DNA of 64,000 bases from Ferruginibacter sp. (GTDB lineage Bacteria > Bacteroidota > Bacteroidia > Chitinophagales > Chitinophagaceae), in contig OZ252000.1 of the NCBI GenBank assembly GCA_965247025.1, positions 1,169,458-1,233,457 of the forward strand. Reading direction: 5' to 3'. Shown piece after piece: positions 1 to 64,000 of this stretch. The translations under genes and the position numbers were made by a program. The notes under the pieces were generated by a model. That model did no database searches. It was not told where the DNA came from and saw nothing but the letters and a program-made list of their open reading frames with translations. How positions within the stretch are numbered: the stretch's first letter is position 1; every line of letters begins with the position of its first letter.

Positions 1-1294
<1,294 letters not shown>

Positions 1295-1475
1295 TAGCGT
1301 TCCGGATTATAATCTCTATTTATATATTTTATACAGTTATAGGCAAAATCTATGGCATTTTTTAGATTCAAATTGAAAGTCCACCGCCGTAAAAAATTTG
1401 CTTGCAAAAAATTTGCCCCAGGTGTAACTTAGATTCTACGATTGCCTGATACCTTAAAATTAGATTCTTTACAAA

Positions 1476-2024
1476 ATGGAATTTTATAAAACCTGGGAAA
1501 GTGATTTGTATAAATCGACTGAGCGTTGCAAAGTTGTGTCGAAAGATGGAACGATTGAGGTCAACGCATCTGTTGCAGGGCAGTTTGAAGAAAATCCATT
1601 TACTGTAAACTATTTGATCACCACCAACCGGAACTGGCAAACACTCAATTTTTCGATTGGCTTCAAGATTGATAAAAAGATCGGAAACATGGCATATTTT
1701 ACGGATGGCAAAGGCAACTGGTATAAAGAAGAAGGGGTTGCTGAGGAATTTAAAGGCTGCCTGGATATAGATATTTCCCTAACTCCGTTCACTAATTCTT
1801 TACCTATTAACAGGCTTAAACTTGAAGAGAATGAATCAGCCATAATACCAGTAATCTATATTAATATTTTTACCGGAGCCGGGAAAAAAGTGTTCCAGAA
1901 ATACACCCGGCTATCGGACGAAAAATACCATTATGAAAATGTACCAAATGATTTTGAAGCGGTACTTATTGTTGACAAAGATGGTTTTGTAACAGGCTAT
2001 CCGGAACTTTTTAAAAGTGTATAA
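1476..2024 (+). CDS. putative glycolipid-binding domain protein (DUF1089-like)
   Basis: 182-aa ORF. It carries GCLDIDISLTPFTNSLPINRLKL and a C-terminal VDKDGFVTGYPELF, typical of this family. Confidence 0.65.
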   Translation: MEFYKTWESDLYKSTERCKVVSKDGTIEVNASVAGQFEENPFTVNYLITTNRNWQTLNFSIGFKIDKKIGNMAYFTDGKGNWYKEEGVAEEFKGCLDIDISLTPFTNSLPINRLKLEENESAIIPVIYINIFTGAGKKVFQKYTRLSDEKYHYENVPNDFEAVLIVDKDGFVTGYPELFKSV

Positions 2025-2085
2025 TGGCATGCATCTCAGCCGCTGGAGTAGCGAAACAAGTTTGCAATTTCAAAACAACAACTTT

Positions 2086-2592
2086 ATGGTAAACACATTC
2101 GGGAATATAGTGCTGGCTGGTGCTACCTTGTGCAACGGTTTAATGGCCGGATTACTGTTTGCTTATTCCTGCTCAGTTGTACCCGGCTTTAAAACCATGT
2201 CAGCCATTGAATATATCCGGGCAATGCAGGCCATCAATAAAGCCATTCAAAACCCCCTCTTCTTTTTGGTGTTTGTTGGTTGCTTAATTTTGCTGCCACT
2301 TTGCTCTTACTTAAGCTATTCCTCTCCTCCATCATCAAAATTCTGGCTGGTTTTAGCTGCAACGGTAATTTATTTTGCAGGTGTATTTGCAACAACCGCA
2401 CTGGGAAATATTCCCTTAAACAATGCGCTGGAAAAATTTAATTTGGCGGCGGCATCAAAGGAGGCAATCAACAATCAGCGGCTTGCTTTTGAAGCCCGCT
2501 GGAATACCTTCCACTACATTCGTACAACAGCGTCCGTGGTGTCGTTGGTGCTGATGATTGTTGCCTGTATTAATTTTAGAAACAATAATTGA
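2086..2592 (+). CDS. DUF1772 (anthrone oxygenase-like) membrane protein
   Basis: Four hydrophobic segments, plus NGLMAGLLFAYSCSVVPG and YIRAMQAINKAIQNPLFF. I chose the internal ATG at 2086 because the track start at 2017 overlaps the previous gene. Confidence 0.65.
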   Translation: MVNTFGNIVLAGATLCNGLMAGLLFAYSCSVVPGFKTMSAIEYIRAMQAINKAIQNPLFFLVFVGCLILLPLCSYLSYSSPPSSKFWLVLAATVIYFAGVFATTALGNIPLNNALEKFNLAAASKEAINNQRLAFEARWNTFHYIRTTASVVSLVLMIVACINFRNNN

Positions 2593-2671
2593 ATGGTTTT
2601 GATTTAGTTATTCAAGTTGAAGCTTGCGTTTCTGCAGTTAAAGGCAAAAATGCTATTGTTACTTCAAAGCA

Positions 2672-5545
2672 CTAGTGCGTTACCGAAATATTAATTCCTG
2701 GCTCTACTGTTAGCGAACCTCCTGCCTCCAAATGCAAAGTATTGCAAGTCGCATCTGTATTTCCTGTTACGCTGCTTTGGATAATTACATTAGCGCCAGA
2801 TGTAGGAACCATGCCATTTGCCCAAACATACCCACTGCTCCAGTTACCATCGTGGATTGCTGTAAAGTAAGGTGCCGGAGGGCTTACAAAGCCTCCATAC
2901 AATTCTTCTCTATAGTTATAACTATAACCTGAAAAAAAAAGCTGGCTATTCACAGAAGAAAAAAGTGATGGATATGAAAAACTTAATTTGGAAGCCGTAA
3001 TGTCATAAGAAGTGTGGATACCATATTTTGTGCCATCTGATTCCCAGAGTTGCTGGGCTTGAACAAAAAAGATTTTCCCATTACAAGTATAAACAGGATT
3101 TAGATAGCCATCCTTAGTGGGTAGTGATGTTACTAATACTGTCCCAAAATTTGGATCATTTACCCACAAATCTGTATTGGCTGATGAACTTGGTTTAGAT
3201 AGAAAATAGAGAATCCCATTTAAGATTATTGGTTTAAAATTTGAATAATCTATGCCCTGCTGGCCTGGATATAATTGACTGAACGGGACAGTGCCACTAT
3301 AGGTACCATCAGTTTTAAACAGCTGGCGGCCGGGGCTGTTATAATATGCAGGATTTCGGAAAGCTGTAAAAAAAACTTCATTATTCAAAACAACAAAATT
3401 TGCCGCACTGATCACATTACTTGTCACCGGCCCGGTACCATTTACTGTTCCGTCAGATTTCCACAAGGCATTTTGCGAACCAAATTCAAAACTAAAATAC
3501 AGTGTGTTATTGTTAAAAAAAAGATTTACAGCTCTGTCTGAAAAACTTTTTAGTAATACAGTACCTGCAACAGAACCATCCGTTTTCCACAATCCCTGCC
3601 CTGGTACAGAAAAAAACAGGTTATTATTGGCCGCAGCCAAAAATTCATCCCTCAAATAAAATATGCTCAGGTCATTCTTAATACTGAAAGTATTAGCTGC
3701 TGTGCCATCTGTACGCCAGAGTTCTGCGGTGACGCCATTATCGTATTTCACAAAAAAATAAATAAGGTCGTCTGTTTTAAAAAACCTTTCAATCCGCATT
3801 ATAAATCCCAGCTCTTTTACAAGTACAGTACCTGTAGTTGTTCCATCAGTTTTATACAATCCCCGCTTTCCCGATTTTGATTCTCCCCAAAAGTAAGCCT
3901 CGCCTGCCATTGCGGTAACTCCGGAGCCAGAGACGTGGTCATAAAAAGCACCGGTATGGTAAATGGTGTCCGTTATAATTTTTGTTCCTTCATTTGTACC
4001 ATCAGATATAAAAATCCTTGCACTGTTGAGGCCGGTGATACCACCCTCTCCCGGTCCCGAGAAAATTAGATTGCTGTTTAACTGGGTGAGATCATTAATA
4101 AAAGACGAAGCTGTTGATGTCTGGTTGATATCTTTTACAACTGAAGTGCCGGCATCTGTTCCATTTGTTTGCCAGAGTTCATTGCCCGTTGTTTCAGTGC
4201 TGGCAGCAAACAACAACTTATTATTAAGGGCTAACAATTTATAAGGATTAGAAGACATGGCTCCTGGTGCAATATCTTTAACCAAACTGGTGCCTGCTGT
4301 GGTACCATCAGATCTCCAAAGCTCTGCACCTGTTAGTGCATTTTGTCCGGAAAAATACATTGAGCCATTTTGAGTTATAATATCAAAAGCCTGCAAATCA
4401 TCTTTTAATAAAATTGCTGCGGATGTTGCGCTGTCGATCTTCCATAGCTGAAACGTTTTTGAAACTGCCTCGTAGCTACTAAAAACCAATGTTCCGTTGT
4501 AATTAAATAATCCGCTTAAATAAGATGCAGTACCATCCGGATTACTGGCTGAAACCTCTTTTACCAACTCCACTCCGCTGGAACCGGTTAAATCATATTT
4601 ATATAAACTTTGGTCAGCATTGCTGCCAGATATATTACCAATAAAATATAGTGTGTTGTTTATTTTTATCTCTAAATTTAACGACCCCACACTAGCACCA
4701 AAGCCATCAAAGCCCGCAACCAACTGAGCGTCCCCAGGCTGGCTGTTGATGGAATACAGCAGGCGGTTTTCATTATTGTCTGCAGCAGCTAAAAAATAAA
4801 GCTTTGGGTCACTCACATCTTCAGAATTCGATATTAGTTGCTTGCAATCATGTGTGAGGTTGCCAATTATATAGCTTCCTGCGCCGGTTCCGTCTGTAAC
4901 CCACAACCTCCGACCATCAGAAAAATCAATTTTATTATAAACATCTGTACTGAAATAAAATTTATTTTTTATCGCCAGCAGGCCATTAAAACCGTAAATA
5001 CTTTTTGAAGTATTCTTAGTGGTATCGAAAAAATTTAATAGAACCCTCGTGCCCTGAACCGTTCCGTCAGAGATATAGAGCGCCTCCCGGTTAACCTCGT
5101 TAACAGAAAAAAGTAGCTGGCCATTAAAAGAAAACATAGAGTTGTATTCTATATAAGAAGAGTCATTAATTGCTGCAATGGCTAATGAGCGGGTTCCGGC
5201 CTCTGTTCCGTCAGATGTATACAGGGCTGAAGGGGAATTGGTATAAAAAAATAATTTACCACCGGTCGCAGTTATTTCATGAGGGCTAATACCTGTTTTT
5301 ACAATATAAGTACCTGCTTCGGTACCATCACTCCGCCAAAGACCGTAGCCATTTATACCATCATCAGCACTAAAATAGCTGATGCCGTTTAAAACCGCCC
5401 ATGTCTTGCTCGAGTTATTTGGATTGCTGTTGGTGGAAGTGTTAATGTCTTTTACCAAATGAAAATCTTGTGCCTGAGCCATTTTTTGGGCAATCAAACC
5501 AATACTAAAGACCAGCAGAATTTTTATTGAATAGATATACTTCAT
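2672..5545 (-). CDS. large secreted ELWxxDGT-repeat protein
   Basis: At least 12 copies of the (E/G)LW(R/K)(S/T)DGTxAGT motif, for example AELWRSDGTTAGT and GLWKTDGSVAGT. The signal peptide MKYIYSIKILLVFSIGLIAQKMAQA starts at the ATG at 5545. The C-terminal ~60 aa are shared with two other proteins (see findings). Confidence 0.8.
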   Translation of the reverse strand: MKYIYSIKILLVFSIGLIAQKMAQAQDFHLVKDINTSTNSNPNNSSKTWAVLNGISYFSADDGINGYGLWRSDGTEAGTYIVKTGISPHEITATGGKLFFYTNSPSALYTSDGTEAGTRSLAIAAINDSSYIEYNSMFSFNGQLLFSVNEVNREALYISDGTVQGTRVLLNFFDTTKNTSKSIYGFNGLLAIKNKFYFSTDVYNKIDFSDGRRLWVTDGTGAGSYIIGNLTHDCKQLISNSEDVSDPKLYFLAAADNNENRLLYSINSQPGDAQLVAGFDGFGASVGSLNLEIKINNTLYFIGNISGSNADQSLYKYDLTGSSGVELVKEVSASNPDGTASYLSGLFNYNGTLVFSSYEAVSKTFQLWKIDSATSAAILLKDDLQAFDIITQNGSMYFSGQNALTGAELWRSDGTTAGTSLVKDIAPGAMSSNPYKLLALNNKLLFAASTETTGNELWQTNGTDAGTSVVKDINQTSTASSFINDLTQLNSNLIFSGPGEGGITGLNSARIFISDGTNEGTKIITDTIYHTGAFYDHVSGSGVTAMAGEAYFWGESKSGKRGLYKTDGTTTGTVLVKELGFIMRIERFFKTDDLIYFFVKYDNGVTAELWRTDGTAANTFSIKNDLSIFYLRDEFLAAANNNLFFSVPGQGLWKTDGSVAGTVLLKSFSDRAVNLFFNNNTLYFSFEFGSQNALWKSDGTVNGTGPVTSNVISAANFVVLNNEVFFTAFRNPAYYNSPGRQLFKTDGTYSGTVPFSQLYPGQQGIDYSNFKPIILNGILYFLSKPSSSANTDLWVNDPNFGTVLVTSLPTKDGYLNPVYTCNGKIFFVQAQQLWESDGTKYGIHTSYDITASKLSFSYPSLFSSVNSQLFFSGYSYNYREELYGGFVSPPAPYFTAIHDGNWSSGYVWANGMVPTSGANVIIQSSVTGNTDATCNTLHLEAGGSLTVEPGINISVTH

Positions 5546-5654
5546 AATAGCAGCATTAGTTTTAATATAAAAAGTTTTGACAGAGGCGATGAAGGTAAAA
5601 CATAATTGCAAAACCTGCAATCATTTGTCCCCAACGAACATGTTAAAATAAGAA

Positions 5655-5680
5655 AGAACCGGCATTTTACTGCCGGCTCT
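5655..5680 (-). terminator. hairpin plus T-run after the 5696-6259 gene
   Basis: AGAACCGGCA/TGCCGGCTCT stem with one mismatch. On the minus strand it is followed by a T-rich run. Confidence 0.5.
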
Positions 5681-5695
5681 TCTTATAACTTTCAA

Positions 5696-6259
5696 CTATT
5701 TCAAATCATACGCCTTCAACGTATTGCCCACCATTATATAAATCCTGTCGGTTGCTTCATCCACAACAAACACGGGTGTTGTATCGCTGAAGTAAATCTT
5801 TTTGGTGGCTTCACCTTTTACCTTGCTCCACACGAGCAGGCCATTACCGTCCGGCATTTCTGAGAGAATGTAAAGATTGTCTTTGGTAGCCTGAGAAGCC
5901 AGGTAACGTTTACCGGCAGCTGCAAACATTGCGGCACCAGAACCGCCGAGTTCATTTCCTACGGGATCGTTGGCAGATACTGTATAACTGCCTGCAACAG
6001 CATTGCCATTTTTATCTACAGTTTGAGTGGCTGTAACATTACCTTTTGAAACCGCATTGGCATTCATTACTGCACCTGCAACCATTGTAGCCGCACCAAG
6101 CGCTTTAACCCATTTTCTTTTTGTGTTGCCAATATCTTTAAAATAGTTATTGTAGTTTATTTTGCCATCGGTAGTTTGCAGACTGGCTACATTTTGATTG
6201 GAATTTATAATTATAGTAGATCCGTTGTTTCTGAAATCAAAACTTTGTGTTACAATCAA
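5696..6259 (-). CDS. hypothetical protein
   Basis: 187-aa ORF with one internal hydrophobic segment (WVKALGAATMVAGAVMNANA). The start is uncertain and I recognise no family. Confidence 0.45.
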   Translation of the reverse strand: MIVTQSFDFRNNGSTIIINSNQNVASLQTTDGKINYNNYFKDIGNTKRKWVKALGAATMVAGAVMNANAVSKGNVTATQTVDKNGNAVAGSYTVSANDPVGNELGGSGAAMFAAAGKRYLASQATKDNLYILSEMPDGNGLLVWSKVKGEATKKIYFSDTTPVFVVDEATDRIYIMVGNTLKAYDLK

Positions 6260-6687
6260 ATATAACTTTGGTTGGTGGCAGCATTTTCATCAAATATGAT
6301 ATGTACAATGCCAACGGCCAACTGCCTGGCCCTGTAAATGATGCAACTGATAACGCCATCTTAACCAGTACCAGCACGCTTATCTGCCCGCTTTACATTG
6401 ACAACTTTAACAACCTGGTTTTTAATCACATTGGTACTGCATTTACTACATATATCCCTAATCCGGTAGGAAACATCGGCATCTGGATATTGAAACTTAT
6501 TAAATTATAGTGTAAACACAGGCTGAACAGGTGATTTAGTTATTTAATCTGTGTAAAACTTAAAAAGAACTGGCAATTACAATTCATTGTTTACAGTTTT
6601 ATTCCTGGCATGGTCTCCCGCTCCCGGTAAGCTTTAAGTATTGCCGCAAACAGTCCGATGTGTAAACAGGATATCATTCTCATTCCG

Positions 6688-6748
6688 ATTCGTTGTACGC
6701 AATGTCCGGGGCTGGCACACATGGCTTGGAAGGAGGCGGTGCCGGGAA
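6688..6748. repeat. family-A intergenic repeat, 3' half copy
   Basis: The sequence ...CGTTGTACGCAATGTCCGGGGCTGG...GGAAGGAGGCGGTGCCGGGAA matches the right half of the full copies. Confidence 0.6.
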
Positions 6749-6769
6749 AAGTGGAGCAGGATGTATTAT

Positions 6770-6902
6770 CAGCAACGGCTCTCAATGAGCCTGATAACGT
6801 TGTGTTACATGATCAATATCGTTGTTCGAAAAGTTTACGCTTCGTAGTACGCAACATCCCTGGCTAAAGCACAAGCTTGGGAGGAGACGTTGCCGGGAAG
6901 GG
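6770..6902. repeat. family-A ~135-bp repeat with terminal inverted repeats
   Basis: It starts CAGCAACGGCTCTCAATGAGC and ends GCTTGGGAGGAGACGTTGCCGGGAAGG, and the ends are imperfect reverse complements. Other copies lie at 9396, 12109, 13824 and 19765. Confidence 0.7.
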
Positions 6903-6912
6903 GCCTATTTTA

Positions 6913-6973
6913 TTCAACATTAAAAGAACTATCTATCCTTTTCATTCGTGCCACACCATTGCTGGGAAGGAGG
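6913..6973. repeat. family-B repeat, 3' part
   Basis: CAACATTAAAAGAACTATCTATCCTTTTCATTCGTGCCACACCATTGCTGGGAAGG matches the ends of the copies at 9650-9797 and 15445-15590. Confidence 0.6.
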
Positions 6974-7208
6974 ATAAAAGCCTTTTGACAATGGCATCAG
7001 AAAAAACCCTATTGACATATTCAATTGTAGTATTTAGGTTTACACATCATAAAGTTTAGATTTATCTCAATAAGGTAGTCAATAGGCAGCGAAGAGCTTT
7101 CAGATTAGTTTTAGAAGACAGGTTAAACCAGCCTAGATGAATTACAAATAGCCTTGCAGAGTACCACCCGCTGTAAGAAATTCTGAATACATTATAACCA
7201 AACCAGCA

Positions 7209-9302
7209 ATGACTAAAAATTCATTTAAATCACTAAAAACCATTTGGTTTTACCTGCGTAATGTGGGTTATCTCTTTATCATTTTTATTATCGGATGGGT
7301 GCTGTTTAATTCGCTGGATCAGTCACATGACTTTGTGCTGGCCTTTATAAAAGGCCCTGAGGTTTGGTATTATGTATCAGTAGCTGTTTTATTGTTTTTC
7401 TGGTCGTACATGACCTGGTATAGTTCATCAGTTATTTTAGAAATAAACCCCGACAACTATCAATATATTGATTACACGCTTGAAAAGTATTTTCACCGGT
7501 TTATTGGTTTTGTTCCGTACCTGATAATTACAATCACTTTTTTTAAATCAGGTGGTCCCTATCAGGGCTTTGGAACACTTGCGCTCGGTTTGCTCACATT
7601 GGTATTTTTTAAATGGAGAGACGGGCTTAATGATGCACATGGTAAATGGCCTACCAGGATCCAGGTTTATGAGCACAATACAGATGAAAAGGGCAACGAG
7701 ATAACGCCAACAACAAGGCAGGAAATAAAATTTATCCGGCAATTTCATAACCTGTGGTACTATTTTAAAAACTTTGGTATTATATTCCTCATAGTGCTTG
7801 TGGTGCTTAGTTTTTCATCTCCGCTCATAATGATATCACGGATGCTGAAGCCTGCAGCCGTCGTAATACTTTCCCTGTCTTTTTTTACTTATGTTTTTAC
7901 CGTGGCATTTTATTTTCATGATTTTAAAACCAGACCATTTATAGTATACGGACTTGCCTGGGTAATTATAATTAGTACATTCAATGACAATACAAAAATT
8001 CCTGTAACCAAACCTTTTAAAGACCAGGTAGATTTCAGGCTCATACCAAAAGATGCTTTTGAAAAATGGTATAAAACAAAATGTGCTGCCTGGGAGCTTG
8101 CTCATGGTGTTAATGATTCAATGCCGGTAATATTTATTGCAACACAGGGCGGTGGTATCCGTGGAGAAATATGGACCAGCGAAGTACTACATTACCTGCA
8201 GGACTCAATTACAGGTGTAAAAGGTTTTTACAACCAGGTGTTCTGCATGGGAGGCGCATCAGGCGGCACTGTTGGTGCTGTGTACTACAATGCATTTGTT
8301 TATGACTATATGCACAATCATTTAAAAGACACTTTTATTAACTTTTCGAACTTCCGAAAATTTACCGCTGCAGACTGCTTATCGCCTGTTACGGCGTCTT
8401 TTGTTTTTGGTGAAAATGTACAGCGCTTACTTCCTTTTGCAATTCCAGGCTTAGAACGTTTTAAAGTAACAATGAAGGCATTTAGCGCAAGCTATGCTGA
8501 TAATCTTAAATCAGGTTTTGCAGACTCTTCCTTTTTATCTATGTATTATCCGCATGGTGATTCCGCTCAATTTAATTGTGATATACCTTCTTTGTTTATT
8601 AACGGTACACTGGCAGAAACCGGGCAACGGGTTATAACATCAAATTTAAAAATACAAGGGGTTGGAAATTTCAGCAACGATATTGATTTCTTTGATAAAG
8701 TAAAAGCAGATATCTCAATAGCAACAGCATCACTAAACTGTATGCGTTTTCCATTACTGCTTTCCGGGGGATTGTTTTGTAACGAACAGAGAAAACCGAA
8801 AATTACCTATTCAGTTGGCCATGTCGTGGATGGCGGCTACCTGGAAAACACCGGCCTGCAGGCAATGTATAGTTTGATGACAGAACTGAGAGAGAATTTT
8901 AAAGGCAGGCCTTTAAAACCAATACTCATCTATATCAGGAATGGTGCGCTGGAAAACACAGTAGTGAAAGACAGTTCCTATGCCTTCACTACCCTGCAAG
9001 ATATAAGAACACCTTTAACAACATTGGTGAATGTAAACGGAACATCCATACCATCACTTGGTTTGATTAAAATGATTGATCAGCAAAATGCAAATTCTAA
9101 TCCGCTGAATATGTATTATAACCAGGTATGGCTTAAAGATACTAATTACATAAAAAAATATCGATCTTATGACAATAATGATACTTTTCCGTTAGGCTTA
9201 TATATCTCAGACACAGCATTCGCAAGATTGCAACACCGGGCAAAAATTTTAGGAGAAGTAAATAAAGAATTATTGAATACCCTGCATTGGTATTTTAAGT
9301 AA
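7209..9302 (+). CDS. membrane-anchored patatin-like phospholipase
   Basis: The N-terminal ~290 aa contain about 6 hydrophobic helices. The patatin motifs follow: oxyanion GGGIRG, nucleophile elbow GASGG (GxSxG) and catalytic-Asp motif DGGYLENTG. Confidence 0.8.
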   Translation: MTKNSFKSLKTIWFYLRNVGYLFIIFIIGWVLFNSLDQSHDFVLAFIKGPEVWYYVSVAVLLFFWSYMTWYSSSVILEINPDNYQYIDYTLEKYFHRFIGFVPYLIITITFFKSGGPYQGFGTLALGLLTLVFFKWRDGLNDAHGKWPTRIQVYEHNTDEKGNEITPTTRQEIKFIRQFHNLWYYFKNFGIIFLIVLVVLSFSSPLIMISRMLKPAAVVILSLSFFTYVFTVAFYFHDFKTRPFIVYGLAWVIIISTFNDNTKIPVTKPFKDQVDFRLIPKDAFEKWYKTKCAAWELAHGVNDSMPVIFIATQGGGIRGEIWTSEVLHYLQDSITGVKGFYNQVFCMGGASGGTVGAVYYNAFVYDYMHNHLKDTFINFSNFRKFTAADCLSPVTASFVFGENVQRLLPFAIPGLERFKVTMKAFSASYADNLKSGFADSSFLSMYYPHGDSAQFNCDIPSLFINGTLAETGQRVITSNLKIQGVGNFSNDIDFFDKVKADISIATASLNCMRFPLLLSGGLFCNEQRKPKITYSVGHVVDGGYLENTGLQAMYSLMTELRENFKGRPLKPILIYIRNGALENTVVKDSSYAFTTLQDIRTPLTTLVNVNGTSIPSLGLIKMIDQQNANSNPLNMYYNQVWLKDTNYIKKYRSYDNNDTFPLGLYISDTAFARLQHRAKILGEVNKELLNTLHWYFK

Positions 9303-9395
9303 GTATTATAAAAAATCTTGGCTCTCATCAGGCGCATGAATGATGCATGGCAATGCAGCGCTGCTTCCTGTGCCGTTTGTTACCAATGCCATTAC

Positions 9396-9527
9396 CAGCA
9401 ACGTCTCTCTGTGTGCTTTGAGCATGGCCTGATGAAGTTGCGTTTTGTAAAAATGATATTGTTATTATACCGCTCTGCATTACTCAAACCCTGGCTATCG
9501 CACCGGCTTGAGAGGCGAGGTTACTGA
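9396..9527. repeat. family-A repeat
   Basis: CCAGCAACGTCTCTCTGTGTGC ... GGCTTGAGAGGCGAGGTTACTG, the same architecture as 6770-6902. Confidence 0.6.
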
Positions 9528-9649
9528 AAAGACCCTCTTTCAAGACATCCTCCACAATTCACTTGCGTTCAGCTTCTTTACACTTAACTGATCCCGGCCA
9601 TAGGTTGGCACCTTTTGCCTGAACGTTCAGCACCATAATTTTTGGATAC

Positions 9650-9797
9650 AGCAGCTCCGGAGCCTGCTCCGCCTGTGCGGAGTGGTTTGCAAACATCAAC
9701 TGTATAACGTACACGGCAGGCCAACTGCCATCTTTGATGCAACATTGAAAATAACTATCTATCCTTTTCATTTGTGACATGCCATTGCCGGGAAGGA
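9650..9797. repeat. family-B ~150-bp repeat
   Basis: It aligns along its length with 15445-15590. Shared segments are ...GAGTGGTTTGCAAACATCAACTG..ACG.A..CGGCAGGCCA.CT.CCATCTTT.AT..AACATTGAAAA... It has an internal hairpin CTCCGC-CTGT-GCGGAG and ends TGCCGGGAAGG like family A. Confidence 0.65.
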
Positions 9798-9808
9798 ATT
9801 TTAAAACA

Positions 9809-9845
9809 AAAAAGGCTGCTTTTAGAAAAAAGCAACCTTTTTGTT
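9809..9845 (-). terminator. hairpin terminator downstream of hsp20
   Basis: AAAAAGGCTGCTTTT-AGAA-AAAAGCAACCTTTTT directly after the stop at 9864, with T-runs on both strands. Confidence 0.6.
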
Positions 9846-9863
9846 TTACCCCGCTTTATGCTG

Positions 9864-10316
9864 TTACAAAATCTCAATCAGCTTCGGCTGTTTTTGTTTT
9901 GCCTGCTCTTTTTTGGGTATTGAAAGATGCAGCACGCCATCTTCATATTTTGCCTGAATGTTCTCTGTATCCACCACATCTTTTTGCAGTGTAAAGGTCC
10001 TTGAAAAAGACTGGAAGCTGAACTCACGGGTGATGTACTTTACATCAGTCTTCTCATTCCATTCATTGGATCTTTCAGAAGTGATGGTTAGCACGTTACC
10101 TTCAAGCTGCACCCGGAAATCTTTTTTATTCATACCCGGGGCCGCTACTTCCACTTCATAATTTTCTGCTGTTTCCTTAATGTTCACTGCGGGGATAGTG
10201 GTGTTGGTGTCCGAAAAATTTGATAATCCCCAATTAAAAATGTCACGGTTCAGGAAATCATCAAATAGTGTGGGAAAGCCATTCAGCAAGTTGCTGTTTC
10301 TTTTTACAATTGTCAT
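9864..10316 (-). CDS. Hsp20/alpha-crystallin family small heat-shock protein
   Basis: 150 aa. The alpha-crystallin core runs AVNIKETAENYEVEVAAPGMNKKDFRVQLEGNVLTI...YEDGVLHLSIPKKE. Confidence 0.9.
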   Translation of the reverse strand: MTIVKRNSNLLNGFPTLFDDFLNRDIFNWGLSNFSDTNTTIPAVNIKETAENYEVEVAAPGMNKKDFRVQLEGNVLTITSERSNEWNEKTDVKYITREFSFQSFSRTFTLQKDVVDTENIQAKYEDGVLHLSIPKKEQAKQKQPKLIEIL

Positions 10317-10627
10317 AATTGCCTCCTTTTTTAAATTGGTTAAAAAATCATTTTAAATTCATTTCAACAAAAAAAATACCATCACAGGTTTAGTTCATTG
10401 TCTGCTGCAATTTTTACATAAACCGGGAAAATTTGTCAAGTATTAAAAGTCATTTTTTCAGTAGCAGTCTTGTTGTTTTATGCTTAACTTATACATAACC
10501 CGTCAACGCTTACAACCTGCGTAGCAGAACAACTATTTTTTCTGCCGTAGCATGGCAGAAATCAATATTTATTTATTTTTGGCTGTCCCGATTGTAATTA
10601 ATTAATCACTTCATTAAATTTATTTGT

Positions 10628-10885
10628 ATGACTTTGTATGAATTTGATCAGTTAGATGAATTAGAACAAATCGAAGCTTTTTGGACGGAAGGTCAAAAAG
10701 TGGGAGAACGTTGTAATAAATCATTCCGCTACGTACTATACCAGCTGGGTGATTTTTATGTAGAAACCAAGTACAACAACGTGGTAAATGTAATTTACGC
10801 CATGCAGTGTTTTGAATGCGAATCGCCTTACCTGGATGCTTATTTAATGCCCATTGATATTTCGGCAGTAAAACAAAGGGCATAA
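10628..10885 (+). CDS. hypothetical small protein
   Basis: 85-aa ORF followed by a strong terminator. No family recognised. Confidence 0.5.
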   Translation: MTLYEFDQLDELEQIEAFWTEGQKVGERCNKSFRYVLYQLGDFYVETKYNNVVNVIYAMQCFECESPYLDAYLMPIDISAVKQRA

Positions 10886-10897
10886 CCAGCGCTATTT

Positions 10898-10928
10898 AGT
10901 AAAAGGCCTCGTGGTGAGGCCTTTTACT
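10898..10928 (+). terminator. rho-independent terminator
   Basis: AGTAAAAGGCCTC-GTGGT-GAGGCCTTTTACT, a 13-bp perfect stem 12 nt after the stop at 10885. Confidence 0.7.
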
Positions 10929-11261
10929 AAATAAATTATTTGATTATAACCCCTTCACTCACTTTAAAGCATAGCATAATTGTACAACGTTTTAAGAAAT
11001 ATATTATTAAAATCTACAGCCGCCGGGTACTTTACAAAATCCCTGATTAAAGAACAAGCAAAGGCTGGTAACATTGAAAGGAAAGATGCCTTGCAACAGC
11101 ATTTCATCACAATAAAGCAGCTGCCCTAAAAAGTTGCAAATTTTAAAACTGGTTTAACGAAAAGCATATAACATTGCATATTGCATAAAGATCAGGAAGC
11201 TGCCTTTTTTGTCTTATAGCAGGCAACCATTTTCGCATTCAATTTGCTCAAAGTAATTTTT

Positions 11262-12065
11262 ATGAAACGACGTTCATTTGTTAAAGCAGGTTTATTAACA
11301 GGTTCGCTCAGCACCCTTGCAGCTGCTGCAACCACGGCTGCACAAACTGCTGCCACGGAAAAAACGCCGCAACAGGAATTTTATGAACTACGGGTATATA
11401 CGCTGAAAAATGCAGCCCAGCAGCAACTGGTGGAAGATTATTTTAAAAATGCAGCCATCCCTGCCCTAAACAAAATCGGGAGTCGCAACATTGGCATTTT
11501 TACGGAGTTGAAGCCAGCAGGGCAAACCAAATTATATGCACTTATTCCATTTAAATCGGTGCAGGATTTTTTAGCTGCAGAAGGTAAACTGGCAAATGAT
11601 AAAGCATACAATAAAGCTGCACTCCCCTACCTGGATGCACCAGCTGCTGAGCCCGCTTATGAAAGAATTGAAAGCTCTTTATTACATGCTTTTGCACATA
11701 TGCCGATAATGAATGTACCGGCAAAAAAAGCCAGGATATTTGAGTTAAGACGCTACGAAAGTGCCAGCGAAAACGCAGGTAAAAAGAAGATGAACATGTT
11801 TAACAACCTTGGCGAGATTGATATTTTCAGGAGAACCGGGTTAACCCCCGTATTTTTTGGGGAAACCGTTATTGGAGCGTTAAGACCCAATTTAACGTAC
11901 ATGCTAACTTTTGATGATATGGATGAACACGATCGTAACTGGAAATTATTTGGCAGTGATCCGGAATGGAAAAAGATTAGCAGCATACCTGAGTATGCCG
12001 ATGCTAAAATTGTGTCAGGAATAACGGCTGAATTTCTATCACCAACAGCATTTTCCCAAATTTAA
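11262..12065 (+). CDS. NIPSNAP family protein with Tat-type signal peptide
   Basis: It opens MKRRSFVKAGLLTGSLSTLAAAA (twin-arginine), then has two NIPSNAP-like halves (FYELRVYTLK..., IFELRRYES...). Confidence 0.75.
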   Translation: MKRRSFVKAGLLTGSLSTLAAAATTAAQTAATEKTPQQEFYELRVYTLKNAAQQQLVEDYFKNAAIPALNKIGSRNIGIFTELKPAGQTKLYALIPFKSVQDFLAAEGKLANDKAYNKAALPYLDAPAAEPAYERIESSLLHAFAHMPIMNVPAKKARIFELRRYESASENAGKKKMNMFNNLGEIDIFRRTGLTPVFFGETVIGALRPNLTYMLTFDDMDEHDRNWKLFGSDPEWKKISSIPEYADAKIVSGITAEFLSPTAFSQI

Positions 12066-12108
12066 ATGGTTTACCGAGCGCCATGCTATACCCTCTCCCC
12101 TGTATTAG

Positions 12109-12248
12109 CGGCACCGTCTCCCAGCGTTCTGTGAGCATGGCCAGAGGATGCTGCGTTTTTAACGGGATGGTGCTATCATTCCGCTCCGTAGTACACAATG
12201 TCCCTGGTTAAGGCACCGGTCCGGTCGGCTTTTCCTGAGCAGGAAGTA
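12109..12248. repeat. family-A repeat (diverged)
   Basis: CGGCACCGTCTCCCAGCGTTCTGTGAGCATGG ... CGTAGTACACAATGTCCCTGGTTAAGGCACCGG... Confidence 0.5.
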
Positions 12249-12309
12249 ACACCGATCGCAAACTACCCGGCCAGTAATTTTATCTATGCATTTCTATTTG
12301 CAAAAGATA

Positions 12310-13272
12310 TTAATTTTTCTGCCAACCCATGAATATCTCCATTGTATTGGCAGGTGTTAACGTATTTAATAAGGCAATAAATTCTTCCGGGGTTTTATTT
12401 TTCCATTCAGCCATTGGGAGCGGAGCCATACTTAGCCCAAAAATAGCCCAGGCAGGTAAGTCGTTATCCCGTTCAATAATAAAAGCATTTTTAAGATTTT
12501 CAACAGTTGATTTTTCAATCCCTGTTTCTTTACTTAAAAAAGAAATTTGAAAATTATTATCATCTTCTTTCAAAGAAGCAAAACTTGTTTCGCCAGTAAA
12601 TGGTTGCAGGGCAGCAACAGCGTTTTCAAATTCGGTTAATTTAATTTCATCCGGCACAATGCGAACTATTGTTTCATTGCTAATATTCAGCAATACAAAA
12701 GGCGCTTTTGCTGAATCTGCCAGGCGTTCTGCAACGATCTCTGCTCCATCAGTAATTATAAAAATATGCACAATTGGCAGCTCCAGACCTTGCGGTGATA
12801 TTATTTTAAACTTGATATCCGGGTTGCTGTTGCCGTCCTTTTTCCGGCTTTGTTCACTGTACAAAAACCCAAACTCAAAACTGCCATCTGTATTGGTAGT
12901 TGCTTTGCCCAGGGCTGTTTGAGCATCAAGATTATATTCATCAAATAAAATGGTATGCGCTGCCATGCCTTGTTGGTGGCTGTTCGTTAATTTTCCTTTT
13001 ATACTAAACCAATTCCTTATAAAATCATTGATGAGTTTGGCCATTAATTTGTCCACTAAAAGGCTTCTATCATAATTATCAGGAAATTTTTCCTGTATTA
13101 ATTCAATAGCATCACGGGTGGCATCCAATGCTGTTTGGCCGGCAAGTTCGGCAGCCGGTATTTTAAAATCCACAACCCCAATAGAAGGCATCATAATTGA
13201 CAATGCTGTTTGCAGGTTGGCGACGTTGGCCGAAATTTCCTGAAATTGTACAGGACTGGTAATGATTTGCAT
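12310..13272 (-). CDS. hypothetical protein
   Basis: 320-aa ORF. The central segment IKGKLTN...GKATTNTDGSFEFGF resembles a carboxypeptidase-regulatory/transthyretin-like beta sandwich. It is otherwise unrecognised. Confidence 0.55.
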   Translation of the reverse strand: MQIITSPVQFQEISANVANLQTALSIMMPSIGVVDFKIPAAELAGQTALDATRDAIELIQEKFPDNYDRSLLVDKLMAKLINDFIRNWFSIKGKLTNSHQQGMAAHTILFDEYNLDAQTALGKATTNTDGSFEFGFLYSEQSRKKDGNSNPDIKFKIISPQGLELPIVHIFIITDGAEIVAERLADSAKAPFVLLNISNETIVRIVPDEIKLTEFENAVAALQPFTGETSFASLKEDDNNFQISFLSKETGIEKSTVENLKNAFIIERDNDLPAWAIFGLSMAPLPMAEWKNKTPEEFIALLNTLTPANTMEIFMGWQKN

Positions 13273-13556
13273 AGTGCCAATATTTTATAAATACTTCTTG
13301 TTGGTAACAGCATTAAGCCAATGGGTTATAAGCAGTTTATTTTAACGCCGTATTTTTTGTTAATGATTAAAGCTTTCAAATGGCCACCATTGGCAGTTAA
13401 AATAAATAAAGATCAAATGTCAGCATTTTTATTAGTTATCCTCCTAAAATCCTTGACCGGAAGACAGGTACACCAGATAGTTACATTACCGGCAAAAAAG
13501 TTGATTGTACATTTATTATTGACGGATGTAAATAAGGGTTTAACACTAACAGTTAA

Positions 13557-13793
13557 ATGATGGATGTAAAAAAGCATTTAATAGCGTTGGGTAAAAATAT
13601 TCAAGCTGCAAGGGAGGCAAAAATGTTTCAACTGCCTTACATGGCTCACTTATGTGGTATTTCTGAAGAAGAGTTAGCTGAAATAGAAACTGGTGAAAGA
13701 GATAGTGATATCCTAACTATTATGCATATTGCTGATACACTTGATATTGATGCAGGACAATTGTTCGACATACCATGGAGTAAAAAAACGTAA
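13557..13793 (+). CDS. XRE-family helix-turn-helix transcriptional regulator
   Basis: 78 aa. HTH_3-like segment LGKNIQAAREAKMFQLPYMAHLCGISEEELAEIETGERD. Confidence 0.8.
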   Translation: MMDVKKHLIALGKNIQAAREAKMFQLPYMAHLCGISEEELAEIETGERDSDILTIMHIADTLDIDAGQLFDIPWSKKT

Positions 13794-13823
13794 ATAGTAT
13801 ACTATGGACTGTACATCCTGGTT

Positions 13824-13962
13824 CCAGCAACGTCTCTCAATGAGCTTTTAGCTTGGTTTGAGGACGTTGCGTTTTTTAACAGGATGTTGTTGTCTTACTG
13901 CTACGTAGTAAGCAACGTCCCTGGCTAAAGCACAAGCTTGGAAGGAGACGATGCTGGGAAGG
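13824..13962. repeat. family-A repeat
   Basis: CCAGCAACGTCTCTCAATGAGCTT ... AAGCTTGGAAGGAGACGATGCTGGGAAGG, with termini that are reverse complements over ~25 nt. Confidence 0.7.
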
Positions 13963-14115
13963 ATACATTAGGACAAGTTGCCCGGTAACAATAATTGAGT
14001 GAGGCGAAATGTACAAAATGATAATCTGAATATCAGCCTTAATTACTTAAATTTAATCTGCAAAAATTTGAAAATGTCGCACCCTTTCAAATTGTACACT
14101 TTAAACAAATTTTTT

Positions 14116-15282
14116 ATGAAATATTTTTTCTCAATTGTGTTGATGAATGTTATTGTATCAGCAAATTCACAGGCATTGTTAAATGACACGGCCTATGTAA
14201 AACTAGATCCTGCAAGCATTTTTCAAATAGTTAGTGCAACAAATTTTACAGCCACCGGCCAATGTAGTGTTAATACATCTGTCACCAATGTGCCAAATAC
14301 ACCTGCAGGGCGTTTATCTTCCATTTACGATACAATAACTTATAATAATGACGGTACTGTATCTCAAAGTGTTGAAAAGTTTTCTTATTCTAATCCGGCA
14401 AGCTATGTTAACGCCAGCAGGCAAAGCTTTACCTACTACAATGCAACCAAAAAGTTTTCTTCTCACTTAATTCAGTCGTGGATTAACAGCACCTGGCAGG
14501 ACTCAATTTTAATAAGTAACCTCTATGATTCCAAAGATTCTTTAACTTCTACCACCACTCAGAATTGGGATAAAGTAACTAATCATTGGGTAAACAAAAG
14601 TCAAACGCTGTTTACAAATGATGGAAATGGATACCACATAGAAGAACTTGCGCAGATTTGGGATACGTTGACAAATAACTGGGTTAATAAAACCAAACAT
14701 ATCTACACTAACAACAGCAAGGGTAAACCGGTTATCAATCAAATACAAAGTTTTAAAAACAATATTTTTGTCATAGCTCAGCAGGTACTGTCTAGCTATG
14801 ATGTTTCTGATACATTAAGATTGTCCAGTCTTACGCAGGCTTATCTGAGCCCAGGCCAATGGCTGAATGCTGGCCGGGACACAATTATTTATAATTCAAG
14901 TGGGCAACCACTAAAAATGATATCCGAAATTTTTTTGCAGCAATGGGTAACCACACAGATAACTACATACAGCTATAACAGCGACGGGACAATCAGAGAT
15001 CAACTTACGGAGTTAGTACTCTACACATATGTTGCAACTAAAAATGTCTATCAATGGACGGCTTGCAATAGTTCAAATAATGGAACATACATCACGATCA
15101 GTAACGGAGATTGGAATAATCCGGCTACATGGCAGGGCGGAATAGTTCCTCCTGCTACCGCCGCCGTAGTAATCAAAAATAGCGTAGCTTTAACAAGCGA
15201 CATTACGTGCAAAACAATCACTGTAAAATCCCCTGGCTCTCTTGATATACACAGCGGCATCAAACTAAGGGTAACTAATTAA
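14116..15282 (+). CDS. secreted hypothetical protein with shared C-terminal GxW...W..G.VP module
   Basis: The signal peptide MKYFFSIVLMNVIVSANSQA starts at the ATG at 14116. The protein is Asn/Thr/Ser-rich with repeated W(V/I)N motifs. The C-terminus is NGDWNNPATWQGGIVPPATAAVVIKNSV...CKTITVKSPGSLDIHSGIKLRVTN. Confidence 0.7.
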   Translation: MKYFFSIVLMNVIVSANSQALLNDTAYVKLDPASIFQIVSATNFTATGQCSVNTSVTNVPNTPAGRLSSIYDTITYNNDGTVSQSVEKFSYSNPASYVNASRQSFTYYNATKKFSSHLIQSWINSTWQDSILISNLYDSKDSLTSTTTQNWDKVTNHWVNKSQTLFTNDGNGYHIEELAQIWDTLTNNWVNKTKHIYTNNSKGKPVINQIQSFKNNIFVIAQQVLSSYDVSDTLRLSSLTQAYLSPGQWLNAGRDTIIYNSSGQPLKMISEIFLQQWVTTQITTYSYNSDGTIRDQLTELVLYTYVATKNVYQWTACNSSNNGTYITISNGDWNNPATWQGGIVPPATAAVVIKNSVALTSDITCKTITVKSPGSLDIHSGIKLRVTN

Positions 15283-15324
15283 ATTCTTATTTCACGGCTG
15301 CGTCGCTTAGCAAGGGTTTCTGTG

Positions 15325-15420
15325 ACATCTTAACTATCATGCACATTGCAGATATTCCTGACATTGATGCAAGGCAATTGTTTGAGATGCCATAGCGTAA
15401 AAAAAAGTAAATAGAATAAC
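15325..15420 (+). pseudogene. relic copy of the 3' end of the XRE gene
   Basis: It aligns with 13709-13805. It translates as DILTIMHIADIPDIDARQLFEMP*, against DILTIMHIADTLDIDAGQLFDIPWSKKT* in the intact gene. No 5' part is present. Confidence 0.55.
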
Positions 15421-15444
15421 GATTAGCATCATATCTCAAAATAC

Positions 15445-15590
15445 AGCACCTTCTGCGCCTGCTCCAGCAAAGCTGAGTGGTTTGCAAACATCAACTGCAT
15501 GACGTATGCGGCAGGCCATCTACCATCTTTTATCAACATTGAAAAGAAGTATCTACCTTTTTCATTCGTGACACACCGATGGTGGGAAAG
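15445..15590. repeat. family-B repeat
   Basis: Second full copy of the 9650-9797 element. The hairpin arms co-vary: CTCCAGC...GCTGAG here versus CTCCGC...GCGGAG there. Confidence 0.65.
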
Positions 15591-15886
15591 AGAGTTTATT
15601 TATTAACTATTATATTATAAAATAAGATTTGAAGAATAAACATATATCTTTAAACACGTTGATCAATATCTTACTTGTAAATTCCACGACATTTTTTTTG
15701 TATTTGTAGTTATTGGCTTTCTTTTCCAGAATTGAAAGCCTAATCTCATTATCCTATTTATAATAATACAGTAAAATATGCTGATACAGAAAATTTCAGT
15801 CACAGGCTGCTTAGTTCTTGCCGACTATTGAACTTCTGTTTCCAAAAAACAAACAACATAAGGCTAATACTAAAAATTACACTTAT

Positions 15887-18800
15887 ATGGTCAGGAACCT
15901 GCTTACTACGGTTATGATTTTCATCTGTTCTATTGCATTTTCGCAAGTTAACTATCCATGCGGAGTTTATTTTAGTTCTACTTACAACAATGCATTGTAT
16001 GGCGCATGGACCAAGTGCTATCCAACCGGAGATTTTACAATGGCCGCCTGGATACAATTAAGAGACAGCGTATGGGCAGGCAAAGAAATGGATATTTTTC
16101 AACGGGAGGATTTTGATTTCACGAGTACCGACCGGCTCAACCTTTATCTCGCTGTTGACGGGCAATTGAAATTCCGTACAAATGTAAACCGCAATGGTGG
16201 ATCTGTTTTGGATAGTGTAAGTTCAGGTGTTAAACCTGATCCTTTTAAATGGTACCATGTGGCTGTGTCATTTACTGCTACCGGAGAATGCACCCTGTTT
16301 GTAAATGGAAATGCATCGGGCGGCAAAAGTTTTGGCGGCCCCAGAAGTATTGCCTATCCATACAACGACTTTTTGACCATTGGAGGACGTTTTAACCCAG
16401 CTACTTTTGGATATGACATCAAAACTTACAGGGGATATATGGATGAGGTGGCCTTTGCTTCTAAAGCGTTTAACGAGTCCCAGATCAGAATACTTGCAAA
16501 TGGCCTTCAAAAAGGAGATGCTTTTTTAGCCACCAACCAAGTGGTTGCATATGATAAGGAAGATACTTATCCAGGTGTGGTAAATTCGGGTATTGGCACT
16601 GGGCAGGTTGGGCTTGTCGGGCAACTACGTTTTTGCCCCGATCCTCCGGTAACAGTTGTTGACCCGAATCCTTCAATTGTAGGAAATGATGGTCTCTTAG
16701 ATCCTACTTTAGCAGGACTGGATTTTAACAAATTTATGAAAGGAGCAGCAACTGACGGCATCACAAAACTATTAATTGTTAAGGCTGTAAAAAACAATAA
16801 CCCTATTACATTTTCAGGCCCTGGATTGAAAGATGGAACTTTTAGTAGCCTTATAAATCAAAATAGCAAACTTAATTCCATAGTAATCACACCAATTGAT
16901 GTGCCTGGAAAAGGAAAATATGCTATCGCTATATACAATGCTCCGGATGGTTACGGAAGCAACTGGCCATCTTTTGCAGCCAGCAGCCGGGATGTAACAA
17001 TAACAGTTACTAATTCTGAAAGTATTGTAATAAAGCTTGTTAGCCCCCCCGTCATTATGGTACATGGTATGTGGTCAAATCCAGATGTCTGGCAAGAAGG
17101 TAAAAGCGTCTATGGCGTTGGTGCATACAATACAAGTTTTGCATACTTCTTAAGAAATTATAATAACAGTAAATTCAATCTTTTTTTTGCTGATTATAAA
17201 GCCGATAATTTCAGGACATTTGACCCTCTTGATCCGGAGAGCCGACCTGGCAGACTTGCAGTAAAGAAAGCTATTGATGAAGGCTTCCTATATTACAAAA
17301 ATATGCTGGGAATTGCAGTATCTCAGGCAGATATCATAGGTCACAGCCTTGGGGGATTACTTACACGAAGTTTTGCAGCAGATAAATTAGACGGCATTAA
17401 ATATTTTGAAAAAGAAAACTACAATAAGGGATATGTTCACAAACTTATTACCCTGGGCACACCACATAAAGGAAGCCCAATGGGTGGCTTTTTAATCAAA
17501 TATTCAAAGCAGTGGGCTAAATTGTCTGAGCAAACAGTTTTAAAAATCAATACGCTACAAAATCTTTTAGACTGGACACATCATCCAATCGGCTCGTGTC
17601 ACTCTGGCTTTGACTATACAACAAATAAAACTCCCTATATAAATTTGGGAACAACACCACCATTTAAAACTTTTGCAATTGCAGGTAATCATCTTGCAGA
17701 CATGAGCAATAGTATTAGTGGTGCAGGCGGTGAGTTATCGCTAAACGTGGGTCTAAAGTTTATTAGTGGAGGCTCCGAAGATTTAAATACTATTTTTAAA
17801 CCTTTGTTGCCATGCGTGCCTAACAACATTCCGGTAGCCAACGATTTGATTGTAACAGTAAATAGCCAGAAAGGTAATGGAAGTAAGTGGCAGCTTTTGG
17901 GTGGAACGGGACATTCAGGTCCTGCCTTTAATACAGAAACCAATAGTATAAATATCTTCACGAAAGTGTATGACCTTTTGCTATCAGACAATCCAGATGA
18001 CTTTGGCACAGGCTTTCCATCTCCTCTTGAAATTACCGAGGATTGCTTAAATGGCAGACCAGCAATGACAAATCCGGCCGATGCTCTGGTTGCTCCAAAG
18101 GCAGCTCTGATTGAGGACATACAAAACAGTGGATATATAAAAATATCTTCACCAGTAAATGGGTATAAGGTTAGATACGGTATCGATAGCACGATTCAGC
18201 TTGGGTTTACAGAAGAAAATGGAGCAAAACCCCAGTCTGGTTTTTTTATGATTCAGGGTATAAATGACTGGATTCCTGTACCGGAAGTTGCTCCTTTTAC
18301 GATAACTTATAAAATGCCCTCCTCAACAGGCATAGGTTTTTTAAATATAGCCGCATTTTCCCTAGACAGTTCGGGGTTGCGAATGGCAGATACTGCACAT
18401 ATTGAGGTGCTGCCACCAGAAATAATTGACAGCCTGATTGCTTCACCTGCTTCAATAAATTTAGATTCAATTAAAAGGGAGGCAAATATATCGATGAAGG
18501 TATATTACCAAACAGGGGCAGATACAATTTTGGCTAATCTGAATAGCTTGGCAAGCGGTATTAAGTATAGCTCAGGCAAACATGAATCAGTTTTTAAAGT
18601 TAACGCTGGTGGATCAATTGTGGCTATAAGTGCTGGTGTTGACACACTTACAATTGAGTACAATGGTAAAAAGTGTTTTGTAGCAGTAATTGTGGATTCT
18701 AATTTTATCGGCAGGTCTTTTAAACCTGATAGCATTTCTTTTACTCAGGAAGATAAATTAATTAATGATCTCCCATTTGCTCTTAATGCCTCTGCATCTT

Positions 18801-19687
18801 ACAGCCTTCCGATAACTTATCAATTGCTAAGTGGCCCGGTAACTCTTAGTGGTGATATCGTTTCTATTATTGATACAGGACTTGTGCAGATTAGGGCAAG
18901 TTGCACCGGAAACAGCTATTACAAAGCTGCCATTCCTGTTACAATTTCATTCAGAATTAACCGTATTGCCCAGTATAAGTTTGTTGGCAATGGTTCATGG
19001 CAAAATGCTGCCAACTGGGTAGACAACAAGGTGCCTCCTGTTTTATTACCTAAAGGTTCTGAAATTGTTATTAATCCAGCCACCAATGCAGAGTGTGTAC
19101 TTGATATAGCGCAAACTATATCCAAGGATGCAAAATTCACAGTTAATACTAATGCAAAACTCAGAGTAACCGGTGACCTTAAAATCGTAAAGCATGGACT
19201 TGGCGAACTCTATCAGGGAGGCATCATTTTTTATATGGACAGCAACGGCCACGGTCTTATATGTTCACCGGCTGATATTGGTGCATACCCGTGGGACCTG
19301 ACTATATTTGATCCGCAAAACTATCAAAACTATAACCCGCCACTTGTTGGCGCTTCGGCTACTGCAATAGGTAATGGTTATGCAAATACTGTTAGTACGG
19401 TCTCTAAGTTAGGTGCAGGAAATTATGCGGCGGCTAAATGCAGATCATACAATGGCGGAGGCTTTGCTGATTGGTACCTCCCCTCCAAAGATGAGTTGAA
19501 TTTGATGTACAATAATCTAAAAATTACAGGGATGGTTTCTTTTTCATCTTCCAACAATTACTTCTACTGGAGTTCCAGTGAAATAGATAACAAAAATGTA
19601 TGGATACAAAAATTTGATGATGGCGCACAACAAAATTTTAACTGGAAAAATAACGTCGTTTACGTCCGGGCAATACGGGCATTTTAA
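15887..19687 (+). CDS. multidomain secreted protein: LamG-like lectin, alpha/beta-hydrolase (lipase), Ig-like repeats, GxW module, C-terminal DUF1566
   Basis: - Signal peptide MVRNLLTTVMIFICSIAFSQ starts at the ATG at 15887.
- LamG pattern: FTMAAWIQL...WYHVAVSF...LFVNGN...YRGYMDEVAF.
- Lipase box VIMVHGMWSNPDVW, IIGHSLGGLLTR (GHSLGG) and LGTPHKGSP.
- C-terminal DUF1566/Lcl-type motif GGIIFYMD...GLICSP...ADWYLPSKDELNLMY...YWSSSE. Confidence 0.85.
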   Translation: MVRNLLTTVMIFICSIAFSQVNYPCGVYFSSTYNNALYGAWTKCYPTGDFTMAAWIQLRDSVWAGKEMDIFQREDFDFTSTDRLNLYLAVDGQLKFRTNVNRNGGSVLDSVSSGVKPDPFKWYHVAVSFTATGECTLFVNGNASGGKSFGGPRSIAYPYNDFLTIGGRFNPATFGYDIKTYRGYMDEVAFASKAFNESQIRILANGLQKGDAFLATNQVVAYDKEDTYPGVVNSGIGTGQVGLVGQLRFCPDPPVTVVDPNPSIVGNDGLLDPTLAGLDFNKFMKGAATDGITKLLIVKAVKNNNPITFSGPGLKDGTFSSLINQNSKLNSIVITPIDVPGKGKYAIAIYNAPDGYGSNWPSFAASSRDVTITVTNSESIVIKLVSPPVIMVHGMWSNPDVWQEGKSVYGVGAYNTSFAYFLRNYNNSKFNLFFADYKADNFRTFDPLDPESRPGRLAVKKAIDEGFLYYKNMLGIAVSQADIIGHSLGGLLTRSFAADKLDGIKYFEKENYNKGYVHKLITLGTPHKGSPMGGFLIKYSKQWAKLSEQTVLKINTLQNLLDWTHHPIGSCHSGFDYTTNKTPYINLGTTPPFKTFAIAGNHLADMSNSISGAGGELSLNVGLKFISGGSEDLNTIFKPLLPCVPNNIPVANDLIVTVNSQKGNGSKWQLLGGTGHSGPAFNTETNSINIFTKVYDLLLSDNPDDFGTGFPSPLEITEDCLNGRPAMTNPADALVAPKAALIEDIQNSGYIKISSPVNGYKVRYGIDSTIQLGFTEENGAKPQSGFFMIQGINDWIPVPEVAPFTITYKMPSSTGIGFLNIAAFSLDSSGLRMADTAHIEVLPPEIIDSLIASPASINLDSIKREANISMKVYYQTGADTILANLNSLASGIKYSSGKHESVFKVNAGGSIVAISAGVDTLTIEYNGKKCFVAVIVDSNFIGRSFKPDSISFTQEDKLINDLPFALNASASYSLPITYQLLSGPVTLSGDIVSIIDTGLVQIRASCTGNSYYKAAIPVTISFRINRIAQYKFVGNGSWQNAANWVDNKVPPVLLPKGSEIVINPATNAECVLDIAQTISKDAKFTVNTNAKLRVTGDLKIVKHGLGELYQGGIIFYMDSNGHGLICSPADIGAYPWDLTIFDPQNYQNYNPPLVGASATAIGNGYANTVSTVSKLGAGNYAAAKCRSYNGGGFADWYLPSKDELNLMYNNLKITGMVSFSSSNNYFYWSSSEIDNKNVWIQKFDDGAQQNFNWKNNVVYVRAIRAF

Positions 19688-19764
19688 TGAATCAACCTTA
19701 ACAGGCATTAAACAGAACAACTTACATAGAATTTTGTAAATACAATTTTGGTTGATAGGGATAA

Positions 19765-19829
19765 CGCTTCATAATACGCAAAGATACCTTGCAATGCACC
19801 GGCTTGGCAGGTGACGTTGCGGGGTAGAG
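19765..19829. repeat. family-A repeat, 3' half
   Basis: CGCTTCATAATACGCAAAGATACC...GGCTTGGCAGGTGACGTTGCGGGGTAGAG. Confidence 0.5.
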
Positions 19830-19872
19830 TCCTTGCGCTAAGTTCAAATTTTGTCATAAAAATACTGTTGAA

Positions 19873-22800
19873 CTAACCATTCTTCTTAAAATTCTCCGCC
19901 TGCTCAAATATCTCCACGTACACTTCATCCCTTTCTACAGGCGGGTAGCCAAACTCATCCAGCAGCAATATCAGCCCGACTTTTAAAGCAGATTTAATGT
20001 CTTCTCTTTTGTTCCAGTCGGGAAATTTGGCCTGGCCTTCCACCAGTTCTTTTACGGCTTTGGAGAGTTCTATTAATTTGTCTTCAGGGTATTTGAAATC
20101 GTACTTTATGCAAAGTGCCAGCAGAATATCATAAAATGCTTTTTCTTCAAAATCTATTCCCAGGGCCTCCCCTGCTGAAAACTCACGGTGCACTTCCCAG
20201 ATCAGGTTGGTGAGCTCTTCGGCCATGTCTTCATACACTTCGCTGCGGAGAATATCTGCTTCATCCCGCTGGTTGTAGCGATCTACCAGTACCTGCATCT
20301 TCCTGGAGAAGTCAATGCCTTTGATTTTATTTACCTTCTTCATTTCTCCAATCACTTTGGCTAAGAGTTGCTGGAGGAGTTTTATTTTAGTGTTGGGCAG
20401 TTTAATCTTGTCAATCTTTGCCAGGTAGTCTTCATCAAACAGATCCTGTTCTGTTTCGCCTTCATCACCCAGCTTAAATATTTCCTGTACACCATCGCTT
20501 TGCAAGGCATCCTTGATCATTTCCCGTACACGTGCATTCATTTGAGCAGTGTCTGGTGCATCACCTTTGGTGAGTTTGAAAACGATAGACCTTACAGCTA
20601 AATAAAAGTGGATGGTATCCTTTTCCGGCTGGGTGATTTGCTCACTGCCTGCACAGATATCGTAGGCTGCTTTCAGGCGCTTTACAAGACCCATGAAACG
20701 GGTTTCAATGTCTTTGGTTCGTTGTGCAAATTCAGCGGCTACATTCAGCGTATGCAGTTGCTCTAATGTGGTGCCGGTGTAATACTTGGTGCTGTTGAAC
20801 TGATGAAATAGGTTAGCAAGCAGGTCTAAATGATTGCGTACAATTATCAGCGATTGGGCAATGTCTTCAAAGTTGTCTTCATCGCCTTTGTTGTATTGGG
20901 CCAATGCCAGGTTCATTTGTTTTTTGATGCCGATGTAATCTATCACCAACCCTTTGTTCTTGCCTTCAAACTTGCGGTTTACCCTTGATATGGTTTGTAT
21001 CAGGTTATGCTGCCTGATGGGCTTGTCAATATAAATGCTGTCAAGGAAAGGCACATCAAAACCAGTGAGCCACATGTCAACTACAATGGCTATTTTAAAG
21101 TTTGACTTTTCATTTTTAAACTCCGTGTCCAGTGTTTTGCGGTAATCTGATGTGCCCAGTAATTTGTACAATGTTTCATTGTCATCCTTATCCCTGGTCA
21201 TGATCATTTTGATCCGCTCTATGGGCTTTATTTTCTTCTGTTCATCCTCCGTTAAAAGTTCATTGTCTGCTGCAACTTTTACTTCATTCCAATCAGGACG
21301 TAGCTCAATGATGTTCTTATACAATTCATAAGCAATCTCCCGGGTGCTGCACACAAACATGGCTTTGCCTTTTACGGTGGAACCTTCGGAGACTCTCTTT
21401 GTGTAGTGGTTTACAAAATCTTCAGCAACATCTTTTAAACGCTTTGGGTCTCCTATAATGGCATACATCTGCGCCATAGCTTTTTTACTGGCTTCCACCT
21501 GGTGCTCATTGCTTCCATCATCTGCACACTGTTCATAGTATTTTTCAATGTCCTGCAGTTTGCTGTTGTTCAATAATACCTTAGCCGCCCTGCCCTCATA
21601 CACAATACGAACCGTGATTTCATCCTTAACTGATTCCGTCATGGTATAAGCATCCACCACTTTTCCAAACACATCCAGTGTAGCATCAATGGGTGTACCA
21701 GTGAAGCCAACAAATGTTGCACTGGGTAATGAGTCGTGGAGGTATTTTGCAAAGCCATAGGTTTTGGTTACGCCTTTCTCTGTCACTTTCACTTTCTGGT
21801 CAAGATTTAGCTGGCTGCGGTGTGCCTCGTCAGAAATACAGATTACATTGGTTCTGTTGGTAAGCAGCTGTGTATCTTCTGTAAACTTGTGTATGGTGGT
21901 TAAGAAAACACCACCGCTCTGCCTGCCCTGAATCAGTTCTCTTAAATGTACCCTGCTCTCCACGCTTACAATGGTATTGTCCCCAATAAACTTTTTGGCA
22001 TTGGTAAATTGCCCGGCAAGCTGATCATCAAGGTCGGTACGGTCGGTAATCAATACAATGGTGGGGCTTTCAAAATACTCACTCTTCATCAGCAGCCGGG
22101 TAAGGTACAGCATGGTAAAACTTTTACCACAACCGGTGGCACCAAAATAGGTGCCCCCCTTACCGTTACCCAATGGCTTTTGCGATTGCTTAATGCTGTC
22201 ATACAGCTTTTTGGCTGCATAGTATTGCGGATAGCGGCATACAATCTTTTCGTTCTTCTTTGAGCTATCAGGGATGTAAATAAAGTTGCGGATAATATCT
22301 CTCAGCCTGTTCTGGTTAAACATGCCCTGCACCAGTGTGTACATACTGTCTATGCCATCCACGTCCTTCGCAAGACCTGCCACCCTGCGCCAGGCATAAT
22401 AAAAATCGTAGGGAGCAAAAAAAGAACCTGCTTTGTTGTTTACACCATCGCTGATCACACAAAAAGCATTGTATTTAAACAGCTCGGGAATATCTCTTTT
22501 ATACCGGGTGGTTAACTGCACATAGGCATCGTGAATGGTGCATTCTTCCCGGATGGCGCTCTTAAATTCAAAGACCACTATTGGCAGTCCATTGATGTAA
22601 ATAATACCATCAGGAATGCGCTTTTCGCTCCCGGCAATTTCAAGCTGGTTTACAAATTTGTAGATATTAGCATCAGCCGGGTACTGCTCCTGCGGATCAG
22701 ACAATGCAATAATATCCAGGTCAACGCTGGCCAGTTGTGCTTCCAGGCCGGTGTAATTGATTAACTCAATGTGAATGTCTTTTTGGTTGCGGTCTTCCCG

Positions 22801-23079
22801 CTTTAAAATAAAGCCATCACTCAACCATCGCAGAATTGTTTTGTTGGTTTCATACAGATCGCTGGCAGGCAATGTTTTTAGCTGAAGTACAATTGATTTT
22901 GCCTCGTTAACCGTAAGCTGGCTGCTTTGATACCTGGCCAATAAATAGCTGAGTAAATCTGCTTCTATTAATACTTCCTCTTCGGCTCTTGTAATGGACT
23001 CACCGAGGCAATGCGGAAAGCTTTCTTTCCCGAGTAATTCGGTAAATGCCCTTTCTAATTTTTCTTCGGTGAATTTCAT
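19873..23079 (-). CDS. hsdR: type I restriction enzyme R subunit
   Basis: 1068 aa. Helicase motifs GATGCGKSFT (I), SDEAHRSQ (II), FTGTPI (III) and QTISRVNR (VI). It is the last gene of the hsdM-hsdS-X-hsdR operon. Confidence 0.95.
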   Translation of the reverse strand: MKFTEEKLERAFTELLGKESFPHCLGESITRAEEEVLIEADLLSYLLARYQSSQLTVNEAKSIVLQLKTLPASDLYETNKTILRWLSDGFILKREDRNQKDIHIELINYTGLEAQLASVDLDIIALSDPQEQYPADANIYKFVNQLEIAGSEKRIPDGIIYINGLPIVVFEFKSAIREECTIHDAYVQLTTRYKRDIPELFKYNAFCVISDGVNNKAGSFFAPYDFYYAWRRVAGLAKDVDGIDSMYTLVQGMFNQNRLRDIIRNFIYIPDSSKKNEKIVCRYPQYYAAKKLYDSIKQSQKPLGNGKGGTYFGATGCGKSFTMLYLTRLLMKSEYFESPTIVLITDRTDLDDQLAGQFTNAKKFIGDNTIVSVESRVHLRELIQGRQSGGVFLTTIHKFTEDTQLLTNRTNVICISDEAHRSQLNLDQKVKVTEKGVTKTYGFAKYLHDSLPSATFVGFTGTPIDATLDVFGKVVDAYTMTESVKDEITVRIVYEGRAAKVLLNNSKLQDIEKYYEQCADDGSNEHQVEASKKAMAQMYAIIGDPKRLKDVAEDFVNHYTKRVSEGSTVKGKAMFVCSTREIAYELYKNIIELRPDWNEVKVAADNELLTEDEQKKIKPIERIKMIMTRDKDDNETLYKLLGTSDYRKTLDTEFKNEKSNFKIAIVVDMWLTGFDVPFLDSIYIDKPIRQHNLIQTISRVNRKFEGKNKGLVIDYIGIKKQMNLALAQYNKGDEDNFEDIAQSLIIVRNHLDLLANLFHQFNSTKYYTGTTLEQLHTLNVAAEFAQRTKDIETRFMGLVKRLKAAYDICAGSEQITQPEKDTIHFYLAVRSIVFKLTKGDAPDTAQMNARVREMIKDALQSDGVQEIFKLGDEGETEQDLFDEDYLAKIDKIKLPNTKIKLLQQLLAKVIGEMKKVNKIKGIDFSRKMQVLVDRYNQRDEADILRSEVYEDMAEELTNLIWEVHREFSAGEALGIDFEEKAFYDILLALCIKYDFKYPEDKLIELSKAVKELVEGQAKFPDWNKREDIKSALKVGLILLLDEFGYPPVERDEVYVEIFEQAENFKKNG

Positions 23080-23096
23080 AGCCTAAGTATAAATTA

Positions 23097-26000
23097 TCAT
23101 TCGCTGCAAAAGACTTTTAATTCAATATTACCAACGGTTGATAAATAATGATACACATTCCCAAGCAACAACAATATATCTTCCGAAGCTTTTGATTTTC
23201 GTAACGAGGGCTGAACTATATACATGTGAAACACCATTTGCTTTGAATACTTTGCCTGTCCCAACAAATTTTCCAGATCTTCTTCTGTTCCTTTTATCAA
23301 TCTGCTACAGGTTATGCCATTCAGCCTTTTTGTAATTCTTTTAAGTAAATGATCGAAGAATTCTTTTCCTTCTCTGTGTTTCCATTTTAGTGCTTTTTGC
23401 GCCTGCCCACAAACCTGATAAAAGTTATCAATGTCGTTTCCTAAGACGCCTTTTTTTGCATACTTAAGATGGTACAAATGAACATCAATAGTATTGGCTG
23501 AATCGTTAATTCCAATAATATCTGCAATTTCAGATTTCCCATCATCATCGTAAACAATTTGGAAATTACTTTTGATTTTTTCAATAAAGTAATACTGGAT
23601 AGAATCTTGAATATAAGGAGCAATATCCTGAGATTCTTTTTCAATATTAACTCCAATCCAATTATCCGGAATTACATTTTCTGCAGGAATTACATCCGGT
23701 TGTACTTTAAGGTTTACGTATAAATTTTGAAGAAGTTGAGAACCATCAGCAAACCAAATTATGGGAGTAAATTGCTGAAAAAAGTCTTGAAGACTTTTAG
23801 TTGTTTTTCCGTATTGAATACTACAAATTTCATCTGAGATTTGAGAAACCTTAAAAAAGGCTTCTGCTGTTGCTATATTCTGTCCAAGTTCAATTTCGAA
23901 AAGAACCGAGTTTTGGGCTGTGTCGACGGAGAAAATGATATTTCCACTTACTTCTGGATTAAATAAATTGAGTTCAGTGAAAGTAATATCAAGTGGTAAT
24001 CCATTTATTTCAATCACATAACGATCTTCTGCATGTTCATACATTTCCGGGTGCCAATCTATTAGGATGGGCATTATTGAAGGCCTTTCAGTAATTTTTT
24101 TAATTGCCAAAGTGTGCTGAAGAACTATATTCGGATCTATTGTTTCATCTTCGACCATTTCTCCTACAGACTTGCACCATTTAGTCAATTCATCTAAATT
24201 GCCCCTTTGGTAAGACCAAATCTTACCTTTCACTGAACATCCCAAAGAAATTTTTTCACCTTCTTTATACCCTACTCCGAATATGTTATTCTTGATTAAA
24301 GTTCCTTGTTCTAGAAGTTTAATTCCATCCTGAACACCTTTTCCAAAATATGATTGGAATGTGATGTCTTGTCCAATACCTTTTCTTGTACCTACGTTAT
24401 AGAGAGATAACCTATTGATGTTGTGAAATATTCTAAATACATTCATCCCGGTAATCAGGCTTGTGTTACCTTCTTGGAATATTGCATTCATTAAATCGTC
24501 AGATGAAAATCCTTTAAATGAGGTATTTAAGAAAACTCTGTTAATTCCGGGTCTTAAATCCCAATGAACTATAATAATATCCCACTGCAGATTTTGAACT
24601 GTCTCAAATTTGCCCCATTCTACTTTTTCAATTTTTCCCAAGATAATTACTAGCGTATCTGAACCATTAGTTCGACTAAAAACATGCTCATAATTATCAA
24701 TGCCTGAAACACCTTTCTCCCAATTTAAAGGATGCCATGTACTTACAATATTCTTGAATATAACGGTACTCATTGCCGGATTAATCTCAGCAAATGGCAC
24801 CTCTGATTCATCAAGATCATTGAATTTATCTAAAAAGCTCTTAATATTTATTTCCCTTTCTGTAGCGCTTGCGCTTAGTCGAGGCAGAAGTAAATTCCAA
24901 TCAGAATTTCTTGAATAAAGTTGATCTAACTCTTCACTAATTGGAGGGTAAGCTACATTAGTTATAAAACTTGCATCGCCTAATTCATTGTATGAAGTTC
25001 TTGTAAAACGTCCTATAAATTGAAGAGTGATTGGTAAACTTTGTCTTTCATCATGTACTGCAGCAATTTTTAGATTAGGCAAATCAAACCCCTCACCGAG
25101 CATATCCACACAAATTATTATTAAATGCTCTTTTCTTTTTATTGCTTCAATTTTATCTTTTAATCCAGATACGCCATTATAAACAACAACCGGTTTAAAC
25201 TCTGTGTATTTCTTATAGTACTCAAAAATTTCTAATGCCCTAATTTTAGTCATACATCTTGCCATGACTATGTGATTGAACCCTGCTGCGATATCCTTTC
25301 TAAGTTGTTCTACTGCTTTATCTGCAATCTTTTCATCACCAAGTTTTTTATTATATTCTCTAATTGGTAAGTAATTTATTTTTTTATAGTACTTCTGCTC
25401 CTGTGCTTTTTTTAAAGAAAAATTGAAAATTGTTTTGCCTTGCAGAGATTTTCCATCATTTCTAAAAGGTGTAGCTGTAAAAAGAAAGACTTTTTCTTTG
25501 TTGAATCTGCTAATCAATTCTTTCCAGGTATCCGCTTCTGAATGATGGGCTTCATCAATAAAAAAATGGGAAAACAATTCATTAAACATTGCTTTTTCAT
25601 TACTTGTTCGGCCAGTTAAAAGGGCCATTGTTGAAACAACAACATTTGACTTTTTAATAAATTCTTCTAGATCTTCAACACTTTCAAAACTGCTATTTAA
25701 TATTCCAACAATTGGATTTTCACAGCTTTCATCTACTATGCCATAATCTTTTAATAAACCGAGAGAAATAAACTTATCTGAAATTTGTGTTCGCAAAGAA
25801 TCTGAAGGAACAGAAACAAGTAATCTCTTACATTCATTTGCAATAAGAGCTGATAGCATCGTTTCTGTTTTACCAGTACCTGTCGGCATTACCACAATTG
25901 CTTTGTCATCCGGATTTTGCACATGCGCCAATATAGAATACAAAGCTCCAATTTGCGGAGGCCTTAGTCCCTTTATTCCAGCTACTACATCTTCTTTGAC

Positions 26001-26336
26001 AAACTTGAATTGTCCTTTCCAGGAAGCCGTCACTTCTTCTGGAGTACTGGCCACAAATAAGGGATGTTTTAACCATCTTTTAAACCTTATTATTCCTGAT
26101 TCAAAATCGGCCTTTTTAGGTTTTTTTGAAACCAGTAAAATATATTCATATTCTTCCCCTACAAATCCTTTATCGCTTGTTAGCAAATACTTGATCCCTT
26201 CTGACTGAATAACGAAAGGGTCAATAGTTTCAATTGAAGCATCATCTACAATAACCTCCCTACCGAAATACTGCCATATTTCATTTTCTGATTTTGAGTA
26301 AACCAAGTTGGCTAGTTTGGGAAAGGTTAATGGCAT
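23097..26336 (-). CDS. SF2 (ResIII/DEAH) helicase with ~550-aa uncharacterised C-terminal region, embedded in the type I R-M operon
   Basis: - 1079 aa with helicase motifs VVMPTGTGKTE (I), FIDEAHHSE (II), FTATPFR (III) and LQFIGRFTR (VI).
- No methylase or specificity motifs.
- The C-terminus contains SEIADIIGINDSANTIDVHLYHLKYAKKG, loosely PD-(D/E)xK-like.
- Gaps are 10 nt to hsdS and 17 nt to hsdR. Confidence 0.85.
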   Translation of the reverse strand: MPLTFPKLANLVYSKSENEIWQYFGREVIVDDASIETIDPFVIQSEGIKYLLTSDKGFVGEEYEYILLVSKKPKKADFESGIIRFKRWLKHPLFVASTPEEVTASWKGQFKFVKEDVVAGIKGLRPPQIGALYSILAHVQNPDDKAIVVMPTGTGKTETMLSALIANECKRLLVSVPSDSLRTQISDKFISLGLLKDYGIVDESCENPIVGILNSSFESVEDLEEFIKKSNVVVSTMALLTGRTSNEKAMFNELFSHFFIDEAHHSEADTWKELISRFNKEKVFLFTATPFRNDGKSLQGKTIFNFSLKKAQEQKYYKKINYLPIREYNKKLGDEKIADKAVEQLRKDIAAGFNHIVMARCMTKIRALEIFEYYKKYTEFKPVVVYNGVSGLKDKIEAIKRKEHLIIICVDMLGEGFDLPNLKIAAVHDERQSLPITLQFIGRFTRTSYNELGDASFITNVAYPPISEELDQLYSRNSDWNLLLPRLSASATEREINIKSFLDKFNDLDESEVPFAEINPAMSTVIFKNIVSTWHPLNWEKGVSGIDNYEHVFSRTNGSDTLVIILGKIEKVEWGKFETVQNLQWDIIIVHWDLRPGINRVFLNTSFKGFSSDDLMNAIFQEGNTSLITGMNVFRIFHNINRLSLYNVGTRKGIGQDITFQSYFGKGVQDGIKLLEQGTLIKNNIFGVGYKEGEKISLGCSVKGKIWSYQRGNLDELTKWCKSVGEMVEDETIDPNIVLQHTLAIKKITERPSIMPILIDWHPEMYEHAEDRYVIEINGLPLDITFTELNLFNPEVSGNIIFSVDTAQNSVLFEIELGQNIATAEAFFKVSQISDEICSIQYGKTTKSLQDFFQQFTPIIWFADGSQLLQNLYVNLKVQPDVIPAENVIPDNWIGVNIEKESQDIAPYIQDSIQYYFIEKIKSNFQIVYDDDGKSEIADIIGINDSANTIDVHLYHLKYAKKGVLGNDIDNFYQVCGQAQKALKWKHREGKEFFDHLLKRITKRLNGITCSRLIKGTEEDLENLLGQAKYSKQMVFHMYIVQPSLRKSKASEDILLLLGNVYHYLSTVGNIELKVFCSE

Positions 26337-26346
26337 TTTGTAATGT

Positions 26347-27582
26347 TTAATTTTCTATTGTTGCTAGTTTGGAAAGAAGAAGATCCCTCAACTCATAAAG
26401 CTTTTCATTTTGTTTCTTAAATTGTGAAATACTTGCATTTACTGGTTGAGCAATCTTTTGGTATACTTTTAAAATTTCATTATGCGGCTTCACAATTTGC
26501 TTTTCATTCAAAGATTGAATTGTGATTGCACTTTGACCAGATCCTATCTTAATTTCATCCAGCAGTTCCTTAAAGCTATCACTTTGCAGATATTCATATA
26601 AATAGAGATTACAACCCTCTATTTCAAATTTCCTGAACCAAACTACATTACCATCTTTAAAATAGAAAGTTTCATCTTCAACAAGATAGCTGTCGCCAAG
26701 TAATGAACCCACAGCAGTTAATAAAATGTCTCCCGGCAACGGATGACCAAATGACTTTGATATTTCAAGAAACTTAGCCTCAGATATATACAGCAAATCC
26801 TTGATAGCAACCCCTTCTTTTTTTTGTTTAACTTCACCAGCTCTATAGAATGGCACTCCTTCCTTTTTATATTCAGACTCGAAAATTCTTTTACTTGAAG
26901 TAATCTGACAAAAGGATGATATTTTTTTGACTTCCCATCCGGTTGGAATATCTCCCAATTCACTTTCAATAAATTCCCCACTACTACTTTTATAAGGCTT
27001 TCCATTGTCATCTGGAAATTCAAAATCAACAAACCATTGCTTGTAAATAGCCTGTGCGGTCTTTTCCAGTTTTTGTATTAGTCGCTGGTTAAGGGTTATG
27101 CGTTTTTGGATAATGTTGTATTCCTTTACTATCTCTTTTTGTTTGTCTGGATGTGGAATGGGTAATTGCATGTCGCATAACGCCTTCCAATGCAATCCTC
27201 CTCTTACATCAGCATCAGTATAAAACCAGGCATTACGGTCAAACTCTCTACGGGAAAACCACATCATCAAATATTCAGGATAAAGGAGTTTCTTATCAAT
27301 GATTTCAAAAACATCATAGGCAGGCGAAACCATAAATTCTTCATCAGTCTTTGACATTGAAACAGGCAATCTGTAATCTCTGCCTACATGCATTCTATTA
27401 CAAGCAAATTGATTCTTCCTTACGATCTTATAGACAGACATATCAGTACCAACTATATTGGCTACAGAAGGCATAAAGAACTTGTCAATATTAATTCCCA
27501 ATAACCTTTCAGCTTTCTGTGCAGTATTTCGAACCTTTACTTCTCTTATATAATCGCCCAAACGTTTATAATTTGATTTCAT
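26347..27582 (-). CDS. hsdS: type I restriction enzyme specificity subunit
   Basis: 411 aa with two target-recognition halves separated by conserved helices (QKLEKTAQAIYKQWFVDFEFP; ...LYELRDLLLSKL). It overlaps hsdM by 17 nt. Confidence 0.9.
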   Translation of the reverse strand: MKSNYKRLGDYIREVKVRNTAQKAERLLGINIDKFFMPSVANIVGTDMSVYKIVRKNQFACNRMHVGRDYRLPVSMSKTDEEFMVSPAYDVFEIIDKKLLYPEYLMMWFSRREFDRNAWFYTDADVRGGLHWKALCDMQLPIPHPDKQKEIVKEYNIIQKRITLNQRLIQKLEKTAQAIYKQWFVDFEFPDDNGKPYKSSSGEFIESELGDIPTGWEVKKISSFCQITSSKRIFESEYKKEGVPFYRAGEVKQKKEGVAIKDLLYISEAKFLEISKSFGHPLPGDILLTAVGSLLGDSYLVEDETFYFKDGNVVWFRKFEIEGCNLYLYEYLQSDSFKELLDEIKIGSGQSAITIQSLNEKQIVKPHNEILKVYQKIAQPVNASISQFKKQNEKLYELRDLLLSKLATIEN

Positions 27583-29125
27583 AACCCAATTCTTTAAATA
27601 CGGTTAGCAAATCATTTTTAGACTGAGCTTCAGCTTTCAGCAGGTCGGCAAATTCAATTTGCAATGCCTGCATCTTTTCATCAAAGTCAATATTCTCATC
27701 CCGGTTTACAAACTCAATGTATTTGCTTGGCACCAATGAAAAATCTTTTTTTGCTACTTCATCAAGCGAAGCTGAGTAGCAATATTCCGGTATGTCTTTA
27801 TAACTATTCTTTTCCTGTTGCCAGGTGTGGTAAGTATTGGCAATGTCTTTTATGTGGTTACTTCCAAACTGGATATACTTCTTTTCAAAAGGTTCTCCTA
27901 TCTGCCGCAAATCCATAAATAAAATTTCCTTTTCACGGTCACGGTAATGGCGTTGTTCATCGCCAATGCTCCTGCTATGTGCTTTTTTATTCTTGTTCAA
28001 TATCCAAACAGTAACACTAATATTGGTAGTGTAAAACATATCCTGTGGCAATACCAAAATGGCTTCCACCATATTGTTTTCAATCAACTTCCGGCGTATT
28101 TTATATTCCTCGCCACCGCCGCTTAATGCACCATTGGCCAAGATAAAACCAGCAATGCCATTGTCGCTTAGTTTGCTTACAATATTTAGTATCCAGGCAT
28201 AGTTGGCATTGCTTTTTGGCGGCACATCATAGCCCCGCCAGCGAGGGTCTGTTATCAGTTCTTTATCGCCCCGCCAGTCTCTTTGGTTAAAGGGTGGGTT
28301 GGCCATTATAAAATCAGCTTTCAGGTCTTTGTGCTGGTCATCGCCAAAAGTGTCGGCAGCTTTTTCACCAAGGTTGCCGCTAATGCCCCTAATGGCAAGG
28401 TTCATCTTAGCCAGCTTGTAGGTGGTGTTGGTATATTCCTGCCCGTAAATGCTAATTTCTTTTTTGTTGCCGTGGTGGTTTTCAATAAACTTAATGGATT
28501 GCACAAACATACCACCGGAGCCACAGGCAGGGTCGTAGATAATGCCTTTGTATGGCTCTATCATTTCGGCAATCAGGTTTACAATACTTTTGGGCGTGTA
28601 AAATTCGCCCTTGCCTTTTCCTTCAGCCAGTGCAAACTTGCTCAGGAAATATTCATATACCCGGCCCACAATATCATGCGCTTTGTCTTTGAGGGTATCA
28701 ATATCATTAATGGTATCCAGCAAAGAAGAGAGCTTGGTAATATCCAGCCCCAGCCGGGAAAAATAGTTGTCTGGCAAGGCACCTTTAAGGGCTTTGTTGT
28801 TCTTCTCAATATTGTGCAGGGCAGTATCAATCTTTAAGGCAATATCGTTTTGCTTTGAGTTTTTGATGATGTAACTCCAGCGGCTTATTTCATCTAAAAA
28901 AAATACATTGCTTTGGTTGTAAAACTCTGCCATTTCAATGTACTTCTCCTGCCCCTTGGCAATGAGTGTTTTGCGGTGTTCTTCAAACTTGTCACTGGCA
29001 AACTTTAAAAATATCAGTCCAAGTACCACGTGTTTGTATTCTGCCGGTTCCACACTGCCTCTCAGTTTATTCGCCGATTCCCAAAGGGTTACTTCAATAG
29101 GGTTTTCTTTTACTTGTTTAGCCAT
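27566..29125 (-). CDS. hsdM: type I restriction enzyme methylase subunit (N6-adenine)
   Basis: 519 aa with an HsdM N-terminal domain, AdoMet motif IYDPACGSGGMF and catalytic motif MANPPFNQ (NPPF). Confidence 0.95.
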   Translation of the reverse strand: MAKQVKENPIEVTLWESANKLRGSVEPAEYKHVVLGLIFLKFASDKFEEHRKTLIAKGQEKYIEMAEFYNQSNVFFLDEISRWSYIIKNSKQNDIALKIDTALHNIEKNNKALKGALPDNYFSRLGLDITKLSSLLDTINDIDTLKDKAHDIVGRVYEYFLSKFALAEGKGKGEFYTPKSIVNLIAEMIEPYKGIIYDPACGSGGMFVQSIKFIENHHGNKKEISIYGQEYTNTTYKLAKMNLAIRGISGNLGEKAADTFGDDQHKDLKADFIMANPPFNQRDWRGDKELITDPRWRGYDVPPKSNANYAWILNIVSKLSDNGIAGFILANGALSGGGEEYKIRRKLIENNMVEAILVLPQDMFYTTNISVTVWILNKNKKAHSRSIGDEQRHYRDREKEILFMDLRQIGEPFEKKYIQFGSNHIKDIANTYHTWQQEKNSYKDIPEYCYSASLDEVAKKDFSLVPSKYIEFVNRDENIDFDEKMQALQIEFADLLKAEAQSKNDLLTVFKELGYEIKL

Positions 29126-29977
29126 CCGTTGGTTGGTGTGTTTTTGTGGGTTTTAGTTGTTTGGTAATAAAGATAAATGAAGGTATCAGGTATCCTTTGT
29201 TTCAATTTGTGTTTTGTTAATTAATGTTCTAACAGGCTGCAGGAGACTGGTTAAAGCCTTGATTGTTCGGAGTATATTGGAGATAATGGAAACCAGATTA
29301 CTGATTGTGTTCAAGGTTTAGCAAGCTTGTTAGCCAGGCTTTTTACTGTAACTGTAAATATGCATCATAATAACTACAACACAATTGTTTTTTCACCCTT
29401 TATTTTGTAGTACAAACAACCACATGGCATTAGCCCTGCGGTATAAAAGCTGCATAAAAATTAACTGCCCAATGGCTGCCAGATAGATAGGAAAGCCCGT
29501 AGGGCCCCATCCGGCTTGCCCAAAGGGGAAGCCGAAGAAGCTCAGCCTATGCCGCACCTGGAATGTATAGCTGGAACCTGCATTGACAGATATGCTATAG
29601 CCCCCAGCCCAAAACCTTTGTACTAAAAAAGGCTGCAGCATACACCAGCCTTTACAATCAGCTTCCCCATTAGTCAGACGGACATTTCAGCAGCGCCACT
29701 GCTACTTCTTTGCCTTAGGGTACAGTTTGTGTGGGTCACCCATAGCGGCAGTTTATCCAGGTCAAAATAGATACGGCCACACATTATGAGGGGAATAAAA
29801 AAAGCCCTCACTTTGCCGGGTGCAAACTGGTACGGGAAATTTTGAAAATCTCAGGGAGGTATTGTATTGCCAGGAATTTGCTGTTGCAGGATTTGCGTGA
29901 AGAGCCACCTTTTAAAATACCTGTTACCGCTATCTGCAACCACTGCCGGACCAATCCAGCCACGGCTGATTCCAGAC

Positions 29978-30353
29978 GCCGCTGGTGTATTTTCAGCAGC
30001 CGCTACAGTATTTTTAGCAATCGCTGCGGTATTTTCAGCAACCGCTGGGGTATTTTCAGCAACCGCTGCGGTCCGCTATACAATCAGGGTGTAGTCCGGG
30101 GCATGGCTGCTGTTCTCCCAGCCATGGCTGCTGTATTTCCGTCGGTGGCTGTTCAATGGGGTGCCTGGCTGGCAGTACCCCAGCCACCGCTGCAAATACC
30201 CGGGTCATGGCTGAATTTACCGCAGCTACCGCTGCAACTATTTCAGCGGCTGCTGCAACTATTTTAGCGACTGCTGCATTTATTTCAGCCACCGCTGCAT
30301 TTATTTCAGCGACTTCTGCAAGTATTTTAGCCCCTGCTGCAAATTTGCAAGCC
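29978..30353. repeat. degenerate 21-bp periodic array (~18 units)
   Basis: Clean units lie at 29978-30061 (GCCGCTGGTGTATTTTCAGCA and variants) and 30228-30353 (ACCGCTGCAACTATTTCAGCG and variants). The middle keeps the GGCTG phase every 21 nt. No frame stays open on either strand. Confidence 0.75.
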
Positions 30354-30575
30354 AGCGTCAATATTGTGCAAGCTCCGCCTGCTGTTTAACGGGCTACCGC
30401 TGCCGTTACCCCGGTGATGGAAAATTTATTTGTCACTTTTATATTACTCATTTTTTATCCAACATTTATTACAACAAATATTTAAGAATTCCTGGTGGTG
30501 CTTTAACTTTTTTTTATATTCTTCTTTTCTACTTTGTTGTCTCAAACCCTTTTTTAAAATCTTAAATAAAAAATT

Positions 30576-31264
30576 ATGTCGACAACGTACATTAAGGCAG
30601 ACCTGCCTGGCTTCTCCCTGCAGCTAAGCAATTTCAGCAGCAAACTTACCGGTTACAAAACCGTACTGGACATTACAGAAAATGAAATTAACAACAGCAT
30701 CAGCGATGCTGCAGCAATGCAATGGGTAGCGCAGGGGCTTAAAAATGCAGAGGATTATCACCGGCAGTGGACATCTTATAAAGACCTGCTCCGCAACGGT
30801 TGTGGTGGTGATACCAACACTGCGCCTGCCGGTATTACACAACTGCCGGCCCCGCTGGCGGTGCCGCCAAATATTCAACAGCGCTTCGGCCTGCTGGTGG
30901 CAAGAATGAAAAAGCACGCCAGTTACACGGATGCCATTGGTAAAGACCTGGACATCATTTCACCACAAACTACGCTGGACACTAAAAATGTTAAGCCTCT
31001 TATTAAGTTACATTCAGCAGCGGTGGCCACCCCACCCTTATCTGGACCAAGGGCAAACTGGACGGTGTGGAAATCTGGAAAGACAGTGGCAAAGGATTTG
31101 AGAAACTTGACAAGGATTTTTTTCCGGATTTCACGGATAAAACAGCGCTGCCCGCCCCCGGTGCCACCATCCTCTGGAAATATAAAATGATCTATCTTAT
31201 GAAGGATGAACCTGTGGGCAACTGGAGCGATGAAGTAAGCGTAACAGTATCGGGGGCAGTATAA
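30576..31264 (+). pseudogene. hypothetical protein with FN3-like C-terminal domain, interrupted by a frameshift near 31018-31030
   Basis: The frame of 30576 reads ...KPLIKLHSAAV. The domain then continues in the frame of 31067 as SGGHPTLIWTKGKLDGVEIWKDSGKGFEKL...WKYKMIYLMKDEPVGNWSDEVSVTVSGAV*. The second frame is closed by TAA at 31004-31006. Confidence 0.6.
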
Positions 31265-31353
31265 TTGTTTGATGATACTGCGGACAACTACACAGGATAA
31301 TGTAAGCATTGCAACGATTTTTGACCTGTCACTTTTGCCATTGTTCTATACAG

Positions 31354-31384
31354 GCCCCGCTGGTCTCAGCGGGGCATTTTTTTG
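31354..31384 (+). terminator. rho-independent terminator
   Basis: GCCCCGCTG-GTCT-CAGCGGGGC followed by ATTTTTTTG. Confidence 0.75.
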
Positions 31385-31885
31385 TTAACTGGTTCTCTTC
31401 TCCGACAGAGAGGAGACGGTGCTATACCATCACTAAACATTTGTTCTTCCACGGCCTCATCACCCTTCCTCTTCTCAGCCTCATCCACCTTCGGCACCTT
31501 CTCCAAAGGTAGAAGGAAAATGGAAAAAAGTTGTTTAGAAGAGGCGGCGCCGAATACCGTTACCAATCATTGTTTCTTCCACATTTTTCTTTTATTCTTT
31601 ATTGTACCTAATTCAGTGCCCCAGCGTATTTGGCAGGCTGCTTTTAATTGAAGGAAATAAAAGGTTGAGTTTATGATGAATCTGCTTTTGAGGGCTGCTG
31701 CTGAATACGGGTTTGATACTGATGTGGAAAAGGTAATGAAGATTAAAAAACCGATGTACTGCTCTTTGAATTAACCTTTTTCCATTTCCCTGAAGGAGAA
31801 GGTGGCCGAAGGCCGGATGAGCAGAAGAAGGAGTTGCCTGCACGAATGACTCGTTCAGGCGGGGAAGATGAGCAGAGTGAATTTC
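31385..31885. repeat. family-C composite repeat region (left flank of the adhesin gene)
   Basis: It contains AATTAACCTTTTTCCATTTCCCTGAAGGAGAAGGTGGCCGAAGGCCGGATGAG (31768-31822), an inverted partial copy at 31470-31510, and CATTTGTTCTTCCAC motifs. It matches 35470-36145. Confidence 0.65.
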
Positions 31886-31920
31886 CACAACTCAGTATTG
31901 CCTGGCAATCAAACAGGATA

Positions 31921-34900
31921 TCACTTAACAATCATCACCGTTCCTTTAGCAAAACGAAGGCCCTGGCCACTGAGCTGGTAACTGCAGGTCCACACATAGG
32001 CACCGCCCGGTTGTATGGAACCTTTGAAACTACCATCCCAGCTTTCACCCTGTTTGGCAGAGCGGAATACAGTTTGACCGTACCTGTTGTAAATGGCAAA
32101 ATCGTACTTAACAACGTTACCAAACAGCATGGGTTTGAAGGCATCATTTTTTCCATTATTGTCTGGAGAAAATGCGGTAGGTACATACAGGCCAAGCATA
32201 CAATCTTTTGGCGATATAATTACCTGGTCTGTTCCTTTACAATTGTATTGATCTGTCACAGTAAGTGAATAGGTGCCCGGCTTGCTTACGACAATAGCGG
32301 CTGTAGTGGCACTGGTATTCCAAAGGTATTCTGTAAAGCTTTTGATCGGTGCAAGATTTACGGTAGCATAAGAGCATAAGGCAGTATCTGCCGGTAAGAA
32401 ATTGGCAGGCAGTGGCACTATCTTACTGATCGCCACACTGTCAGCTCCCCTGCATCCTTTATTGTCTGTGACTGTTACCGAATAAACACCTGTACTGCTG
32501 ACTGTTCTGGTAGCCGCTGTACTGCCATCGTTCCAAAGATACCCGGTAAAGCCATTGCCGGCATCCAGTATCCTGGTATCCCCTTCACAAATAGTAGTAC
32601 TGTGGTTGAGCTGCACCAACGGAAGCGGATACGGCGGCAGCAGCGCAATGGTATCCTGTACCTTACAACCCCGGGCTGTTGTAGCGGTTGCAATATAATT
32701 GCCCGGTGCAGACACAATTATACCAGCACCAGTTGCCCCGGTGCTCCAGCTGTATTGTGTAAAATTACCGGTTGCTTTCAACAGGGTATCACTGCCGGTA
32801 CAAAGCCGGATATCCGGCCCCAGTAGCAGCTGCTCCGGCGGGTAATAATTTACATTGATGCTGTCCCGTACGGTACAGCCATCTTTTTGAACCTGCAGCC
32901 AGTAAGTACCGGGGCTGGCTACTTTAAAGTTATTGGATGCTGACCCATCCTGCCATTGAAAAACAGCATTCGTAATGACAGTACTTAACTGCAAACTTTG
33001 TTTTGGGCAAAGGGCGGTATCTCTTCCGAGGTTAACAACTGGCGGGCTGTTGAAGACCACCCGGATGGTATCAGTAACAGTACAGTTTCCATTGTTAACC
33101 TGTATCCAGTAATTGCCGGTTGAATTTACTGTTAGCTGGTTGCCGGTGCTGCCGGTGCTCCACAGGTATTGTGCGTTGGCTATATCTGGCTGAAGCGTAA
33201 GCGTACCGCCTGCACACAGCGAAGTGTCATTTCCTAAAAACACCTGCCGGGCATTGATGTATTTTACTTCTATGGTATCTGTGTGCATACAATAAAAATC
33301 CGCTGAATATACATTTACCCAATAAGTGCCTGACTGGGTAACAGTGTAAATACTATCATGAGAATTATCCTGCCAATAGTAATAACCAGTTCCAATTCCT
33401 GGCGACAATACCAGCGGCTGATCGTTGCATAAAGTGGTATCTGCCGGTAAAGAAAACCGGACGGATGGTGCATCTGTCAGTAAAACAGAATCCCTGAAAG
33501 GGCAGCCATTGTTATCGTATTCTCCCTGCAGCCAGTAGGTACCGCCTTTTGTTACGCTGATATCAATACCTGTTTCACCGGTGCTCCAACTATAGCTGGC
33601 AGTACTGTCCCAGGCGGTGAGCAAAATGGTATCACCTTTACAAATGCTGCGATCGTAACCAAGGTTAAAATCTGGCTTGGGTAATACGGTGATATGAATA
33701 GAATCAACCATTCTGCAGAGATCACAATCATTCTGCCGCATTTCCACATACCAGGTTCCGCCGGCAACGCTTATGCTGTCTGCCACCTGTTCAAAACTTT
33801 TTTGGCCATCAAATCCTAACCTGTACCAGGCAAAAATACCGTTCACCACACTGAGCTTTATATTGAAAGTAGTACCCTGGCAAACATTAACGTCTTTTGG
33901 ATATGCAGCCAGCAGCCTGCGGGTGGGGTCTTTTACTTCAACCGTTTCAGTAACGGTTTCTATCAAACTGTTTTGGCTGTTAAACAGTTGCGCTATTACC
34001 TGGTAAATACCCGGTGCTGAAAACACATGTGAAGGTGCTTTTTGGGAGACAATATTGCCTGTACCGGAAGGATCGCCAAAATTCCAGCTGATGGTATTGA
34101 TGGTATCATTGGTTACCCGGAATAGCATGGGTGTTGGATAACAACCCCCGCTATACACTATATTATTTTTTACGGCTTTTTCCATCATCCTGTGCTGGAA
34201 CGATGGTGTTGCTTTAAATCCGTTGTTACCCTGGGGAAGGTTATAAGAATCAAAGACAAAATCTACGGATGTGCCGATATGGTTGGGGTGGTTAAAGGCA
34301 GATACCATCGTACCGTTGTATGGCACATGTATCCGTCTGTCTGCCCCCAGCTGCATCCTGCCGAAGGTAATTCCTGGTCCGCACCAAACGAAGTCAGCGG
34401 CTACTCCTGGTGCGTATCTTACAAACTCTGCAGAGTCAGTATAGCACAAGTTATACTGCACTATATAACTGCTTCCAAACCCACAGGGCTGCAAGCCATA
34501 GGCACTTGATACCTCGCTGTGATATAACAGGCGGTTATCTGGAGAAAACTCTAAAGACAGGGCATCGTTGGCACGGATTGAGATCTCGCCAGTTCGTATT
34601 TTACTGGAAAGTAAGCCTGTTGCAGCGTCAAAATTAAAAACTTCTATAAATTCAGACAGGATAGTTTGATAATCGTAAGAACTTTTGTAATCCACACCAG
34701 CAACCATCTTCCCGTTATAAGAAGTTTTAAGGGTTTTAAAATTGTAGTTCTCTTTCACATAATAGCTGCCTGCCTTACTAATCACGGGGGTGGTACCGAG
34801 GCCTGCCGCTGTAACAGGATAATTTATAAAAGAATCGGTATTTGGACGGTGCGTAACCAGCCAGGCATCTTCCGTATTGTCTCCCTGTACTAAAGTAAAG

Positions 34901-35376
34901 CCCATGGAAATTGCTGTGTCCACAACCTGGTCATAAGCTGTTACATCACCTTTCCCGCTATTGAGCGACATGTCTACTACGGCATACTTTAGCGTCCAGT
35001 TGCTGTTAACTGAATTGAATTGATTACTGCTGTTGTAGAAGACAAGGTAACGGGAACTGCCTGGTATTTTTTGCGCCAGCGTAGTGCCCTGGCCGGCATA
35101 CAAACTAATATTGTTTAGTCCGGGCATTACTGCCAGGTCCCGGTCAATGATGGTATTGGCACCACAGGCAAATAAAAGGTTACCAGCGGCATCAGAAACA
35201 GAAGTGTTTGTAATCCAGGCACCAAATTTTTGCCAGTCGGGTTGCGGCACAGTAGTATTAACCCCACCGGGTGTAATAGAAACCGCATTTTGAGTAAAGA
35301 ACCAGTTACTGGTTTCTTTTTGTGCAAAAGAGGCTAAGCAGTAAAAGGCTAAAAGGGTGGCAAGAAAAAATTTCAT
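31921..35376 (-). CDS. large T9SS-secreted adhesin-like protein (PKD plus ~75-aa Cys-containing repeats, type-B gliding-motility C-terminal domain)
   Basis: Signal peptide MKFFLATLLAFYCLASFAQ. Eight or more repeats follow the pattern C..D...L.....Y.W..GST...I.V...G.Y.V. The C-terminus is YVPTAFSPDNNGKNDAFKP...FAIYNRYGQTVFRS...WDG...GAYVW, the CHU_C/type-B sorting domain. Confidence 0.9.
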   Translation of the reverse strand: MKFFLATLLAFYCLASFAQKETSNWFFTQNAVSITPGGVNTTVPQPDWQKFGAWITNTSVSDAAGNLLFACGANTIIDRDLAVMPGLNNISLYAGQGTTLAQKIPGSSRYLVFYNSSNQFNSVNSNWTLKYAVVDMSLNSGKGDVTAYDQVVDTAISMGFTLVQGDNTEDAWLVTHRPNTDSFINYPVTAAGLGTTPVISKAGSYYVKENYNFKTLKTSYNGKMVAGVDYKSSYDYQTILSEFIEVFNFDAATGLLSSKIRTGEISIRANDALSLEFSPDNRLLYHSEVSSAYGLQPCGFGSSYIVQYNLCYTDSAEFVRYAPGVAADFVWCGPGITFGRMQLGADRRIHVPYNGTMVSAFNHPNHIGTSVDFVFDSYNLPQGNNGFKATPSFQHRMMEKAVKNNIVYSGGCYPTPMLFRVTNDTINTISWNFGDPSGTGNIVSQKAPSHVFSAPGIYQVIAQLFNSQNSLIETVTETVEVKDPTRRLLAAYPKDVNVCQGTTFNIKLSVVNGIFAWYRLGFDGQKSFEQVADSISVAGGTWYVEMRQNDCDLCRMVDSIHITVLPKPDFNLGYDRSICKGDTILLTAWDSTASYSWSTGETGIDISVTKGGTYWLQGEYDNNGCPFRDSVLLTDAPSVRFSLPADTTLCNDQPLVLSPGIGTGYYYWQDNSHDSIYTVTQSGTYWVNVYSADFYCMHTDTIEVKYINARQVFLGNDTSLCAGGTLTLQPDIANAQYLWSTGSTGNQLTVNSTGNYWIQVNNGNCTVTDTIRVVFNSPPVVNLGRDTALCPKQSLQLSTVITNAVFQWQDGSASNNFKVASPGTYWLQVQKDGCTVRDSINVNYYPPEQLLLGPDIRLCTGSDTLLKATGNFTQYSWSTGATGAGIIVSAPGNYIATATTARGCKVQDTIALLPPYPLPLVQLNHSTTICEGDTRILDAGNGFTGYLWNDGSTAATRTVSSTGVYSVTVTDNKGCRGADSVAISKIVPLPANFLPADTALCSYATVNLAPIKSFTEYLWNTSATTAAIVVSKPGTYSLTVTDQYNCKGTDQVIISPKDCMLGLYVPTAFSPDNNGKNDAFKPMLFGNVVKYDFAIYNRYGQTVFRSAKQGESWDGSFKGSIQPGGAYVWTCSYQLSGQGLRFAKGTVMIVK

Positions 35377-35469
35377 CTGCCAGCAAATTAAGAATCATTT
35401 TTCAGTTGTTAAAACGATTTTGAATACTCCTTTGGCTTACAACACTTTATTTTTTGTTTTAATCGATGA

Positions 35470-36145
35470 TTGCTTTTTGGCAGGTGCCGGCTTAAGCCAG
35501 TGAGAGGCGGTGTTGTATAATTAGTAGCCTTAAGTTTTTCCCTATCTGACCTCTATCCCCAACCCTTTCTCCAAGGGAGAAAGGGCGGTGCTTTATTCCA
35601 TTACTAAACATTTGTTCTTCCACATTTTTCTTTTGTTCTTTAATGAGCACAGGGCAATGTCTCTGATAATTTTTTGGGGGGAAGCCAGGTTATTGAGCAT
35701 GCTTCCGAATAAAGGTTTTATGCAGATGTGGAAGATGTAAAGATGATTAAAGAGCTGCTGTACCGCTCCTTCAATTAACCTTTTACCATTTCCCTTCTCT
35801 GAAGGAGAAGGTGGCCGAAGGCCGGATAAGGCAGGAAAAGGAGAAGGAGGATGAGGTGAAAGCAGGTAGGCAATGTCTCTTCTAATTTTAGTTGGAAAGC
35901 CAGGTCAGTGAGATGATTATGAATAAAGGTTTTATGCAGATGTGGAAGATGTAAAGATGATTAAAGAGCTGCTGTACCGCTCCTTCAATTAACCTTTTAC
36001 CATTTCCCTTCTCTGAAGGAGAAGGTGGCCGAAGGCCGGATGAGGCGGGAGAAGGAGTTGGAGGATGAGGTCTGAGAAGGAGTTGCATGCCCGAATGACG
36101 CCTGTCCGATAGCCAGGCTGGCATTCGGGCGGGAAGATGAGACCT
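35470..36145. repeat. family-C repeat region (right flank), including a ~215-bp tandem duplication
   Basis: The units 35651-35863 and 35864-36080 are near-identical (GGCAATGTCTCT...GAATAAAGGTTTTATGCAGATGTGGAAGATGTAAAGATGATTAAAGAGCTGCTGTACCGCTCCTTCAATTAACCTTTTACCATTTCCCTTCTCTGAAGGAGAAGGTGGCCGAAGGCCGGAT). They have the same orientation as the 31680-31885 copy. Confidence 0.7.
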
Positions 36146-36300
36146 GTCTCATACGTAAAAATATGCCGGAGATATAGGACCCGTGTAACATTCCTTATCG
36201 TCAGAAAAAGTTAACCGATATTGTTTTACAACTCCTGTAAATTTCACCGCCCATTTGAAAATAAATATTGTATGTTCATAACAAATTTAAAAATAGCTGT

Positions 36301-37290
36301 ATGAAATTTTTTGCTTGTCTGATCATTTTAATTACAATTACTGTAACTGCAGAATGCCAAACAACAGTAAACAGTCAGCAAAAAAAACTGGCTCCGGATA
36401 TACTGCCCGGAAAAGGTCTTGAACAATATGATTTTTTTTATGCCGGGGAATCACCAACGCAGAATATGTACATTATTAAAAAAGGAAAGATTGTATGGCA
36501 GTATAAAGACACCGTAACTAAGGGAGAAATAAGTGATGCTGTTTTAATGACCAATGGCAATATTCTTTTTGCTCACCAGTTTGGCATTACGCTGATTGAT
36601 AAGTTTAAAAAAGTGCTGTGGCACTATGATGCACCTCCGGCTCATGAAGTGCATACGGTTCAGCCCATTGGGAAAGATCATGTGGTATTTGTGCAAAATG
36701 GTGATACAGGAAAAGTGTTTGTAGTTAATATTGTTACTGGTAAAACAGTGAAGGAATTTAGTATCCCGGTAGGTAACCCTAAAAGTGTGCATGGTCAGTT
36801 TCGTCATGCAAGGCTTACAAGTAAAGGCACCCTGCTCGTTGCACACATGGACATGGGCAAGGTATGCGAATACGATCTCAATGGAAAAGAATTGTATGCT
36901 GCAACAGTGCCCGGTGTTTGGGGTGCCGTACCGTTGGCCAATGGAAATATGCTTACCAGCGGTAAAGGGGTTGTAAGGGAGATCACACCTGCGGGTGACA
37001 CAGCCTGGATGTATGCTATGAAAGACATCCCGGGCTACGATATCAAATCACTTCAATTGGCGATACCCCGGCCTAACGGCCATATTGTTATCAATGAATG
37101 GTTTAATGAATGGCAAGATAAACCCGCTACCAATAACCTGCCAGTGCAGTGTATTGAAGTTACACCGGATAAAAAAATTGTATGGGCATTGCGGTCTTGG
37201 ATAGCACCCAACCTCGGTCCATCAACCACCATCCAATTTTTGGATGACAAATCTGTCTCTGAAAATGTTTTCTTTGGCGATATAAAATAG
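36301..37290 (+). CDS. secreted beta-propeller-like protein (function unknown)
   Basis: The signal peptide MKFFACLIILITITVTAECQ starts at the ATG at 36301. Repeated G.I.W/G..L...G patterns are compatible with a propeller, but I am not confident of any family assignment. Confidence 0.55.
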   Translation: MKFFACLIILITITVTAECQTTVNSQQKKLAPDILPGKGLEQYDFFYAGESPTQNMYIIKKGKIVWQYKDTVTKGEISDAVLMTNGNILFAHQFGITLIDKFKKVLWHYDAPPAHEVHTVQPIGKDHVVFVQNGDTGKVFVVNIVTGKTVKEFSIPVGNPKSVHGQFRHARLTSKGTLLVAHMDMGKVCEYDLNGKELYAATVPGVWGAVPLANGNMLTSGKGVVREITPAGDTAWMYAMKDIPGYDIKSLQLAIPRPNGHIVINEWFNEWQDKPATNNLPVQCIEVTPDKKIVWALRSWIAPNLGPSTTIQFLDDKSVSENVFFGDIK

Positions 37291-37422
37291 AAGACGGGGC
37301 AGTAAGGGCTTTGCTTACTATAGCAGTAAGGTTCTTAAATGTACCAGGTAGTTGCTGGCTGTAGCTTCCGAAGAAGTTTTTTATCAACACAACCCCAGTC
37401 AGCAACGTAACTCGTTTTACAA

Positions 37423-38073
37423 TCAATCTTCAATTTCATCCAGCACAGGAATATCTTTCATGGCTTCAAGGCGTTTTGTAAAATCAATCTTTGCCTGTTC
37501 AAGTTCCTTTTCAGCATCCACTATCTTATTTTTTAAAGAGGCTTTTCCGAAGAACTTTGTGTCTTCCAGTTTACGGGTTAATTCATAAATCATTCCTTCC
37601 GTTTCCATTATCTTAAGCCGCTTGTAATAAGTAAGGCTTTCGCTCATGTGGGCCAGCACAATAAGTGCAGTTAAAAAAGGATGGTTACTGGTTACATTAG
37701 CATCTTTTATACGGCCATGTTCCAACTCTACTTTCAGGGCATAAGCCAGTTCATTCATATTCATAACTTCGTGTACACTTGCCGGGTCCATGAATGCTTC
37801 AATGGCTGCAACGTTTACCAAACCTGTAAGATCTACCTGCGACGATTCATCTTTTTTCAGGTCTTTAAAAATCAGGTCACGTACAACCCTGGCTTCTTCT
37901 ATACCGGGATCATTTGAAGGATCAGAAAAATCTCTTTTTGTCCAGTCCCAGTTTTCCGGGTGAACAGGCTTTATCCATTTTTCGCAAAAATCAACTGCAT
38001 CATCATTTAAAGAAATAAATTGCCCGTCTTTTTTTATGTAAACGCTGTGGTACGTTCCTGGTGTTTTGTCCAT
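37423..38073 (-). CDS. hypothetical protein
   Basis: 216-aa acidic ORF with ALKVELEHG and a C-terminal coiled-coil-like segment. Family uncertain. Confidence 0.55.
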   Translation of the reverse strand: MDKTPGTYHSVYIKKDGQFISLNDDAVDFCEKWIKPVHPENWDWTKRDFSDPSNDPGIEEARVVRDLIFKDLKKDESSQVDLTGLVNVAAIEAFMDPASVHEVMNMNELAYALKVELEHGRIKDANVTSNHPFLTALIVLAHMSESLTYYKRLKIMETEGMIYELTRKLEDTKFFGKASLKNKIVDAEKELEQAKIDFTKRLEAMKDIPVLDEIED

Positions 38074-38450
38074 AATAAATTGTTGTTTAAATGCAAGAGA
38101 ATCTGGTTACTGCAAACGGTAAGCCAACCGTAAATGCAGTGTCAGGCCAGGAAAATACAATACCATTTAAATGAAACCGCTTAGTAAGCTTCTGCTGTTG
38201 ATCAGATACAGCAGGCTGTTCCTTATTTCAACCCGGCAATCTGTTTCATTTATCTTGCGTTATTGCGGTTGCTGGTTGCCTGTGTAAATCTATAAGCGCC
38301 CATTGTAAAGTAATGTCCGGCAATCTTAAAATTTTGCAGTTAAAAAGCCCTTTAACATGGCATACGCTAACTGTTAATGGAGATGTTTGCAAGCGGGTGC
38401 TAAATCAATCTGTTACCTTTAAGCCAGCTTATAAACCGGGTTTACAAATT

Positions 38451-39320
38451 ATGAAGTGGATTACAAGAGAACGGCCTAAAATTGACAGGTTAGCCTGCCC
38501 CTGGCTGATAAAAAAGTTTGTTGATAAAGAAGCTGAATTTATCTACGTTCCTTTTAGTGAAGTGCTCATCAAAGCAAAAGAATTAAAGGCTATTCCATTT
38601 GATATTCCGGATGTGGAGTTTACACATTACGATGACGGCTGCACTTTTGACTACATTGTAAAAAAATACGCAATAAAAGATCCGGCTGTACTGGCGATGG
38701 CTGTAATTGTAAGGGGTGCAGATACTGACCGTCATGATATAGCAAAAGAAGCAGCCGGGTTGCTGGCCATTTCATCGGGGCTTGCCTATAACATAAAAGA
38801 TGATTACCAGTTACTGGAAACCGGGATGGTAATGTACGATGCTTTGTACAGTTGGGCAGGGCATTTGCAAAAACAAAAACATCTGCAAAACAGCCCTTTT
38901 GAAAACTTGCTGCATGAAGTGTATAAAAAGTTTTTAACTAAAAAAGCAACAGCTAAAAAGAGGCCGCCGGCCTGGGTAAAAGAACTGAAAGAAATTATAC
39001 AGGACCAGGTTGATACCCAGCTTAGTTTTGATCTTAAAAAAATCTCCAGCGACCTTGAATTAAATGCTTCCTACTTATCACGGGAATTTTCAAAATATTT
39101 TGAAGACCTTAACTTTGGTGACTACATAAGAAAAATACGCATTGAAAAAGCCATTCAGTTAATTGAAACCTCCAGTTGTTCACTTACAGAGATTGCCTAC
39201 CTTACCGGCTTTTCAGACCAAAGTCATTTTACCCGGATATTCAGGCAACATACAGGAAAAAACCCCTCCGCCTGCCGGAAAATACTGGGAAAAAGTAAAC
39301 CAGGTACAAAAGGTAAATAA
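38451..39320 (+). CDS. ChrB-type chromate-resistance domain fused to an AraC-family HTH
   Basis: The N-terminus MKWITRERPKIDRLACPWLIKKFVDKEAEFIYVP is the Chrome_Resist signature. The C-terminus IAYLTGFSDQSHFTRIFRQHTGKNPS is an AraC HTH. The ATG at 38451 is preferred over the track start at 38313. Confidence 0.75.
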   Translation: MKWITRERPKIDRLACPWLIKKFVDKEAEFIYVPFSEVLIKAKELKAIPFDIPDVEFTHYDDGCTFDYIVKKYAIKDPAVLAMAVIVRGADTDRHDIAKEAAGLLAISSGLAYNIKDDYQLLETGMVMYDALYSWAGHLQKQKHLQNSPFENLLHEVYKKFLTKKATAKKRPPAWVKELKEIIQDQVDTQLSFDLKKISSDLELNASYLSREFSKYFEDLNFGDYIRKIRIEKAIQLIETSSCSLTEIAYLTGFSDQSHFTRIFRQHTGKNPSACRKILGKSKPGTKGK

Positions 39321-39376
39321 CCTGCTATTTTTTTACCATGATATAGTTTCAATTTGTACTTAAAAAATACTGGTGG

Positions 39377-40543
39377 ATGGAGACTAAACCCACATATACT
39401 TTACGGCAGCTGATCATATATTTCCTTCGGTTAGGCTCAACAGGTTTTGGTGGCCCAGTTGCATTGGTGGGTTATATGCATAAAGACCTGGTGGAAAACC
39501 GCAAGTGGATCTCTGATGAGGAATACAAACAGGGCCTGGCTTTGGCACAGTTGGCACCCGGCCCGCTGGCTGCACAACTGGGTATTTATATCGGGTTCGT
39601 TCACTACCGGATTTTAGGCGCCACACTGGCAGGTATTGCTTTTGTGATGCCTTCATTTGTAATGGTGGTGCTGTTGGGCATGGCTTATAAATTATATGGC
39701 GGCCTTGCCTGGATGCAAGCTGTTTTTTATGGTGTGGGTGCAGCAGTTATTGGCATCATTGCCAACAGTTCTTACAAACTCACAACAAAATCAATTGGCA
39801 AATTTAATCTTGATTCTTTTAAGAAGAATTGGCTGCTCTGGTTGTTTTATCTTGTTGCTGCGGCAATTACTTTTTTTACCCGGCAGGAACAAATACTGCT
39901 GTTTATTGCTGCCGGTCTGTTGTACATGTTTGTAAAAGCCCCGCCTGTATGGATCAGTAAGTCCACTGCAAACAGTTTTGTACTTTTACAAACAGGCTTC
40001 TGGAATTATGAAAACTCCACACTTACAAAAATTGCGATCTTTTTTGCCAAAGCAGGTGCATTTGTTTTTGGCAGCGGCCTGGCAATTGTTCCTTTTTTGC
40101 ACGCCGGCGTTGTAACAGAAAACCACTGGCTTACAGAACAACAATTTGTAGATGCTGTTGCTGTGGCAATGATTACCCCCGGACCGGTTGTAATTACAGT
40201 TGGGTTTATTGGTTACCTGGTGGCAGGTTTTCCGGGGGCAAGTGTAGCCGCCCTTGCAACATTTTTATCCTGCTATCTTTTTACCGTTATCCCGGCTCCT
40301 TACTTTAAAAAAATATCGCACAACAAATCAATTAAGGCATTTGTGGAAGGTATTACGGCTGCGGTTGTAGGCGCATTGGTTGGTGCAGTTATTGTAATTG
40401 CCACCAGGAGTATTTTGGATGTAACAACTGCGTTAACAGCAATTGCAACAATTTTAGCGTTGCTTTACATAAAAAGAATCCAGGAGCCATACATCATTTT
40501 AGTGGCTGCAATCATAGGTATTTTTATAAAATTAATTTTATGA
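39377..40543 (+). CDS. chrA: chromate efflux transporter
   Basis: 388 aa with a duplicated CHR domain. It carries LRLGSTGFGGPVALVGYMHKDLVENRKWISDEEY and LAQLAPGPLAAQL, with a second half FVFGSGLAIVPFL...ITPGPVV. Confidence 0.9.
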   Translation: METKPTYTLRQLIIYFLRLGSTGFGGPVALVGYMHKDLVENRKWISDEEYKQGLALAQLAPGPLAAQLGIYIGFVHYRILGATLAGIAFVMPSFVMVVLLGMAYKLYGGLAWMQAVFYGVGAAVIGIIANSSYKLTTKSIGKFNLDSFKKNWLLWLFYLVAAAITFFTRQEQILLFIAAGLLYMFVKAPPVWISKSTANSFVLLQTGFWNYENSTLTKIAIFFAKAGAFVFGSGLAIVPFLHAGVVTENHWLTEQQFVDAVAVAMITPGPVVITVGFIGYLVAGFPGASVAALATFLSCYLFTVIPAPYFKKISHNKSIKAFVEGITAAVVGALVGAVIVIATRSILDVTTALTAIATILALLYIKRIQEPYIILVAAIIGIFIKLIL

Positions 40544-41265
40544 ACAGAAAAAACTTTTTAAAATCCGGCACACTTGCAGGTGCTGCCACACTGTTGTCAA
40601 CAAACAATGCTTTTGCCCAAAATCTTTCCAGTAATCCCATTGATAAACTGGTTGATGCTAATGGTAATTACATGCAGCAGGCATTACCCTACAGTGAAAA
40701 CTTTTTAGAGCCGTATATGGATGCTGAAACAATGCACCTGCATTACACATTTCATCACGGGGGTGCAGTAAAAGCTGCCAACAAAGATTTGAGCATGATT
40801 AAAAAAGCTTGTGATGAAAACAATTTAGAAACCGTTGACTTTTGGACAAAGAAATTATCCTATCATTTTTCGTCACATATTTTGCATTCAATATTTTGGA
40901 CAAATCTTACCAATAAAAAAACGGAACCAACCGGCAACCTGCAAAAAAGAATTGAAAAAAACTTTGGCAGTGTTGAAAAACTGAAGGCTTTAATTGCGGC
41001 AACATCAAAAAATGTTGATGGCAACGGCTGGGGCATTGTAGCTTACCAGCCCTACAGCGACAGTCTTACTGTACTGCAATGTGAGAACCACGAAAAACTG
41101 ACACAATGGGGTGCCATACCATTGCTGGTTATTGATGTTTGGGAACATGCTTATTACCTTAAATACAAAAATAAACGGACAGATTTTGTTGACGCTTTGT
41201 TCAATATTATTAACTGGGACAATGCCGCTTTAAGACTGGACGAAGCCTTGAAATTAACCAGTTAG
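40540..41265 (+). CDS. Fe/Mn superoxide dismutase with Tat signal (ChrC-like position)
   Basis: It opens MNRKNFLKSGTLAGAATLL. SOD motifs are HLHYTFHHGG and DVWEHAYYLKYKNKR. It overlaps the chrA stop by 4 nt. Confidence 0.9.
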   Translation: MNRKNFLKSGTLAGAATLLSTNNAFAQNLSSNPIDKLVDANGNYMQQALPYSENFLEPYMDAETMHLHYTFHHGGAVKAANKDLSMIKKACDENNLETVDFWTKKLSYHFSSHILHSIFWTNLTNKKTEPTGNLQKRIEKNFGSVEKLKALIAATSKNVDGNGWGIVAYQPYSDSLTVLQCENHEKLTQWGAIPLLVIDVWEHAYYLKYKNKRTDFVDALFNIINWDNAALRLDEALKLTS

Positions 41266-41799
41266 TTTTTACCTTAATTGGGTCACAAAAAAAGTCCGGG
41301 AAATTATTTTCGCCAGGATATTTTTGTCCGGCTATTAGTTGCCGGCAATTCTTTCTTCCGGGCTTTATAAACCTCTTCAGCTACCTCAGGCGTTATTTTT
41401 ATAATTTACTGTCAATTCAGTTTAAGCCCTGCTGTTGCTGCATCCTTCCCTGGCTGTTGCCGGCTTTATAAATGCTGTATTTTATTCTGCGGTTGCTGAA
41501 TTCCTATTTACTTACCGTTATTTTAGGTCCTGCCATTTTGTTGGATAAATGTTGCATATCTATCATGTAAAATTTGCTGCTTAATTGTAACTTTAATCGC
41601 AGGTATTAGAGCGGCAGGCTATCGTCTGTAACGGTACTTTTTTATTATTACGGGAACATTAATTTTGCGTCCGGTAGCTAGACATTATGGATTAAATGCA
41701 ATTATTGTCCCGTTAATGCCAACTGTTTCTATATTTTTGTCATCGTTTTCCACATGGCCGTTAAAAGAATTATTCCAGTTATTTAAATAAACGAGTGCT

Positions 41800-42378
41800 A
41801 TGAATCCAAAAGTTGATTTTTACTTTACCAAAGCCAGCAACTGGCAAACAGAAATCAATAAGTTAAGAAGCATTATTCTTGACTGCGGCCTCAATGAAGA
41901 TCTTAAATGGGGCTGCCCCTGTTACAGTTTTGAAACAGCAAATATTGTTTTAATCCACGTGTTTAACGACTATTGTGCCTTGCTGTTTTTTAAAGGAGCT
42001 TTGTTAAAAGACGATGCTAATATATTGATTCAGCAAACGGAAAATGTGCAGGCAGCCCGGCAAATGCGGTTTACCAATATCAAGGAAATTACTAAAATGG
42101 AACGCACAATTAAAGCTTATATTTTTGAGGCGGCAGAAGTAGAAAAAAAAGGGTTAAAAGTGAATATGAAAACTACAGCAGAATATAAAATCCCTGCGGA
42201 ACTGCAACAAAAGTTCGATAAAAACCCTGTTTTAAAAAATGCATTTAATGCACTTACACCCGGGCGGCAAAGAGGCTATATACTTTATTTTTCCGCCGCC
42301 AAACAACCCAAAACCAGAGAGCTGAGAATTGAAAAATATATACCGGATATTTTTGCCGGCAAGGGTTTGAATGATTAA
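41800..42378 (+). CDS. DUF1801 / YdeI-family protein
   Basis: 192 aa. The N-terminus has the DLKWGCPCYSF pattern and the C-terminus has LTPGRQRGYILYFSAAKQPKTRELRIEK. Confidence 0.7.
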   Translation: MNPKVDFYFTKASNWQTEINKLRSIILDCGLNEDLKWGCPCYSFETANIVLIHVFNDYCALLFFKGALLKDDANILIQQTENVQAARQMRFTNIKEITKMERTIKAYIFEAAEVEKKGLKVNMKTTAEYKIPAELQQKFDKNPVLKNAFNALTPGRQRGYILYFSAAKQPKTRELRIEKYIPDIFAGKGLND

Positions 42379-42425
42379 CAAGGCGGCAGCCAGATCAGCA
42401 ATACAGTTACATTAAATCATTAAAA

Positions 42426-42893
42426 ATGGAAGACGAAAACAACGCAGAACGAACGCTTCATATTACAAGAACATTGAACGCCCCGGTTGAGCTGGTTTGG
42501 GAAGTATGGACCGATGCCGTGCAAATTGAAAAATGGTGGGGACCAAACGGGTTTACCAGCACCACTCACAAAATGGACTTTGAGCAGGGCGGGGAATGGA
42601 AATTAACCCTGCATGGGCCGGATGGAACAAACTATCCTAACAGGAGTATTTTTATGGAAATTATTCCCTTTGAAAAGATCAGCTTTGAACACTTCAATCC
42701 GCATTTTTTTACAACAGTTTTGTTTCAATCAAAAGGTGGAGCAACTTTGCTTGACTGGTCAATGTTATTTGACAATGCGGAGATATTTGAAACTGTGGTT
42801 AAAGCACACAAAGCAGATGAAGGACTCAGACAAAATGTAAACCGGCTTGAAGATTACTTAGCTGGTTTTGTAAAAGAAGAAAAACCGGTATAG
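42426..42893 (+). CDS. SRPBCC (AHSA1/START-like) domain protein
   Basis: 155 aa. It carries LNAPVELVWEVWTDAVQIEKWWGPNGFT. Confidence 0.8.
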   Translation: MEDENNAERTLHITRTLNAPVELVWEVWTDAVQIEKWWGPNGFTSTTHKMDFEQGGEWKLTLHGPDGTNYPNRSIFMEIIPFEKISFEHFNPHFFTTVLFQSKGGATLLDWSMLFDNAEIFETVVKAHKADEGLRQNVNRLEDYLAGFVKEEKPV

Positions 42894-42910
42894 CATATAA
42901 ATCAGGTAAG

Positions 42911-43477
42911 ATGAAAAGCACCATCAAAAAGTTGACGCCACAGGAGCAGGAAGATTTGCTCAGCATATTGAAGACCCGTTTTGAAAAAAACATGAACCGG
43001 CATAAAGCTGTTGGCTGGGCAACTGTACAGAAAAAGCTGGAACAAAATCCGGGAAAGTTATGGCAGCTTAACCAAATGGAAATAACCGGCGGCGAGCCGG
43101 ATGTTGTTGGCCTGGATAAAGAAACGGGTGATTGCATTTTTTATGATTGCGCTGCTGAAAGCCCAAAAGACCGCAGAAGTTTTTGTTACGATAACGCTGC
43201 ACTGGAATCAAGAAAAGAAAATAAACCTAAAGACAGCGCACTTGCTTCGGCTGCTGCCATGGGCATTGAACTGCTGACCGAAGAAGAGTACCGTTCCTTA
43301 CAGGAGTTGGGAAACTTTGACACCAAAACATCCAGCTGGATAGCAACACCAGCAGTTATCAGGCAACTCGGTGGAGCCCTTTTTTGTGACCGGCGCTACA
43401 ATACTGTTTTTGTTTATCACAATGGTGCTGAATCTTACTACGCTGCAAGAGGATTTCGTGGCTCGTTAAAGGTGTAG
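42911..43477 (+). CDS. DUF4256 domain protein
   Basis: 188 aa with MEITGGEPDVVG, FDTKTSSWIATP and HNGAESYYAARGFRGSLKV, characteristic of the family. Confidence 0.75.
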   Translation: MKSTIKKLTPQEQEDLLSILKTRFEKNMNRHKAVGWATVQKKLEQNPGKLWQLNQMEITGGEPDVVGLDKETGDCIFYDCAAESPKDRRSFCYDNAALESRKENKPKDSALASAAAMGIELLTEEEYRSLQELGNFDTKTSSWIATPAVIRQLGGALFCDRRYNTVFVYHNGAESYYAARGFRGSLKV

Positions 43478-43494
43478 TATATTTTCATTTGCAG

Positions 43495-43905
43495 CTATCC
43501 GGGCAGCTTTTCTTTTACCAGACCATATACCCAGGTACCTGCTACCGCACTCAGCAAAGTAATTAAAACTACTAAAAAACCGCTACCAATTTGTGCAAAC
43601 AAAGGGCCGGGGCAAGCACCTGTAATTGCCCAGCCAATGCCGAAAATTAAGCCTCCATATATTTGCCCTTTGCTGAATTTTTTGTTTTCAAAAGTGATAG
43701 ATTCTCCGCTAAATGTTTTTATGTTGAAGCGTTTAATCAGCCAGATAGAAAGCATGCCAACTATTACTGCAGTGCCCATTACACCGTACATAAAAAATGA
43801 TTGCAAATGAAACATTTCCTGGATACGAAACCAACTGATTATTTCAGCTTTTACAAAAACAATTCCGAACATAACGCCTGTAACCAGGTATTTAATATTT
43901 CTCAT
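43495..43905 (-). CDS. YeeE/YedE-type sulfur-transport membrane protein (small subunit)
   Basis: 136 aa with 4 TM segments and GWAITGACPGP. It lies adjacent to a second YeeE/YedE gene. Confidence 0.75.
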   Translation of the reverse strand: MRNIKYLVTGVMFGIVFVKAEIISWFRIQEMFHLQSFFMYGVMGTAVIVGMLSIWLIKRFNIKTFSGESITFENKKFSKGQIYGGLIFGIGWAITGACPGPLFAQIGSGFLVVLITLLSAVAGTWVYGLVKEKLPG

Positions 43906-43906
43906 T

Positions 43907-44479
43907 TTAAACCAGTTTAAAAATTAATGGCATTAGAATATTTGCAGAAAAAAAGCCGCCCACCATAAAACAGCAGGTTGCAATTAAAGAGGGCAGCTGC
44001 AGGTTTGATAAACCCATAATTGCATGACCGCTGGTACAACCACCTGCGTAACGGGTACCAAAGCCAACTAAAAAACCACCAAATACAAAAAAGAAAAATC
44101 CCTTTAATGTCAGGATATTTTCGATGCTGAAAATTTGCGTTGGCATCAGCCGGCTAAAATCGGTAATACCATATTGCGCTAAAATTACTTTAGTACTTTG
44201 CACCACAACAATAGTATTGGGATTACTTAAAAAACAGGTTGCTATAAAGCCGCCCGCTAAAACCCCGGCCACAAAAAACAAGTTCCAGCTTTCTTTTTTC
44301 CAGTCATATTTAAAAAATGGAATGTTGGCTGGTATGCACATGGCACAAATGTGGCGAAGCGAAGAAGATATGCCAAACTTTTTATTGCCCAGTAACAACA
44401 ACGTGGGAACCGTTAAACCGATTAAAACACCTGCTACTGCCCAATGCCACGGCTGCTTTATAAATTCTATAGTACTCAT
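43907..44479 (-). CDS. YeeE/YedE family membrane protein
   Basis: It carries GTRYAGGCTSGH. The ATG at 44479 (MSTIEFIKQPWHW) is preferred because the track start at 44584 overlaps the upstream gene. Confidence 0.75.
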   Translation of the reverse strand: MSTIEFIKQPWHWAVAGVLIGLTVPTLLLLGNKKFGISSSLRHICAMCIPANIPFFKYDWKKESWNLFFVAGVLAGGFIATCFLSNPNTIVVVQSTKVILAQYGITDFSRLMPTQIFSIENILTLKGFFFFVFGGFLVGFGTRYAGGCTSGHAIMGLSNLQLPSLIATCCFMVGGFFSANILMPLIFKLV

Positions 44480-44504
44480 TAATGCTATTTTTATGTAAAA
44501 ATGT

Positions 44505-45920
44505 TCAGGCAGATAATTTTGATTGACAAACAAAACCGGTTTTGGGAATGGCTGTATCTGCAATGGCTTTAAAACCACCTGCAATTTCAGTAAAATTTCT
44601 ATAGCCTCTTGCCTGCAAAATACTTGCAGTAATCATACTTCTATAACCGCTTGCACAATGCAAATAAAAATGCCCGGCAAGGTCTATGTCTTTTATCCAA
44701 TCGTTAATTTCTGCTAATGGCCGGCAGAATGCTTCTTCAACATGTTCTGCACTGTACTCACTTTGTTTACGAACATCAATCACTTTAGTTTGGCCAATTT
44801 TTATTTCGGTTGCAAATTGCTGTGCAGTAATTCTGTTAACTGTATCTGTTTCTTTATTTGCATTTTTCCAGGCATCAAACCCACCTTGCAAATGCCCAAT
44901 AATATTATCAAACCCAACCCTGGTTAGCCTGGTAATGGTTTCTTCTTCCTGCCCTGCATCTGTTACCAAAATGATAGCTTGTTTAACATCGCCTGCCAAT
45001 GCACCCACCCAAGGTGCAAAATCACCATTGATACCAATATTTACTGCCTGTGGCACAAAGCCCTTATAAAAATCGCTATTGTTACGGGTATCTAATATCA
45101 ATGCGCCGGTTTCTATAGCAGCTGCTTCAAATTCTGCTGCCGTTAAAGCCCTCATTCCATTATTAAAAACAGTATCAAAACTTTCATAACCGTTTTTATT
45201 CATGGCCACATTCATTCCAAAATAAGCAGGCGGTGGCAATAATCCGTCCGTCACTTCTTTTACAAATTCGGCTTCGGTCATATTCTCACGTAAAGCATAA
45301 TTTAATTGTTTTTGAATACCGATTGTTGAGGTGGTTTCTTTGCTCATGTTTTTTCCACAAGCGCTACCTGCACCATGGGCCGGGTAAACAATCACATTAT
45401 CGGGTAGCGTCATAACTTTTGTACGCAACGATTGGTATAACGTAGCTGCCAGTTGCTCCTGTGTCATGGCAGCAGCTTTTTGTGCCAGGTCGGGCCTGCC
45501 AACATCGCCGATAAATAAAGTATCGCCGCTAAACAAAGAACGTTCTGTGCCATTTTCATCTGACAATAAATAGCAAGTGCTTTCCATCGTGTGCCCTGGT
45601 GTGTGCAGCACTTTAATTTTAATGTTGCCTAATTCAAATATTTGCCCATCCTCAGCACTTATAAAATCGAAAGACGGGTTAGCATTTGGGCCATAAACGA
45701 TAGGCGCATTTGTTTGTTTGCTAAGATCTATATGGCCGCTAACAAAATCGGCGTGAAAATGCGTTTCAAAAATGTATCTGAGTTTTACATTATCTCTCTG
45801 CAGCCTTTCAATATAGGGTTGTGTTTCACGAAGAGGATCTATTATAGCAGCCTCGCCATTGCTTGTAATATAGTAAGCACCTTGTGCTAAACAACCGGTG
45901 TAAATTTGTTCTGTTTGCAT
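44505..45920 (-). CDS. MBL-fold persulfide-dioxygenase-like hydrolase fused to two rhodanese domains
   Basis: 471 aa with the metal motif ETHFHADFVSGH and the rhodanese active loop HCASGYRS. Confidence 0.9.
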   Translation of the reverse strand: MQTEQIYTGCLAQGAYYITSNGEAAIIDPLRETQPYIERLQRDNVKLRYIFETHFHADFVSGHIDLSKQTNAPIVYGPNANPSFDFISAEDGQIFELGNIKIKVLHTPGHTMESTCYLLSDENGTERSLFSGDTLFIGDVGRPDLAQKAAAMTQEQLAATLYQSLRTKVMTLPDNVIVYPAHGAGSACGKNMSKETTSTIGIQKQLNYALRENMTEAEFVKEVTDGLLPPPAYFGMNVAMNKNGYESFDTVFNNGMRALTAAEFEAAAIETGALILDTRNNSDFYKGFVPQAVNIGINGDFAPWVGALAGDVKQAIILVTDAGQEEETITRLTRVGFDNIIGHLQGGFDAWKNANKETDTVNRITAQQFATEIKIGQTKVIDVRKQSEYSAEHVEEAFCRPLAEINDWIKDIDLAGHFYLHCASGYRSMITASILQARGYRNFTEIAGGFKAIADTAIPKTGFVCQSKLSA

Positions 45921-45977
45921 TTTTTTATTTAAAGAATAGAAGTGAATAAATGAAAATTAGTTGATGAGTTTGACATT

Positions 45978-46766
45978 TTAGAATTTATAAAATTCTTTTA
46001 CTATTATGTAAATTCCTGCAACTAATACAAACCAGCCAAATGCTGGCTTTAGTTTATTTCCGTCAACTTTTTTTGCTAAATAAATGCCAATAAAAATTCC
46101 AACAATTGCAATTGATGTAAATAATAATAAGAATTGAAAATTAAGCGCAACATTATTCAGTACGTCACCTGCAAAACCAATTATTGAGTTGATAGCGATT
46201 ATCAGAAGAGATGTACCAATGGCTTGCTTCATTGATAAGGCAGCAAAAAAAAGTAGCGCAGGAATTATTAAAAACCCGCCGCCAGCCCCTAAAAATCCTG
46301 TAACAAAACCTACCGATAATCCCACAAAGGCCAACTTTATTTTGTTAGGCGCAGATGCTGCCTGGGGGGTATTTCTATTTTTTATCATTGATATTGATGC
46401 TGCAATCATGAGCACAGCAAAAACCATCATCAACAAAATATTTTTACTAATCACAAAATTGTTAATCCTAAAGACTTCATCTGGCATTTGTGGTAAAATG
46501 TATTTTCTTGTTATCAATAAACTTACGATTGATGGAAGGCCAAAAACCACCGCTGTCTCTTTGTTTAAATTGTTTAGCCTGTAATGTTTTACCGAACCAA
46601 TAAATGCAGAGACGCCCACTATAAATAAAGAATAGCTTGTTGAAAGTTGTGGATTAAATTGAAAGATATACACCAGTACAGGAACTGCCAAAATTGACCC
46701 CCCGCCGCCAATTAAGCCTAATGAAATACCTACAAACAAGGCGAGGAAATAACCAAGTAAAATCAT
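45978..46766 (-). CDS. TauE/SafE family sulfite exporter
   Basis: 262 aa, about 8 TM segments, with duplicated G.GGG..(L)..P motifs (GLIGGGGSILAVP, GFLGAGGGFLIIP). Confidence 0.85.
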   Translation of the reverse strand: MILLGYFLALFVGISLGLIGGGGSILAVPVLVYIFQFNPQLSTSYSLFIVGVSAFIGSVKHYRLNNLNKETAVVFGLPSIVSLLITRKYILPQMPDEVFRINNFVISKNILLMMVFAVLMIAASISMIKNRNTPQAASAPNKIKLAFVGLSVGFVTGFLGAGGGFLIIPALLFFAALSMKQAIGTSLLIIAINSIIGFAGDVLNNVALNFQFLLLFTSIAIVGIFIGIYLAKKVDGNKLKPAFGWFVLVAGIYIIVKEFYKF

Positions 46767-46827
46767 AATTAAAATTTACCTGGCAAATGTGGGATGTTAT
46801 AATCTCTTGGTTTGTAACATTTATCAC

Positions 46828-47463
46828 TTACTCTATTAATAATTCAATATGGCTGCGATGCAGATTTACCAACCCCCGCTGCTCCATCTTTTTTAAAAGC
46901 CTCGAAATTACTTCTCTTGATGAACTTAAATCATTGGCAATTTCCTGGTGAGAGATTTGAATATCTTTTGTGTTATTGGTTTTTGCATTGCGCTTTAAAT
47001 AAAACTCCAGGCGTTCGTCCATACTTCTAAATGCTATATTATCAATAACAGTAAGCACCTCTTCAAACCGGCTTCTGTAGGTATCTACTACAAACTCATA
47101 CCAGCTCCTGTGTTCCGCCATCCATTTATCCATTAATTGCAAAGGAACCATAATCAATTCTGCATCTTCAACAACCTTTGCCATTATCTGGCTTTTTTCA
47201 CTTTTTGTGGCGCAAATCATTGAGATAGCGCAGGCCTGCCCCGGCACTAAATAATACATAAAAAACTCTTTGCCTTCGTCGTCTTCCCTGTATATCTTTA
47301 TTTTTCCTTTTGTAACTAAAACGGTGTTTTTTATATATTGTCCTGTACGCATTAACACTGTGCCAATGGTTGCTTCTGTAGCGGTTGCATTAACTTGAAT
47401 ATTGTCTAACAGCTCCTTTTGAAAAGTTGGAAATAGTTGTTGAACCAGGCTATTTGAAGTCAT
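46828..47463 (-). CDS. Crp/Fnr family transcriptional regulator
   Basis: A cNMP-binding beta-roll followed by the HTH ISHQEIANDLSSSREVISRLLKKMEQRGLV. The ATG at 47463 is preferred. Confidence 0.85.
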   Translation of the reverse strand: MTSNSLVQQLFPTFQKELLDNIQVNATATEATIGTVLMRTGQYIKNTVLVTKGKIKIYREDDEGKEFFMYYLVPGQACAISMICATKSEKSQIMAKVVEDAELIMVPLQLMDKWMAEHRSWYEFVVDTYRSRFEEVLTVIDNIAFRSMDERLEFYLKRNAKTNNTKDIQISHQEIANDLSSSREVISRLLKKMEQRGLVNLHRSHIELLIE

Positions 47464-47829
47464 TTTTTTTCTGTAAATATAATTGATTGAAGCTTTGGGG
47501 TATGAGTGGGTTTTGTGCATTGTTTGGCGGAATTTTAAAATACTTCCCATATCACCTGCATCAAATTAAAAATTCTCTGCCAAATGCCAATTTTTAAAAT
47601 CCAATACTCAATAGCCCCGCTACCGCCAGTCTTATTGCTTTATTCTTCTCAACCAGTTTTTCTTTTATCCAGTGCTCCAACCGGTGATGCAATAAAATTA
47701 GAGAACAGGAAACTCATCCTCAGTAATTTTAAAAGAAAAATCATACTGCACAGCTAGTAATTAACAAGCATACTTTTTAAGGTAAATCACTTTTAAATAA
47801 AGAAAAGAAAAATTATATTTGTTAAAAAC

Positions 47830-48696
47830 ATGCCTAAGATAAAAATTGCTTCGCAAGTAAATGTATGTTCACTAAACGGAACACAAATCAATTTACGGTT
47901 TCTTGAAGGTGGTTCAGCCATTGCAGATGTAATTAAAAATTCCGGCCCGGATTTTACAGGAACAAAACACGTGGCGAATATCAGTTATGAGGATTTTGTT
48001 TTTGAAACCGGGCTGAATGATGAAATAACCAGGGTAATTAAAGCAACATGGAATGATGGGACATTTTATTCAGATGGCTCTTTCATTACTGCAAATGCCG
48101 ATTTTAAAGCAATCTACGAAGATGAGTTTCAGAGAGCATTGTTAACTGAAACCATTATACCTCCGTGTGATGCCTCCTCAAAAGAGGTTGCCGTCTTTCG
48201 CCTTAGGCTACAGCCAGAAAGTGTGCACAACAAAACGGGTAATGGTGCTGACATTCGACCGGGTATTAAGCAAGAAACAAAAACAATATTAAAATCTAAT
48301 TTCAGGTTTGAATTAGGAAAGCTGCCCTGCACAAGAGTTGTTGCTATTGATTCTTTTAGCGTAAAAATATCTGCCAGTGAAGAAAAGCCTGGCATTTTCA
48401 GGGAACCAACAAAACATCTAAGCATCGATTTTCCCAATCTCTTTCTCACCATTTCATCAGCGGATCTTGCACCATGGTTTGAGTACTACAAGAGTTCACT
48501 GATTGATGGAAATCATCTTGAATCAGATAAATTAACTGGAATGCTAACCTTTTTATCACCTAATTTAAAAGTGGGGTTATTTTCAATTAGCCTGCAGGGT
48601 GTGGGTATCTTAAGCCTTCAGCGTCACCTGGGGCCAGCAAATGACAGTTCCCGGTTTCGTGTAGGGCTGTATTGCGACCGAATGATAATAGAATAG
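47830..48696 (+). CDS. hypothetical protein, possibly two tandem phage-tail-tube (gp19/TIGR02241-like) domains
   Basis: 288-aa ORF. Both halves show a weak pattern F.(F/V)E.G......V..I..........(P/E)G.....nl.L.....D...W.... The ORF itself is good but the family assignment is tentative. Confidence 0.6.
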   Translation: MPKIKIASQVNVCSLNGTQINLRFLEGGSAIADVIKNSGPDFTGTKHVANISYEDFVFETGLNDEITRVIKATWNDGTFYSDGSFITANADFKAIYEDEFQRALLTETIIPPCDASSKEVAVFRLRLQPESVHNKTGNGADIRPGIKQETKTILKSNFRFELGKLPCTRVVAIDSFSVKISASEEKPGIFREPTKHLSIDFPNLFLTISSADLAPWFEYYKSSLIDGNHLESDKLTGMLTFLSPNLKVGLFSISLQGVGILSLQRHLGPANDSSRFRVGLYCDRMIIE

Positions 48697-48757
48697 TTTA
48701 CCAATTTGTAAACGGTAAATCAAGATTTTCAGTATTCGTTGGGTATAGCAGGGTTGC

Positions 48758-48797
48758 AGGCAATTCATTAATTAACGGAATCTCCGCAGGTTAAAAC
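48758..48797 (-). other. hairpin-plus-core module (last, leftmost copy) marking the end of the cassette-like array
   Basis: The minus strand reads TTTTAAC-CTGCGGA-GATTC-CGTTAATTAATGA-ATTGCCT. This is the same layout as the modules at 49343, 53087, 54386, 55301 and 63270. Confidence 0.45.
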
Positions 48798-48936
48798 AAA
48801 GAGTTCCATTTTCAGATTTTCAATTGTGGCATGCTGCAATAAGCCAGGCACCAATCTTCTAACTCCACATTAATAGCCCGGCTACTGCTGGTTCAATCAA
48901 TCCCGAAAACTTTTATGTTGATGGCAGATGTTAAAT

Positions 48937-49299
48937 TTACCATTGTTGAATAATAACGCCCAACTGTTTATCCATCAAAGCAAACTCCTTTGCGCCCCAT
49001 GGGCGGAGTGTAATTTCTTTTAGATTTGGATGAAGAAATTCAGGATGAGATTTAGAAACTTTTTCGTAAACTTCTTCAATGTTGTTGGTTACCAGTCTAA
49101 ATTCAGGATTATGCTCTTTCGCATAGCGGGCATTTTCAAAAAGATTTATGCGCAAGCCATCTTTTTCTAATACACAAAATGGCTGACCGGACTTTATCTC
49201 ATCATGTCCAATAGTAAAATCAAGACAATCAACAAACAATTTCAAACCATCTTTTATATTAACATAAAAAACGTTTGGAACAATTTTTTCAAAATTCAT
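48937..49299 (-). CDS. VOC (glyoxalase/bleomycin-resistance) family protein
   Basis: 120 aa. It opens VPNVFYVNIKDGLKLFVDCLDF and ends RPWGAKEFALMD. Confidence 0.8.
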   Translation of the reverse strand: MNFEKIVPNVFYVNIKDGLKLFVDCLDFTIGHDEIKSGQPFCVLEKDGLRINLFENARYAKEHNPEFRLVTNNIEEVYEKVSKSHPEFLHPNLKEITLRPWGAKEFALMDKQLGVIIQQW

Positions 49300-49342
49300 A
49301 CACTAAGCTTTTTGAATTTAAAAGAGGTGTTGTTACAATTAC

Positions 49343-49440
49343 AGCCAACTCATTAAATGCCGCAACCAGCGGCAAGTTAAAAATTGGTTATTGATAATAA
49401 ACATTTACAGCTGTACATTTTAAAATGCAGGTTGCTTTAT
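49343..49440 (-). repeat. family-D element, partial (hairpin-plus-core module and adjoining segment)
   Basis: The plus strand reads AGCCAAC-TC-ATTAAATGCCGC-AACCA-GCGGCAAGTTAAAAA.... On the minus strand it ends in the GTTGGCT core 44 nt upstream of the VOC start. Confidence 0.55.
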
Positions 49441-49643
49441 TTCAAACACTGCATCGCCATAGCCCGCCTATCTCCGCTTCGGTTAATCCCAAAAGCTTTC
49501 GGGACATAACCGGATTTTCGGTAGCACTGCATTTCATTCCAGCCATACATGTTGAGCCTAACCAAATAACTAAAAGCATAAGAATTAAGTTAATTTATGG
49601 AAATGCCGAACCAAGTGAGCCACGAACCAATGCAGGTAGTATT

Positions 49644-49732
49644 GGTGATTAAATATCATCATGCCTCTAGTAACTACCTGGCACAGGAAAACCACCGCAT
49701 AAAACTCAGTCTCATTCCTGCGCCTGAAAGCA
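49644..49732 (-). repeat. family-E ~90-bp structured repeat
   Basis: GGTGATTAAATATCATCATGCC...GGCACAGGAA(49680-49689)...TTCCTGCGCC(49715-49724). Other copies lie at 53606 and 56052. Confidence 0.65.
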
Positions 49733-49914
49733 ATCAAAAACAAATGAAAAACAAGAGCATAAAAAACTATTACAAAAAACTAAATAACTTTAATCAAAAT
49801 CATCCTGAAAACGCCGGGCAGTATTTAGTTTAAAACCGTCAACCTTTTTAGTACCAGTCAGGTAACAGGTTTGAGTTTATGATTGGCCCATGATATTTTT
49901 TTAAGGTGCATTGA

Positions 49915-49980
49915 GGAGAGTTTAAGGTGGAGAGTAAAGCGGGGGAAGGGACTGAATTTATTATCCGATTGCCTGTAGCA
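49915..49980 (+). pseudogene. orphan C-terminal fragment of a histidine kinase (HATPase G2/G3 region)
   Basis: It translates as GEFKVESKAGEGTEFIIRLPV, is preceded by an in-frame TGA at 49912, and has no upstream kinase body. Confidence 0.4.
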
Positions 49981-50026
49981 GGAGAAAGGGCTTTTTTTAA
50001 TTTACGTTTTAATTGCAAACTCACTC

Positions 50027-52006
50027 ATGTTATTTAAAATGAAAGTCGCAAAAAAGATTGCCCTCATATTCATTCTATTGTGTTGTTCGCTTTTTATTAA
50101 AGCGCAAAATAATTATGCAGATAGTTTGAAACAACAACTAACAGTAGCCAAAGAAGATGTAAACAAGGTTAATTTATTTTCAGAACTGGCAAGATTCTAC
50201 ATGTTTTTTTACCCTGATACATCAGCATATTATGGCAAAAAAGGGTTACAACTGGCGAGACAAGTAAACTACAAAGCAGGGCAGGCAAGTTGCATGTTGT
50301 CACTATGCATAAGCTATACCTTTTCAGGCGATTATATCAGCGCACTTAACTTTGGGCTTGAAGCATCGCCTATATTGGCAGATTTACATGACACTACCCT
50401 GGTTATCTGGAACAATATCCAAATTGCTACCTGCTACCGTCAACTTGAAGATTATGACCAGGCATTGGCCTATGGATTTAAAGCAGATAATTTTTCCAAA
50501 CTCTTTCATCCTGGTTACAACCAGCAAAGTGTAGTTTTTGGATTAATAGGTTCTATTTATGAAAAGAAGAATCAACTTGATTCTGCATTAAATTTTGAAA
50601 AAAAAGCATTTGCTACGGATAGTGGCTGGTGTCAGATATTTCAATTTCTTGGTCAAACCTATGCTAAAAAAGGCCGCCTGGATTCAGCATTAAATTACTA
50701 TGAAAGAGGTTTAGGCAATTCCGTAAAAGAAAACAATACGGTGGCATTTATAGATCTGTGTAATAACCTCTCCAAAATTTTTGAATCTACCGGACATACA
50801 GATTCTTCGTTATTCTATGCCAACAAAGCTATTCCGCAGTTTGGAACAAAAACCAATCCTGAAGGTTTACTGGAGCTTTCCACACGCCTTGCCAGGCTTT
50901 ATGAAATGCAGGGAAAACCGGATAGTACCATAAAATATCTAAAAGTTGAGAATACGTTAAAAGACATTTTGTACAGCCGGAAGAAAACCCGGGAGGCACA
51001 AAATTTTGCCTTTAATGAAAAGTTACATCAACAGGATCTTATCTCTCAGCATCAAAGAGATGAAAACAAAATAAGAATAGCTGTACTACTTGCTGTCGTG
51101 CTCATTTTTTTATCAATAGCCTTTTTTCTTTAGAGAAATAACCAGCAAAAACAAAAAGCAAAAACTAAAATTGAAAAAGCGTACGCTGAATTAAAATCGA
51201 CTCAGGCTCAGCTTATTCAAAGTGAAAAAATGGCCAGCCTTGGTGAACTCACTGCAGGCATTGCTCATGAAATACAGAACCCGTTGAACTTTGTGAATAA
51301 TTTTAGTGAAGTAAACAGTGAGTTAATTAAGGAATTAAAAAATGAGGCAGTAAATGGCAACATAGATGAAGTGACTGCCATTGCGAATGACATTGAATCC
51401 AACTCCGAAAAAATCAATCACCATGGTAAACGTGCAGATGCCATTGTAAAAGGCATGCTGCAGCATTCTCGTCAAACATCCGGCGTAAAAGAACTTACAG
51501 ATATCAATGCCTTGTGTGATGAATATTTGCGGCTCGCTTATCATGGCCTGCGTGCAAAAGACAAAAGTTTTAATGCTGATTTAAAAACGGAGTTTGATAA
51601 CACAATTGGTAAAATAAATATTGTGCCGCAAGACATGGGACGGGTATTATTAAATTTATTCAACAATGCTTTTTATGCAGTAAATGAAAAGAAGAAAACT
51701 GCTGAAAACAATTATCTTCCAACAGTTTTGGTACAAACAAAAAAGATAAATGATAAGGTTGAAATATTGGTTGAAGACAATGGCAATGGCATTCCTGATT
51801 CAATAAAAGAAAAAATCTTTCAGCCATTTTTTACCACCAAACCCACCGGACAGGGAACAGGATTGGGATTGAGTTTAAGTTATGATATTATTAAGGCACA
51901 TAAAGGAGAAATAACAATGGAAACAAAAGATAAAAAAGAGGAGATGGTTGATATGGGGAAAAGCAAAGGAACAAGATTTATAGTTCAACTTCCAACAACT
52001 GCCTGA
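50027..52006 (+). pseudogene. TPR-sensor histidine kinase interrupted by one in-frame TAG (51131-51133)
   Basis: ORFs 50027-51133 (signal, TPR repeats, TM segment ...LLAVVLIFLSIAFFL*) and 51230-52006 (H-box IAHEIQNPLNF, N-box LLNLFNNAFYA, G-boxes DNGNGI and GTGLGLS) are in the same frame. Read-through gives RNNQQKQKAKTKIEKAYAELKSTQAQLIQSEKMASLGELTAG, the normal linker of this kinase class. Confidence 0.75.
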
Positions 52007-52184
52007 TAAAAATAAAATAGCTGTTTGCTGTGTTTCCGCTCCGTGCCTCCCTTAAAATTCAAACCTTCCCAGCCGGTTCTCCTCCACCGTTGCAGCAAAG
52101 CGTGGGTGAGCGATACCCCGGAAAGCTGCCCAAATTTATACCATCCAGCCTGCCAAAGTTTAGCAGCATACCTCAGCAATAAAT

Positions 52185-52330
52185 AATGTTGATGTGGCAA
52201 CCGTTAAACCGTTAATTCAAGCGCCTGCTAAGTAGCGGCGGGTGCTGCAGCCAGCACACAAAAGCGCTGTGTAGAAACCCGCCTGGGAATTGTATAAACT
52301 ATGGAGTGGCGGAATGGAAGGGAAGACTCC
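52185..52330 (-). repeat. family-F ~145-bp repeat
   Basis: AATGTTGATGTGGCAACC...AGTAGCGGCGGGTGCTGCAGCCAGCACACAAAAGCGCTGTGTAGAAACCC...GGAGTGGCGGAATGGAAGGGAAGACTCC. The second copy is at 55899-56038. Confidence 0.65.
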
Positions 52331-52375
52331 CGGCAGAAGGAAGTATGCAGAGCTTTGTGACAAAAACATATTGTA

Positions 52376-53047
52376 TTAAGTAAGTAATTGTCTATTGGCC
52401 TTCCTGAGGAAATTAACACCAGCAAATATTGTCCAAATTGGAAGTGTTAATACACCCATAAATGAACCAATCCAAATAAATTGATGCAAAAAAATATTTG
52501 CAGCTGTATTAGCAGGAATCTTGTCCATCACTTCGTCCGATGGTGCAGGTATATGAAGAATTACATTATCAACAAAAATGGCATACCCAATGGGAAATAT
52601 GCCAACAAGTGTCAGTCCGAAGCCAACAATTATCCCAAACCAGCTGAGCCATTGAGGAATCAGTTCTTTTATACGCCAACATGCAATTATAAGCCAGGCA
52701 CCAAAAATTCCCTGGGGAAACATATACAACGTGTCGGCAAGAATTTTTGGAAAAATAAGCAATAAAAAAAGTATAGTAAAACAGAGAGCACCCACTCCCA
52801 CATTAAGCATTGTTTGCGACTTGTTTAGAGTATGTTCCTGTATAAGTTTAGAAAATGCATTTACAACCGGAATTAAAAAAAGAAATTGAATAATAACACA
52901 GGAATCATGAACTCTGATTGACACAGCTCCATTTTGTGCATCCTGATTCCGAAGCACCAGAAACCCAATTAGAAAAACATATGCTAAAATACCAATTACG
53001 CCGCTGGCAATTCCTGCACGTCCGGCTGAACGATAAGATATATTCAT
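52376..53047 (-). CDS. hypothetical integral membrane protein
   Basis: 223 aa with about 6 TM segments. It is preceded on the minus strand by a hairpin-plus-core module ending GTTGTGT. Confidence 0.65.
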   Translation of the reverse strand: MNISYRSAGRAGIASGVIGILAYVFLIGFLVLRNQDAQNGAVSIRVHDSCVIIQFLFLIPVVNAFSKLIQEHTLNKSQTMLNVGVGALCFTILFLLLIFPKILADTLYMFPQGIFGAWLIIACWRIKELIPQWLSWFGIIVGFGLTLVGIFPIGYAIFVDNVILHIPAPSDEVMDKIPANTAANIFLHQFIWIGSFMGVLTLPIWTIFAGVNFLRKANRQLLT

Positions 53048-53086
53048 ATTAAAAATCTGTATTTATTACAAAAGTAATTTAAGCTT

Positions 53087-53205
53087 GCACACAACTTGTT
53101 GCAAGCCGCAGTTACCGGCGGGTTAAAAATAAGATTTAATTGATAATGAATGGGTTACAGGAGTACATTTTTAGATTGTTGGTTGCGGCAGCCTCCTTCC
53201 ATTTA
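53087..53205 (-). repeat. family-D element, partial
   Basis: GCACACAAC-TT-GTTGCAAGCCGC-AGTTAC-CGGCGGGTTAAAAATAAGATTTAATTGATAATGAATGGGTTACAGGAGTACATTTTTAGATTGTTGGTTGCGGCAGCC. Confidence 0.55.
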
Positions 53206-53293
53206 ACCTTGGCCTGCGTTCGTGGCTCACGAATGTAAAATGTTCTTCAGCCAATAACCAAGACAGGAGCACTCAGCCCACGGGGGCAGACAT

Positions 53294-53425
53294 TTAAGGG
53301 AGATGTATATTTAATCTAAAATGCTTTATCAGCAATTCTAAAAGCTTTATAAGTATGCCGGTAATTATAATAACAGTTAATACAATTCTTAGCCATTTGG
53401 GAATAAAGTCTTTCTCTTTTTTCAT
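53294..53425 (-). CDS. possible 43-aa single-TM peptide (below the ORF-track size cut-off)
   Basis: My own translation gives MKKEKDFIPKWLRIVLTVIIITGILIKLLELLIKHFRLNIHLP*. There is no other support. Confidence 0.3.
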   Translation of the reverse strand: MKKEKDFIPKWLRIVLTVIIITGILIKLLELLIKHFRLNIHLP

Positions 53426-53605
53426 TTGCTGAATATAACATTCGCCTCAATCAAAAACAAGTGGCGCCGGATTTTTTGTTTTTCTTTTTTTGGAGTTGTC
53501 TTTACAATTTTCAAGATACTTTACCGGCTGTTTGTCAAAAACAAGTTATAATAATTTGTCACGAATGTAAAATGTTCGTGAGCCACTAACCAGGGCAGGG
53601 GAATT

Positions 53606-53693
53606 GGTGATTAAATAATATCATGCCTTTAGTAATTGACCGGCACAGGAAACCCACTACACAAAGCTCAGCCTCATTCCTGTGCCTAAAAGC
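53606..53693 (-). repeat. family-E structured repeat
   Basis: A perfect 10-bp stem GGCACAGGAA (53642-53651) / TTCCTGTGCC (53678-53687) around a 26-nt loop. Confidence 0.65.
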
Positions 53694-53750
53694 ATTTCGA
53701 TTTGTTAACCACACCAGCGCTTAATGGGGAGTGTTGTGCAACTTCTCTTG

Positions 53751-54311
53751 TCATTCGTTTTTTAAGAAGACCAAATTGTCAACATACAATTCTGTTGCTT
53801 GCTTTTTCCCACCGATAATTTTTATTAATGCAGAGTCAACTGTCAATGAATTTTGTGAGATAGGAATTTCTATTTTTCTGTAAGTCTGATTTGATGATGT
53901 TTCATAAAAATTTCCCTTGTCAATTATGTTATTTCCTGAAAATAAGTCTATGTGTATTGTTGCAGTGTCTCCATTAGCAATAGTTGATTTTATGTAACCA
54001 GTCAACAATGTAGGGTGTAATGAAATTGGGAATATATTGTTTGCAAAACTGTTGTAAAGATTATTATAAATAAATTTAGCAGCAAATTGTCCATTAGAAA
54101 CATCTGTCACTTTTTTTACAATGTAGGTTTCATATGGTGGAACACAAGCTGGACAGCTATTCGTCTGCCAACTATATAAATTTGGCATATTGTCCCACAA
54201 CTCAAAGTCTCCATTTGGAATTGGGATTATCTGTTGGTTTACATTGTCCTTTTTACAAGCAAAAAATGTCAGCATAAATAATGTAGCTATTGAAAATTTT
54301 ATTGCTTTCAT
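53751..54311 (-). CDS. lipoprotein, function unknown
   Basis: The lipobox-type signal is MKAIKFSIATLFMLTFFAC. The mature part begins IPNGDFELWDN. Confidence 0.7.
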   Translation of the reverse strand: MKAIKFSIATLFMLTFFACKKDNVNQQIIPIPNGDFELWDNMPNLYSWQTNSCPACVPPYETYIVKKVTDVSNGQFAAKFIYNNLYNSFANNIFPISLHPTLLTGYIKSTIANGDTATIHIDLFSGNNIIDKGNFYETSSNQTYRKIEIPISQNSLTVDSALIKIIGGKKQATELYVDNLVFLKNE

Positions 54312-54385
54312 AATATTTGTTTTAGTTATGACAACAGTTTCTTGTCAATCGTTGCACTGAATTATTGAAGTGGTCGTTTTGCATT

Positions 54386-54548
54386 ACACACCACTCGTTA
54401 ATTGCAGCAATTAGCGGGAGGTTAAAATAAAGATTTTGTTGATAATGAATAAGTTACAAGGGGTACATTTTAAATTGTGAGTTACGGCAATCTCCTCATA
54501 CATAAATGTATCACTTTTTATGTAAACTCCCCTACCTCACAAACAAGC
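54386..54548 (-). repeat. family-D ~165-bp element, full copy
   Basis: It is identical to 63270-63432 at most positions by eye, including the internal hairpins TACATAAA...TTTATGTA and ATTGCCG.AA...TTGC.GCAAT. On the minus strand it ends GTGGTGT 75 nt upstream of the lipoprotein ATG. Confidence 0.7.
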
Positions 54549-54686
54549 ATTCCGTTCTTCTCCATCAGGCGCAGGGCTCCGGCCCTGTGTCTCCATGTTA
54601 CTAATTTTTGCAAATCAGAAACCATCCAATATTACAAAATTCAGCAGCCCTTTTTAGTTGTGAGATAATCAATTGCAGGGCTGTAA

Positions 54687-54805
54687 AGTCAACGCCAGTT
54701 TTCACTTACAAACCCTGCCGTTACCGGGTTCTGATTGACCCATCTGAAAAAAGTTGCGACACAGCTTTCGGCCGCCCAGCTTTTGTAAGTACTTTTATTG
54801 GCGGC
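54687..54805 (-). other. attC-like site after the CMD-family gene (~119 bp)
   Basis: The minus strand reads ...CCGCCAATAAAAGTACTTACAAAAGCTGGGCGG ... CGGCAGGGTTTGTAAGTGAAAACTGGC-GTTGACT, with imperfect inverted arms. The arm sequence is related to the 61151-61356 site. Confidence 0.5.
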
Positions 54806-54901
54806 AGTATTGTAATTCAGATAATGTGTCAAATATCTTTTGAATATTTTGTGGAGTCAAAGGGATTTAATCTTTCCTCAAGACATCTTTGTAATATATT
54901 A

Positions 54902-55231
54902 TCATTGTTTTGATTCAAACATTTCTTTAGCAATCATTATGGCTGTCATTGCTCTTGGCCAACCAGTATAGAATGCTAAATGAGTTATTACACCAACTAG
55001 TTCAGCTTCTGTCAGTCCATTATCTTTTGCACGGCTTAAATGATATTTTAGTTGTCCAGAATGTTCGCCTGTAACTAAAGCTGCAACAGTGATTAGACTT
55101 CTATCTCTTGGAGAAAGTTCTTTTCCTTCCCATACATCACCAAAAAGTACATTGTCTGTATATTCGACAAGCTTTGGTGCAAAGTCTCCTATCATTTTTT
55201 TTGCAGCGGATATTTTCTCTTCGTTACTCAT
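54902..55231 (-). CDS. carboxymuconolactone decarboxylase (AhpD-like) family protein
   Basis: 109 aa. It carries PRDRSLITVAALVTGEHSGQLKYHLSRAKDNGLTEAELVGVITHLAFYTGWP. Confidence 0.85.
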   Translation of the reverse strand: MSNEEKISAAKKMIGDFAPKLVEYTDNVLFGDVWEGKELSPRDRSLITVAALVTGEHSGQLKYHLSRAKDNGLTEAELVGVITHLAFYTGWPRAMTAIMIAKEMFESKQ

Positions 55232-55300
55232 TTGAATTATTTTTTAAAATGGTCAATGTGATTTTAGTAAAGCATATTTTTAAGGTTCGCCAAATATTGA

Positions 55301-55375
55301 AACCAACTTGTTAAATGCCGCAACTCACGGCGGGTTTAAAAACAAAGTTTTATCAATAATCAATCACCAACCACA
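55301..55375 (-). repeat. family-D element, partial (hairpin-plus-core module)
   Basis: AACCAAC-TT-GTTAAATGCCGC-AACTCA-CGGCGGGTTTAAAAAC. The minus-strand core GTTGGTT lies 70 nt upstream of the CMD start. Confidence 0.55.
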
Positions 55376-55417
55376 GACGCAGGAAATTAAGTGAAAAACT
55401 CCGGAAAGGATTATTAC

Positions 55418-55804
55418 CTACTGTTTGCTCAAGATTTCTGAAGCATCAAACTCTTGCTTAAACAACAGATGAATCAAAATGGCTTTGGTTGAGGTATTTT
55501 CAACTTCAGCGTAAGAGGAAACGAATTTCCAATTTTTTAAACTCATGTAGTTTAATATTACCACGCTACTTGAAATATCTTTAATATTCATAACACTGTC
55601 CAGGCTTTGACTAACAGTTTCATCTTTAAATGTAAAGTAAGTTTGTCCATAATCTATCGAATTGATTTTGTAGCCGGTACTCCAAACTCGGCTATTCATT
55701 ACCACTTCACAAAATTTCTCCACCTTTTGGGAATAAGAAACTCTTGCCGTTGATACAATTAAAATTATCAGTACAGACAAGGCTTTTAGTAATGATGTTT
55801 TCAT
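55418..55804 (-). CDS. secreted hypothetical protein
   Basis: The signal peptide MKTSLLKALSVLIILIVSTARVSYSQ starts at the ATG at 55804. The longer track ORF runs into repeat F. Confidence 0.6.
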   Translation of the reverse strand: MKTSLLKALSVLIILIVSTARVSYSQKVEKFCEVVMNSRVWSTGYKINSIDYGQTYFTFKDETVSQSLDSVMNIKDISSSVVILNYMSLKNWKFVSSYAEVENTSTKAILIHLLFKQEFDASEILSKQ

Positions 55805-55898
55805 TTTTTTGGCAGTATATTTTTTAAAAAGGTTTAAATTTTTCCACCATCGGTTCTCTACTCCAGGTAAAAGCAAAGAGCAGAACTTAAAGACAGGT

Positions 55899-56038
55899 AA
55901 TGTTGGTGTGGCAACCATTCATTCATGCCCCCTGCTGAGTAGCGGCGGGTGTTGCAGCCAGCGCACAAAAGCAATGCGTAGAAACCCGACTTGAAATTTT
56001 ATAAATTACAGAGTGGCGGAAATTGAATGGAAGACTCC
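55899..56038 (-). repeat. family-F repeat
   Basis: Second copy of the 52185-52330 element. The small internal stem co-varies: GCGCA/TGCGT here versus ACACA/TGTGT there. Confidence 0.65.
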
Positions 56039-56051
56039 AAGCAAAAAAATT

Positions 56052-56139
56052 GGTGCTTTAATATTATCATGCCTTTAGTAATTGCCCGGCACAGGAGACC
56101 AAACGCACAAAGCTCAGCCTCACTCCTGCGCCTAAAAAA
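56052..56139 (-). repeat. family-E structured repeat
   Basis: The stem is GGCACAGGAG (56088-56097) / CTCCTGCGCC (56123-56132). One position shows a compensatory change relative to the other copies. Confidence 0.65.
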
Positions 56140-56357
56140 TTGAAGCGGCACCTTATTGACCTCAACGAAAGAAAGGACCAGCCAAATGTAAAAAAACAGT
56201 AAGAATCAAAGCAGGAAAGTACCTGAAGCAACCAACCAACCTTCCTGTTGCTACCGTTTACCCATCCGGTTCAAAGAGTCTGCTCCTGCCAGCTTCCGTA
56301 AAGCCACACCACCAATTATTCAAACCCCATAAGTAATAGCCCGGCTACCTCCGGTTC

Positions 56358-56423
56358 AGTCAACAAAGGCTTAAATCGAAGTTCCGCTATCGCTCCTCTT
56401 CGTTTAAGCCATATATGTTGGGC
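56358..56423 (-). other. 66-bp attC-like recombination site of the PIN cassette
   Basis: The minus strand reads GCCCAAC-ATATAT-GGCTTAAACGAAG-AGGAGCGATAGCGGAA-CTTCGATTTAAGCC-TTT-GTTGACT. It has an RYYYAAC box, 13/14-nt imperfect inverted arms with one bulged base, and a GTTRRRY-like box. Confidence 0.65.
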
Positions 56424-56434
56424 GTAGGCAAAGT

Positions 56435-56584
56435 CTATTTTGCAGTCTGTAACTTGTTTTTGTTCAAGTATTCTTTGAATTCAGCGAAACTCATTTTTTC
56501 GGTTTCCTTTGCAATTTTTTCCTTAATTTCTCTGAACACTTTTACTGTGTCAAAAGTTTTTTCTTTTTTATTTGTCGTTTTCAT
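56435..56584 (-). CDS. small protein downstream of the PIN gene (possible antitoxin/partner)
   Basis: 49 aa from the ATG at 56584: MKTTNKKEKTFDTVKVFREIKEKIAKETEKMSFAEFKEYLNKNKLQTAK. It overlaps the PIN stop by 17 nt. Confidence 0.45.
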   Translation of the reverse strand: MKTTNKKEKTFDTVKVFREIKEKIAKETEKMSFAEFKEYLNKNKLQTAK

Positions 56585-57035
56585 TGTATACAATTTCTTT
56601 TGGTGAACGAATGTCAAGTTGTGAATAACCACAACGTAAATTTATTGAATTGTAGCCACGAATTCTAAAAACGTTTACAATGTGTTTAAAGTTCCAACTC
56701 ACTAAAAAGTCCACTTTGTTAAGCGTTGCAGTTGCAATATGTCTACAATCGTCTGCACTTGTCGGACCAACAACTTTTTCATCTAAATATTTTTGAGCAA
56801 GTTCGTAAGCTTCTTCTGTCACTTCTACAAACTGCAAATGTTCTTTGGGTAAGTCTGCAAAAAAATCTCTAACTCTTTGTGGTGCATTTTTAAGTTCTGT
56901 TTCTGAAAGGTCTGAATAAACACAAATTATCTGTCCTAACTTTACCTTTTCAAATAGCAAAGTTGAGATTTCTTCAAATTCCTCATCGTAAACTCCTCCA
57001 AAAACAGAAGTGTCAAAATATAACCTTGGTTTCAT
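56568..57035 (-). CDS. PIN-domain (VapC-like) protein
   Basis: 155 aa with N-terminal YFDTSVF (acidic residue 1), SADDCRHIATA and SWNFKHI. Confidence 0.75.
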   Translation of the reverse strand: MKPRLYFDTSVFGGVYDEEFEEISTLLFEKVKLGQIICVYSDLSETELKNAPQRVRDFFADLPKEHLQFVEVTEEAYELAQKYLDEKVVGPTSADDCRHIATATLNKVDFLVSWNFKHIVNVFRIRGYNSINLRCGYSQLDIRSPKEIVYNENDK

Positions 57036-57116
57036 TCTGCAAATTTACAAATAATTGGTCAAGTTGTATTTGTTTGTCAATTTTGGGTGGTCTGTCGGTT
57101 GCTTACGCCCAACGAG

Positions 57117-58861
57117 AGTTTGTGAAAAAACTCCTTTAGCCAAATATACACACAATGTGAATAGCGTAAACAGCGTATGATTTTTGTTATAAAAAAGGCA
57201 TGCAGTTTATACAAGGAAACAACAGACATCAAACCTACTTCACCACACCCGACGACCAGGTGAGTGCTGACAATGCAGCAAGGCTCATGGATGCTTTTAT
57301 TGATAAGCTTGATCTGCAAAAATTAGGCTTTACCGGCACGGTTCATAAAAGTGAAGGCCGGCCGCCGTATGCACCCGGAGTGCTGTTAAAATTGTACCTC
57401 TACGGCTATCTCAATAAAATCCGCAGCAGCCGGAAGCTCGAAAAGGAATGCAGCCGAAACATTGAACTGCAGTGGCTGTTGCAGGGACTGCAACCTAACT
57501 ACCACACCATTGCAGATTTTCGTAAAGTACATGCAGTGCCTTTACAATCCATGTTTAAACTGTATGTACAGTTTCTTAGCGATGCAGGCCTGCTGGGCAA
57601 AACAACCATCGGTATAGATGGCAGTAAGTTTAAAGCAGTTAACAGTAAAAAGAATAACTACAACCAAAAAAAGATAGATAAGCACCGCCAGTTTATTGAA
57701 GACAAAACTGCGAAATATTTACAGGAACTCGATGAACTGGATCAGCAGGAAAACGTGGCTGCCAGTGATGAACTCCTGCTAAAAAAAGAAAAGATAGCAC
57801 AGGGCCTCGCCAGGCTAAAAGAACGCACCATTAAATACGATACGCTTCAGCACCAACTGGATGCTACGGATGATAAGCAGGTTAGCACCACTGATGCTGA
57901 CAGCCGCAGCATACTTATAACCAAAAGTATTGTAGAAGTTGCCTATAATACACAGAATGCTGTGGACGATAAACACAACCTGATAGTACATACACAAGCC
58001 ACCAATACCAATGATGGCAAGGCTCTACACAAAGCAGCTATACAAGCCAAACAAAATCTGCAATTAAAAAAAGAAGACAGCCTGATGGTGCTGGCAGATA
58101 AAGGTTACCATACCGGTGCTGAGCTGCTCGAATGTCAGCAGGAAAACATGATCACCCATGTAGCGTATAAAGAACAGCCTGGTGTCAAACACATTGCCAA
58201 CGAATTTTTAGTTGAAAGCTTTAACTATAATAAACTGGCAGATACCTATACCTGCCCCGCCGGTGCAGTACTAACGTCACTGGGTACCTGGCACAATAAA
58301 AAAGGTGAAGCAAATGAAACCAGCTACCGCTTTAAAACATACCGTACCGGTGCCTGTAAAACATGCCCGTTAAAAAGCCAGTGTACCAAACTTCCCAAGC
58401 GCATTATCCAGCGTAGTGAATACCAGGATGCGGTAGACCTCAATGATAACAACATCAAAAAAAATCCCCAATATTACAAGCGAAGACAAGCCATTTGTGA
58501 ACATCCCTTTGGCAGTATAAAAAGGCATTGGGGTTACACACATACACTGCTGAAAGGATTGCAAAAAGTAAATGGTGAAATGAACCTCATCATGTTTTGT
58601 TACAACTTTATGCGAACCAAAAACATACTCGGCTTTGAAAAAATGCTGCAGACAATCAAAAACTGGCAACCAGATTACACCAAAGTAATCTGCCTTTTAA
58701 AAAGCGCCTCTATTAAGCCGATTTACAGACAACATAAGCCTCCATTTTTTTTGAATAATTACTGCGTGGTATTTTTAAGGACTGCCTGAATCAACTTCTA
58801 TTGGCTTGTGGTGAAAAGTTACGGGGCGGTTTTTTGACTTTTTTTAGTTTTCTCACAGTCT
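57117..58861 (+). mobile_element. IS1182-family insertion sequence
   Basis: It has a single transposase ORF. The imperfect terminal inverted repeats are AGTTTGTGAAAAAACT (57117-57132) and AGTTTTCTCACAGTCT (58846-58861), matching at 13 of 16 positions. Confidence 0.75.
57200..58789 (+). CDS. IS1182-family (IS5-like DDE) transposase
   Basis: 529 aa. The N-terminal InsH-type domain reads GRPPYAPGVLLKLYLYGYLNKIRSSRKLEKECSRNIELQWLL...YHTIADFRK. The protein also has a Cys-rich segment CPAG...CKTCPLKSQC and a C-terminal DDE region. Confidence 0.9.
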   Translation: MQFIQGNNRHQTYFTTPDDQVSADNAARLMDAFIDKLDLQKLGFTGTVHKSEGRPPYAPGVLLKLYLYGYLNKIRSSRKLEKECSRNIELQWLLQGLQPNYHTIADFRKVHAVPLQSMFKLYVQFLSDAGLLGKTTIGIDGSKFKAVNSKKNNYNQKKIDKHRQFIEDKTAKYLQELDELDQQENVAASDELLLKKEKIAQGLARLKERTIKYDTLQHQLDATDDKQVSTTDADSRSILITKSIVEVAYNTQNAVDDKHNLIVHTQATNTNDGKALHKAAIQAKQNLQLKKEDSLMVLADKGYHTGAELLECQQENMITHVAYKEQPGVKHIANEFLVESFNYNKLADTYTCPAGAVLTSLGTWHNKKGEANETSYRFKTYRTGACKTCPLKSQCTKLPKRIIQRSEYQDAVDLNDNNIKKNPQYYKRRQAICEHPFGSIKRHWGYTHTLLKGLQKVNGEMNLIMFCYNFMRTKNILGFEKMLQTIKNWQPDYTKVICLLKSASIKPIYRQHKPPFFLNNYCVVFLRTA

Positions 58862-59058
58862 GACGGACAGGGCTTTGTGCAGGTTGGGAAATAGAATTCC
58901 GTCTGCCCGGAACCGCTGCTGATTGAAAAACTGATGATGAAGATAACAACAAAAAGCCAAATAGCATTCCGTCAAGCCCGAACAAAAGCTGAATAGAATT
59001 ACAAATGCTCATTGTTATTCCGTCTGCCCAACTTGCACAAAACCCCTTGTTGTATGCC
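58862..59058 (-). other. long attC-like site of the RiPP cassette, separated from its 3' core by the IS
   Basis: The minus strand reads GGCATACAAC-AAGGGGTTTTGTGCAAGTTGGGCAGACGG ... CCCAACCTGCACAAAGCCCTGTCCGTC, then the IS. The arms are imperfect reverse complements. The expected GTT core (GTTGGGC, 57113-57107) sits on the other side of the IS. Confidence 0.55.
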
Positions 59059-59656
59059 GTTTTTTGTCTGTCGCATAAATTCCGATTGATATTTCTGCAT
59101 AGTTGTAAGTTTTCAAAGTCAATGCGTTAATTGTTGGAAAGTCTGCAACAGTAGTATAATTTTTATTAGTCAATACGTCTTGATAGCAATAAAATAATGC
59201 TAAAATATTAGCACTCTGTAAAACATTTTTTGTCAAATTTTGTAAGTCTCCGTCTGTAAAGTGATATGGGTCTAATAGCACAATATCAAATATCCGTTTA
59301 TTAAAATCAAAACTGTTTGCGTTTTTAATAAAAAAGTTGTCTTTAAAATTTGGATGAATTTCATCTATTGCTTGCTTTATCGAATTCTCTTGAAAGTCAA
59401 TACCAAAAGGGGTTACTTTAAAATTGCAATGGTTAATTAAATGGTTTAGTAGTAAGCCGTTTCCACAGCATATATCTAAAATTTTGCATTTACTTAAAGT
59501 GATATGGTCATTGAGTAGGTCAGAAAAATAATTATATTCTTTAAATGGATATTTGTCAAAACCATTTGGAATATTCAAGTCGTTATGGTTTGTATTCCAA
59601 TACTTTGATTTGTAAAAATCATATTGGCTTTTGTAGAATACTTCGCTTTTGTTCAT
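59015..59656 (-). CDS. class I SAM-dependent methyltransferase (RiPP cassette)
   Basis: 213 aa with motif I ILDICCGNG. It overlaps the radical SAM gene by 38 nt, and its last 14 codons run into the attC-like site. Confidence 0.75.
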   Translation of the reverse strand: MNKSEVFYKSQYDFYKSKYWNTNHNDLNIPNGFDKYPFKEYNYFSDLLNDHITLSKCKILDICCGNGLLLNHLINHCNFKVTPFGIDFQENSIKQAIDEIHPNFKDNFFIKNANSFDFNKRIFDIVLLDPYHFTDGDLQNLTKNVLQSANILALFYCYQDVLTNKNYTTVADFPTINALTLKTYNYAEISIGIYATDKKRHTTRGFVQVGQTE

Positions 59657-60782
59657 ATTGTTTCAAATTCTTTGCTACACAATTGTCAATATACGAAATA
59701 ATTTTTTTGAGGTCAGCACAATATACACTTGGGTTGTCAAATTTGTTTTCTGTAGAATATCTATTTGGTAAATATCCACCACCACAAATATTAACTATCG
59801 AACATTCTTTACAAGTCTGGCATAAAACATCAATTCCTAATTGTCGTGATACAACTTGTGTGTGTTGTGCTACTTCATTAAAAGTATTGTCAAAAACATT
59901 ATGATTTATTTTTGTTGCTCCATTAAATGAACTTTTTAACGTATCGAGGATTTCAATATCTCCGTTTGCTTCAATAAAAATAAAATCAATTGGGCTTGTT
60001 CCAATACTTTCAACGTTTGAGTTTCCACCAATAAGAAGTTTAACTATGTTTTCTAAAACTCTAATCTTTGTATCGGTTTCTTTATAAAACCAATTGTCAA
60101 ATATTGTGTTTATCCATTCTGCAATTTTTGTGGTTTGCAAGTCTTTATCTTTTCCATTTGGTCTTCTATCAAAGTTGTCGTCGGGAAAGAGCAAATCTAT
60201 CATTGGTGGGTTAAATGACATAAAGTAATCAAGAACTTCCACTGGATTAGAGTCGACATTTATAACTCCGAGTATGCCACGAAAAATAGATTTGTATTTC
60301 TCTGATGTTAAAAGCTCAAGTTTTTTTTCTAGTCGTTCTGAACTTCCTTTGCCATTATGGTCTACACGGTGTAAATCATTTATTTTCGGAGGTCCGTCTA
60401 TGCTAACTCCAATACTACCATTATATTTCAGAAAAAAGTCGCCAATTTCTTCAGTAAATAATAATCCATTTGTTTGAATTCCTAAATCTACTTTTATATT
60501 GTTGTCTATAAGTTCTGTTTGAATTACTTCTCCTAATCTATGCAATTTCTTTGCTCCAATTAATAATGGTTCTCCACCGTGAAAAGCTATAGAGATATGA
60601 TTTTTTGAGTGGAATTGGCAATGTTCTCTAATCTTTTGACAAGCAACTCGAAATGTTTTTTCCGAGATAAATTTTGGTTGGTCTTGCCAAGAGTTGTCTT
60701 CAAGATTATAAACGTAACAATAGGAACAATTTAGATTACATCTACTTGCTATTTTGAAAATGTATGAATGGAATGGTATCAT
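59619..60782 (-). CDS. radical SAM/SPASM peptide maturase, FxsB-like (cyclophane-forming family)
   Basis: - CX3CX2C cluster: KIASRCNLNCSYCYVY.
- FHGGEPLL, GIQTNG, SIDGPPKINDLHR and LLFPDDNFDRRP.
- C-terminal SPASM: CQTCKECSIVNICGGGYLPNRY...FDNPSVYCADL.
- The ATG at 60782 is preferred over the TTG at 60788. Confidence 0.8.
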   Translation of the reverse strand: MIPFHSYIFKIASRCNLNCSYCYVYNLEDNSWQDQPKFISEKTFRVACQKIREHCQFHSKNHISIAFHGGEPLLIGAKKLHRLGEVIQTELIDNNIKVDLGIQTNGLLFTEEIGDFFLKYNGSIGVSIDGPPKINDLHRVDHNGKGSSERLEKKLELLTSEKYKSIFRGILGVINVDSNPVEVLDYFMSFNPPMIDLLFPDDNFDRRPNGKDKDLQTTKIAEWINTIFDNWFYKETDTKIRVLENIVKLLIGGNSNVESIGTSPIDFIFIEANGDIEILDTLKSSFNGATKINHNVFDNTFNEVAQHTQVVSRQLGIDVLCQTCKECSIVNICGGGYLPNRYSTENKFDNPSVYCADLKKIISYIDNCVAKNLKQYEQKRSILQKPI

Positions 60783-60798
60783 CGTCAAGTATTTTTTG

Positions 60799-60841
60799 AA
60801 AAAAAAATAGCAGGCTCTTTCGTATCTAATTGAGCCTGCTA
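60799..60841 (-). terminator. hairpin plus T-run between the precursor ORF and the maturase (attenuator-like)
   Basis: The minus strand reads TAGCAGGCTC-AATTAGATACGAAA-GAGCCTGCTA followed by TTTTTTTTT, beginning 5 nt after the precursor stop. Confidence 0.55.
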
Positions 60842-60845
60842 TAAA

Positions 60846-61034
60846 CTAAGAACGAGAATGACCGCCACCACTATTGTGGTTTTGGTGTGACATACTTTGC
60901 TTTTCATTGTTGTTAACAGCCGTAGCTATTTTTTTCAACATTGCATTTTGCAAAGTATTAATTCTCTCTGTTGACATAGATTTTACATTTAATCCTGTCA
61001 ACATTGGCTGTGTCGAACTAATGTTCTGTACCAT
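60846..61034 (-). CDS. candidate RiPP precursor peptide with a His-rich C-terminal core
   Basis: MVQNISSTQPMLTGLNVKSMSTERINTLQNAMLKKIATAVNNNEKQSMSHQNHNSGGGHSRS*. It has a helical leader-like N-terminus and a core with three His-x-x triplets (HQN, HNS, HSR). It lies directly upstream of the maturase. The start could be M1, M11 or M20. Confidence 0.55.
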   Translation of the reverse strand: MVQNISSTQPMLTGLNVKSMSTERINTLQNAMLKKIATAVNNNEKQSMSHQNHNSGGGHSRS

Positions 61035-61150
61035 CTGGAATTAATTTAAGCATAATGTCTACTCTATTCACTTTTCGACTTCCGTGCCTTACTCTTTTTT
61101 CGATTTTCAGGTATCTCGATTTGTCTATGCGTTGAGGGGTTCGCTAAAAT

Positions 61151-61356
61151 GGCATACAACGTTTGAGTACTTACGAAGGCTGGGAATTGTTGCTGGTCTA
61201 GCCCCGGCCGACTGAAGCTAAATTAATGATAAATGTTGATTGTTACCACGTCCGATGACCAGATTTCCGTCCGCTGGAACCGCTGCTGAATAAAGTACAA
61301 AAGTTGCGACACGGCTTCCGTCCCGCCCAGCTTTTGGAAGTACTTTTGTTATGTGC
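61151..61356 (-). other. long attC-like site of the methyltransferase cassette (~206 bp)
   Basis: The minus strand reads GCACATAAC-AAAAGTACTTCCAAAAGCTGGGCGG ... CCCAGCCTTCGTAAGTACTCAAAC-GTTGTATGCC. It has imperfect inverted arms of ~25 nt. Confidence 0.6.
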
Positions 61357-61372
61357 TGCCCTTGTTTGGCTA

Positions 61373-61990
61373 TCATTTAAGGTGTCTTTTGAAGCTACAA
61401 AACAGGAAATTTTGTGTTGTGTCAAAAGGTGTTTTGTGGTCTTCTGTTATGCAACGTAATTTATCAAAACCGTTTTGAAGTTCTGTTGATAATTTTTCTT
61501 CACTATATTGTTTAATTTGTAATCCACTACATTTTTCTGGTCCATTGTCCGAAAAAGTTCCAATAGTCAAAAATCCTCTTACAGAATTTCTTGCTGTGTT
61601 CATATACTTTGCAATTTGTTCACTTGTTGTTAAAAAGTGAAAAGTTGCTCTATCGTGCCAAATGTCAAAAGTTGTTTCAGGCTGAAATTCTGTGATGTCG
61701 CTAACTACCCAATTTATTTTTTCAGCTTTGTTACCTAAACGTTGTTTTGCTTTTGCAAGTGCTTGTGCTGAAATGTCAAGTACTGTAATATTTTCAAAAC
61801 CTTCGTCAAGTAAATAGTCAACAAGTTTACTGTCACCACCGCCAATGTCTATGATTTTTGCGGACTTGGTCAAGCCGAAAGAATGTATAAATTCTAAAGA
61901 GGTTTTTGGTACTTCTTGTGTCCAACTTACTTGGTCTGGGTTTTTAGTTTTGTAAACTGTGTCCCAATGATTTTGTGTTGTCTTATCCAT
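61373..61990 (-). CDS. class I SAM-dependent methyltransferase
   Basis: 205 aa with motif I IIDIGGGDSKL and post-I VLDIS. Confidence 0.85.
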   Translation of the reverse strand: MDKTTQNHWDTVYKTKNPDQVSWTQEVPKTSLEFIHSFGLTKSAKIIDIGGGDSKLVDYLLDEGFENITVLDISAQALAKAKQRLGNKAEKINWVVSDITEFQPETTFDIWHDRATFHFLTTSEQIAKYMNTARNSVRGFLTIGTFSDNGPEKCSGLQIKQYSEEKLSTELQNGFDKLRCITEDHKTPFDTTQNFLFCSFKRHLK

Positions 61991-62239
61991 ACTACAAAGG
62001 TCTAAATGAAAAATTATTCAATGTGTGACAAATGTTACATTAGGGTTGCACATAACGAAAGGGCTTTGCGCAGGTGTAGCATTAGAATTCCTTCCGCCCG
62101 GAACTGCTGCTTGGCCTTTTGTTAAAGATAAATATTAAGAACTAAATGCTCAGCTTTTTTCGTCCGCCCGAACCACCGCCCGGCTATGTAAAACTGTTGA
62201 TTGCTGCAACGTCAAGCCACACTTGTGCAAAACCCCTTG

Positions 62240-62452
62240 TTATGCACTCGTGTTTAAAAAAGTGTCCGCTCGTTTGATGAAATATCTTTTTTGAAGACGT
62301 ATGAATTTAACGCCAAGCAAATAAACTTTTGAAATAAAAATTACCAAAAAAACTGTCCACCCATGAGCTGCAAAAGCAAACTTAAAAATGATGAAAAAAG
62401 ATTTACTGCTGAACAGTTCCGTCCGCCCGAGTATGAACCGCAAAGCGAACAT
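62240..62452 (-). CDS. 70-aa hydrophobic peptide, copy 1
   Basis: MFALRFILGRTELFSSKSFFIIFKFAFAAHGWTVFLVIFISKVYLLGVKFIRLQKRYFIKRADTFLNTSA, with two hydrophobic stretches. The ATG lies 3 nt after the core. Coding status is unproven. Confidence 0.4.
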   Translation of the reverse strand: MFALRFILGRTELFSSKSFFIIFKFAFAAHGWTVFLVIFISKVYLLGVKFIRLQKRYFIKRADTFLNTSA

Positions 62453-62645
62453 GGTGCATAACGAAAGGGCTTTGCGCAGGTGTAGCATTAGAATTCCTTC
62501 CGCCCGGAACTGCTGCTTGGCCTTTTGTTAAAGATAAATATTAAGAACTAAATGCTCAGCTTTTTTCGTCCGCCCGAACCACCGCCCGGCTATGTAAAAC
62601 TGTTGATTGCTGCAACGTCAAGCCACACTTGTGCAAAACCCCTTG

Positions 62646-62858
62646 TTATGCACTCGTGTTTAAAAAAGTGTCCGCTCGTTTGATGAAATATCTTTTTTGA
62701 AGACGTATGAATTTAACGCCAAGCAAATAAACTTTTGAAATAAAAATTACCAAAAAAACTGTCCACCCATGAGCTGCAAAAGCAAACTTAAAAATGATGA
62801 AAAAAGATTTACTGCTGAACAGTTCCGTCCGCCCGAGTATGAACCGCAAAGCGAACAT
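62646..62858 (-). CDS. 70-aa hydrophobic peptide, copy 2
   Basis: The translation is identical to copy 1. Confidence 0.4.
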   Translation of the reverse strand: MFALRFILGRTELFSSKSFFIIFKFAFAAHGWTVFLVIFISKVYLLGVKFIRLQKRYFIKRADTFLNTSA

Positions 62859-63053
62859 GGTGCATAACGAACAGGGCTTTGCGCAGGTGTGGCATTAGAA
62901 TTCCCGTCAGCCCGGAACTGCCGCTTGGCCATGTGTTAAAGATAAATATTAAGAACTAAATGCTCAGCTTTTTTCGTCCGCCCGAACCACCGCCCGGCTA
63001 TGTAAAACTGTTGATTGCTGCAACGTCAAGCCACACTTGTGCAAAACCCCTTG

Positions 63054-63266
63054 TTATGCACTCGTGTTTAAAAAAGTGTCCGCTCGTTTAATGAAATATC
63101 TTTTTTGAAGACGTATGAATTTAACGCCAAGCAAATAAACTTTTGAAATAAAAATCACCAAAAAAACTGTCCACCCATGAGCTGCAAAAGCAAACTTAAA
63201 AATGATGAAAAAAGATTTACTGCTGAACAGTTCCGTCCGCCCGAGTATGAACCGCAAAGCGAACAT
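63054..63266 (-). CDS. 70-aa hydrophobic peptide, copy 3
   Basis: The translation is identical to copy 1. The longer track ORF (to 63386) extends into repeat D. Confidence 0.4.
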   Translation of the reverse strand: MFALRFILGRTELFSSKSFFIIFKFAFAAHGWTVFLVIFISKVYLLGVKFIRLQKRYFIKRADTFLNTSA

Positions 63267-63269
63267 GGT

Positions 63270-63432
63270 GCATAACTCGTTAATTGCCGCAATTAGCGGC
63301 AGGTTAAAAATAAAGATTTGATTGATAATCAATAAGTTACAGGGGGTACTTTTTAGATTGTCGGTTGCGGCAATCTGCTCATACATAAATGTATTACTTT
63401 TTATGTAAACTCCCTCTACCTCACAAACAAGC
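63270..63432 (-). repeat. family-D ~165-bp element, full copy
   Basis: The minus strand reads GCTTGTTTGTGAGG...TACATAAAAAGTAATACATTTATGTA...GATTGCCGCAACC...TTTTTAAC-CTGCCGC-TAATT-GCGGCAATTAACGA-GTTATGC, ending exactly at the core that starts the third tandem cassette. Confidence 0.7.
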
Positions 63433-63745
63433 CTTCCTCCATTTTTCTCAACAGCCCCAATGTACTAATCGTTTCCAGCAAATGCCCAATCTGTTGCTCA
63501 TAAGCCGAATTAGCAGGTTTGGGTTTATCAAACTTAACAGGCCGCTCAAAAGTGTAAGCGGCTTCATGCACTTTGTCAGATGCCGGTCTGGGTTTTTCAA
63601 CCCCCGGCAATTCACACAATTTTGTAAAGAACAGCTGGTAGTTGGCCCATTCAGCTGCACCGGAGGCTTTCCAGCGGGTGATAAAATGTTTGGTATTTGC
63701 AACAATATTCTGGTCAGGCATCAATGTTAATGGGTTATCTGGCAA
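63416..63745 (-). pseudogene. N-terminal fragment of an MmeI/BREX-PglX-type DNA methyltransferase
   Basis: FITRWKASGAAEWANYQLFFTKLCELPGVEKP...AYTFERPV is the usual N-terminus of these large enzymes. The similarity stops after ~75 aa and the frame runs into repeat D. Confidence 0.45.
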
Positions 63746-63971
63746 TATACTGCATTGACAAATACTCTGTTAATGCATGCATCAAATATATTGGAACCGG
63801 GCTTTTCTTTTTAGGGTTAAAACACCCATTTTTTAAGGGTGTTTTTAACGGCATACCGTCTTAAATAGATGTTCACCCGGTTGTAATGAAGGGCTAATTA
63901 CCTGTTTACACAATTTACTTTACACTTTCCTCCTCTCCGATCGTACCAGGCTTCATTACTGATCATACTTA

Positions 63972-63996
63972 GCCTCTATACCGATCGTATAGAGGC
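63972..63996. other. perfect 10-bp-stem hairpin at the window edge
   Basis: GCCTCTATAC-CGATC-GTATAGAGGC. A related CCGATCGTA motif lies 40 nt upstream. Confidence 0.4.
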
Positions 63997-64000
63997 CGCA

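Follow-up and report, generated by a model that had tools for sequence, protein, structure and literature searches.

[quoted passage not shown]

A Type I restriction-modification (R-M) operon of Ferruginibacter sp. carries a gene for a large helicase, here called X, between hsdS and hsdR. This location raises the question of what X does, and whether it acts with the restriction enzyme or apart from it. The window analyzed is a stretch of 64,000 nucleotides from contig OZ252000.1. All four ORFs were found on the minus strand at the coordinates given earlier. The order hsdM, hsdS, X, hsdR, the 17-nt overlap between hsdM and hsdS, and the 10- and 17-nt gaps on either side of X, all reported in a previous sequence-only reading, matched the ORF coordinates exactly:

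27566-29125, minus strand: hsdM, Type I methyltransferase subunit (519 aa; Pfam and PADLOC)
26347-27582, minus strand: hsdS, specificity subunit (411 aa; Pfam and PADLOC)
26337-26346, minus strand: hsdS-X junction, 10 nt
23097-26336, minus strand: X, whole gene (1079 aa)
23080-23096, minus strand: X-hsdR junction, 17 nt, right edge of the cargo slot
19873-23079, minus strand: hsdR, restriction/translocase subunit (1068 aa; Pfam, PADLOC and TIGR00348)

Judged by its sequence matches, the host operon is a Type I R-M operon by gene content, with HsdM, HsdS, and HsdR all identified. HsdM matched Pfam N6_Mtase (8e-103) and HsdM_N (4e-22) and PADLOC MTase_I (1e-143); HsdS matched Pfam Methylase_S and, across residues 53-406, PADLOC Specificity_I (1e-60). 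HsdR had matches to Pfam HSDR_N, SWI2_SNF2, T1R_D3-like, and T1RH-like_C, to PADLOC REase_I (1247 bits), and to TIGR00348 (2e-132); in a BLASTP comparison of the pair, it was not a paralogue of X (E 0.27). The GC content is 0.336 for X, 0.345 for hsdS, 0.410 for hsdM, 0.433 for hsdR, and 0.394 for the whole window. The impression, gained by eye, that X and hsdS are more A+T-rich than hsdM and hsdR was thus borne out (about 0.34 versus 0.41-0.43). Terminator-like or promoter-like signals between the operon genes did not exceed shuffle expectation, and with its tight packing X is presumably co-transcribed with the R-M operon.

The slot between hsdS and hsdR was compared across a sibling set of 80 operons whose HsdR is 75-85% identical to that of the window, and was resolved in 47. 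HsdS of the window shares its conserved C-terminal end (LLLSKLATIEN, followed by the stop codon) with the sibling operons, and there the slot has its left edge; on the other side, homology sets in again precisely with the ATG of hsdR. The slot measures 8-84 nt in about 11 operons and 1-7.7 kb in about 36. Its contents include RhuM, AAA_13, AAA_15/21, TIR+SLOG+ThsB-TIR, Schlafen/HATPase_c_4, DUF6088+AbiEii, AbiH, PDDEXK_4, GajA+GajB, RT, KAP, and 2xGmrSD. The hsdS-hsdR slot of this one Bacteroidota Type I operon family is a site of hypervariable, interchangeable defence cargo; the proposal that R-M loci act as landing pads agrees with the dozen other defence gene types found there. In the E. 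coli prr locus, the PrrC gene occupies the hsdS-hsdR slot. AAA_13 proteins, which belong to the Pfam family of RloC/PrrC, fill the slot in 6-7 sibling operons. The description of X as sitting in the PrrC position was apt. DarTG2 in EPEC (PMC12255303) and TgvAB in V. cholerae VPI-2 (PMC11411939) are independent defence genes in the same slot.

X itself was present in none of the 47 resolved sibling operons. It fills the slot in six of about 20 close relatives: besides the window, X directly follows hsdS in loci L026, L167, L168, L169, and L170, and the hsdS-X gap is 2-11 nt across the six operons. Recurrence of X between hsdS and hsdR, for which a survey had been suggested, was thus seen among close relatives, and neither in the siblings nor in over 90% of distant relatives. 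X and a GmrSD enzyme share one slot in L168 and L170, and other cargo can separate X from hsdR. Between L167 and L169, X is 87% identical, HsdM 71%, and HsdR 67%; the GC content of X is about 0.33 whatever the GC of its flanks. The low GC, these discordant identities, and the many other contexts in which relatives occur argue that X came from elsewhere and evolves separately, as a cassette, in line with the separate origin suspected from its base composition. Stand-alone copies of X have their own conserved upstream motif.

The protein has a four-part layout:

25977-26336, minus strand: X residues 1-120, variable N-terminal domain (~120 aa)
24987-25976, minus strand: X residues 121-450, SF2 helicase/translocase core of ResIII/XPB/RadD type (Pfam and motifs)
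23667-24986, minus strand: X residues 451-890, helical linker and beta-rich middle domain (AF2 model, Foldseek)
23100-23666, minus strand: X residues 891-1079, C-terminal restriction-endonuclease-like domain (~190 aa; AF2 model and invariant residues)

Residues 1-120 had no Pfam match at E<=1, and neither they nor residues ~450-895 received an assignment from Pfam, NCBIfam, or PADLOC. The N-terminal domain is the least conserved part of X, with 15% identity in far homologues compared to 46% for the motor. The motor matched Pfam ResIII (5e-24), DEAD (1e-13), and Helicase_C. The complete SF2 motif set claimed for X is present, and all the motifs quoted, P151-T157 (PTGTGKT), D261-H264 (DEAH), T287-P290 (TATP), and Q439-R446 (QFIGRFTR), are invariant across 40 homologues. 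The nearest PDB sequences to the motor were SauUSI (7clg, the best), RadD, XPB/Rad25, and HsdR 3h1t. In PADLOC, X had a partial match to mREase_IV, and its sole DinG-model match was the Walker-A stretch (8e-5).

The AF2 model of residues 450-1079 had a pLDDT of 83.6 and a pTM of 0.78. In a Foldseek search of this model against the PDB, the top match was RdgC (2owl_B, E 5.9e-4, probability 1.0, 299 columns, with a TM of only 0.33), followed by CENP-L, beta-clamp, and TBP. No sequence-profile similarity was detected between X and E. coli RdgC (hhalign probability 0.1), and the middle domain of ~375 aa matched no Pfam family, the RdgC family PF04381 included. We tentatively describe the middle domain as having an RdgC/CENP-L-like fold, where the RdgC label stands for that one Foldseek match at TM 0.33.

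Invariant residues in the C-terminal domain are E901, Q914, D932, E936, D939, H956, K958, Q978, W985, G1016, and Q1042, which give the family an invariant E..D..HxK..Q signature. The segment EIADIIGINDSANTIDVHLYHLKYAKKG (residues 936-963) holds E936, D939, H956, and K958, which are invariant across phyla. The model of this domain (pLDDT 94) has a helix at 913-924, strands at 927-930, 940-945, and 949-957, and a helix from 969, an order of elements that matches the topology of the PD-(D/E)xK superfamily. D939 and K958 are placed as in PD-(D/E)xK; however, the (D/E) position is taken by the invariant H956. The resemblance to a PD-(D/E)xK nuclease noted in the sequence-only reading holds for the topology; a histidine stands in for the canonical acidic residue, and no solved nuclease was a significant structural match (Foldseek against the PDB, best E 0.33). 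The weak PDB fold matches were to FokI, BamHI, BsmI, and Nt.BspD6I (E>=0.33), with a TMq of 0.41-0.43 and an E of about 1.1-1.4 for FokI. The second-best BFVD match was a phage protein annotated as 'HamA C-terminal domain-containing' (E 6.9e-3, probability 0.80). On the modelled topology, a PD-(D/E)xK reading is plausible and we refer to the domain as a putative nuclease.

The sole sequence relative of the C-terminal domain in the libraries searched was the PADLOC candidate PDC-S71 (PDLC05077). Residues 896-1052 of X (~155) align to profile positions 393-546 (E 2.8e-9), and 24 of 71 X homologues match this profile as well (best 6.5e-13). About one quarter of the 589 profile positions are aligned, so that X does not match the profile as a whole, and the first ~390 positions have no match to the motor or middle domain. 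By this profile alignment, the C-terminal domain is homologous to PDC-S71, itself a defence candidate, which was obtained by guilt-by-embedding (Payne et al., bioRxiv 10.1101/2024.01.29.577857).

X is like other embedded defence genes (PrrC, DarTG2, TgvAB, and the candidates of Payne et al. 2024) in that it lies tightly packed in the same slot, where the siblings show exchangeable cargo, and is also found outside R-M operons. In sequence and architecture, however, it is unrelated to PrrC (an ABC ATPase with an anticodon nuclease), DarTG, or GmrSD-type proteins. An assignment of X as a PrrC/RloC anticodon nuclease was rejected, as X has an SF2 motor instead and no AAA_13 match. In SauUSI, the N-terminus is a PLD nuclease and the C-terminus a DUF3427 reader; Type III Res has an RE_endonuc domain and needs Mod. 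With SauUSI, X shares a ResIII-type motor, the combination of motor and nuclease (putative in X) on one chain, and the lack of its own methylase; with Type III Res it shares the ResIII-type motor and the helicase-N, nuclease-C order. X was rejected as a SauUSI-type Type IV enzyme, because the motor alone matches and neither PLD nor DUF3427 is found, and X has no similarity to the endonuclease domain of Type III Res. Modified-base readers (SRA, EVE, DUF3427, etc.) were not detected in any part of X.

Hna of S. meliloti is a single-protein helicase-nuclease with an N-terminal helicase and a C-terminal nuclease (PMC13381803), and X resembles it in this order and in its wide, sporadic distribution. 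Hna differs in its length of 845 aa, its DinG/XPD-like motor, and its canonical PD-(D/E)xK residues (PMC13381803), whereas X has 1079 aa, a motor of ResIII/XPB/RadD type, a further domain at its N-terminus, the ~375-aa middle domain, and the HxK signature. Hachiman consists of two proteins, the Ski2-like HamB and HamA with a D-GExK active site (PMC10925250, PMC11914072), and HamA most resembles a Type IIS REase (PMC10925250). X is similar in combining a helicase with a Type IIS-REase-like effector and in the weak fold similarity of its C-terminus to a HamA-C-terminal-domain protein. In contrast to HamA (DUF1837), X has H956 where HamA carries the catalytic E of D-GExK. X had no match to Hna, Hhe, Nhi, or Hachiman models, where Hna was compared by model and motor type; the same was true of HamA, HamB, Hna, Hhe, and Nhi models in the 71 homologues (for HamA, Pfam and PADLOC at E<=1). 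X was not accepted as Hachiman, given the missing HamA/HamB profile matches, the ResIII-type motor versus the Ski2-like HamB, and the lack of a partner gene. The label Hna/Hhe-like, proposed for X as a concept, survives as such, but not as an assignment: no model matched, and the motor is neither DinG-like, as in Hna, nor Ski2-like, as in HamB. The PADLOC run that had been recommended confirmed the Hsd identities and gave the PDC-S71 match in X, but no Hna, Hhe, Nhi, or Hachiman model.

X is a member of a large, widespread, unnamed protein family. More than 7000 sequences shared words with X, with a length of about 1080 aa in every one of the best 120. A profile search with the C-terminal domain returned 1615 clusters (50% identity) at E<=1e-3 and 407 at E<=1e-30; the matches always sit at the C-terminus of collinear X-like proteins. 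The family spans more than 10 phyla, including Bacteroidota, Bacillota, Proteobacteria, Patescibacteria, Planctomycetota, and Acidobacteriota. Its distribution is sporadic and accessory: homologues were found in 8 of 5426 complete E. coli genomes and on 102 plasmids, 59 of which are conjugative. On a Klebsiella plasmid, the homologue is flanked by IS5.

Across 80 genome loci, X had no conserved partner gene; the commonest neighbour cluster, a serine recombinase, occurred in 10. The Pfam family seen most often in 131 immediate neighbours was Phage_integrase (n=6). Our census of defence neighbours gives raw counts, based on crude ORF calls and incomplete annotation and set against no matched background. 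Near X relatives it found Gabija GajA/GajB, Type III Mod/Res, Mrr, the DRT UG5 RT, McrBC, an AAA_15/21 ATPase, a HipA toxin-antitoxin (TA) pair, ubiquitin-like (Bil-like) conjugation genes, Type I/IV R-M genes, and integrases. Kiwa, a DISARM-like cluster, and, inside an integrative element, Vsr/Mrr/Dcm were also among the neighbours. An E. coli homologue neighbours the retron Ec78 RT-PtuAB, and a Sinorhizobium plasmid homologue has BrxA and a WYL-domain (BrxR-type) protein nearby.

Guilt by association in about 100 loci, together with guilt by embedding, points to X as a single-protein defence factor with helicase and nuclease-like parts; the earlier idea of a helicase-nuclease defence protein is strengthened by both, with its function inferred from context. 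Our preferred reading, to which we assign a probability of about 0.62, is that X is a mobile defence gene whose one polypeptide is sufficient by itself, and that it rides as cargo in the hsdS-hsdR slot and is co-transcribed with the operon. X is probably a stand-alone helicase-nuclease defence cargo with a predicted anti-phage/anti-plasmid role. We infer its anti-phage function, DNA substrate, nuclease activity, and independence from HsdMSR. The ResIII/XPB-type motor would load on foreign DNA and track along it using ATP; the N-terminal domain, the RdgC-like middle domain, or both would bind or clamp nucleic acid and set recognition; and the C-terminal restriction-endonuclease-like domain (E936/D939/H956-x-K958/Q978) would cut the substrate as the effector. 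Embedding would provide co-regulation and co-transfer with the R-M enzyme, and for invaders that get past Type I restriction, X may be a second line of defence that works by a different mechanism. Embedding does not imply physical or regulatory coupling to HsdMSR; given the gaps of 2-11 nt between hsdS and X in the six operons, X may still have some functional tie to the methyltransferase core.

In a PrrC-like guard model, X is kept inactive by the Type I enzyme, either HsdM2S or the whole complex; once a phage anti-restriction protein (Ocr, ArdA, or Stp-like) has disabled that enzyme, X is released as a suicidal or back-up nuclease. The shared slot with PrrC, these short gaps, and the AAA_13 proteins in 6-7 siblings fit this model. 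However, 14 of about 20 close relatives and nearly all of 70 distant ones (~70% and >90%) lie outside Type I operons with no conserved partner, and most have no hsd genes nearby; X is absent from all 47 resolved siblings, stand-alone copies carry their own upstream motif, and other cargo can intervene before hsdR. We consider PrrC-type dependence very unlikely, and the suggestion that X guards the R-M enzyme or is guarded by it was not upheld. X could instead be an ATP-dependent restriction enzyme that attacks modified phage DNA, either Type IV-like (modification-dependent) or independent of a methylase in some other way. This is unlikely, though it accords with the absence of a cognate methyltransferase, the proximity of the motor to SauUSI, the partial mREase_IV match, the domain order of Type III Res, the GmrSD Type IV enzymes in the slot of siblings, and the precedent of TgvAB, which complements Type I by hitting modified phage DNA (PMC11411939). 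The absence of any known reader domain and of similarity to the Res endonuclease speaks against it, and the joint presence of X and GmrSD in L168 and L170 argues for non-redundant roles.

A fused Hachiman/Hna-like sensor of genome integrity, in which recognition of ssDNA ends, forks, or phage SSB-coated DNA by the motor sets off indiscriminate action of the nuclease and so abortive infection, is quite unlikely. The shared logic of helicase and restriction-endonuclease-like effector, the BFVD match, the domain order of Hna (PMC13381803), and the Type IIS affinity of HamA (PMC10925250), which parallels the weak matches of X to FokI, BsmI, and Nt.BspD6I, have to be set against the missing model matches, the different motor type, and H956 in place of the catalytic E; the solved HamAB, if in the PDB library, was also absent from the top 50 Foldseek matches. 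It is highly improbable that X has no role in defence and is instead a helicase for recombination, repair, or the upkeep of mobile elements, for example one that modulates RecA-dependent recombination through an RdgC-like domain, and that it hitch-hikes in variable regions. The fold match to RdgC, the frequent occurrence on conjugative plasmids and integrative elements, and integrases and recombinases as the commonest neighbours would suit such a role. X has no sequence similarity to RdgC, however, and its distribution is that of an accessory gene. Defence systems dominate the neighbours of its relatives, X recurs inside R-M operons in a slot that otherwise holds recognised defence genes, and its C-terminal domain is common to the defence candidate PDC-S71.

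The four genes of the Type I R-M operon are consecutive open reading frames on the minus strand, and profiles from Pfam, PADLOC and NCBIfam identify the system as complete.

27566-29125, minus strand: hsdM, Type I system gene (Pfam, PADLOC, NCBIfam)
26347-27582, minus strand: hsdS, Type I system gene (Pfam, PADLOC, NCBIfam)
23097-26336, minus strand: X, open reading frame between hsdS and hsdR, encoding a 1079-residue helicase protein
19873-23079, minus strand: hsdR, Type I system gene (Pfam, PADLOC, NCBIfam)

The hsdM and hsdS genes overlap by 17 nt, the gaps bordering X are 10 and 17 nt, and this spacing is a co-transcription geometry. Promoter- and terminator-like matches within the operon showed no excess over the shuffled expectation. 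The GC content is 0.336 for X and 0.345 for hsdS, against 0.410 for hsdM and 0.433 for hsdR (window, 0.394). Both the gene arrangement (order, coordinates, overlap and gaps) and the lower GC content of X and hsdS had been described in the sequence-only reading, and both were reproduced here. The possibility that X is a paralogue of the window's own HsdR was rejected; a direct comparison revealed no paralogy.

We compared the interval from the hsdS stop to the hsdR start (the slot) in 80 metagenomic sibling operons whose HsdR is 75-85% identical to that of the window. Among those with both flanks on the contig, about 11 operons have an empty slot of 8-84 nt, and in about 36 it spans 1.0-7.7 kb. 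RhuM was found in the slot of 10 operons, and AAA_13 ABC ATPases (a Pfam family that we take to contain RloC and PrrC) in 6-7. The other cargo comprises AAA_15/21 ATPases, a trio of TIR, SLOG and ThsB-like TIR, Schlafen-AlbA_2/HATPase_c_4 proteins, HATPase_c_3, DUF6088 with AbiEii, AbiH, PDDEXK_4, GajA with GajB, a reverse transcriptase, a KAP NTPase and the GmrSD enzyme pair. X is absent from the slot in all of the ~47 operons with both flanks on the contig. Similarity between operons ends at the hsdS stop codon, which follows the conserved ...LLLSKLATIEN, and sets in again exactly with the hsdR ATG. Because the cargo varies and the similarity breaks exactly at its edges, the slot is a cassette site for defence cargo. 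The equivalent of the sibling slot (loci L081-L160) in the window is 23080-26346. Single cases of cargo in this slot have been published for DarTG2, where the site was termed a potential recombination hotspot (PMC12255303), and for TgvAB (PMC11411939); a "guilt-by-embedding" survey matches the picture of a cassette site (bioRxiv 10.1101/2024.01.29.577857). The sibling operons illustrate cleanly how, in nature, a Type I R-M operon acts as a cassette holder. The edges of the slot are sharp to the nucleotide, with the stop codon of hsdS on one side and the start codon of hsdR on the other, which makes it a practical place to mine further candidates and study cargo exchange.

X directly follows hsdS in six (window included) of about 20 relatives with readable context at 59% identity or more. 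The recurrence of X between hsdS and hsdR, which the sequence-only reading had left to a survey, thus extends to five further operons, all in one subclade.

Gene order in the six operons in which X directly follows hsdS
Window: hsdM-hsdS-X-hsdR
L167: hsdM-hsdS-X-hsdR
L169: hsdM-hsdS-X-hsdR
L026: hsdM-hsdS-X-DUF6088/AbiEii-hsdR
L168: hsdM-hsdS-X-GmrSD-...-hsdR
L170: hsdM-(REase)-hsdS-X-GmrSD-hsdR

At locus L001 the X copy lies just upstream of an unrelated Type I system, and the other 13 close relatives are located elsewhere. Of 70 distant relatives, only about 5 lie within 10 kb of a Type I gene, and no distant relative is embedded; the recurrence in the slot is restricted to the one subclade.

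Between L167 and L169, X is 87% identical, HsdM 71% and HsdR 67%; between L168 and L170 the corresponding values are 79%, 87% and 82%. Because these identities are discordant, and the GC content of X stays at ~0.33 regardless of the flanks in the loci compared, the pattern fits an X cassette exchanged between related operons, rather than a single frozen operon. L026 carries a 55-bp duplication of the hsdR 5' end (9537-9591 and 11441-11495, 96% identity), with the duplicate directly after X and ahead of the DUF6088-AbiEii cargo. This looks like the footprint of a second cassette inserted at the hsdR start. In stand-alone X copies, the start codon is preceded at 60-74 nt by a shared motif, TTGGCnnCAAnnGTA. 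It has five exact matches across all X loci searched, every one at that place (L001:9927, L004:9941, L173:5941, L174:5941 and L175:5934), and L002 carries a variant. The motif may be a promoter or operator of the cassette itself. It is absent upstream of the embedded copies and from the window, which suggests that the cassette lost its own control region when it became embedded. In L169 (10252-14211), the HsdR of the X-carrying operon is 1319 aa long, versus the usual ~1070, and has a weak internal match to Y1_Tnp (IS200-type transposase); this hsdR may contain an insertion or be a fusion.

Relatives of X number in the thousands, and the best 120 are all ~1080 aa long and ~70% identical. An exhaustive profile search with the C-terminal domain recovered 1615 clusters (50% identity) at E<=1e-3 and 407 at E<=1e-30. 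Homologues at 33-71% identity occur in 80 species-representative genomes from Bacteroidota, Bacillota, Proteobacteria, Patescibacteria, Planctomycetota, Acidobacteriota and others. They are also present on 102 plasmids, 59 of them conjugative, and in 8 of 5426 complete E. coli genomes; a Klebsiella plasmid copy has IS5 elements on both sides. Clustering of ~1270 neighbouring ORFs revealed no conserved partner gene, the commonest cluster being a serine recombinase (10 loci). In a census of 131 immediate neighbours, classed by Pfam family only, the top families were integrases, recombinases and R-M methylases. The recurrent neighbours that can be named are defence systems. Neighbours include Gabija, Mrr, a UG5 reverse transcriptase, Type III Mod/Res with DUF4391 and an HKD-Snf2 protein, a DISARM-like cluster, Kiwa and McrBC; Vsr/Mrr/Dcm inside an integrative element; and an AAA_15/21 ATPase, HipA and ubiquitin-like conjugation genes. 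The E. coli homologue neighbours retron Ec78, and one on a Sinorhizobium plasmid lies near BREX genes.

This context profile is that of an accessory, horizontally moving, stand-alone defence gene and not of a housekeeping helicase. The question whether the homologues are housekeeping helicases without a link to defence is therefore answered against housekeeping: the contexts are accessory, mobile and rich in defence genes. We regard a non-defence role for X as very improbable. The RefSeq name of the E. coli homologue is still "DEAD/DEAH box helicase". A literature search by accession found no paper that mentions the E. coli, Klebsiella or Sinorhizobium homologues.

In five distant genomes (L019, L029, L055, L070 and L078; Bacillota, Bacteroidota, Planctomycetota and Gammaproteobacteria), the X homologue flanks the same cluster of Type III Mod, Res, DUF4391 and HKD-Snf2 (PADLOC C3a139), a four-gene set that may travel as an island or reflect a second recurrent association with R-M. 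Two homologues are split into consecutive ORFs (L021:9983-13249, 472+518 aa; L072:379-3399, 558+430 aa), probably as frameshifted pseudogenes or through sequencing errors. Among records labelled "phage", a homologue occurs in two only, CAKLQH020000001.1 and CAKLQF020000001.1 (Acinetobacter phage MD-2021a, 328-379 kb), and these may be MAGs of jumbo-phage or plasmid-like type. Their homologue, 26% identical across the entire C-terminal half, is annotated as UvrB, almost certainly wrongly.

The SF2 motifs listed in the sequence-only reading are all present in X (PTGTGKT 151-157, DEAH 261-264, TATP 287-290 and QFIGRFTR 439-446) and invariant in 40 homologues. Profile libraries cover only residues ~123-447 (ResIII, DEAD and Helicase_C). 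The closest solved proteins to the motor by sequence are SauUSI (7clg), RadD, XPB/Rad25 and an HsdR, and we therefore place it in the ResIII/XPB/RadD group. The N-terminal domain (first ~120 residues) is the least conserved part, with 15% identity in distant homologues versus 46% for the motor, and received no family assignment in a Pfam fragment scan.

Across 75 homologues from many phyla, the region after the motor keeps a remarkably constant length of 612-638 aa. AlphaFold2 modelled residues 450-1079 with confidence (pLDDT 83.6, pTM 0.78); the model comprises a helical linker, a middle domain that is large and beta-rich, and an alpha/beta domain at the C-terminus. In a Foldseek search against the PDB, its sole match below 1e-3 was RdgC (2owl_B; E 5.9e-4, prob 1.0), which aligned over 299 of 301 target columns, yet with a TM of only 0.33; CENP-L, beta-clamps and TBP followed. 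These matches point weakly to a pseudo-symmetric, DNA-embracing alpha/beta fold for the conserved middle domain. At the sequence level, hhalign found no similarity between the C-terminal half and E. coli RdgC. A profile of that half had zero matches to PDB sequences at E<=10, and a Pfam search with X fragments and 71 homologues returned nothing credible.

Modelled alone, residues 880-1079 were predicted with high confidence (pLDDT 94.1, pTM 0.91), and the order of secondary structure is that of the restriction-endonuclease core. D939 opens strand 2, H956-x-K958 closes strand 3, and Q978 lies in the next helix; these four residues are invariant in 71 sequences from many phyla, together with E901, Q914, D932, E936, W985, G1016 and Q1042. 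The invariant His occupies the (D/E) position of the restriction-endonuclease signature, and the Tyr before it is nearly invariant (Y955-H956-x-K958). Foldseek found no significant match to this model among the solved structures in the PDB; the weak matches include FokI (TMq 0.41-0.43), BamHI, BsmI and Nt.BspD6I. The leading BFVD matches were a podovirus protein, uncharacterised, at E 1.3e-3 and, at E 6.9e-3, a phage "HamA C-terminal domain-containing protein". In hhalign, the C-terminal domain showed no similarity to a Type III Res endonuclease domain.

The sole sequence-level relative of the C-terminal domain in the profile libraries is the PADLOC defence candidate PDC-S71. Residues 896-1052 of X align to profile positions 393-546 of 589 (E 2.8e-9), and 24 of 71 family members match it (best E 6.5e-13). 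This partial homology links the putative effector domain of X to an existing defence candidate. The match was missing from the PADLOC scan of full-length X and was recovered at 2.8e-9 with the 630-residue C-terminal fragment; a whole-protein scan can therefore miss such a domain match. No other architecture holds the domain among the best 150 representatives, in all of which it is C-terminal; these are X-like proteins, the short entries being collinear N-truncated X-like fragments. Proteins like PDC-S71 must sit among the weaker matches, beyond these 150.

In outline, X resembles Hachiman and the single-chain helicase-nucleases Hna, SauUSI and Type III Res, and falls outside all of them. SauUSI has PLD and DUF3427 parts, which X lacks. 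Hna has a DinG/XPD-like motor and 845 aa (PMC13381803), in contrast to the ResIII/XPB/RadD-group motor and 1079 aa of X. In Hachiman, HamB resembles Ski2 and the HamA site is D-GExK (PMC10925250). No named-system model in PADLOC or NCBIfam matches X beyond the generic motor.

Two independent kinds of context evidence lend good support to a putative defence role for X, and we give a probability of roughly 0.6 to X being an independent, helicase-nuclease-type defence cargo. The proposal of a single-protein helicase-nuclease defence factor is supported as to defence; the nuclease is predicted. The same proposal had X guard, or be guarded by, the R-M enzyme. A PrrC-like guard tied to the Type I enzyme would agree with the place of X in the operon, and we consider it improbable; the relatives lie mostly outside Type I operons, and the guard relation is not supported. 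As independent cargo, X would most plausibly supply a second layer that is co-regulated and co-transferred with restriction. Driven by ATP, the enzyme would load on invading nucleic acid and then cut it, with the substrate chosen by the N-terminal and middle domains. Within this cargo reading, X may act by Type IV-like restriction or by damage- or structure-sensing abortive infection.

With an invariant His in place of (D/E) and, just ahead of it, a Tyr that is nearly invariant, the signature would allow more than one chemistry and substrate. The active site could be a variant metal site using E936/D939/H956. The EndA branch of the restriction-endonuclease fold has a His/Lys/Tyr metal-independent site, and that of X could be of this kind. 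The Tyr-His-x-Lys chemistry might even be metal-independent or RNA-directed cleavage, unlike that of characterised helicase-nuclease defences.

As a probable helicase-nuclease-type defence gene carried by a Type I R-M operon, X is of a known kind; its domain composition is so far undescribed. More speculatively, X may found a new class of immune enzymes, single-protein and very widespread, that combines a ResIII/XPB-type motor, a ring- or clamp-forming RdgC-like DNA-binding domain and an E-D-HxK-Q effector. Such a class, tentative as it is, would span at least 1600 clusters (50% identity) and more than 10 phyla, with members on conjugative plasmids as well as in Klebsiella, Acinetobacter and E. 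coli. Its effector would be a non-canonical restriction-endonuclease fold common to PDC-S71; this reading as a whole we think rather improbable. The field already has hundreds of such defence candidates, and X leaves the understanding of Type I systems and PrrC-type guards unchanged. It stands out by the size and breadth of its family and its presence in clinical Enterobacteriaceae and on plasmids, and further by two unannotated, confidently folded domains and an unusual predicted active-site signature. If active, X would add a large, taxonomically broad family to the catalogue of single-gene defences, and with it two domains without a Pfam family or close solved structure. The only annotation that the family now has is "DEAD/DEAH box helicase", and this holds too for its members in clinical Klebsiella, Acinetobacter and E. 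coli and for those on conjugative plasmids.

No tRNA gene was found anywhere in the 64-kb window, and no recognisable integrase adjoins the operon. Upstream of hsdM, the region 29250-30500 has a GC content of 0.45-0.52, versus 0.39 for the window, and contains only short ORFs, none with a family match. One of these, an 82-aa ORF at 29393-29641, was rejected as an RptR-like regulator; it has an odd composition, no Pfam match and a homologue in none of the sibling loci, and looks non-coding. The operon is flanked by two proteins of ordinary Bacteroidota surface or secreted type: a 1289-aa LamG/esterase/Lcl_C protein (15818-19687, plus strand) and a 1151-aa PKD/CHU_C type IX secretion substrate (31921-35376, minus strand).

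Follow-up and report, generated by a model that had tools for sequence, protein, structure and literature searches.

In the last 15 kb (48.7-64 kb) of the window, the 64,000-nucleotide stretch of DNA analysed here, we identified stacked small gene cassettes with hairpin recombination sites between them. We interpret this region as the distal stretch of a chromosomal array of gene cassettes that belongs to a Bacteroidota-specific integron-like system, and put the probability of this explanation as a whole at about 0.75. It is a real cassette array that works in the manner of an integron, yet the recombinase linked to such arrays lacks the hallmark of integron integrases. Arrays of this type are widespread in Bacteroidota, and in the literature we found no published description of a Bacteroidota cassette system with a recombinase lacking the I2 helix.

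Organisation of the array

The array is intact between 63.3 and 56.4 kb, decayed and rearranged between 56.3 and 48.7 kb, and continues past the right edge of the window (64000) (Table 1). Its repeats have zero copies elsewhere in the window (1-48 kb scanned, including with nhmmer). Five window sites match the profile of a wider site family (nhmmer, E = 2.5e-8 to 3.8e-53); an Rfam search of the window returned zero matches. Membership in the Bacteroidota system is indicated by these profile-matching hairpins together with a co-oriented array and boundary complementarity. The genes lie mostly on the minus strand, as the first-pass annotation had proposed for all of them, with two plus-strand exceptions, a split TPR/histidine-kinase gene (50027-52006) and an IS transposase (57200-58789). 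Among its gene labels we recovered the CMD protein, PIN (weakly), the two methyltransferases and the RiPP trio, while the VOC label comes down to one weak match. The cargo, including CMD family, PIN, methyltransferase and peptide-maturase genes, is of unrelated kinds.

Table 1 Features of the cassette array, listed from the right edge of the window leftwards
Feature	Coordinates	Strand	Evidence
MmeI-type methyltransferase remnant ORF	63416..63745	-	Pfam MmeI_N weak, E = 0.0084
S63, attI-like site, core GTT 63276-63274	63265..63345	-	upstream boundary of first triplicated cassette
Cassette X copy 1; site 62866-63055, paired extension to 63061	62866..63275	-	nhmmer E = 4.8e-41, D1
Cassette X copy 2; site 62460-62647	62460..62865	-	nhmmer E = 7.8e-39
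Cassette X copy 3; site 62054-62241	62054..62459	-	tandem family D1, nhmmer, boundary strings
Methyltransferase cassette; ORF 61373-61990	61158..62053	-	Pfam Methyltransf_25/12/11
RiPP peptide-maturation cassette	58863..61157	-	TIGR04269; site nhmmer E = 3.8e-53
IS1182-family insertion sequence; transposase 57200-58789	57115..58862	+	Pfam DUF772, DDE_Tnp_1_6
PIN cassette; ORFs 56568-57035 and 56435-56632	56362..57113	-	weak PIN match, boundary pairing 12/13
Decayed unit; 166-aa ORF 55418-55918, attI-like S55 core 55307-55305	55305..56361	-	
CMD-family cassette; ORF 54902-55231	54691..55304	-	Pfam CMD 1.7e-20
Second methyltransferase-remnant module, attI-like S54 at end	54392..54690	-	163-nt duplicate
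Lipoprotein-like ORF 53751-54311, D4 53602-53691, attI-like S53 core 53095-53093	53093..54391	-	
Membrane-protein ORF 52376-53047, D7, D4, attI-like S49 core 49349-49347	49347..53092	-	
Array distal end; VOC/bleomycin-binding-like ORF 48937-49299	48753..49346	-	NCBIfam bleO E = 8.5e-4

The rightmost ORF resembles the N- and C-termini of an MmeI-type methyltransferase and, with the S site that follows it, forms a module duplicated at 54393-54553 (163-nt duplicate, 90 % identity). That site, S63, ends in TGCGGCAATTAACGA|GTTATGCAC, matching the ends of integrase-adjacent attI sites, TGCG(Y)ATATTNANGA|GTT, in 13 loci, and folds into two local hairpins rather than end to end. Below it a unit of 406-408 bp is present as a tandem triplicate (family D1), copy 1 consisting of a ~210-bp body without a convincing gene and a 190-bp hairpin site. 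The site of copy 3 ends at GTTATG|TGC, the point where identity with the other copies stops; a loss of identity with the outer neighbours at the core had been noted before, and we place it at this same GTTATG core.

In the methyltransferase cassette the site (61158-61350, 193 bp) is a diverged member of the 190-bp class whose arms covary with the family. The RiPP cassette encodes a 62-aa peptide (60846-61034), an FxsB-family radical-SAM maturase (59619-60788; 389.8 bits on TIGR04269 against a cut-off of 370) and a methyltransferase (59015-59656), and its 190-bp site (58863-59051) is interrupted at the core by the IS1182-family element, which lies exactly there (...CCGT|CAGACTGTGAG...AACTCT|CGTTGGGCG). 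A related IS end occupies the same core position in locus L001, making two observations only. The two ORFs of the PIN cassette are likely a toxin-antitoxin pair; its site is a 58-bp hairpin (56362-56419) with an extension to 56429.

Boundary sequences and the crossover point

The eight boundary strings quoted in the first-pass annotation all lie exactly where it had placed them. GTTGGGCGTAAGC (57113-57101) is complementary to GCCTACGCCCAAC (56429-56417) at 12 of 13 positions, GTTGTATGCC (61160-61151) pairs with GGCATACAAC (59058-59049) and GTTATGTGC (62056-62048) with GCACATAAC (61356-61348), while GTTATGCAC and GTGCATAAC, at the boundaries of the triplicated unit, are each present three times. 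Over six consecutive boundaries, from 63276 to 56417, a GTT core is followed by 6-10 bases that pair with the bases preceding the AAC of the next site, and the 6-nt extensions are perfect at all six in a row. The decayed part left of 56.3 kb carries no boundary signature; boundaries had been described as less clear left of 54.6 kb, and we agree, finding them unclear left of ~56.3 kb.

The same signature was found in related loci, where in 25 of 35 neighbouring sites the extension before AAC is a perfect complement to the one that follows the preceding site's GTT, against a background of 2.7 % of random pairs; for the site's own GTT extension this holds in 5 of 58. The variant core GTA covaries with TAC at the partner box. 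The 6-10 bases 3′ of the GTT core covary with the distant end of the cassette rather than with the neighbouring site. Since either strand gives the same complementarity, this feature by itself does not assign the strand. These data support the original proposal of a cassette array bounded by folded sites with exchange at the core, the core being G|TT.

Hairpin sites and their covariation

The ~190-bp site is not a local repeat. Searching with a 21-nt arm pattern, for which ~1 chance match is expected (estimated from pattern length and collection size), we retrieved 26 loci carrying it at full length, nearly all from Bacteroidota, and sites form co-oriented arrays with a spacing of 0.7-2 kb in L018, L017, L008, L015, L020 and L036. 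Two length classes were apparent, 120-129 bp (33 sites) and 180-199 bp (46 sites); canonical attC sites span ~55-141 bp. Three elements make up each site: the AAC/GTT box, an internal loop that is asymmetric, with 1-3 nt on its 5′ side against 4-6 nt on its 3′ side, and a ~20-bp stem with conserved non-Watson-Crick positions. The AAC...GTT boxes are invariant or nearly so, and the sites share with attC the inverse core and core boxes and the G|TT exchange; their wider consensus differs, the family core being GTTRNNNGC rather than GTTRRRY. A conserved A.C mismatch in the stem is unpaired in 32 of 35 sites, and the stems contain no conserved single-base bulges. The classical attC combination of two to three extrahelical bases on one arm and a length of ~55-141 bp is not seen in these sites.

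Paired cells make up 89.3 % of the stem alignment and compensatory changes occur in 14 of the 20 stem pairs, across ~130 nt of variable sequence. The covariation score was 0.347, against 0.110 in shuffles, none of 500 of which reached 0.347, and it fell to ≤ 0.076 when the partners were slid; the hairpin structure is under selection. Within the window the ~200-bp site folds end to end (z = -1.6/-1.9), its outer stem being retained in the centroid, and so does the 66-bp site containing the hairpin 56362-56419 (z = -3.8/-4.4), whose spacer asymmetry is reversed relative to the main site classes. No consistent advantage in folding was seen for either strand. Of the predicted fold, the end-to-end pairing held and the bulged, extrahelical bases did not, mismatches and the asymmetric internal loop standing in their place. 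The GC-rich internal motif reported earlier is also real: TTCCGTCNGCCCG occurs 11 times, all on the plus strand, between 58.9 and 63.2 kb, against a chance expectation of 0.07.

Across the array loci the longest ORF is sense-oriented in 76 of 80 units, and the stop codon precedes AAC by a median of 27 nt, whilst the start codon follows the core at a median distance of 57 nt. Units combining a boundary link with a hairpin numbered 95, against 2 in shuffled sequence.

The decayed part of the array and its attI-like sites

In the rightmost decayed unit (55305..56361) we mapped the structured repeats D4 (56048-56137) and D7 (55898-56046). The site of the CMD cassette (54691-54805, 115 bp; 119 bp as first annotated) is degenerate, starting with AAT rather than AAC, folds weakly (z ~ -1) and has an unpaired boundary extension; it is a relative of the site at 61158-61350 with an internal deletion (repeat D20, 93 %). 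S54 has a core mutated to GTG (54394-54392), no recognisable hairpin site was found in the unit 53093..54391, and the split TPR/histidine-kinase gene (50027-51133 and 51230-52006, plus strand) lies inside 49347..53092. At the distal end are a hairpin-site remnant (48890-48923, repeat D19) and S48 (48753-48802), a degenerate sixth attI-like site with the core ATT (nhmmer E = 0.0063).

The short sites at 63.3, 55.3, 54.4, 53.1 and 49.4 kb are attI-like, not attC-like. The six attI-like S sites inside the array are not predicted by the cassette model proposed below, and they are species-specific, being present in this window only.

Integrase platforms in related loci

Neither an integrase nor an integrase-adjacent attI is visible within the 64-kb window, and the array could for that reason be an orphan with no integrase of its own. 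A search for both in the related loci, as had been suggested for the right flank, found arrays adjoining an integrase and an attI-like site. The core of this site is separated from the integrase by 132-253 bp and has direct and inverted repeats upstream. In more than 15 loci the array starts in a fixed orientation at this core near the recombinase; like the attI of an integron, the site adjoins the integrase gene and marks the point of cassette insertion. The detected units with boundary link and hairpin lie downstream of the integrase on the same strand in 24 cases and upstream in divergent orientation in 14; there was one upstream unit on the same strand and none downstream on the opposite strand. 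In L036 the integrase is followed by 12 sites, and in L020 and L027 an attI-like core is followed by chained cassettes. Of the 39 integrase loci whose downstream sequence extends for at least 1.5 kb, only 11 have a detected first cassette within 900 bp and 13 have one anywhere downstream, and an SSB gene adjoins the integrase in only 14 of 85 loci (~1 in 6), these figures being lower bounds because the detector is strict.

Three near-identical platform pairs (L043/L044, L098/L104 and L029/L028) share 98.5-100 % identity up to GTTA(T/G) and then carry different first cassettes. Cassette turnover occurs at the attI core, and the comparison of related genomes proposed in the first-pass annotation thus gave the anticipated cassette differences with breakpoints at the core. 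Site structure, crossover position and the association of arrays with both an integrase and an attI-like site are all directly observed in these loci.

The array-linked tyrosine recombinase (P0108 family) has ~355 aa, with an extra N-terminal domain of ~88 aa and an IntI-like C-terminal SPLD tail, and more than 7,700 relatives were found. It is missing the 40-odd residues that in integron integrases carry the I2 helix; its alignment to IntI4 (2a3v) falls into two pieces, IntI4 residues 186-247 being replaced by 19 residues. With TIGR02249, the integron-integrase model (cut-off 265), it reaches 182-196 bits, and it lies below every curated family cut-off. Membership in classical integrons is not supported, the IntI-specific insertion being absent from this recombinase. 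The closest solved structures are archaeal XerA (4a8e, 5hxy), IntI4 and, fourth, XerD (1a0p).

The integrases adjoining 190-bp arrays of the window type are all damaged, by an internal stop (L036), loss of the core-binding domain (L020) or a ~125-bp insertion (L006). In the three platforms with the 190-bp site type the integrase is co-directional with the cassettes, which speaks against the plus-strand intI expected to the right and would put the gene on the minus strand in the source genome; we infer that this genome encodes a recombinase of the related-loci type right of the window, probably on that strand.

Proposed mechanism and alternative explanations

In the mechanism we propose, strand exchange at G|TT would be carried out by a tyrosine recombinase from a separate family related to Xer and IntI. 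It would join a folded cassette site either to the attI-like site beside the integrase gene or to another cassette site, and cassettes would thereby be inserted, excised and reshuffled. The substrate is probably a folded single strand, since the bases after GTT pair with bases ~1 kb away that are adjacent only in the excised, folded cassette, and the I2-less ~355-aa recombinase is the probable catalyst.

It is unlikely that the array is instead of classical type (a sedentary chromosomal integron, or an attC cluster lacking an integrase), served by a canonical I2-bearing IntI elsewhere with the Xer-like recombinase a bystander. Its AAC...GTT boxes, G|TT exchange and compact co-oriented ORFs are the architecture of an attC array, Bacteroidota are among the integron-bearing phyla in reviews (PMC8618304, PMC9668308), and the flank beyond 64000 lies outside the view. 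However, arrays in more than 15 loci begin in a fixed orientation at an attI-like core 130-250 bp from the I2-less recombinase, cassettes turn over exactly at that core, the sites are 120 or 190 bp long without single-base bulges, and tblastn of all related loci with an approximate IntI1 probe matched only the I2-less family. IntegronFinder surveys reported lone integrases only in Bacteroidetes, plus one complete integron in Salinibacter, from which it would follow that the IntegronFinder attC model misses the Bacteroidota arrays.

Less likely still, the recombinase would act on double-stranded DNA in the style of Xer-dependent modules such as the Acinetobacter plasmid dif modules, recognising a short core only, while the hairpin served another function, for example transcription termination or protein binding. 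Consistent with this, the enzyme is of Xer type and without the helix by which IntI reads folded DNA (PMC7790495), the attI-like sites have repeated binding motifs and are of the ordinary double-strand kind, and several of them lie inside the window array. Against it, the covariation of post-core bases with the far cassette end makes sense only as pairing in an excised folded cassette, the stem pairs show compensatory changes over ~130 nt of variable sequence, and all sites are directly oriented, not alternating like dif modules. Finally, REP- or MITE-type intergenic repeats with coincidental complementarity, the scenario that the first-pass annotation had set against its own reading, are rejected as very improbable: unrelated structured repeats (D4, D7) do occur in the region and further repeat families elsewhere in the window, yet the covarying sites are confined to one region and absent from the other 48 kb, always on one strand right after ORF ends, linked to a recombinase gene, and carry the boundary signature far above background (25/35 vs 2.7 %).

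Comparison with known systems

The integron-like system described here shares with Xer recombination an enzyme without the I2 helix whose best structural matches are XerA, with XerD fourth behind IntI4. In CTX-phi, a single strand folded so as to imitate a duplex site can serve as substrate for a Xer enzyme (PMC7790495). A Xer-dif module, with 28-bp dif-like sites (11-bp arms on either side of a 6-bp spacer) in alternating orientation, was tried and rejected: there is no 28-bp dif-like site, long hairpins (120-190 bp) are stacked in direct orientation beside a dedicated integrase with its own attI, and the recombinase carries the extra N-terminal domain and the SPLD tail.

Delta-attI cassettes, reported from mobile integrons of classes 1 and 2 that use IntI1, are bounded within the array by attI-like sequences that can be recombined (PMC12901181). 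They offer a precedent for the six S sites, which are here species-specific, window-only candidate sites. IS1111-attC insertion sequences and group IIC-attC introns target attC sites, and the IS at the crossover core of a window cassette site, with the related IS end in another genome, is comparable; however, the window element carries an IS1182-family DDE transposase rather than one of IS110/IS1111, and there are two observations only.

Unlike classical integrons, among them the sedentary chromosomal integrons of Vibrio and Xanthomonas, the system uses a recombinase that has an extra ~88-aa N-terminal domain and lacks the I2-helix insertion, which defines IntI and reads bulged bases. Its sites are 120 or 190 bp long; in place of single extrahelical bases they show a conserved A.C mismatch and an asymmetric internal loop, and their core is GTTRNNNGC instead of GTTRRRY. 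About a sixth of loci have an SSB gene adjacent to the integrase, and the arrays, on our reading of published surveys, appear to escape IntegronFinder. As in classical integrons, the platform combines a tyrosine recombinase gene with an adjacent attI-like site bearing repeated binding motifs, and is found in both divergent and co-directional layouts, the latter known from Treponema-type integrons. The cassettes are likewise compact and mostly co-oriented, carry toxin-antitoxin and defence-type cargo, are each closed by an imperfect hairpin with AAC/GTT boxes, and start, after exchange at G|TT, with bases that pair with the start of their own site.

Boundaries and content of the cassette array

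On the minus strand of the window the bases following each GTT core are complementary to those preceding the AAC of the next site, a site being the AAC...GTT hairpin that ends each cassette. This boundary pairing is unbroken over six successive boundaries, the first with its core at 63276 and the last with its site at 56417, with 6/6 bases paired at each and up to 12/13. All eight boundary strings on which the first-pass annotation had founded its proposal of an integron-style gene-cassette array are present where it had placed them. The triplicated unit it described was recovered as three copies of 406-408 bp, whose identity to their neighbours ends at GTTATG, and the GC-rich internal motif TTCCGTCNGCCCG occurs 11 times, always within 58.9-63.2 kb, against a chance expectation of 0.07. 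Internal direct repeats number three per site. Repeats of the array region have zero copies in the remaining 48 kb of the window, and scanning the window against Rfam and for tRNA genes gave no match.

The array comprises an intact chain and a decayed part to its left, listed in the table together with other features of the window. Most of the cargo previously assigned to the array was recovered, including a CMD-family protein, two methyltransferases and an FxsB-family cyclophane-forming radical-SAM maturase beside a 62-aa peptide, while the PIN match and the VOC call are weak. Gene orientation is not uniformly minus-strand as had been described, a split TPR/histidine-kinase gene and the IS1182-family transposase both lying on the plus strand. 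A site of 119 bp proposed in the decayed part starts with AAT and folds poorly. When hairpins were sought under relaxed settings across the whole window, the 170 matches were evenly distributed and of no use for placing boundaries left of 56.3 kb.

The triplicated cassette contains no convincing gene. A hydrophobic ORF of 70 aa lies on its minus strand and one of 32 aa on its plus strand, and a further copy of the GC-rich site motif is present in the body. The PIN pair shares 87 % DNA identity with positions 8546-9175 of a metagenome contig (L034), in which it lies directly upstream of an integrase belonging to the family described below and has no hairpin site, so that the same genes are found both inside and outside a cassette.

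Features of the cassette array and of the surrounding window
Feature	Position in window	Strand	Remarks
Intact chain	63.3-56.4 kb		Three gene-less cassettes, methyltransferase cassette, three-gene peptide-maturation cassette, PIN pair
Decayed part	left of 56.3 kb		Chain interrupted; unrelated structured repeats D4 and D7, opposite-strand kinase gene, hairpin-site remnants, six S sites
S-site cores	63276, 55307, 54394, 53095, 49349, 48764	minus	attI-like, within one array
Triplicated cassette	62054-63275		
PIN pair	56435-57064		
IS1182-family element	57115-58862	transposase plus	Inserted precisely in the G|TT core of the fifth site; junctions CCGT to CAGACTGT and AACTCT to CGTTGGGCG
D4 repeats	49640-49729, 53602-53691, 56048-56137		Structured, non-coding; decayed half only
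D7 repeats	52184-52338, 55898-56046		Structured, non-coding; decayed half only
TPR ORF	50027-51133	plus	Distal array
HisKA/HATPase ORF	51230-52006	plus	Distal array; with the TPR ORF resembles a single sensor-kinase gene interrupted by a stop or a frameshift
MmeI-type methyltransferase remnant	63416-63745, 54393-54553		N- and C-terminal pieces fused; duplicated with the following attI-like site, 90 % identity
Type I restriction-modification locus	19873-29125		Complete (HsdR, extra helicase, HsdS, HsdM); 20 kb from the array
Intergenic direct repeats, two other families	6665-15592; 31398-36071		65-205 nt, 72-91 % identity; unrelated to cassette sites

A conserved family of hairpin sites

A 21-nt pattern taken from the 5′ arm of the site identified 26 loci in one-genome-per-species contigs, in which we estimate that approximately one match would arise by chance, and the full site of ~190 bp is present in all 26. 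Their hosts include Chitinophagaceae, Ferruginibacter, Cytophagales, Saprospiraceae, Flavobacterium, Hymenobacter, Arcicella and Daejeonella. Scanning with a sequence profile built from the site revealed co-oriented arrays with a spacing of 0.7-2 kb, with eight sites in 6 kb at one locus (L018) and five each at two others (L017 and L008), and the sites fall into two length classes of ~120 bp and ~190 bp. On viral contigs there was one site match and one close relative of the integrase; phage carriage is not indicated.

The 6-nt extension before AAC is perfectly complementary to the extension after the GTT of the preceding site in 25/35 cases, compared with 5/58 when the site's own GTT was used and 2.7 % for random pairs, and a core variant GTA is matched by TAC in its partner. 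Alignment of 35 distinct arm pairs showed 89.3 % of cells to be paired, with changes on both sides at 14 of the 20 stem pairs. The covariation score was 0.347 versus 0.110 after shuffling (none of 500 shuffles reached 0.347) and did not exceed 0.076 in slid controls. In 32 of 35 sites one position, an A opposite a C, does not pair, and the AAC/GTT box is separated from the stem by an asymmetric loop of 1-3 nt on one side and 4-6 nt on the other. Two looser searches proved too noisy to be used: a low-threshold scan for AAC...GTT stems returned 15 matches against 4-16 in shuffles, and chains of 9-mer boundary links alone reached lengths of 2-3 in shuffles also.

Orientation of the cassettes

Boundary complementarity is symmetric, the same two strings flanking the ORF part on either strand, and therefore leaves the orientation of the cassettes unfixed. 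Orientation is instead fixed by three lines of evidence. Read on the minus strand the triplication resolves into three identical full units, each a body plus its 190-bp site, while reading on the plus strand gives hybrids. On the related platforms L020, L027 and L029 it is an ORF, and not a site, that comes first right after the attI-like core. The short-spacer side of the site faces the end of the sense ORF in 76 of 80 cassette-like units. Choosing the strand from folding energies was dropped, as top and bottom strands are equivalent and neither folds better.

A tyrosine recombinase family adjoins related arrays

As the first-pass annotation had noted, no integrase was found within the 64-kb window. 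A tyrosine recombinase lies directly upstream of the array and in the same direction in 2 of the 26 loci, and L009 holds a C-terminal recombinase fragment in the same position and orientation relative to its array. Using a reconstructed copy we identified more than 7,700 relatives in the database; the family is also present at more than 550 metagenome loci. The best 120 of these relatives are ~355 aa in length, share 69-96 % identity (nearly all 69-76 %) and are named in the database only as 'site-specific integrase/XerD'. The closest solved structure is archaeal XerA. Alignment to the Vibrio integron integrase IntI4 falls into two pieces, with 19 residues in place of IntI4 residues 186-247, where the I2 helix, the hallmark insertion of classical integron integrases, is located. 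Intact members score 182-196 bits against the integron-integrase model (cut-off 265) and 186-210 bits against the XerA model (cut-off 220), and the family has a C-terminal SPLD tail resembling that of IntI. It also carries a well conserved extra N-terminal domain of ~88 residues, for which a small beta/alpha fold is predicted confidently (pLDDT ~88); the AlphaFold model of the integrase has a mean pLDDT of 57 and is confident only at residues 10-90, which are this domain. In 14 of 85 loci, all from among the closer relatives, the integrase has next to it an SSB gene that encodes the OB fold only.

In loci retrieved via the integrase, a site with direct and inverted repeats lies 132-253 bp after the gene. 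This attI-like site ends in TGCG(Y)ATATTNANGA followed immediately by GTTRNNNGC, and from its core the sequence passes through a cassette into a hairpin site that begins with bases complementary to the core extension, the chain then repeating onward; at L036 there are 12 sites within 10 kb past the integrase. A 'link plus hairpin' detector, demanding a hairpin in addition to a perfect 9-nt link at the boundary, returned 95 units versus 2 in shuffled sequence. Relative to the integrase, 24 units are downstream on the same strand, 14 upstream and divergent, one upstream on the same strand and none downstream on the opposite strand, so that a single family has both co-directional and classical divergent layouts.

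The first-pass annotation had proposed comparing related genomes for differences in cassette presence with breakpoints at the cores, and such differences are seen in three pairs of loci from other genomes (L043/L044, L098/L104 and L029/L028), which are 98.5-100 % identical through integrase and attI and diverge from GTTA(T/G) on. At L028, from a Ferruginibacter-like genome, a stretch of 8.6 kb (11644-20296) separates the attI-like core from the cassette that is first in the sister contig L029. This stretch, which contains a complete ilv operon and a segment with poly-G runs, is either a very large attI insertion or an assembly artefact.

All three integrases beside arrays of the 190-bp type are damaged, by an internal stop in L036 (10001-11050), loss of the core-binding domain in L020 (2590-3409) and an insertion of ~125 bp in L006 (3374-4578); those adjoining arrays of the 120-bp type are intact. 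Since the integrases next to 190-bp-type arrays elsewhere are all damaged, the array in the window may be old and sedentary.

attI-like sites, an insertion sequence and structured repeats within the array

The six S sites match the attI ends of other platforms and were found only in this window. In four cases an ORF starts 48-83 nt past the core, and the S sites hold three copies of the motif TTGC(C/G)GCAA. Their interpretation as short attC hairpins was rejected, there being no end-to-end fold and no boundary pairing. Precedent for attI-like sites within an array is provided by the delta-attI cassettes of mobile integrons (PMC12901181).

By analogy with the IS1111-attC elements, the IS1182-family element may target cassette sites. 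Among the structured repeats, D4 retains a 10-bp hairpin preserved by compensatory changes. In a Ginsengibacter MAG (L001, around 125-311) an IS end related to that of the IS1182-family element (CAGACTGT...) interrupts a cassette site at the identical position in the core.

Proposed mechanism and relation to known integrons

Although they are part of the next cassette, the bases that follow a core are complementary to that cassette's own far end, and the two can meet only when the cassette is excised and folded. This distal pairing, together with covariation of the stem across ~130 nt of variable sequence, argues from sequence for a substrate that would be a folded single-stranded or extruded site, as in integrons. 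In current models the I2 helix is the device that reads folded attC sites, and it also explains the avoidance of a second strand exchange (PMC7790495).

A bolder reading, to which we give as a whole a probability of roughly 0.55, is that of a second widespread integron lineage in Bacteroidota, deeply diverged or independently evolved, whose integrase never gained the I2 helix. In such a lineage the integrase appears to read its long hairpins via the conserved mismatches and the asymmetric loop, possibly with help from the extra N-terminal domain, the internal direct repeats (three per site) and a dedicated SSB, all of them candidate stand-ins for the I2 helix.

Reviews count Bacteroidota among the integron-bearing phyla (PMC8618304, PMC9668308), and for Bacteroidetes the IntegronFinder surveys report lone integrases only, plus one complete integron in Salinibacter. 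A full-text literature search, of incomplete coverage, turned up no account of arrays of this kind paired with an integrase that lacks I2. Set against the near absence of integrons from Bacteroidetes in the surveys, the size of the recombinase family, with over 7,700 database relatives and over 550 metagenome loci, suggests that a large pool of mobile accessory genes in Bacteroidota of soil, freshwater, sludge and gut may escape the tools now in use. If the reading is true, a phylum thought almost integron-free harbours thousands of cassette platforms overlooked by present detection methods. The site profile and integrase alignment could seed a detector.

Integron biology has been built on one recombinase family, and the same logic without the I2 helix would show that its solution is not unique, while offering a natural comparison for strand choice and hairpin recognition. 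The integrase of the present family differs from those of classical integrons in having no I2 helix, the feature regarded as the central innovation that allows folded single-stranded sites to be recombined.

Follow-up and report, generated by a model that had tools for sequence, protein, structure and literature searches.

Can a complete pathway for peptide modification be carried as a single integron gene cassette? The question is raised by a short unit within a 64,000-nucleotide stretch of DNA from Ferruginibacter sp. (hereafter, the window), for which a preliminary description had listed four elements, a precursor ORF, a hairpin, a radical SAM gene and a methyltransferase gene, all delivered on one integron-type cassette. 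All four elements are present on the minus strand, and we consider it probable that together they form a self-contained module for the biosynthesis of a triceptide-type RiPP, that is, one with three-residue cyclophanes, carried as one integron cassette. A literature search found no published example of a complete RiPP pathway packaged in this manner.

The cassette spans positions 58865-61159 (minus strand, like all features below unless indicated otherwise; ~2295 bp) and comprises a 5' leader, the precursor, radical SAM and methyltransferase genes, with its own attC as far as the L' arm. As read, it starts with G|TTGTATGCC and finishes with ...CAAAGCCCTGTCC. An inverted 10-nt pair, previously taken to bound the unit, is indeed seen by direct reading of the sequence (GTTGTATGCC at 59049-59058 and GGCATACAAC at 61151-61160); however, the left copy does not end the unit: it is the R'' box of an attC that belongs to the cassette itself and extends as far as 58865. 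This attC (58865-59058, ~195 nt) consists of R'' (GGCATACAAC, containing ATACAAC), the L'' arm, a variable centre of ~150 nt and the L' arm. Folding of either strand as single-stranded DNA gives a terminal stem of ~19 bp and pairs the arms AAGGGGTTTTGTGCAAGTTGGG and CCCAACCTGCACAAAGCCC; the site has the architecture of an attC. It is homologous, with changes in both arms, to the attC behind the same module in two homologous loci (L005 and L006), and the 3' tail of the methyltransferase ORF, including its last codons and stop, reads into it. On the other side lies the attC of the preceding cassette (61160-61357), with ~20 bp of arm pairing in its fold and an R' box that supplies the G of the junction; that cassette encodes a 205-aa methyltransferase at 61373-61990.

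Such flanking palindromes could alternatively be REP- or MITE-like repeats, with the module being an ordinary chromosomal operon. In line with this possibility, no integron integrase (IntI) or attI was found next to the array within the 64-kb window: there was no tyrosine-recombinase Pfam match in a scan of 37 ORFs (roughly half of the 72 in the window that reach 90 aa), and no integrase-like frame in 63300-64000. In addition, two home-made attC scanners failed to tell this region apart from background, and the single-strand fold z-scores of the whole sites were weak. However, the sites combine RYYYAAC-like and GTTRRRY-like boxes with paired arms and a variable centre, and the cassette start complements its own R'' (TTGTATGCC/GGCATACAA), as do the starts of the neighbouring cassettes (TTATGTGC/GCACATAA and TTGGGC/GCCCAA), for three consecutive cassettes in all. 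Moreover, an identical unit occurs in four array contexts (the window, L001, L005/L007 and L006) that are all cut at G|TT, with mutually unrelated flanks and a different upstream attC in each. When the window is compared with L001, high identity starts exactly at G|TT, and the sequence upstream of the junction differs. Both size and boundaries match in L005, L006 and L007, where the 10-nt pair delimits the same module, and the start matches in L001; the unit thus recurs in different arrays with identical boundaries and its attC end kept. In the homologous arrays, the neighbouring called genes run in the direction of the module and mostly lack Pfam matches. Because the 10-nt pair recurs and the G+C content of the cassette is 30-32%, versus ~40% nearby, the features of the module are not due to chance. 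The repeat-and-operon alternative is accordingly very improbable, and the identification of the module as a genuine integron gene cassette is strongly supported, the four independent array contexts bearing out the cassette-type delivery proposed initially. Given that neither IntI nor attI was found in the window, the array is either a CALIN, an attC-site cluster without an integrase, or one with an integrase located outside the window.

In the Ferruginibacter genome, the attC is interrupted by an IS1182-family insertion sequence (57114-58864, plus strand) that is not part of the module. Its transposase (57200-58789) scores 346.5 bits on NF033551 (cut-off 270), and its ends, by direct reading, are the imperfect inverted repeats GAGAGTTTGTGAAAAAACT and AGTTTTCTCACAGTCTGAC. 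The displaced R' box of the attC, GTTGGGC, is located just past the insertion (57107-57113) and doubles as the first bases of the next cassette, whose own R'' is GCCCAAC at 56417-56423. In L005 and L006, the reading at the site of the attC end is uninterrupted (...CCCTGTTC G|TTGGC). By parting the attC from its R' box, the insertion probably immobilises the cassette in this genome.

What, then, does the cassette encode? The radical SAM gene (59619-60782) specifies 387 aa from an ATG at 60782, within an ORF open to 60788; the protein begins MIPFHS, as in all homologues, and this ATG is likely to be the true start. Direct reading reveals the C15x3C19x2C22, FHGGEPLL, IQTNG, SIDGPPKINDLHR, LLFPDDNFDRRP, CGGGYLPNRY and NPSVYCADL motifs, and the SPASM cysteines C321, C324, C327, C333 and C355 are invariant in 13 family members. 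An alternative reading takes this protein for a SPASM enzyme unrelated to RiPPs, for instance an anaerobic sulfatase maturase (anSME), and the small upstream ORF for a spurious one. There is a full-length but weak anSME match (138.9 bits on TIGR03942, the next-scoring non-cyclophane model; PDB 4k37, E 2e-24). However, this score misses the anSME cut-off of 349, whereas the FxsB model TIGR04269 is matched at 389.8 bits against a curated cut-off of 370 (protein 7-368 to model 2-362 of 363), and the best PDB relative is the triceptide synthase ChlB (9gm3, E 3.9e-72, residues 7-371 aligned); furthermore, a sulfatase gene was not found nearby. Together with the exclusively synonymous change in the core of the small ORF described below, the ChlB match and the contrast between the FxsB and anSME scores refute the sulfatase maturase reading, to which we assign a negligible probability. 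The protein is therefore an FxsB-family radical SAM/SPASM peptide maturase, as first proposed; it fell below the cut-off of the YhhB equivalog model NF041707 (385 bits versus 445). Homologues with 70-97% identity are found in L001-L007. Among relatives at 40-53% identity, the cores are of the HxxHxxHxx type, His-rich cores being the norm, and H-x-N and H-x-S recur in tandem; more distant relatives accompany YhhA-type cores (...YDRMHHRH(S/N)RS) that match NF041705.

The precursor gene (60846-61034) encodes 62 aa ending in ...HQNHNSGGGHSRS, with the core H50QN-H53NS-GGG-H59SR-S62, so that three H-x-x triplets lie in the C-terminal segment SMSHQNHNSGGGHSRS, adjacent to the maturase gene as aromatic-x-x motifs near the C-terminus of a precursor. 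The leader part of the peptide contains a recognition-like motif, LTGLNVKSMSTERINTLQNAMLKKIATAV, that is common to precursors of FxsB-family relatives (A4). An ORF of 59-62 aa with an identical core is located upstream of the maturase in L001, L002, L005, L006 and L007, that is, in every homologous locus whose sequence covers the upstream region (the L003 contig holds the 3' end only), and the 13-residue core is identical in L001, L002, L005, L006 and P0122. Between the window and Algoriphagus (L002), 8 of the 13 core codons differ, with 8 synonymous and 0 non-synonymous changes. Because homologous loci keep the core with synonymous codon changes only, the small ORF, as judged from sequence, is a real precursor. 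Thus, of the outcomes that had been named in advance as fatal to the preliminary description, clustering of the maturase with sulfatase maturases and lack of a conserved upstream ORF, neither came true. The start codon, initially left open among M1, M11 and M20, can be assigned to M1 given that the close homologues have Thr at residue 11 and that residues 9-19 show conservation at the protein level. With an E-value limit of 10, the window and Algoriphagus precursors matched no curated precursor model, neither TIGR04268 nor the YhhA model NF041705; as a control for the latter, a YhhA-type precursor from L076 scored 57.1 bits (cut-off 36).

Two candidate expression signals flank the precursor gene. 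Upstream, the non-coding 5' leader of the cassette (61035-61159) is conserved at least as well as the coding parts, with 100% identity to L005 and 87.5% to L001. It contains two tandem matches to the DUF805b RNA (Rfam RF02914) at 61120->61086 and 61085->61056, which at 30.5 and 18.3 bits are below the gathering score of 35.6; matches of this kind are also present in L001, L005 and L006 (28.1-30.5 bits) and nowhere else in 47-64 kb. This is a resemblance only; neither a stable fold (z = +1.1) nor a recognisable promoter was found in the 5' leader. Downstream, directly after the precursor stop, the hairpin and T9 run reported earlier proved real: an 11-bp stem with a 14-nt loop is followed by U9 (60798-60842), with a folding energy of -18 kcal/mol (z = -3.8) that none of 200 shuffled sequences equalled. 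The combination of hairpin and U-run makes this element a candidate partial intrinsic terminator, which a simple terminator scan missed on account of its loop being longer than 8 nt. L001, L003, L005 and L006 retain the hairpin, and L002 has a hairpin of different sequence with a T-run in the same place. We infer an attenuator role for this element.

The third gene (59015-59656) encodes a class I SAM-dependent methyltransferase of 213 aa that matches Pfam Methyltransf_25/31 and, in agreement with the original annotation, overlaps the radical SAM ORF by 38 nt (59619-59656). Whether this enzyme acts on the peptide is less obvious, and it might instead be a passenger or a self-protection gene, acting, for instance, on a small molecule or on the cellular target of the peptide. 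Indeed, its matches to other methyltransferase family models (UbiE, ArsM, BioC) are generic class I and all far below the cut-offs, a Foldseek search likewise recovered generic class I methyltransferases only, the best PDB sequence matches being weak, and 79 of the 80 more distant FxsB loci lack this gene. However, L001-L003, L005-L007 and L008 all keep the gene downstream of the maturase, and in the close loci the two genes always overlap, by 4 to 38 nt. In the high-G+C locus L008, the methyltransferase is 28% identical over its full length and accompanies an FxsB-clade maturase, so that the association extends across phyla, and in P0094, P0112, P0200 and P0270 domains of the family form fusions with peptide radical SAM maturases, either YhhB/FxsB-like or of other types. 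The family also partners a second type of maturase: relatives with 49-51% identity adjoin another radical SAM/SPASM enzyme whose cores end ANHQNYFRS, sharing HQN and xRS-COOH with the core studied here. It is a small family, with 111 cluster representatives at E<=1e-10 out of 1.84e9. Taking all these observations into account, a role other than peptide tailoring appears quite unlikely, and we favour a tailoring methyltransferase. As to its target, the features common to all cores that accompany the family are the H-x-N triplet and a later aromatic-x-(K/R) triplet only, the C-terminal carboxylate feature being common to just the two Bacteroidota cores (the L008 core ends ...YFKTTK). Because no other features are shared, our best guess for the methyl acceptor, made from the sequences, is the imidazole N of the H-x-N cyclophane.

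The core of His-x-(N/S/R) triplets had been considered undescribed, and this part of the preliminary description is not supported. Not only are His-rich cores common among FxsB relatives but three-residue cyclophanes joining His-C2 to a C-beta have been published for YhhB (HNR), HaaB (HAA), HtkB (HTK) and MicB (HAS) (PMC11499958, PMC11002830, PMC12912966), the precursor families of HtkB (P156) having 2-3 Hxx motifs (PMC11499958, PMC12912966). For YhhB, a link from His-C2 to the C-beta of Arg in an HNR motif is reported (Sugiyama et al. 2022, JACS, doi 10.1021/jacs.2c00521, as summarised in PMC11002830 and PMC11499958). The present maturase likewise falls into the FxsB/YhhB clade, with an alignment that covers the whole YhhB model, and its precursor ends ...H-S-R-S, compared with ...H-(S/N)-R-S in YhhA. 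However, this precursor lacks a Tyr motif, being His-only (HQN, HNS, HSR), and a methyltransferase and carriage on an integron cassette are added. The YhhC 2OG-Fe(II) oxygenase is absent from the window's cassette, and distant YhhC-like genes were found only in the L002 and L008 relatives (46.6-49.7 bits, cut-off 150). Compared with the FxsB/FxSxx-COOH systems, the CX3CX2C motif, the SPASM cysteines, the precursor-then-enzyme order and the leader motif are shared, along with the curated score, but the core has His where the FxS repeats have Phe. The HaaB, HtkB and MicB systems share with the present one the predicted cyclophane from His-C2 to the C-beta of residue i+2 and several His motifs per core, yet involve other maturase clusters and other hosts (Betaproteobacteria, Actinobacteria); neither methyltransferase tailoring nor integron cassette carriage is reported for them in the searchable papers. 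Tailoring of a cyclophane His nevertheless has a precedent in MicD, the MicB system including His N-ADP-ribosylation (PMC11499958, PMC12912966). ChlB, the closest solved structure, differs in acting on YDR motifs (PMC11499958).

On the strength of family membership and precedent (PMC11499958), we predict that the product contains i/i+2 cross-links from an aromatic carbon to a C-beta, with a loss of 2 Da per motif. Which of the three motifs are linked is extrapolated from relatives that are 31-34% identical (YhhA-type loci, taken as YhhB) or more distant. It is conceivable that the chemistry is different, such that only the C-terminal H-S-R is linked, or that C-N or C-O links or longer rings are formed, leaving other His residues free, for example, for metal binding. 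Only the ...HSRS end resembles the characterised YhhA C-terminus, the maturase is below the YhhB equivalog cut-off, and cyclophane synthases of the superfamily, according to PMC11499958, also form C-N and C-O links and rings of 3-5 residues. Nonetheless, synonymous drift has left all three triplets and the GGG spacer unchanged, tandem H-x-N and H-x-S triplets recur in the cores of relatives, a His-x-Ser cyclophane is documented for MicB (PMC12912966), and XncB and OscB are documented to use the C-beta of Asn as acceptor, their aromatic residue being Trp or Phe (PMC11002830). Hence, we regard a RiPP with such other chemistry as unlikely, albeit with appreciable weight, and prefer the triceptide assignment.

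These considerations translate into a model of how the triceptide module could work. Transcription of the cassette would start at a promoter upstream in the array or in the cassette's own conserved leader, and the hairpin with U9 past the precursor ORF would halt most transcripts, yielding more precursor mRNA than enzyme mRNA. The maturase would bind the 62-aa precursor via the leader motif (residues ~12-40), and a [4Fe-4S] cluster on C15/C19/C22 would cleave SAM to give the 5'-deoxyadenosyl radical. This radical would abstract H from the C-beta of the third residue of a motif (Asn52, Ser55, Arg61), and the resulting C-beta radical would add to the imidazole C2 two residues upstream (His50, His53, His59). 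Re-aromatisation, assisted by the SPASM auxiliary cluster, would then produce up to three cyclophanes, each with a loss of 2 Da, and the translationally coupled methyltransferase would add at least one methyl group (+14 Da each) to the modified peptide. The cassette encodes no protease, transporter or immunity gene; because neither leader removal nor export is encoded, both would be supplied by host functions. An integron integrase could excise the module and insert it at G|TT.

Integron cassettes usually contain one ORF, and at times two or none (PMC8618304). The present cassette shares with known integron cassettes and CALINs the R''/L''-L'/R' organisation of the attC, the G|TT crossover, the start complementing its own R'', the co-oriented companions mostly without known function, and the occurrence of the same cassette in several arrays. 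It differs in carrying three genes over 2.3 kb and in its long attC interrupted by the IS1182-family element, and no integrase was found with the array in the window. A broader proposal, which we advance tentatively and rate a little below even, is that integron cassettes of Cytophagales-like Bacteroidota circulate complete RiPP pathways of at least two unrelated radical SAM/SPASM classes, FxsB/YhhB-like and, in L091, anSME/DynA-like, each accompanied by the same methyltransferase family and by cores that have H-x-N and aromatic-x-(K/R) in common. Under this proposal, the methyltransferase would perform a tailoring not yet described for cyclophanes, such as N-methylation of the cross-linked imidazole, and the DUF805b-like leader would be the cassette's own expression signal. 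The L091 maturase is followed by an attC-like site; the L088 maturase-methyltransferase pair, which is of the L091 kind, is located in a region bearing IS and an integrase, not in an array.

The predicted core chemistry is already established, so that the finding adds to known systems and does not open up a new one. What is new is the packaging of a whole RiPP pathway as a single cassette and the small dedicated methyltransferase family that recurs beside, or fused with, peptide radical SAM maturases. For RiPP research, the locus offers a compact, expression-ready triceptide pathway of three genes in 2.3 kb with a His-only core, and the uncharacterised methyltransferase family that tracks peptide radical SAM maturases gives a direct starting point for finding a new tailoring reaction. 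There is also a methodological gain in that minimal biosynthetic gene clusters can be delimited by cassette boundaries. In integron biology, few cassettes have a known function and the usual description is of a unit with a single ORF; a whole natural-product pathway travelling in one cassette among four or more arrays would extend the known cargo to secondary metabolism.

Several lines of evidence argue that the three-gene module, which comprises a precursor ORF, a radical SAM/SPASM maturase gene and a class I methyltransferase gene, all on the minus strand, is a genuine integron gene cassette. Judging from the sequences, the comparison across loci provides the strongest and most decisive support for this reading. 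The RiPP cassette, of about 2.3 kb, was found in four arrays (the window, L001, L005/L007 and L006), in which the upstream attC recombination sites and the neighbours on both sides differ and are unrelated, and identity between the copies starts exactly at the G|TT crossover junction. In the window, the cassette starts at 61159 with G|TTGTATGCC and ends in its own attC of about 195 nt (59058-58865, R'' GGCATACAAC to ...CAAAGCCCTGTCC), the ~19-bp L''/L' arms of which pair in single-strand folds. The preliminary description had delimited one cassette by a perfect 10-nt pair, GTTGTATGCC (59049-59058) and GGCATACAAC (61151-61160). The pair is present and the single cassette stands, but the left end was misplaced, the cassette's own attC extending to 58865. 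The G+C content of the segment is 30-32%, compared to about 40% in the surroundings. Furthermore, three consecutive cassettes show the diagnostic complementarity between the first bases of a cassette and its own R'' box, namely the cassette of a 205-aa methyltransferase (TTATGTGC/GCACATAA), the RiPP cassette (TTGTATGCC/GGCATACAA) and that of a 155-aa ORF (TTGGGC/GCCCAA).

The window copy is interrupted by an IS1182-family element (57114-58864, plus strand; transposase at 57200-58789, 346.5 bits) that lies inside the attC, between the L' arm and R', with the R' box GTTGGGC located beyond it (57113-57107, minus strand); the homologous attC of L005 and L006 runs straight into R' G|TTGGC. This insertion probably immobilises the window copy by blocking excision. 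In L003, the downstream sequence differs and looks attC-like, and in Algoriphagus sp. H41 (L002), a four-gene unit lies between GTTAGCCTC and GAGGCTAAC. Neither an integrase nor an attI turned up in the window, among the 37 ORFs scanned against Pfam (about half of the 72 ORFs of at least 90 aa) or in the reading frames of 63300-64000. The array is accordingly a CALIN, an attC cluster without an integrase in IntegronFinder terms, unless there is an integrase past coordinate 64000. Two home-made attC scanners, based on arm alignment and on duplex energy, did not separate the array from background or shuffles, and the cassette limits rest instead on the cross-locus boundary comparison.

The rest of the array shows several features of its own. 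Three tandem copies of a ~406-bp cassette (62051-63270; 100%, 100% and 88% identical), each consisting of a ~196-nt attC and an 82-aa ORF, look like cassette duplication within the array. The neighbouring cassette (61373-61990, minus strand), outside the RiPP module, encodes the 205-aa methyltransferase, an unrelated class I enzyme; its cluster at 90% identity counts 61 members, and many of those listed come from JGI metagenomes. Several other families of short palindromic repeats of the type AACTCGTTAATTGCCGC...GCGGCAGGTTAAAAA, namely the 60-nt family D3 (at 49347, 53093, 54392, 55305 and 63274) and families D4 and D7, dot 49-64 kb between mostly minus-strand small ORFs and probably represent additional attC types of this array. 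Within this repeat-punctuated region, a TPR/histidine-kinase pair (50027-52006) is encoded on the opposite strand. The right edge of the array is marked by a 109-aa ORF (63416-63745, minus strand), just past the last attC-like site, which we take to be similar to type IIG/BREX-like DNA methyltransferases at their N-terminal end. Elsewhere, a stretch of the conjugative plasmid pEMTOL01 of Emticicia oligotrophica, a member of Cytophagales (L092 15001-15092; NC_018742.1 83642-83733), is 79% identical to the 3' arm of the RiPP cassette's attC. It closes a series of hypothetical genes in one orientation that may be a plasmid-borne cassette array related to the one in the window.

The cassette opens with a 125-nt non-coding leader (61159-61035, minus strand). 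Identity between the window and L005 drops along the cassette, from 100% in the leader to 98.4% in the precursor gene, 96.8% in the maturase gene, 89.6% in the methyltransferase gene and 80.8% in the attC, so the leader is at least as constrained as the cassette's genes. Two matches to the Rfam DUF805b cis-regulatory motif lie in tandem within it, both below the gathering threshold of 35.6 bits (30.5 and 18.3 bits). This likeness recurs in L001 (2213-2247), L005 (3071-3105) and L006 (2210-2244) and was found nowhere else in 47-64 kb of the window. An Rfam scan of the whole window at gathering thresholds returned nothing. No stable fold was predicted for the leader, which is a candidate expression signal, perhaps a promoter, a UTR element or a protein-binding site. 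An ORF of 31-80 aa across the leader (YAILANPSTHRQ...) was dismissed as a gene, since its frame is disrupted by an indel in L001. The hairpin and T9 run previously noted after the precursor stop are present (60842-60798, minus strand), with an 11-bp stem, a 14-nt loop and a folding energy of -18 kcal/mol (z = -3.8) that was equalled by none of 200 shuffles.

The radical SAM gene runs on the minus strand from an ATG at 60782 (MIPFHS), at which all homologues start, to 59619; its listed start was a TTG at 60788. By the NCBIfam models, its product belongs to the FxsB family of cyclophane-forming radical SAM/SPASM peptide maturases, in agreement with the preliminary description. It scores 389.8 bits against TIGR04269 (FxsB), which passes the curated cut-off of 370, 385 bits against the YhhB equivalog model (below the cut-off of 445) and 174.7 bits against the XyeB model, and its best match among solved structures is ChlB (9gm3, E = 3.9e-72), a synthase of triceptides, that is, three-residue cyclophane RiPPs. 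Clustering with sulfatase maturases, the alternative raised at the outset, is contradicted by both the NCBIfam scores (138.9 bits against the anaerobic sulfatase maturase model, cut-off 349) and the PDB ranking, in which a sulfatase maturase is a far weaker match (E = 2e-24). All 13 family members compared keep the CX3CX2C motif and five C-terminal cysteines unchanged. Close homologues of this FxsB-family enzyme, with 70-97% identity, occur in six other loci (L001, L002, L003, L005, L006 and L007); a search of genome contigs returned solely an unrelated Anaerococcus locus. At its C-terminus (59619-59656), the window maturase has 8-11 more residues than its close homologues of 376-379 aa, so that the usual overlap of 4-14 nt with the methyltransferase gene becomes 38 nt.

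Comparison with the same loci shows that the 62-aa ORF upstream of the maturase (61034-60846, minus strand; C-terminus ...SMSHQNHNSGGGHSRS) is a real gene. Wherever the six other loci include DNA upstream of the maturase, an ORF of 59-62 aa with the identical core HQNHNSGGGHSRS is present, and the core is unchanged in a further precursor variant, P0122; of the 13 core codons, 8 differ between the window and Algoriphagus copies, all synonymously. A DNA-pattern scan for the back-translated core gave 0 hits in a metagenome collection that lacks the contigs concerned. The ambiguity of the start codon (M1, M11 or M20) can be settled in favour of M1, given that M11 is Thr in close homologues and residues 9-19 are conserved as protein. 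The leader peptide carries the motif L-(D/N)-(I/V)-x-x-M-(S/T)-x-E...N-x-x-L-(K/R)-x-x-(A/L), which aligns with small upstream ORFs of remoter FxsB-family loci. Among 80 metagenomic loci, relatives with 40-53% identity have cores such as HQNHGSHSNHST, HQSHRSHGS and HTSHGMHTSHSS, and those with 31-34% identity have cores of the form ...ITSYDRMHHRH(S/N)RS; His-rich cores are therefore the norm in this part of the FxsB family. A precursor of the latter form matches the NCBI YhhA model (57.1 bits, cut-off 36), and the C-terminal HSRS of the window peptide mirrors the C-terminus of YhhA; the window precursor matched none of the curated precursor models. The precursor family is uncatalogued, and the module falls within the FxsB/YhhB clade of triceptide pathways.

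The earlier view of a core made of His-x-x triplets as undescribed is outdated, because His-C2 to C-beta cyclophanes have already been published for YhhB, HaaB, HtkB and MicB. YhhB is described as forming such a cyclophane on HNR, as well as Tyr-to-Arg links; HaaB (HAA) and HtkB (HTK) form His-C2 to C-beta three-residue cyclophanes, and associated precursor families carry 2-3 Hxx motifs (PMC11499958; PMC11002830, which cites Sugiyama et al. 2022). MicB produces a His-Ala-Ser cyclophane, the His of which is then ADP-ribosylated (PMC12912966). By straightforward extrapolation, the product of the window module is predicted to contain three cyclophanes, His50-Asn52, His53-Ser55 and His59-Arg61.

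The class I methyltransferase gene (59656-59015, minus strand) does overlap the radical SAM gene by 38 nt as initially described, and lies 3' of the maturase gene in every close locus, with overlaps of 4-38 nt. On a high-G+C contig (L008), where the core is GHLNYFKTTK, an FxsB-family maturase gene and a YhhC-like oxygenase gene precede a homologue that matches over its full length (28% identity, pairwise E = 2e-32), and methyltransferase-family domains are fused to YhhB/FxsB-like or other peptide radical SAM maturases in four proteins (P0094, P0112, P0200 and P0270). Methyltransferases 49-51% identical to that of the window occur in L088 (4135-6582) and L091 (125-2406), beside a different, anSME/DynA-like radical SAM/SPASM enzyme that reaches none of the NCBIfam cut-offs; the small ORFs of these loci end in ...ANHQNYFRS, with two repeats in L091. 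These two loci look like a second, apparently uncharacterised RiPP class. Downstream of the L091 module come an attC-like site (~2650-2790) and an MNT/HepT cassette, and the L088 module sits in a region bearing IS elements and an integrase. The family is small, with 111 cluster representatives at E<=1e-10 among 1.84 billion, and all cores that accompany it share an H-x-N triplet and a later aromatic-x-(K/R) triplet. Taken together, the gene neighbourhoods and fusions indicate that the methyltransferase is a specific, dedicated partner of the maturase rather than a passenger.

The PDB profile matches of the methyltransferase are weak and include the RiPP methyltransferases BpumL/BamL and LahSB, and for its AF2 model (pLDDT 77), Foldseek against PDB returned generic class I folds only (NodS top, TM 0.5-0.58); neither points to an acceptor atom. 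A reading of the invariant LDPYHF as an (N/D)PPY-type amino-methyltransferase motif was rejected, since in the alignment it falls on the post-beta4 '...vhf' segment that is ordinary in small-molecule methyltransferases, PH0226 among them. The open literature searched contains no description of a methylated triceptide. Distant YhhC-like 2OG-Fe(II) oxygenase genes (46.6-49.7 bits, cut-off 150) are present at L002 9079-9654, upstream of the Algoriphagus precursor, and at L008 4963-5709. Their position beside precursor, maturase and methyltransferase suggests that the window cassette is a trimmed four-gene pathway.

Under the mechanism that we infer, transcription of the cassette would run through the leader, and the hairpin would end part of the transcripts and thus favour precursor mRNA. 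The precursor's leader peptide would steer binding to the maturase, where a 5'-deoxyadenosyl radical would take hydrogen from C-beta of residue i+2; the carbon radical at this residue would add to His C2, with re-aromatisation via the SPASM cluster. The coupled methyltransferase would then carry out SAM-dependent methylation, and proteolysis and export would be left to host functions.

Integron cassettes generally contain one ORF, occasionally two or none (PMC8618304), and in the literature searched, coverage of which is incomplete, there is no report of RiPP, radical SAM or bacteriocin genes or pathways as integron cassettes. What is distinctive about the module is the combination of an uncharacterised dedicated methyltransferase with a three-gene integron cassette present in four arrays. 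The predicted chemistry would be no surprise to a RiPP specialist; it is the three-gene integron packaging and the methyltransferase that merit experiment.
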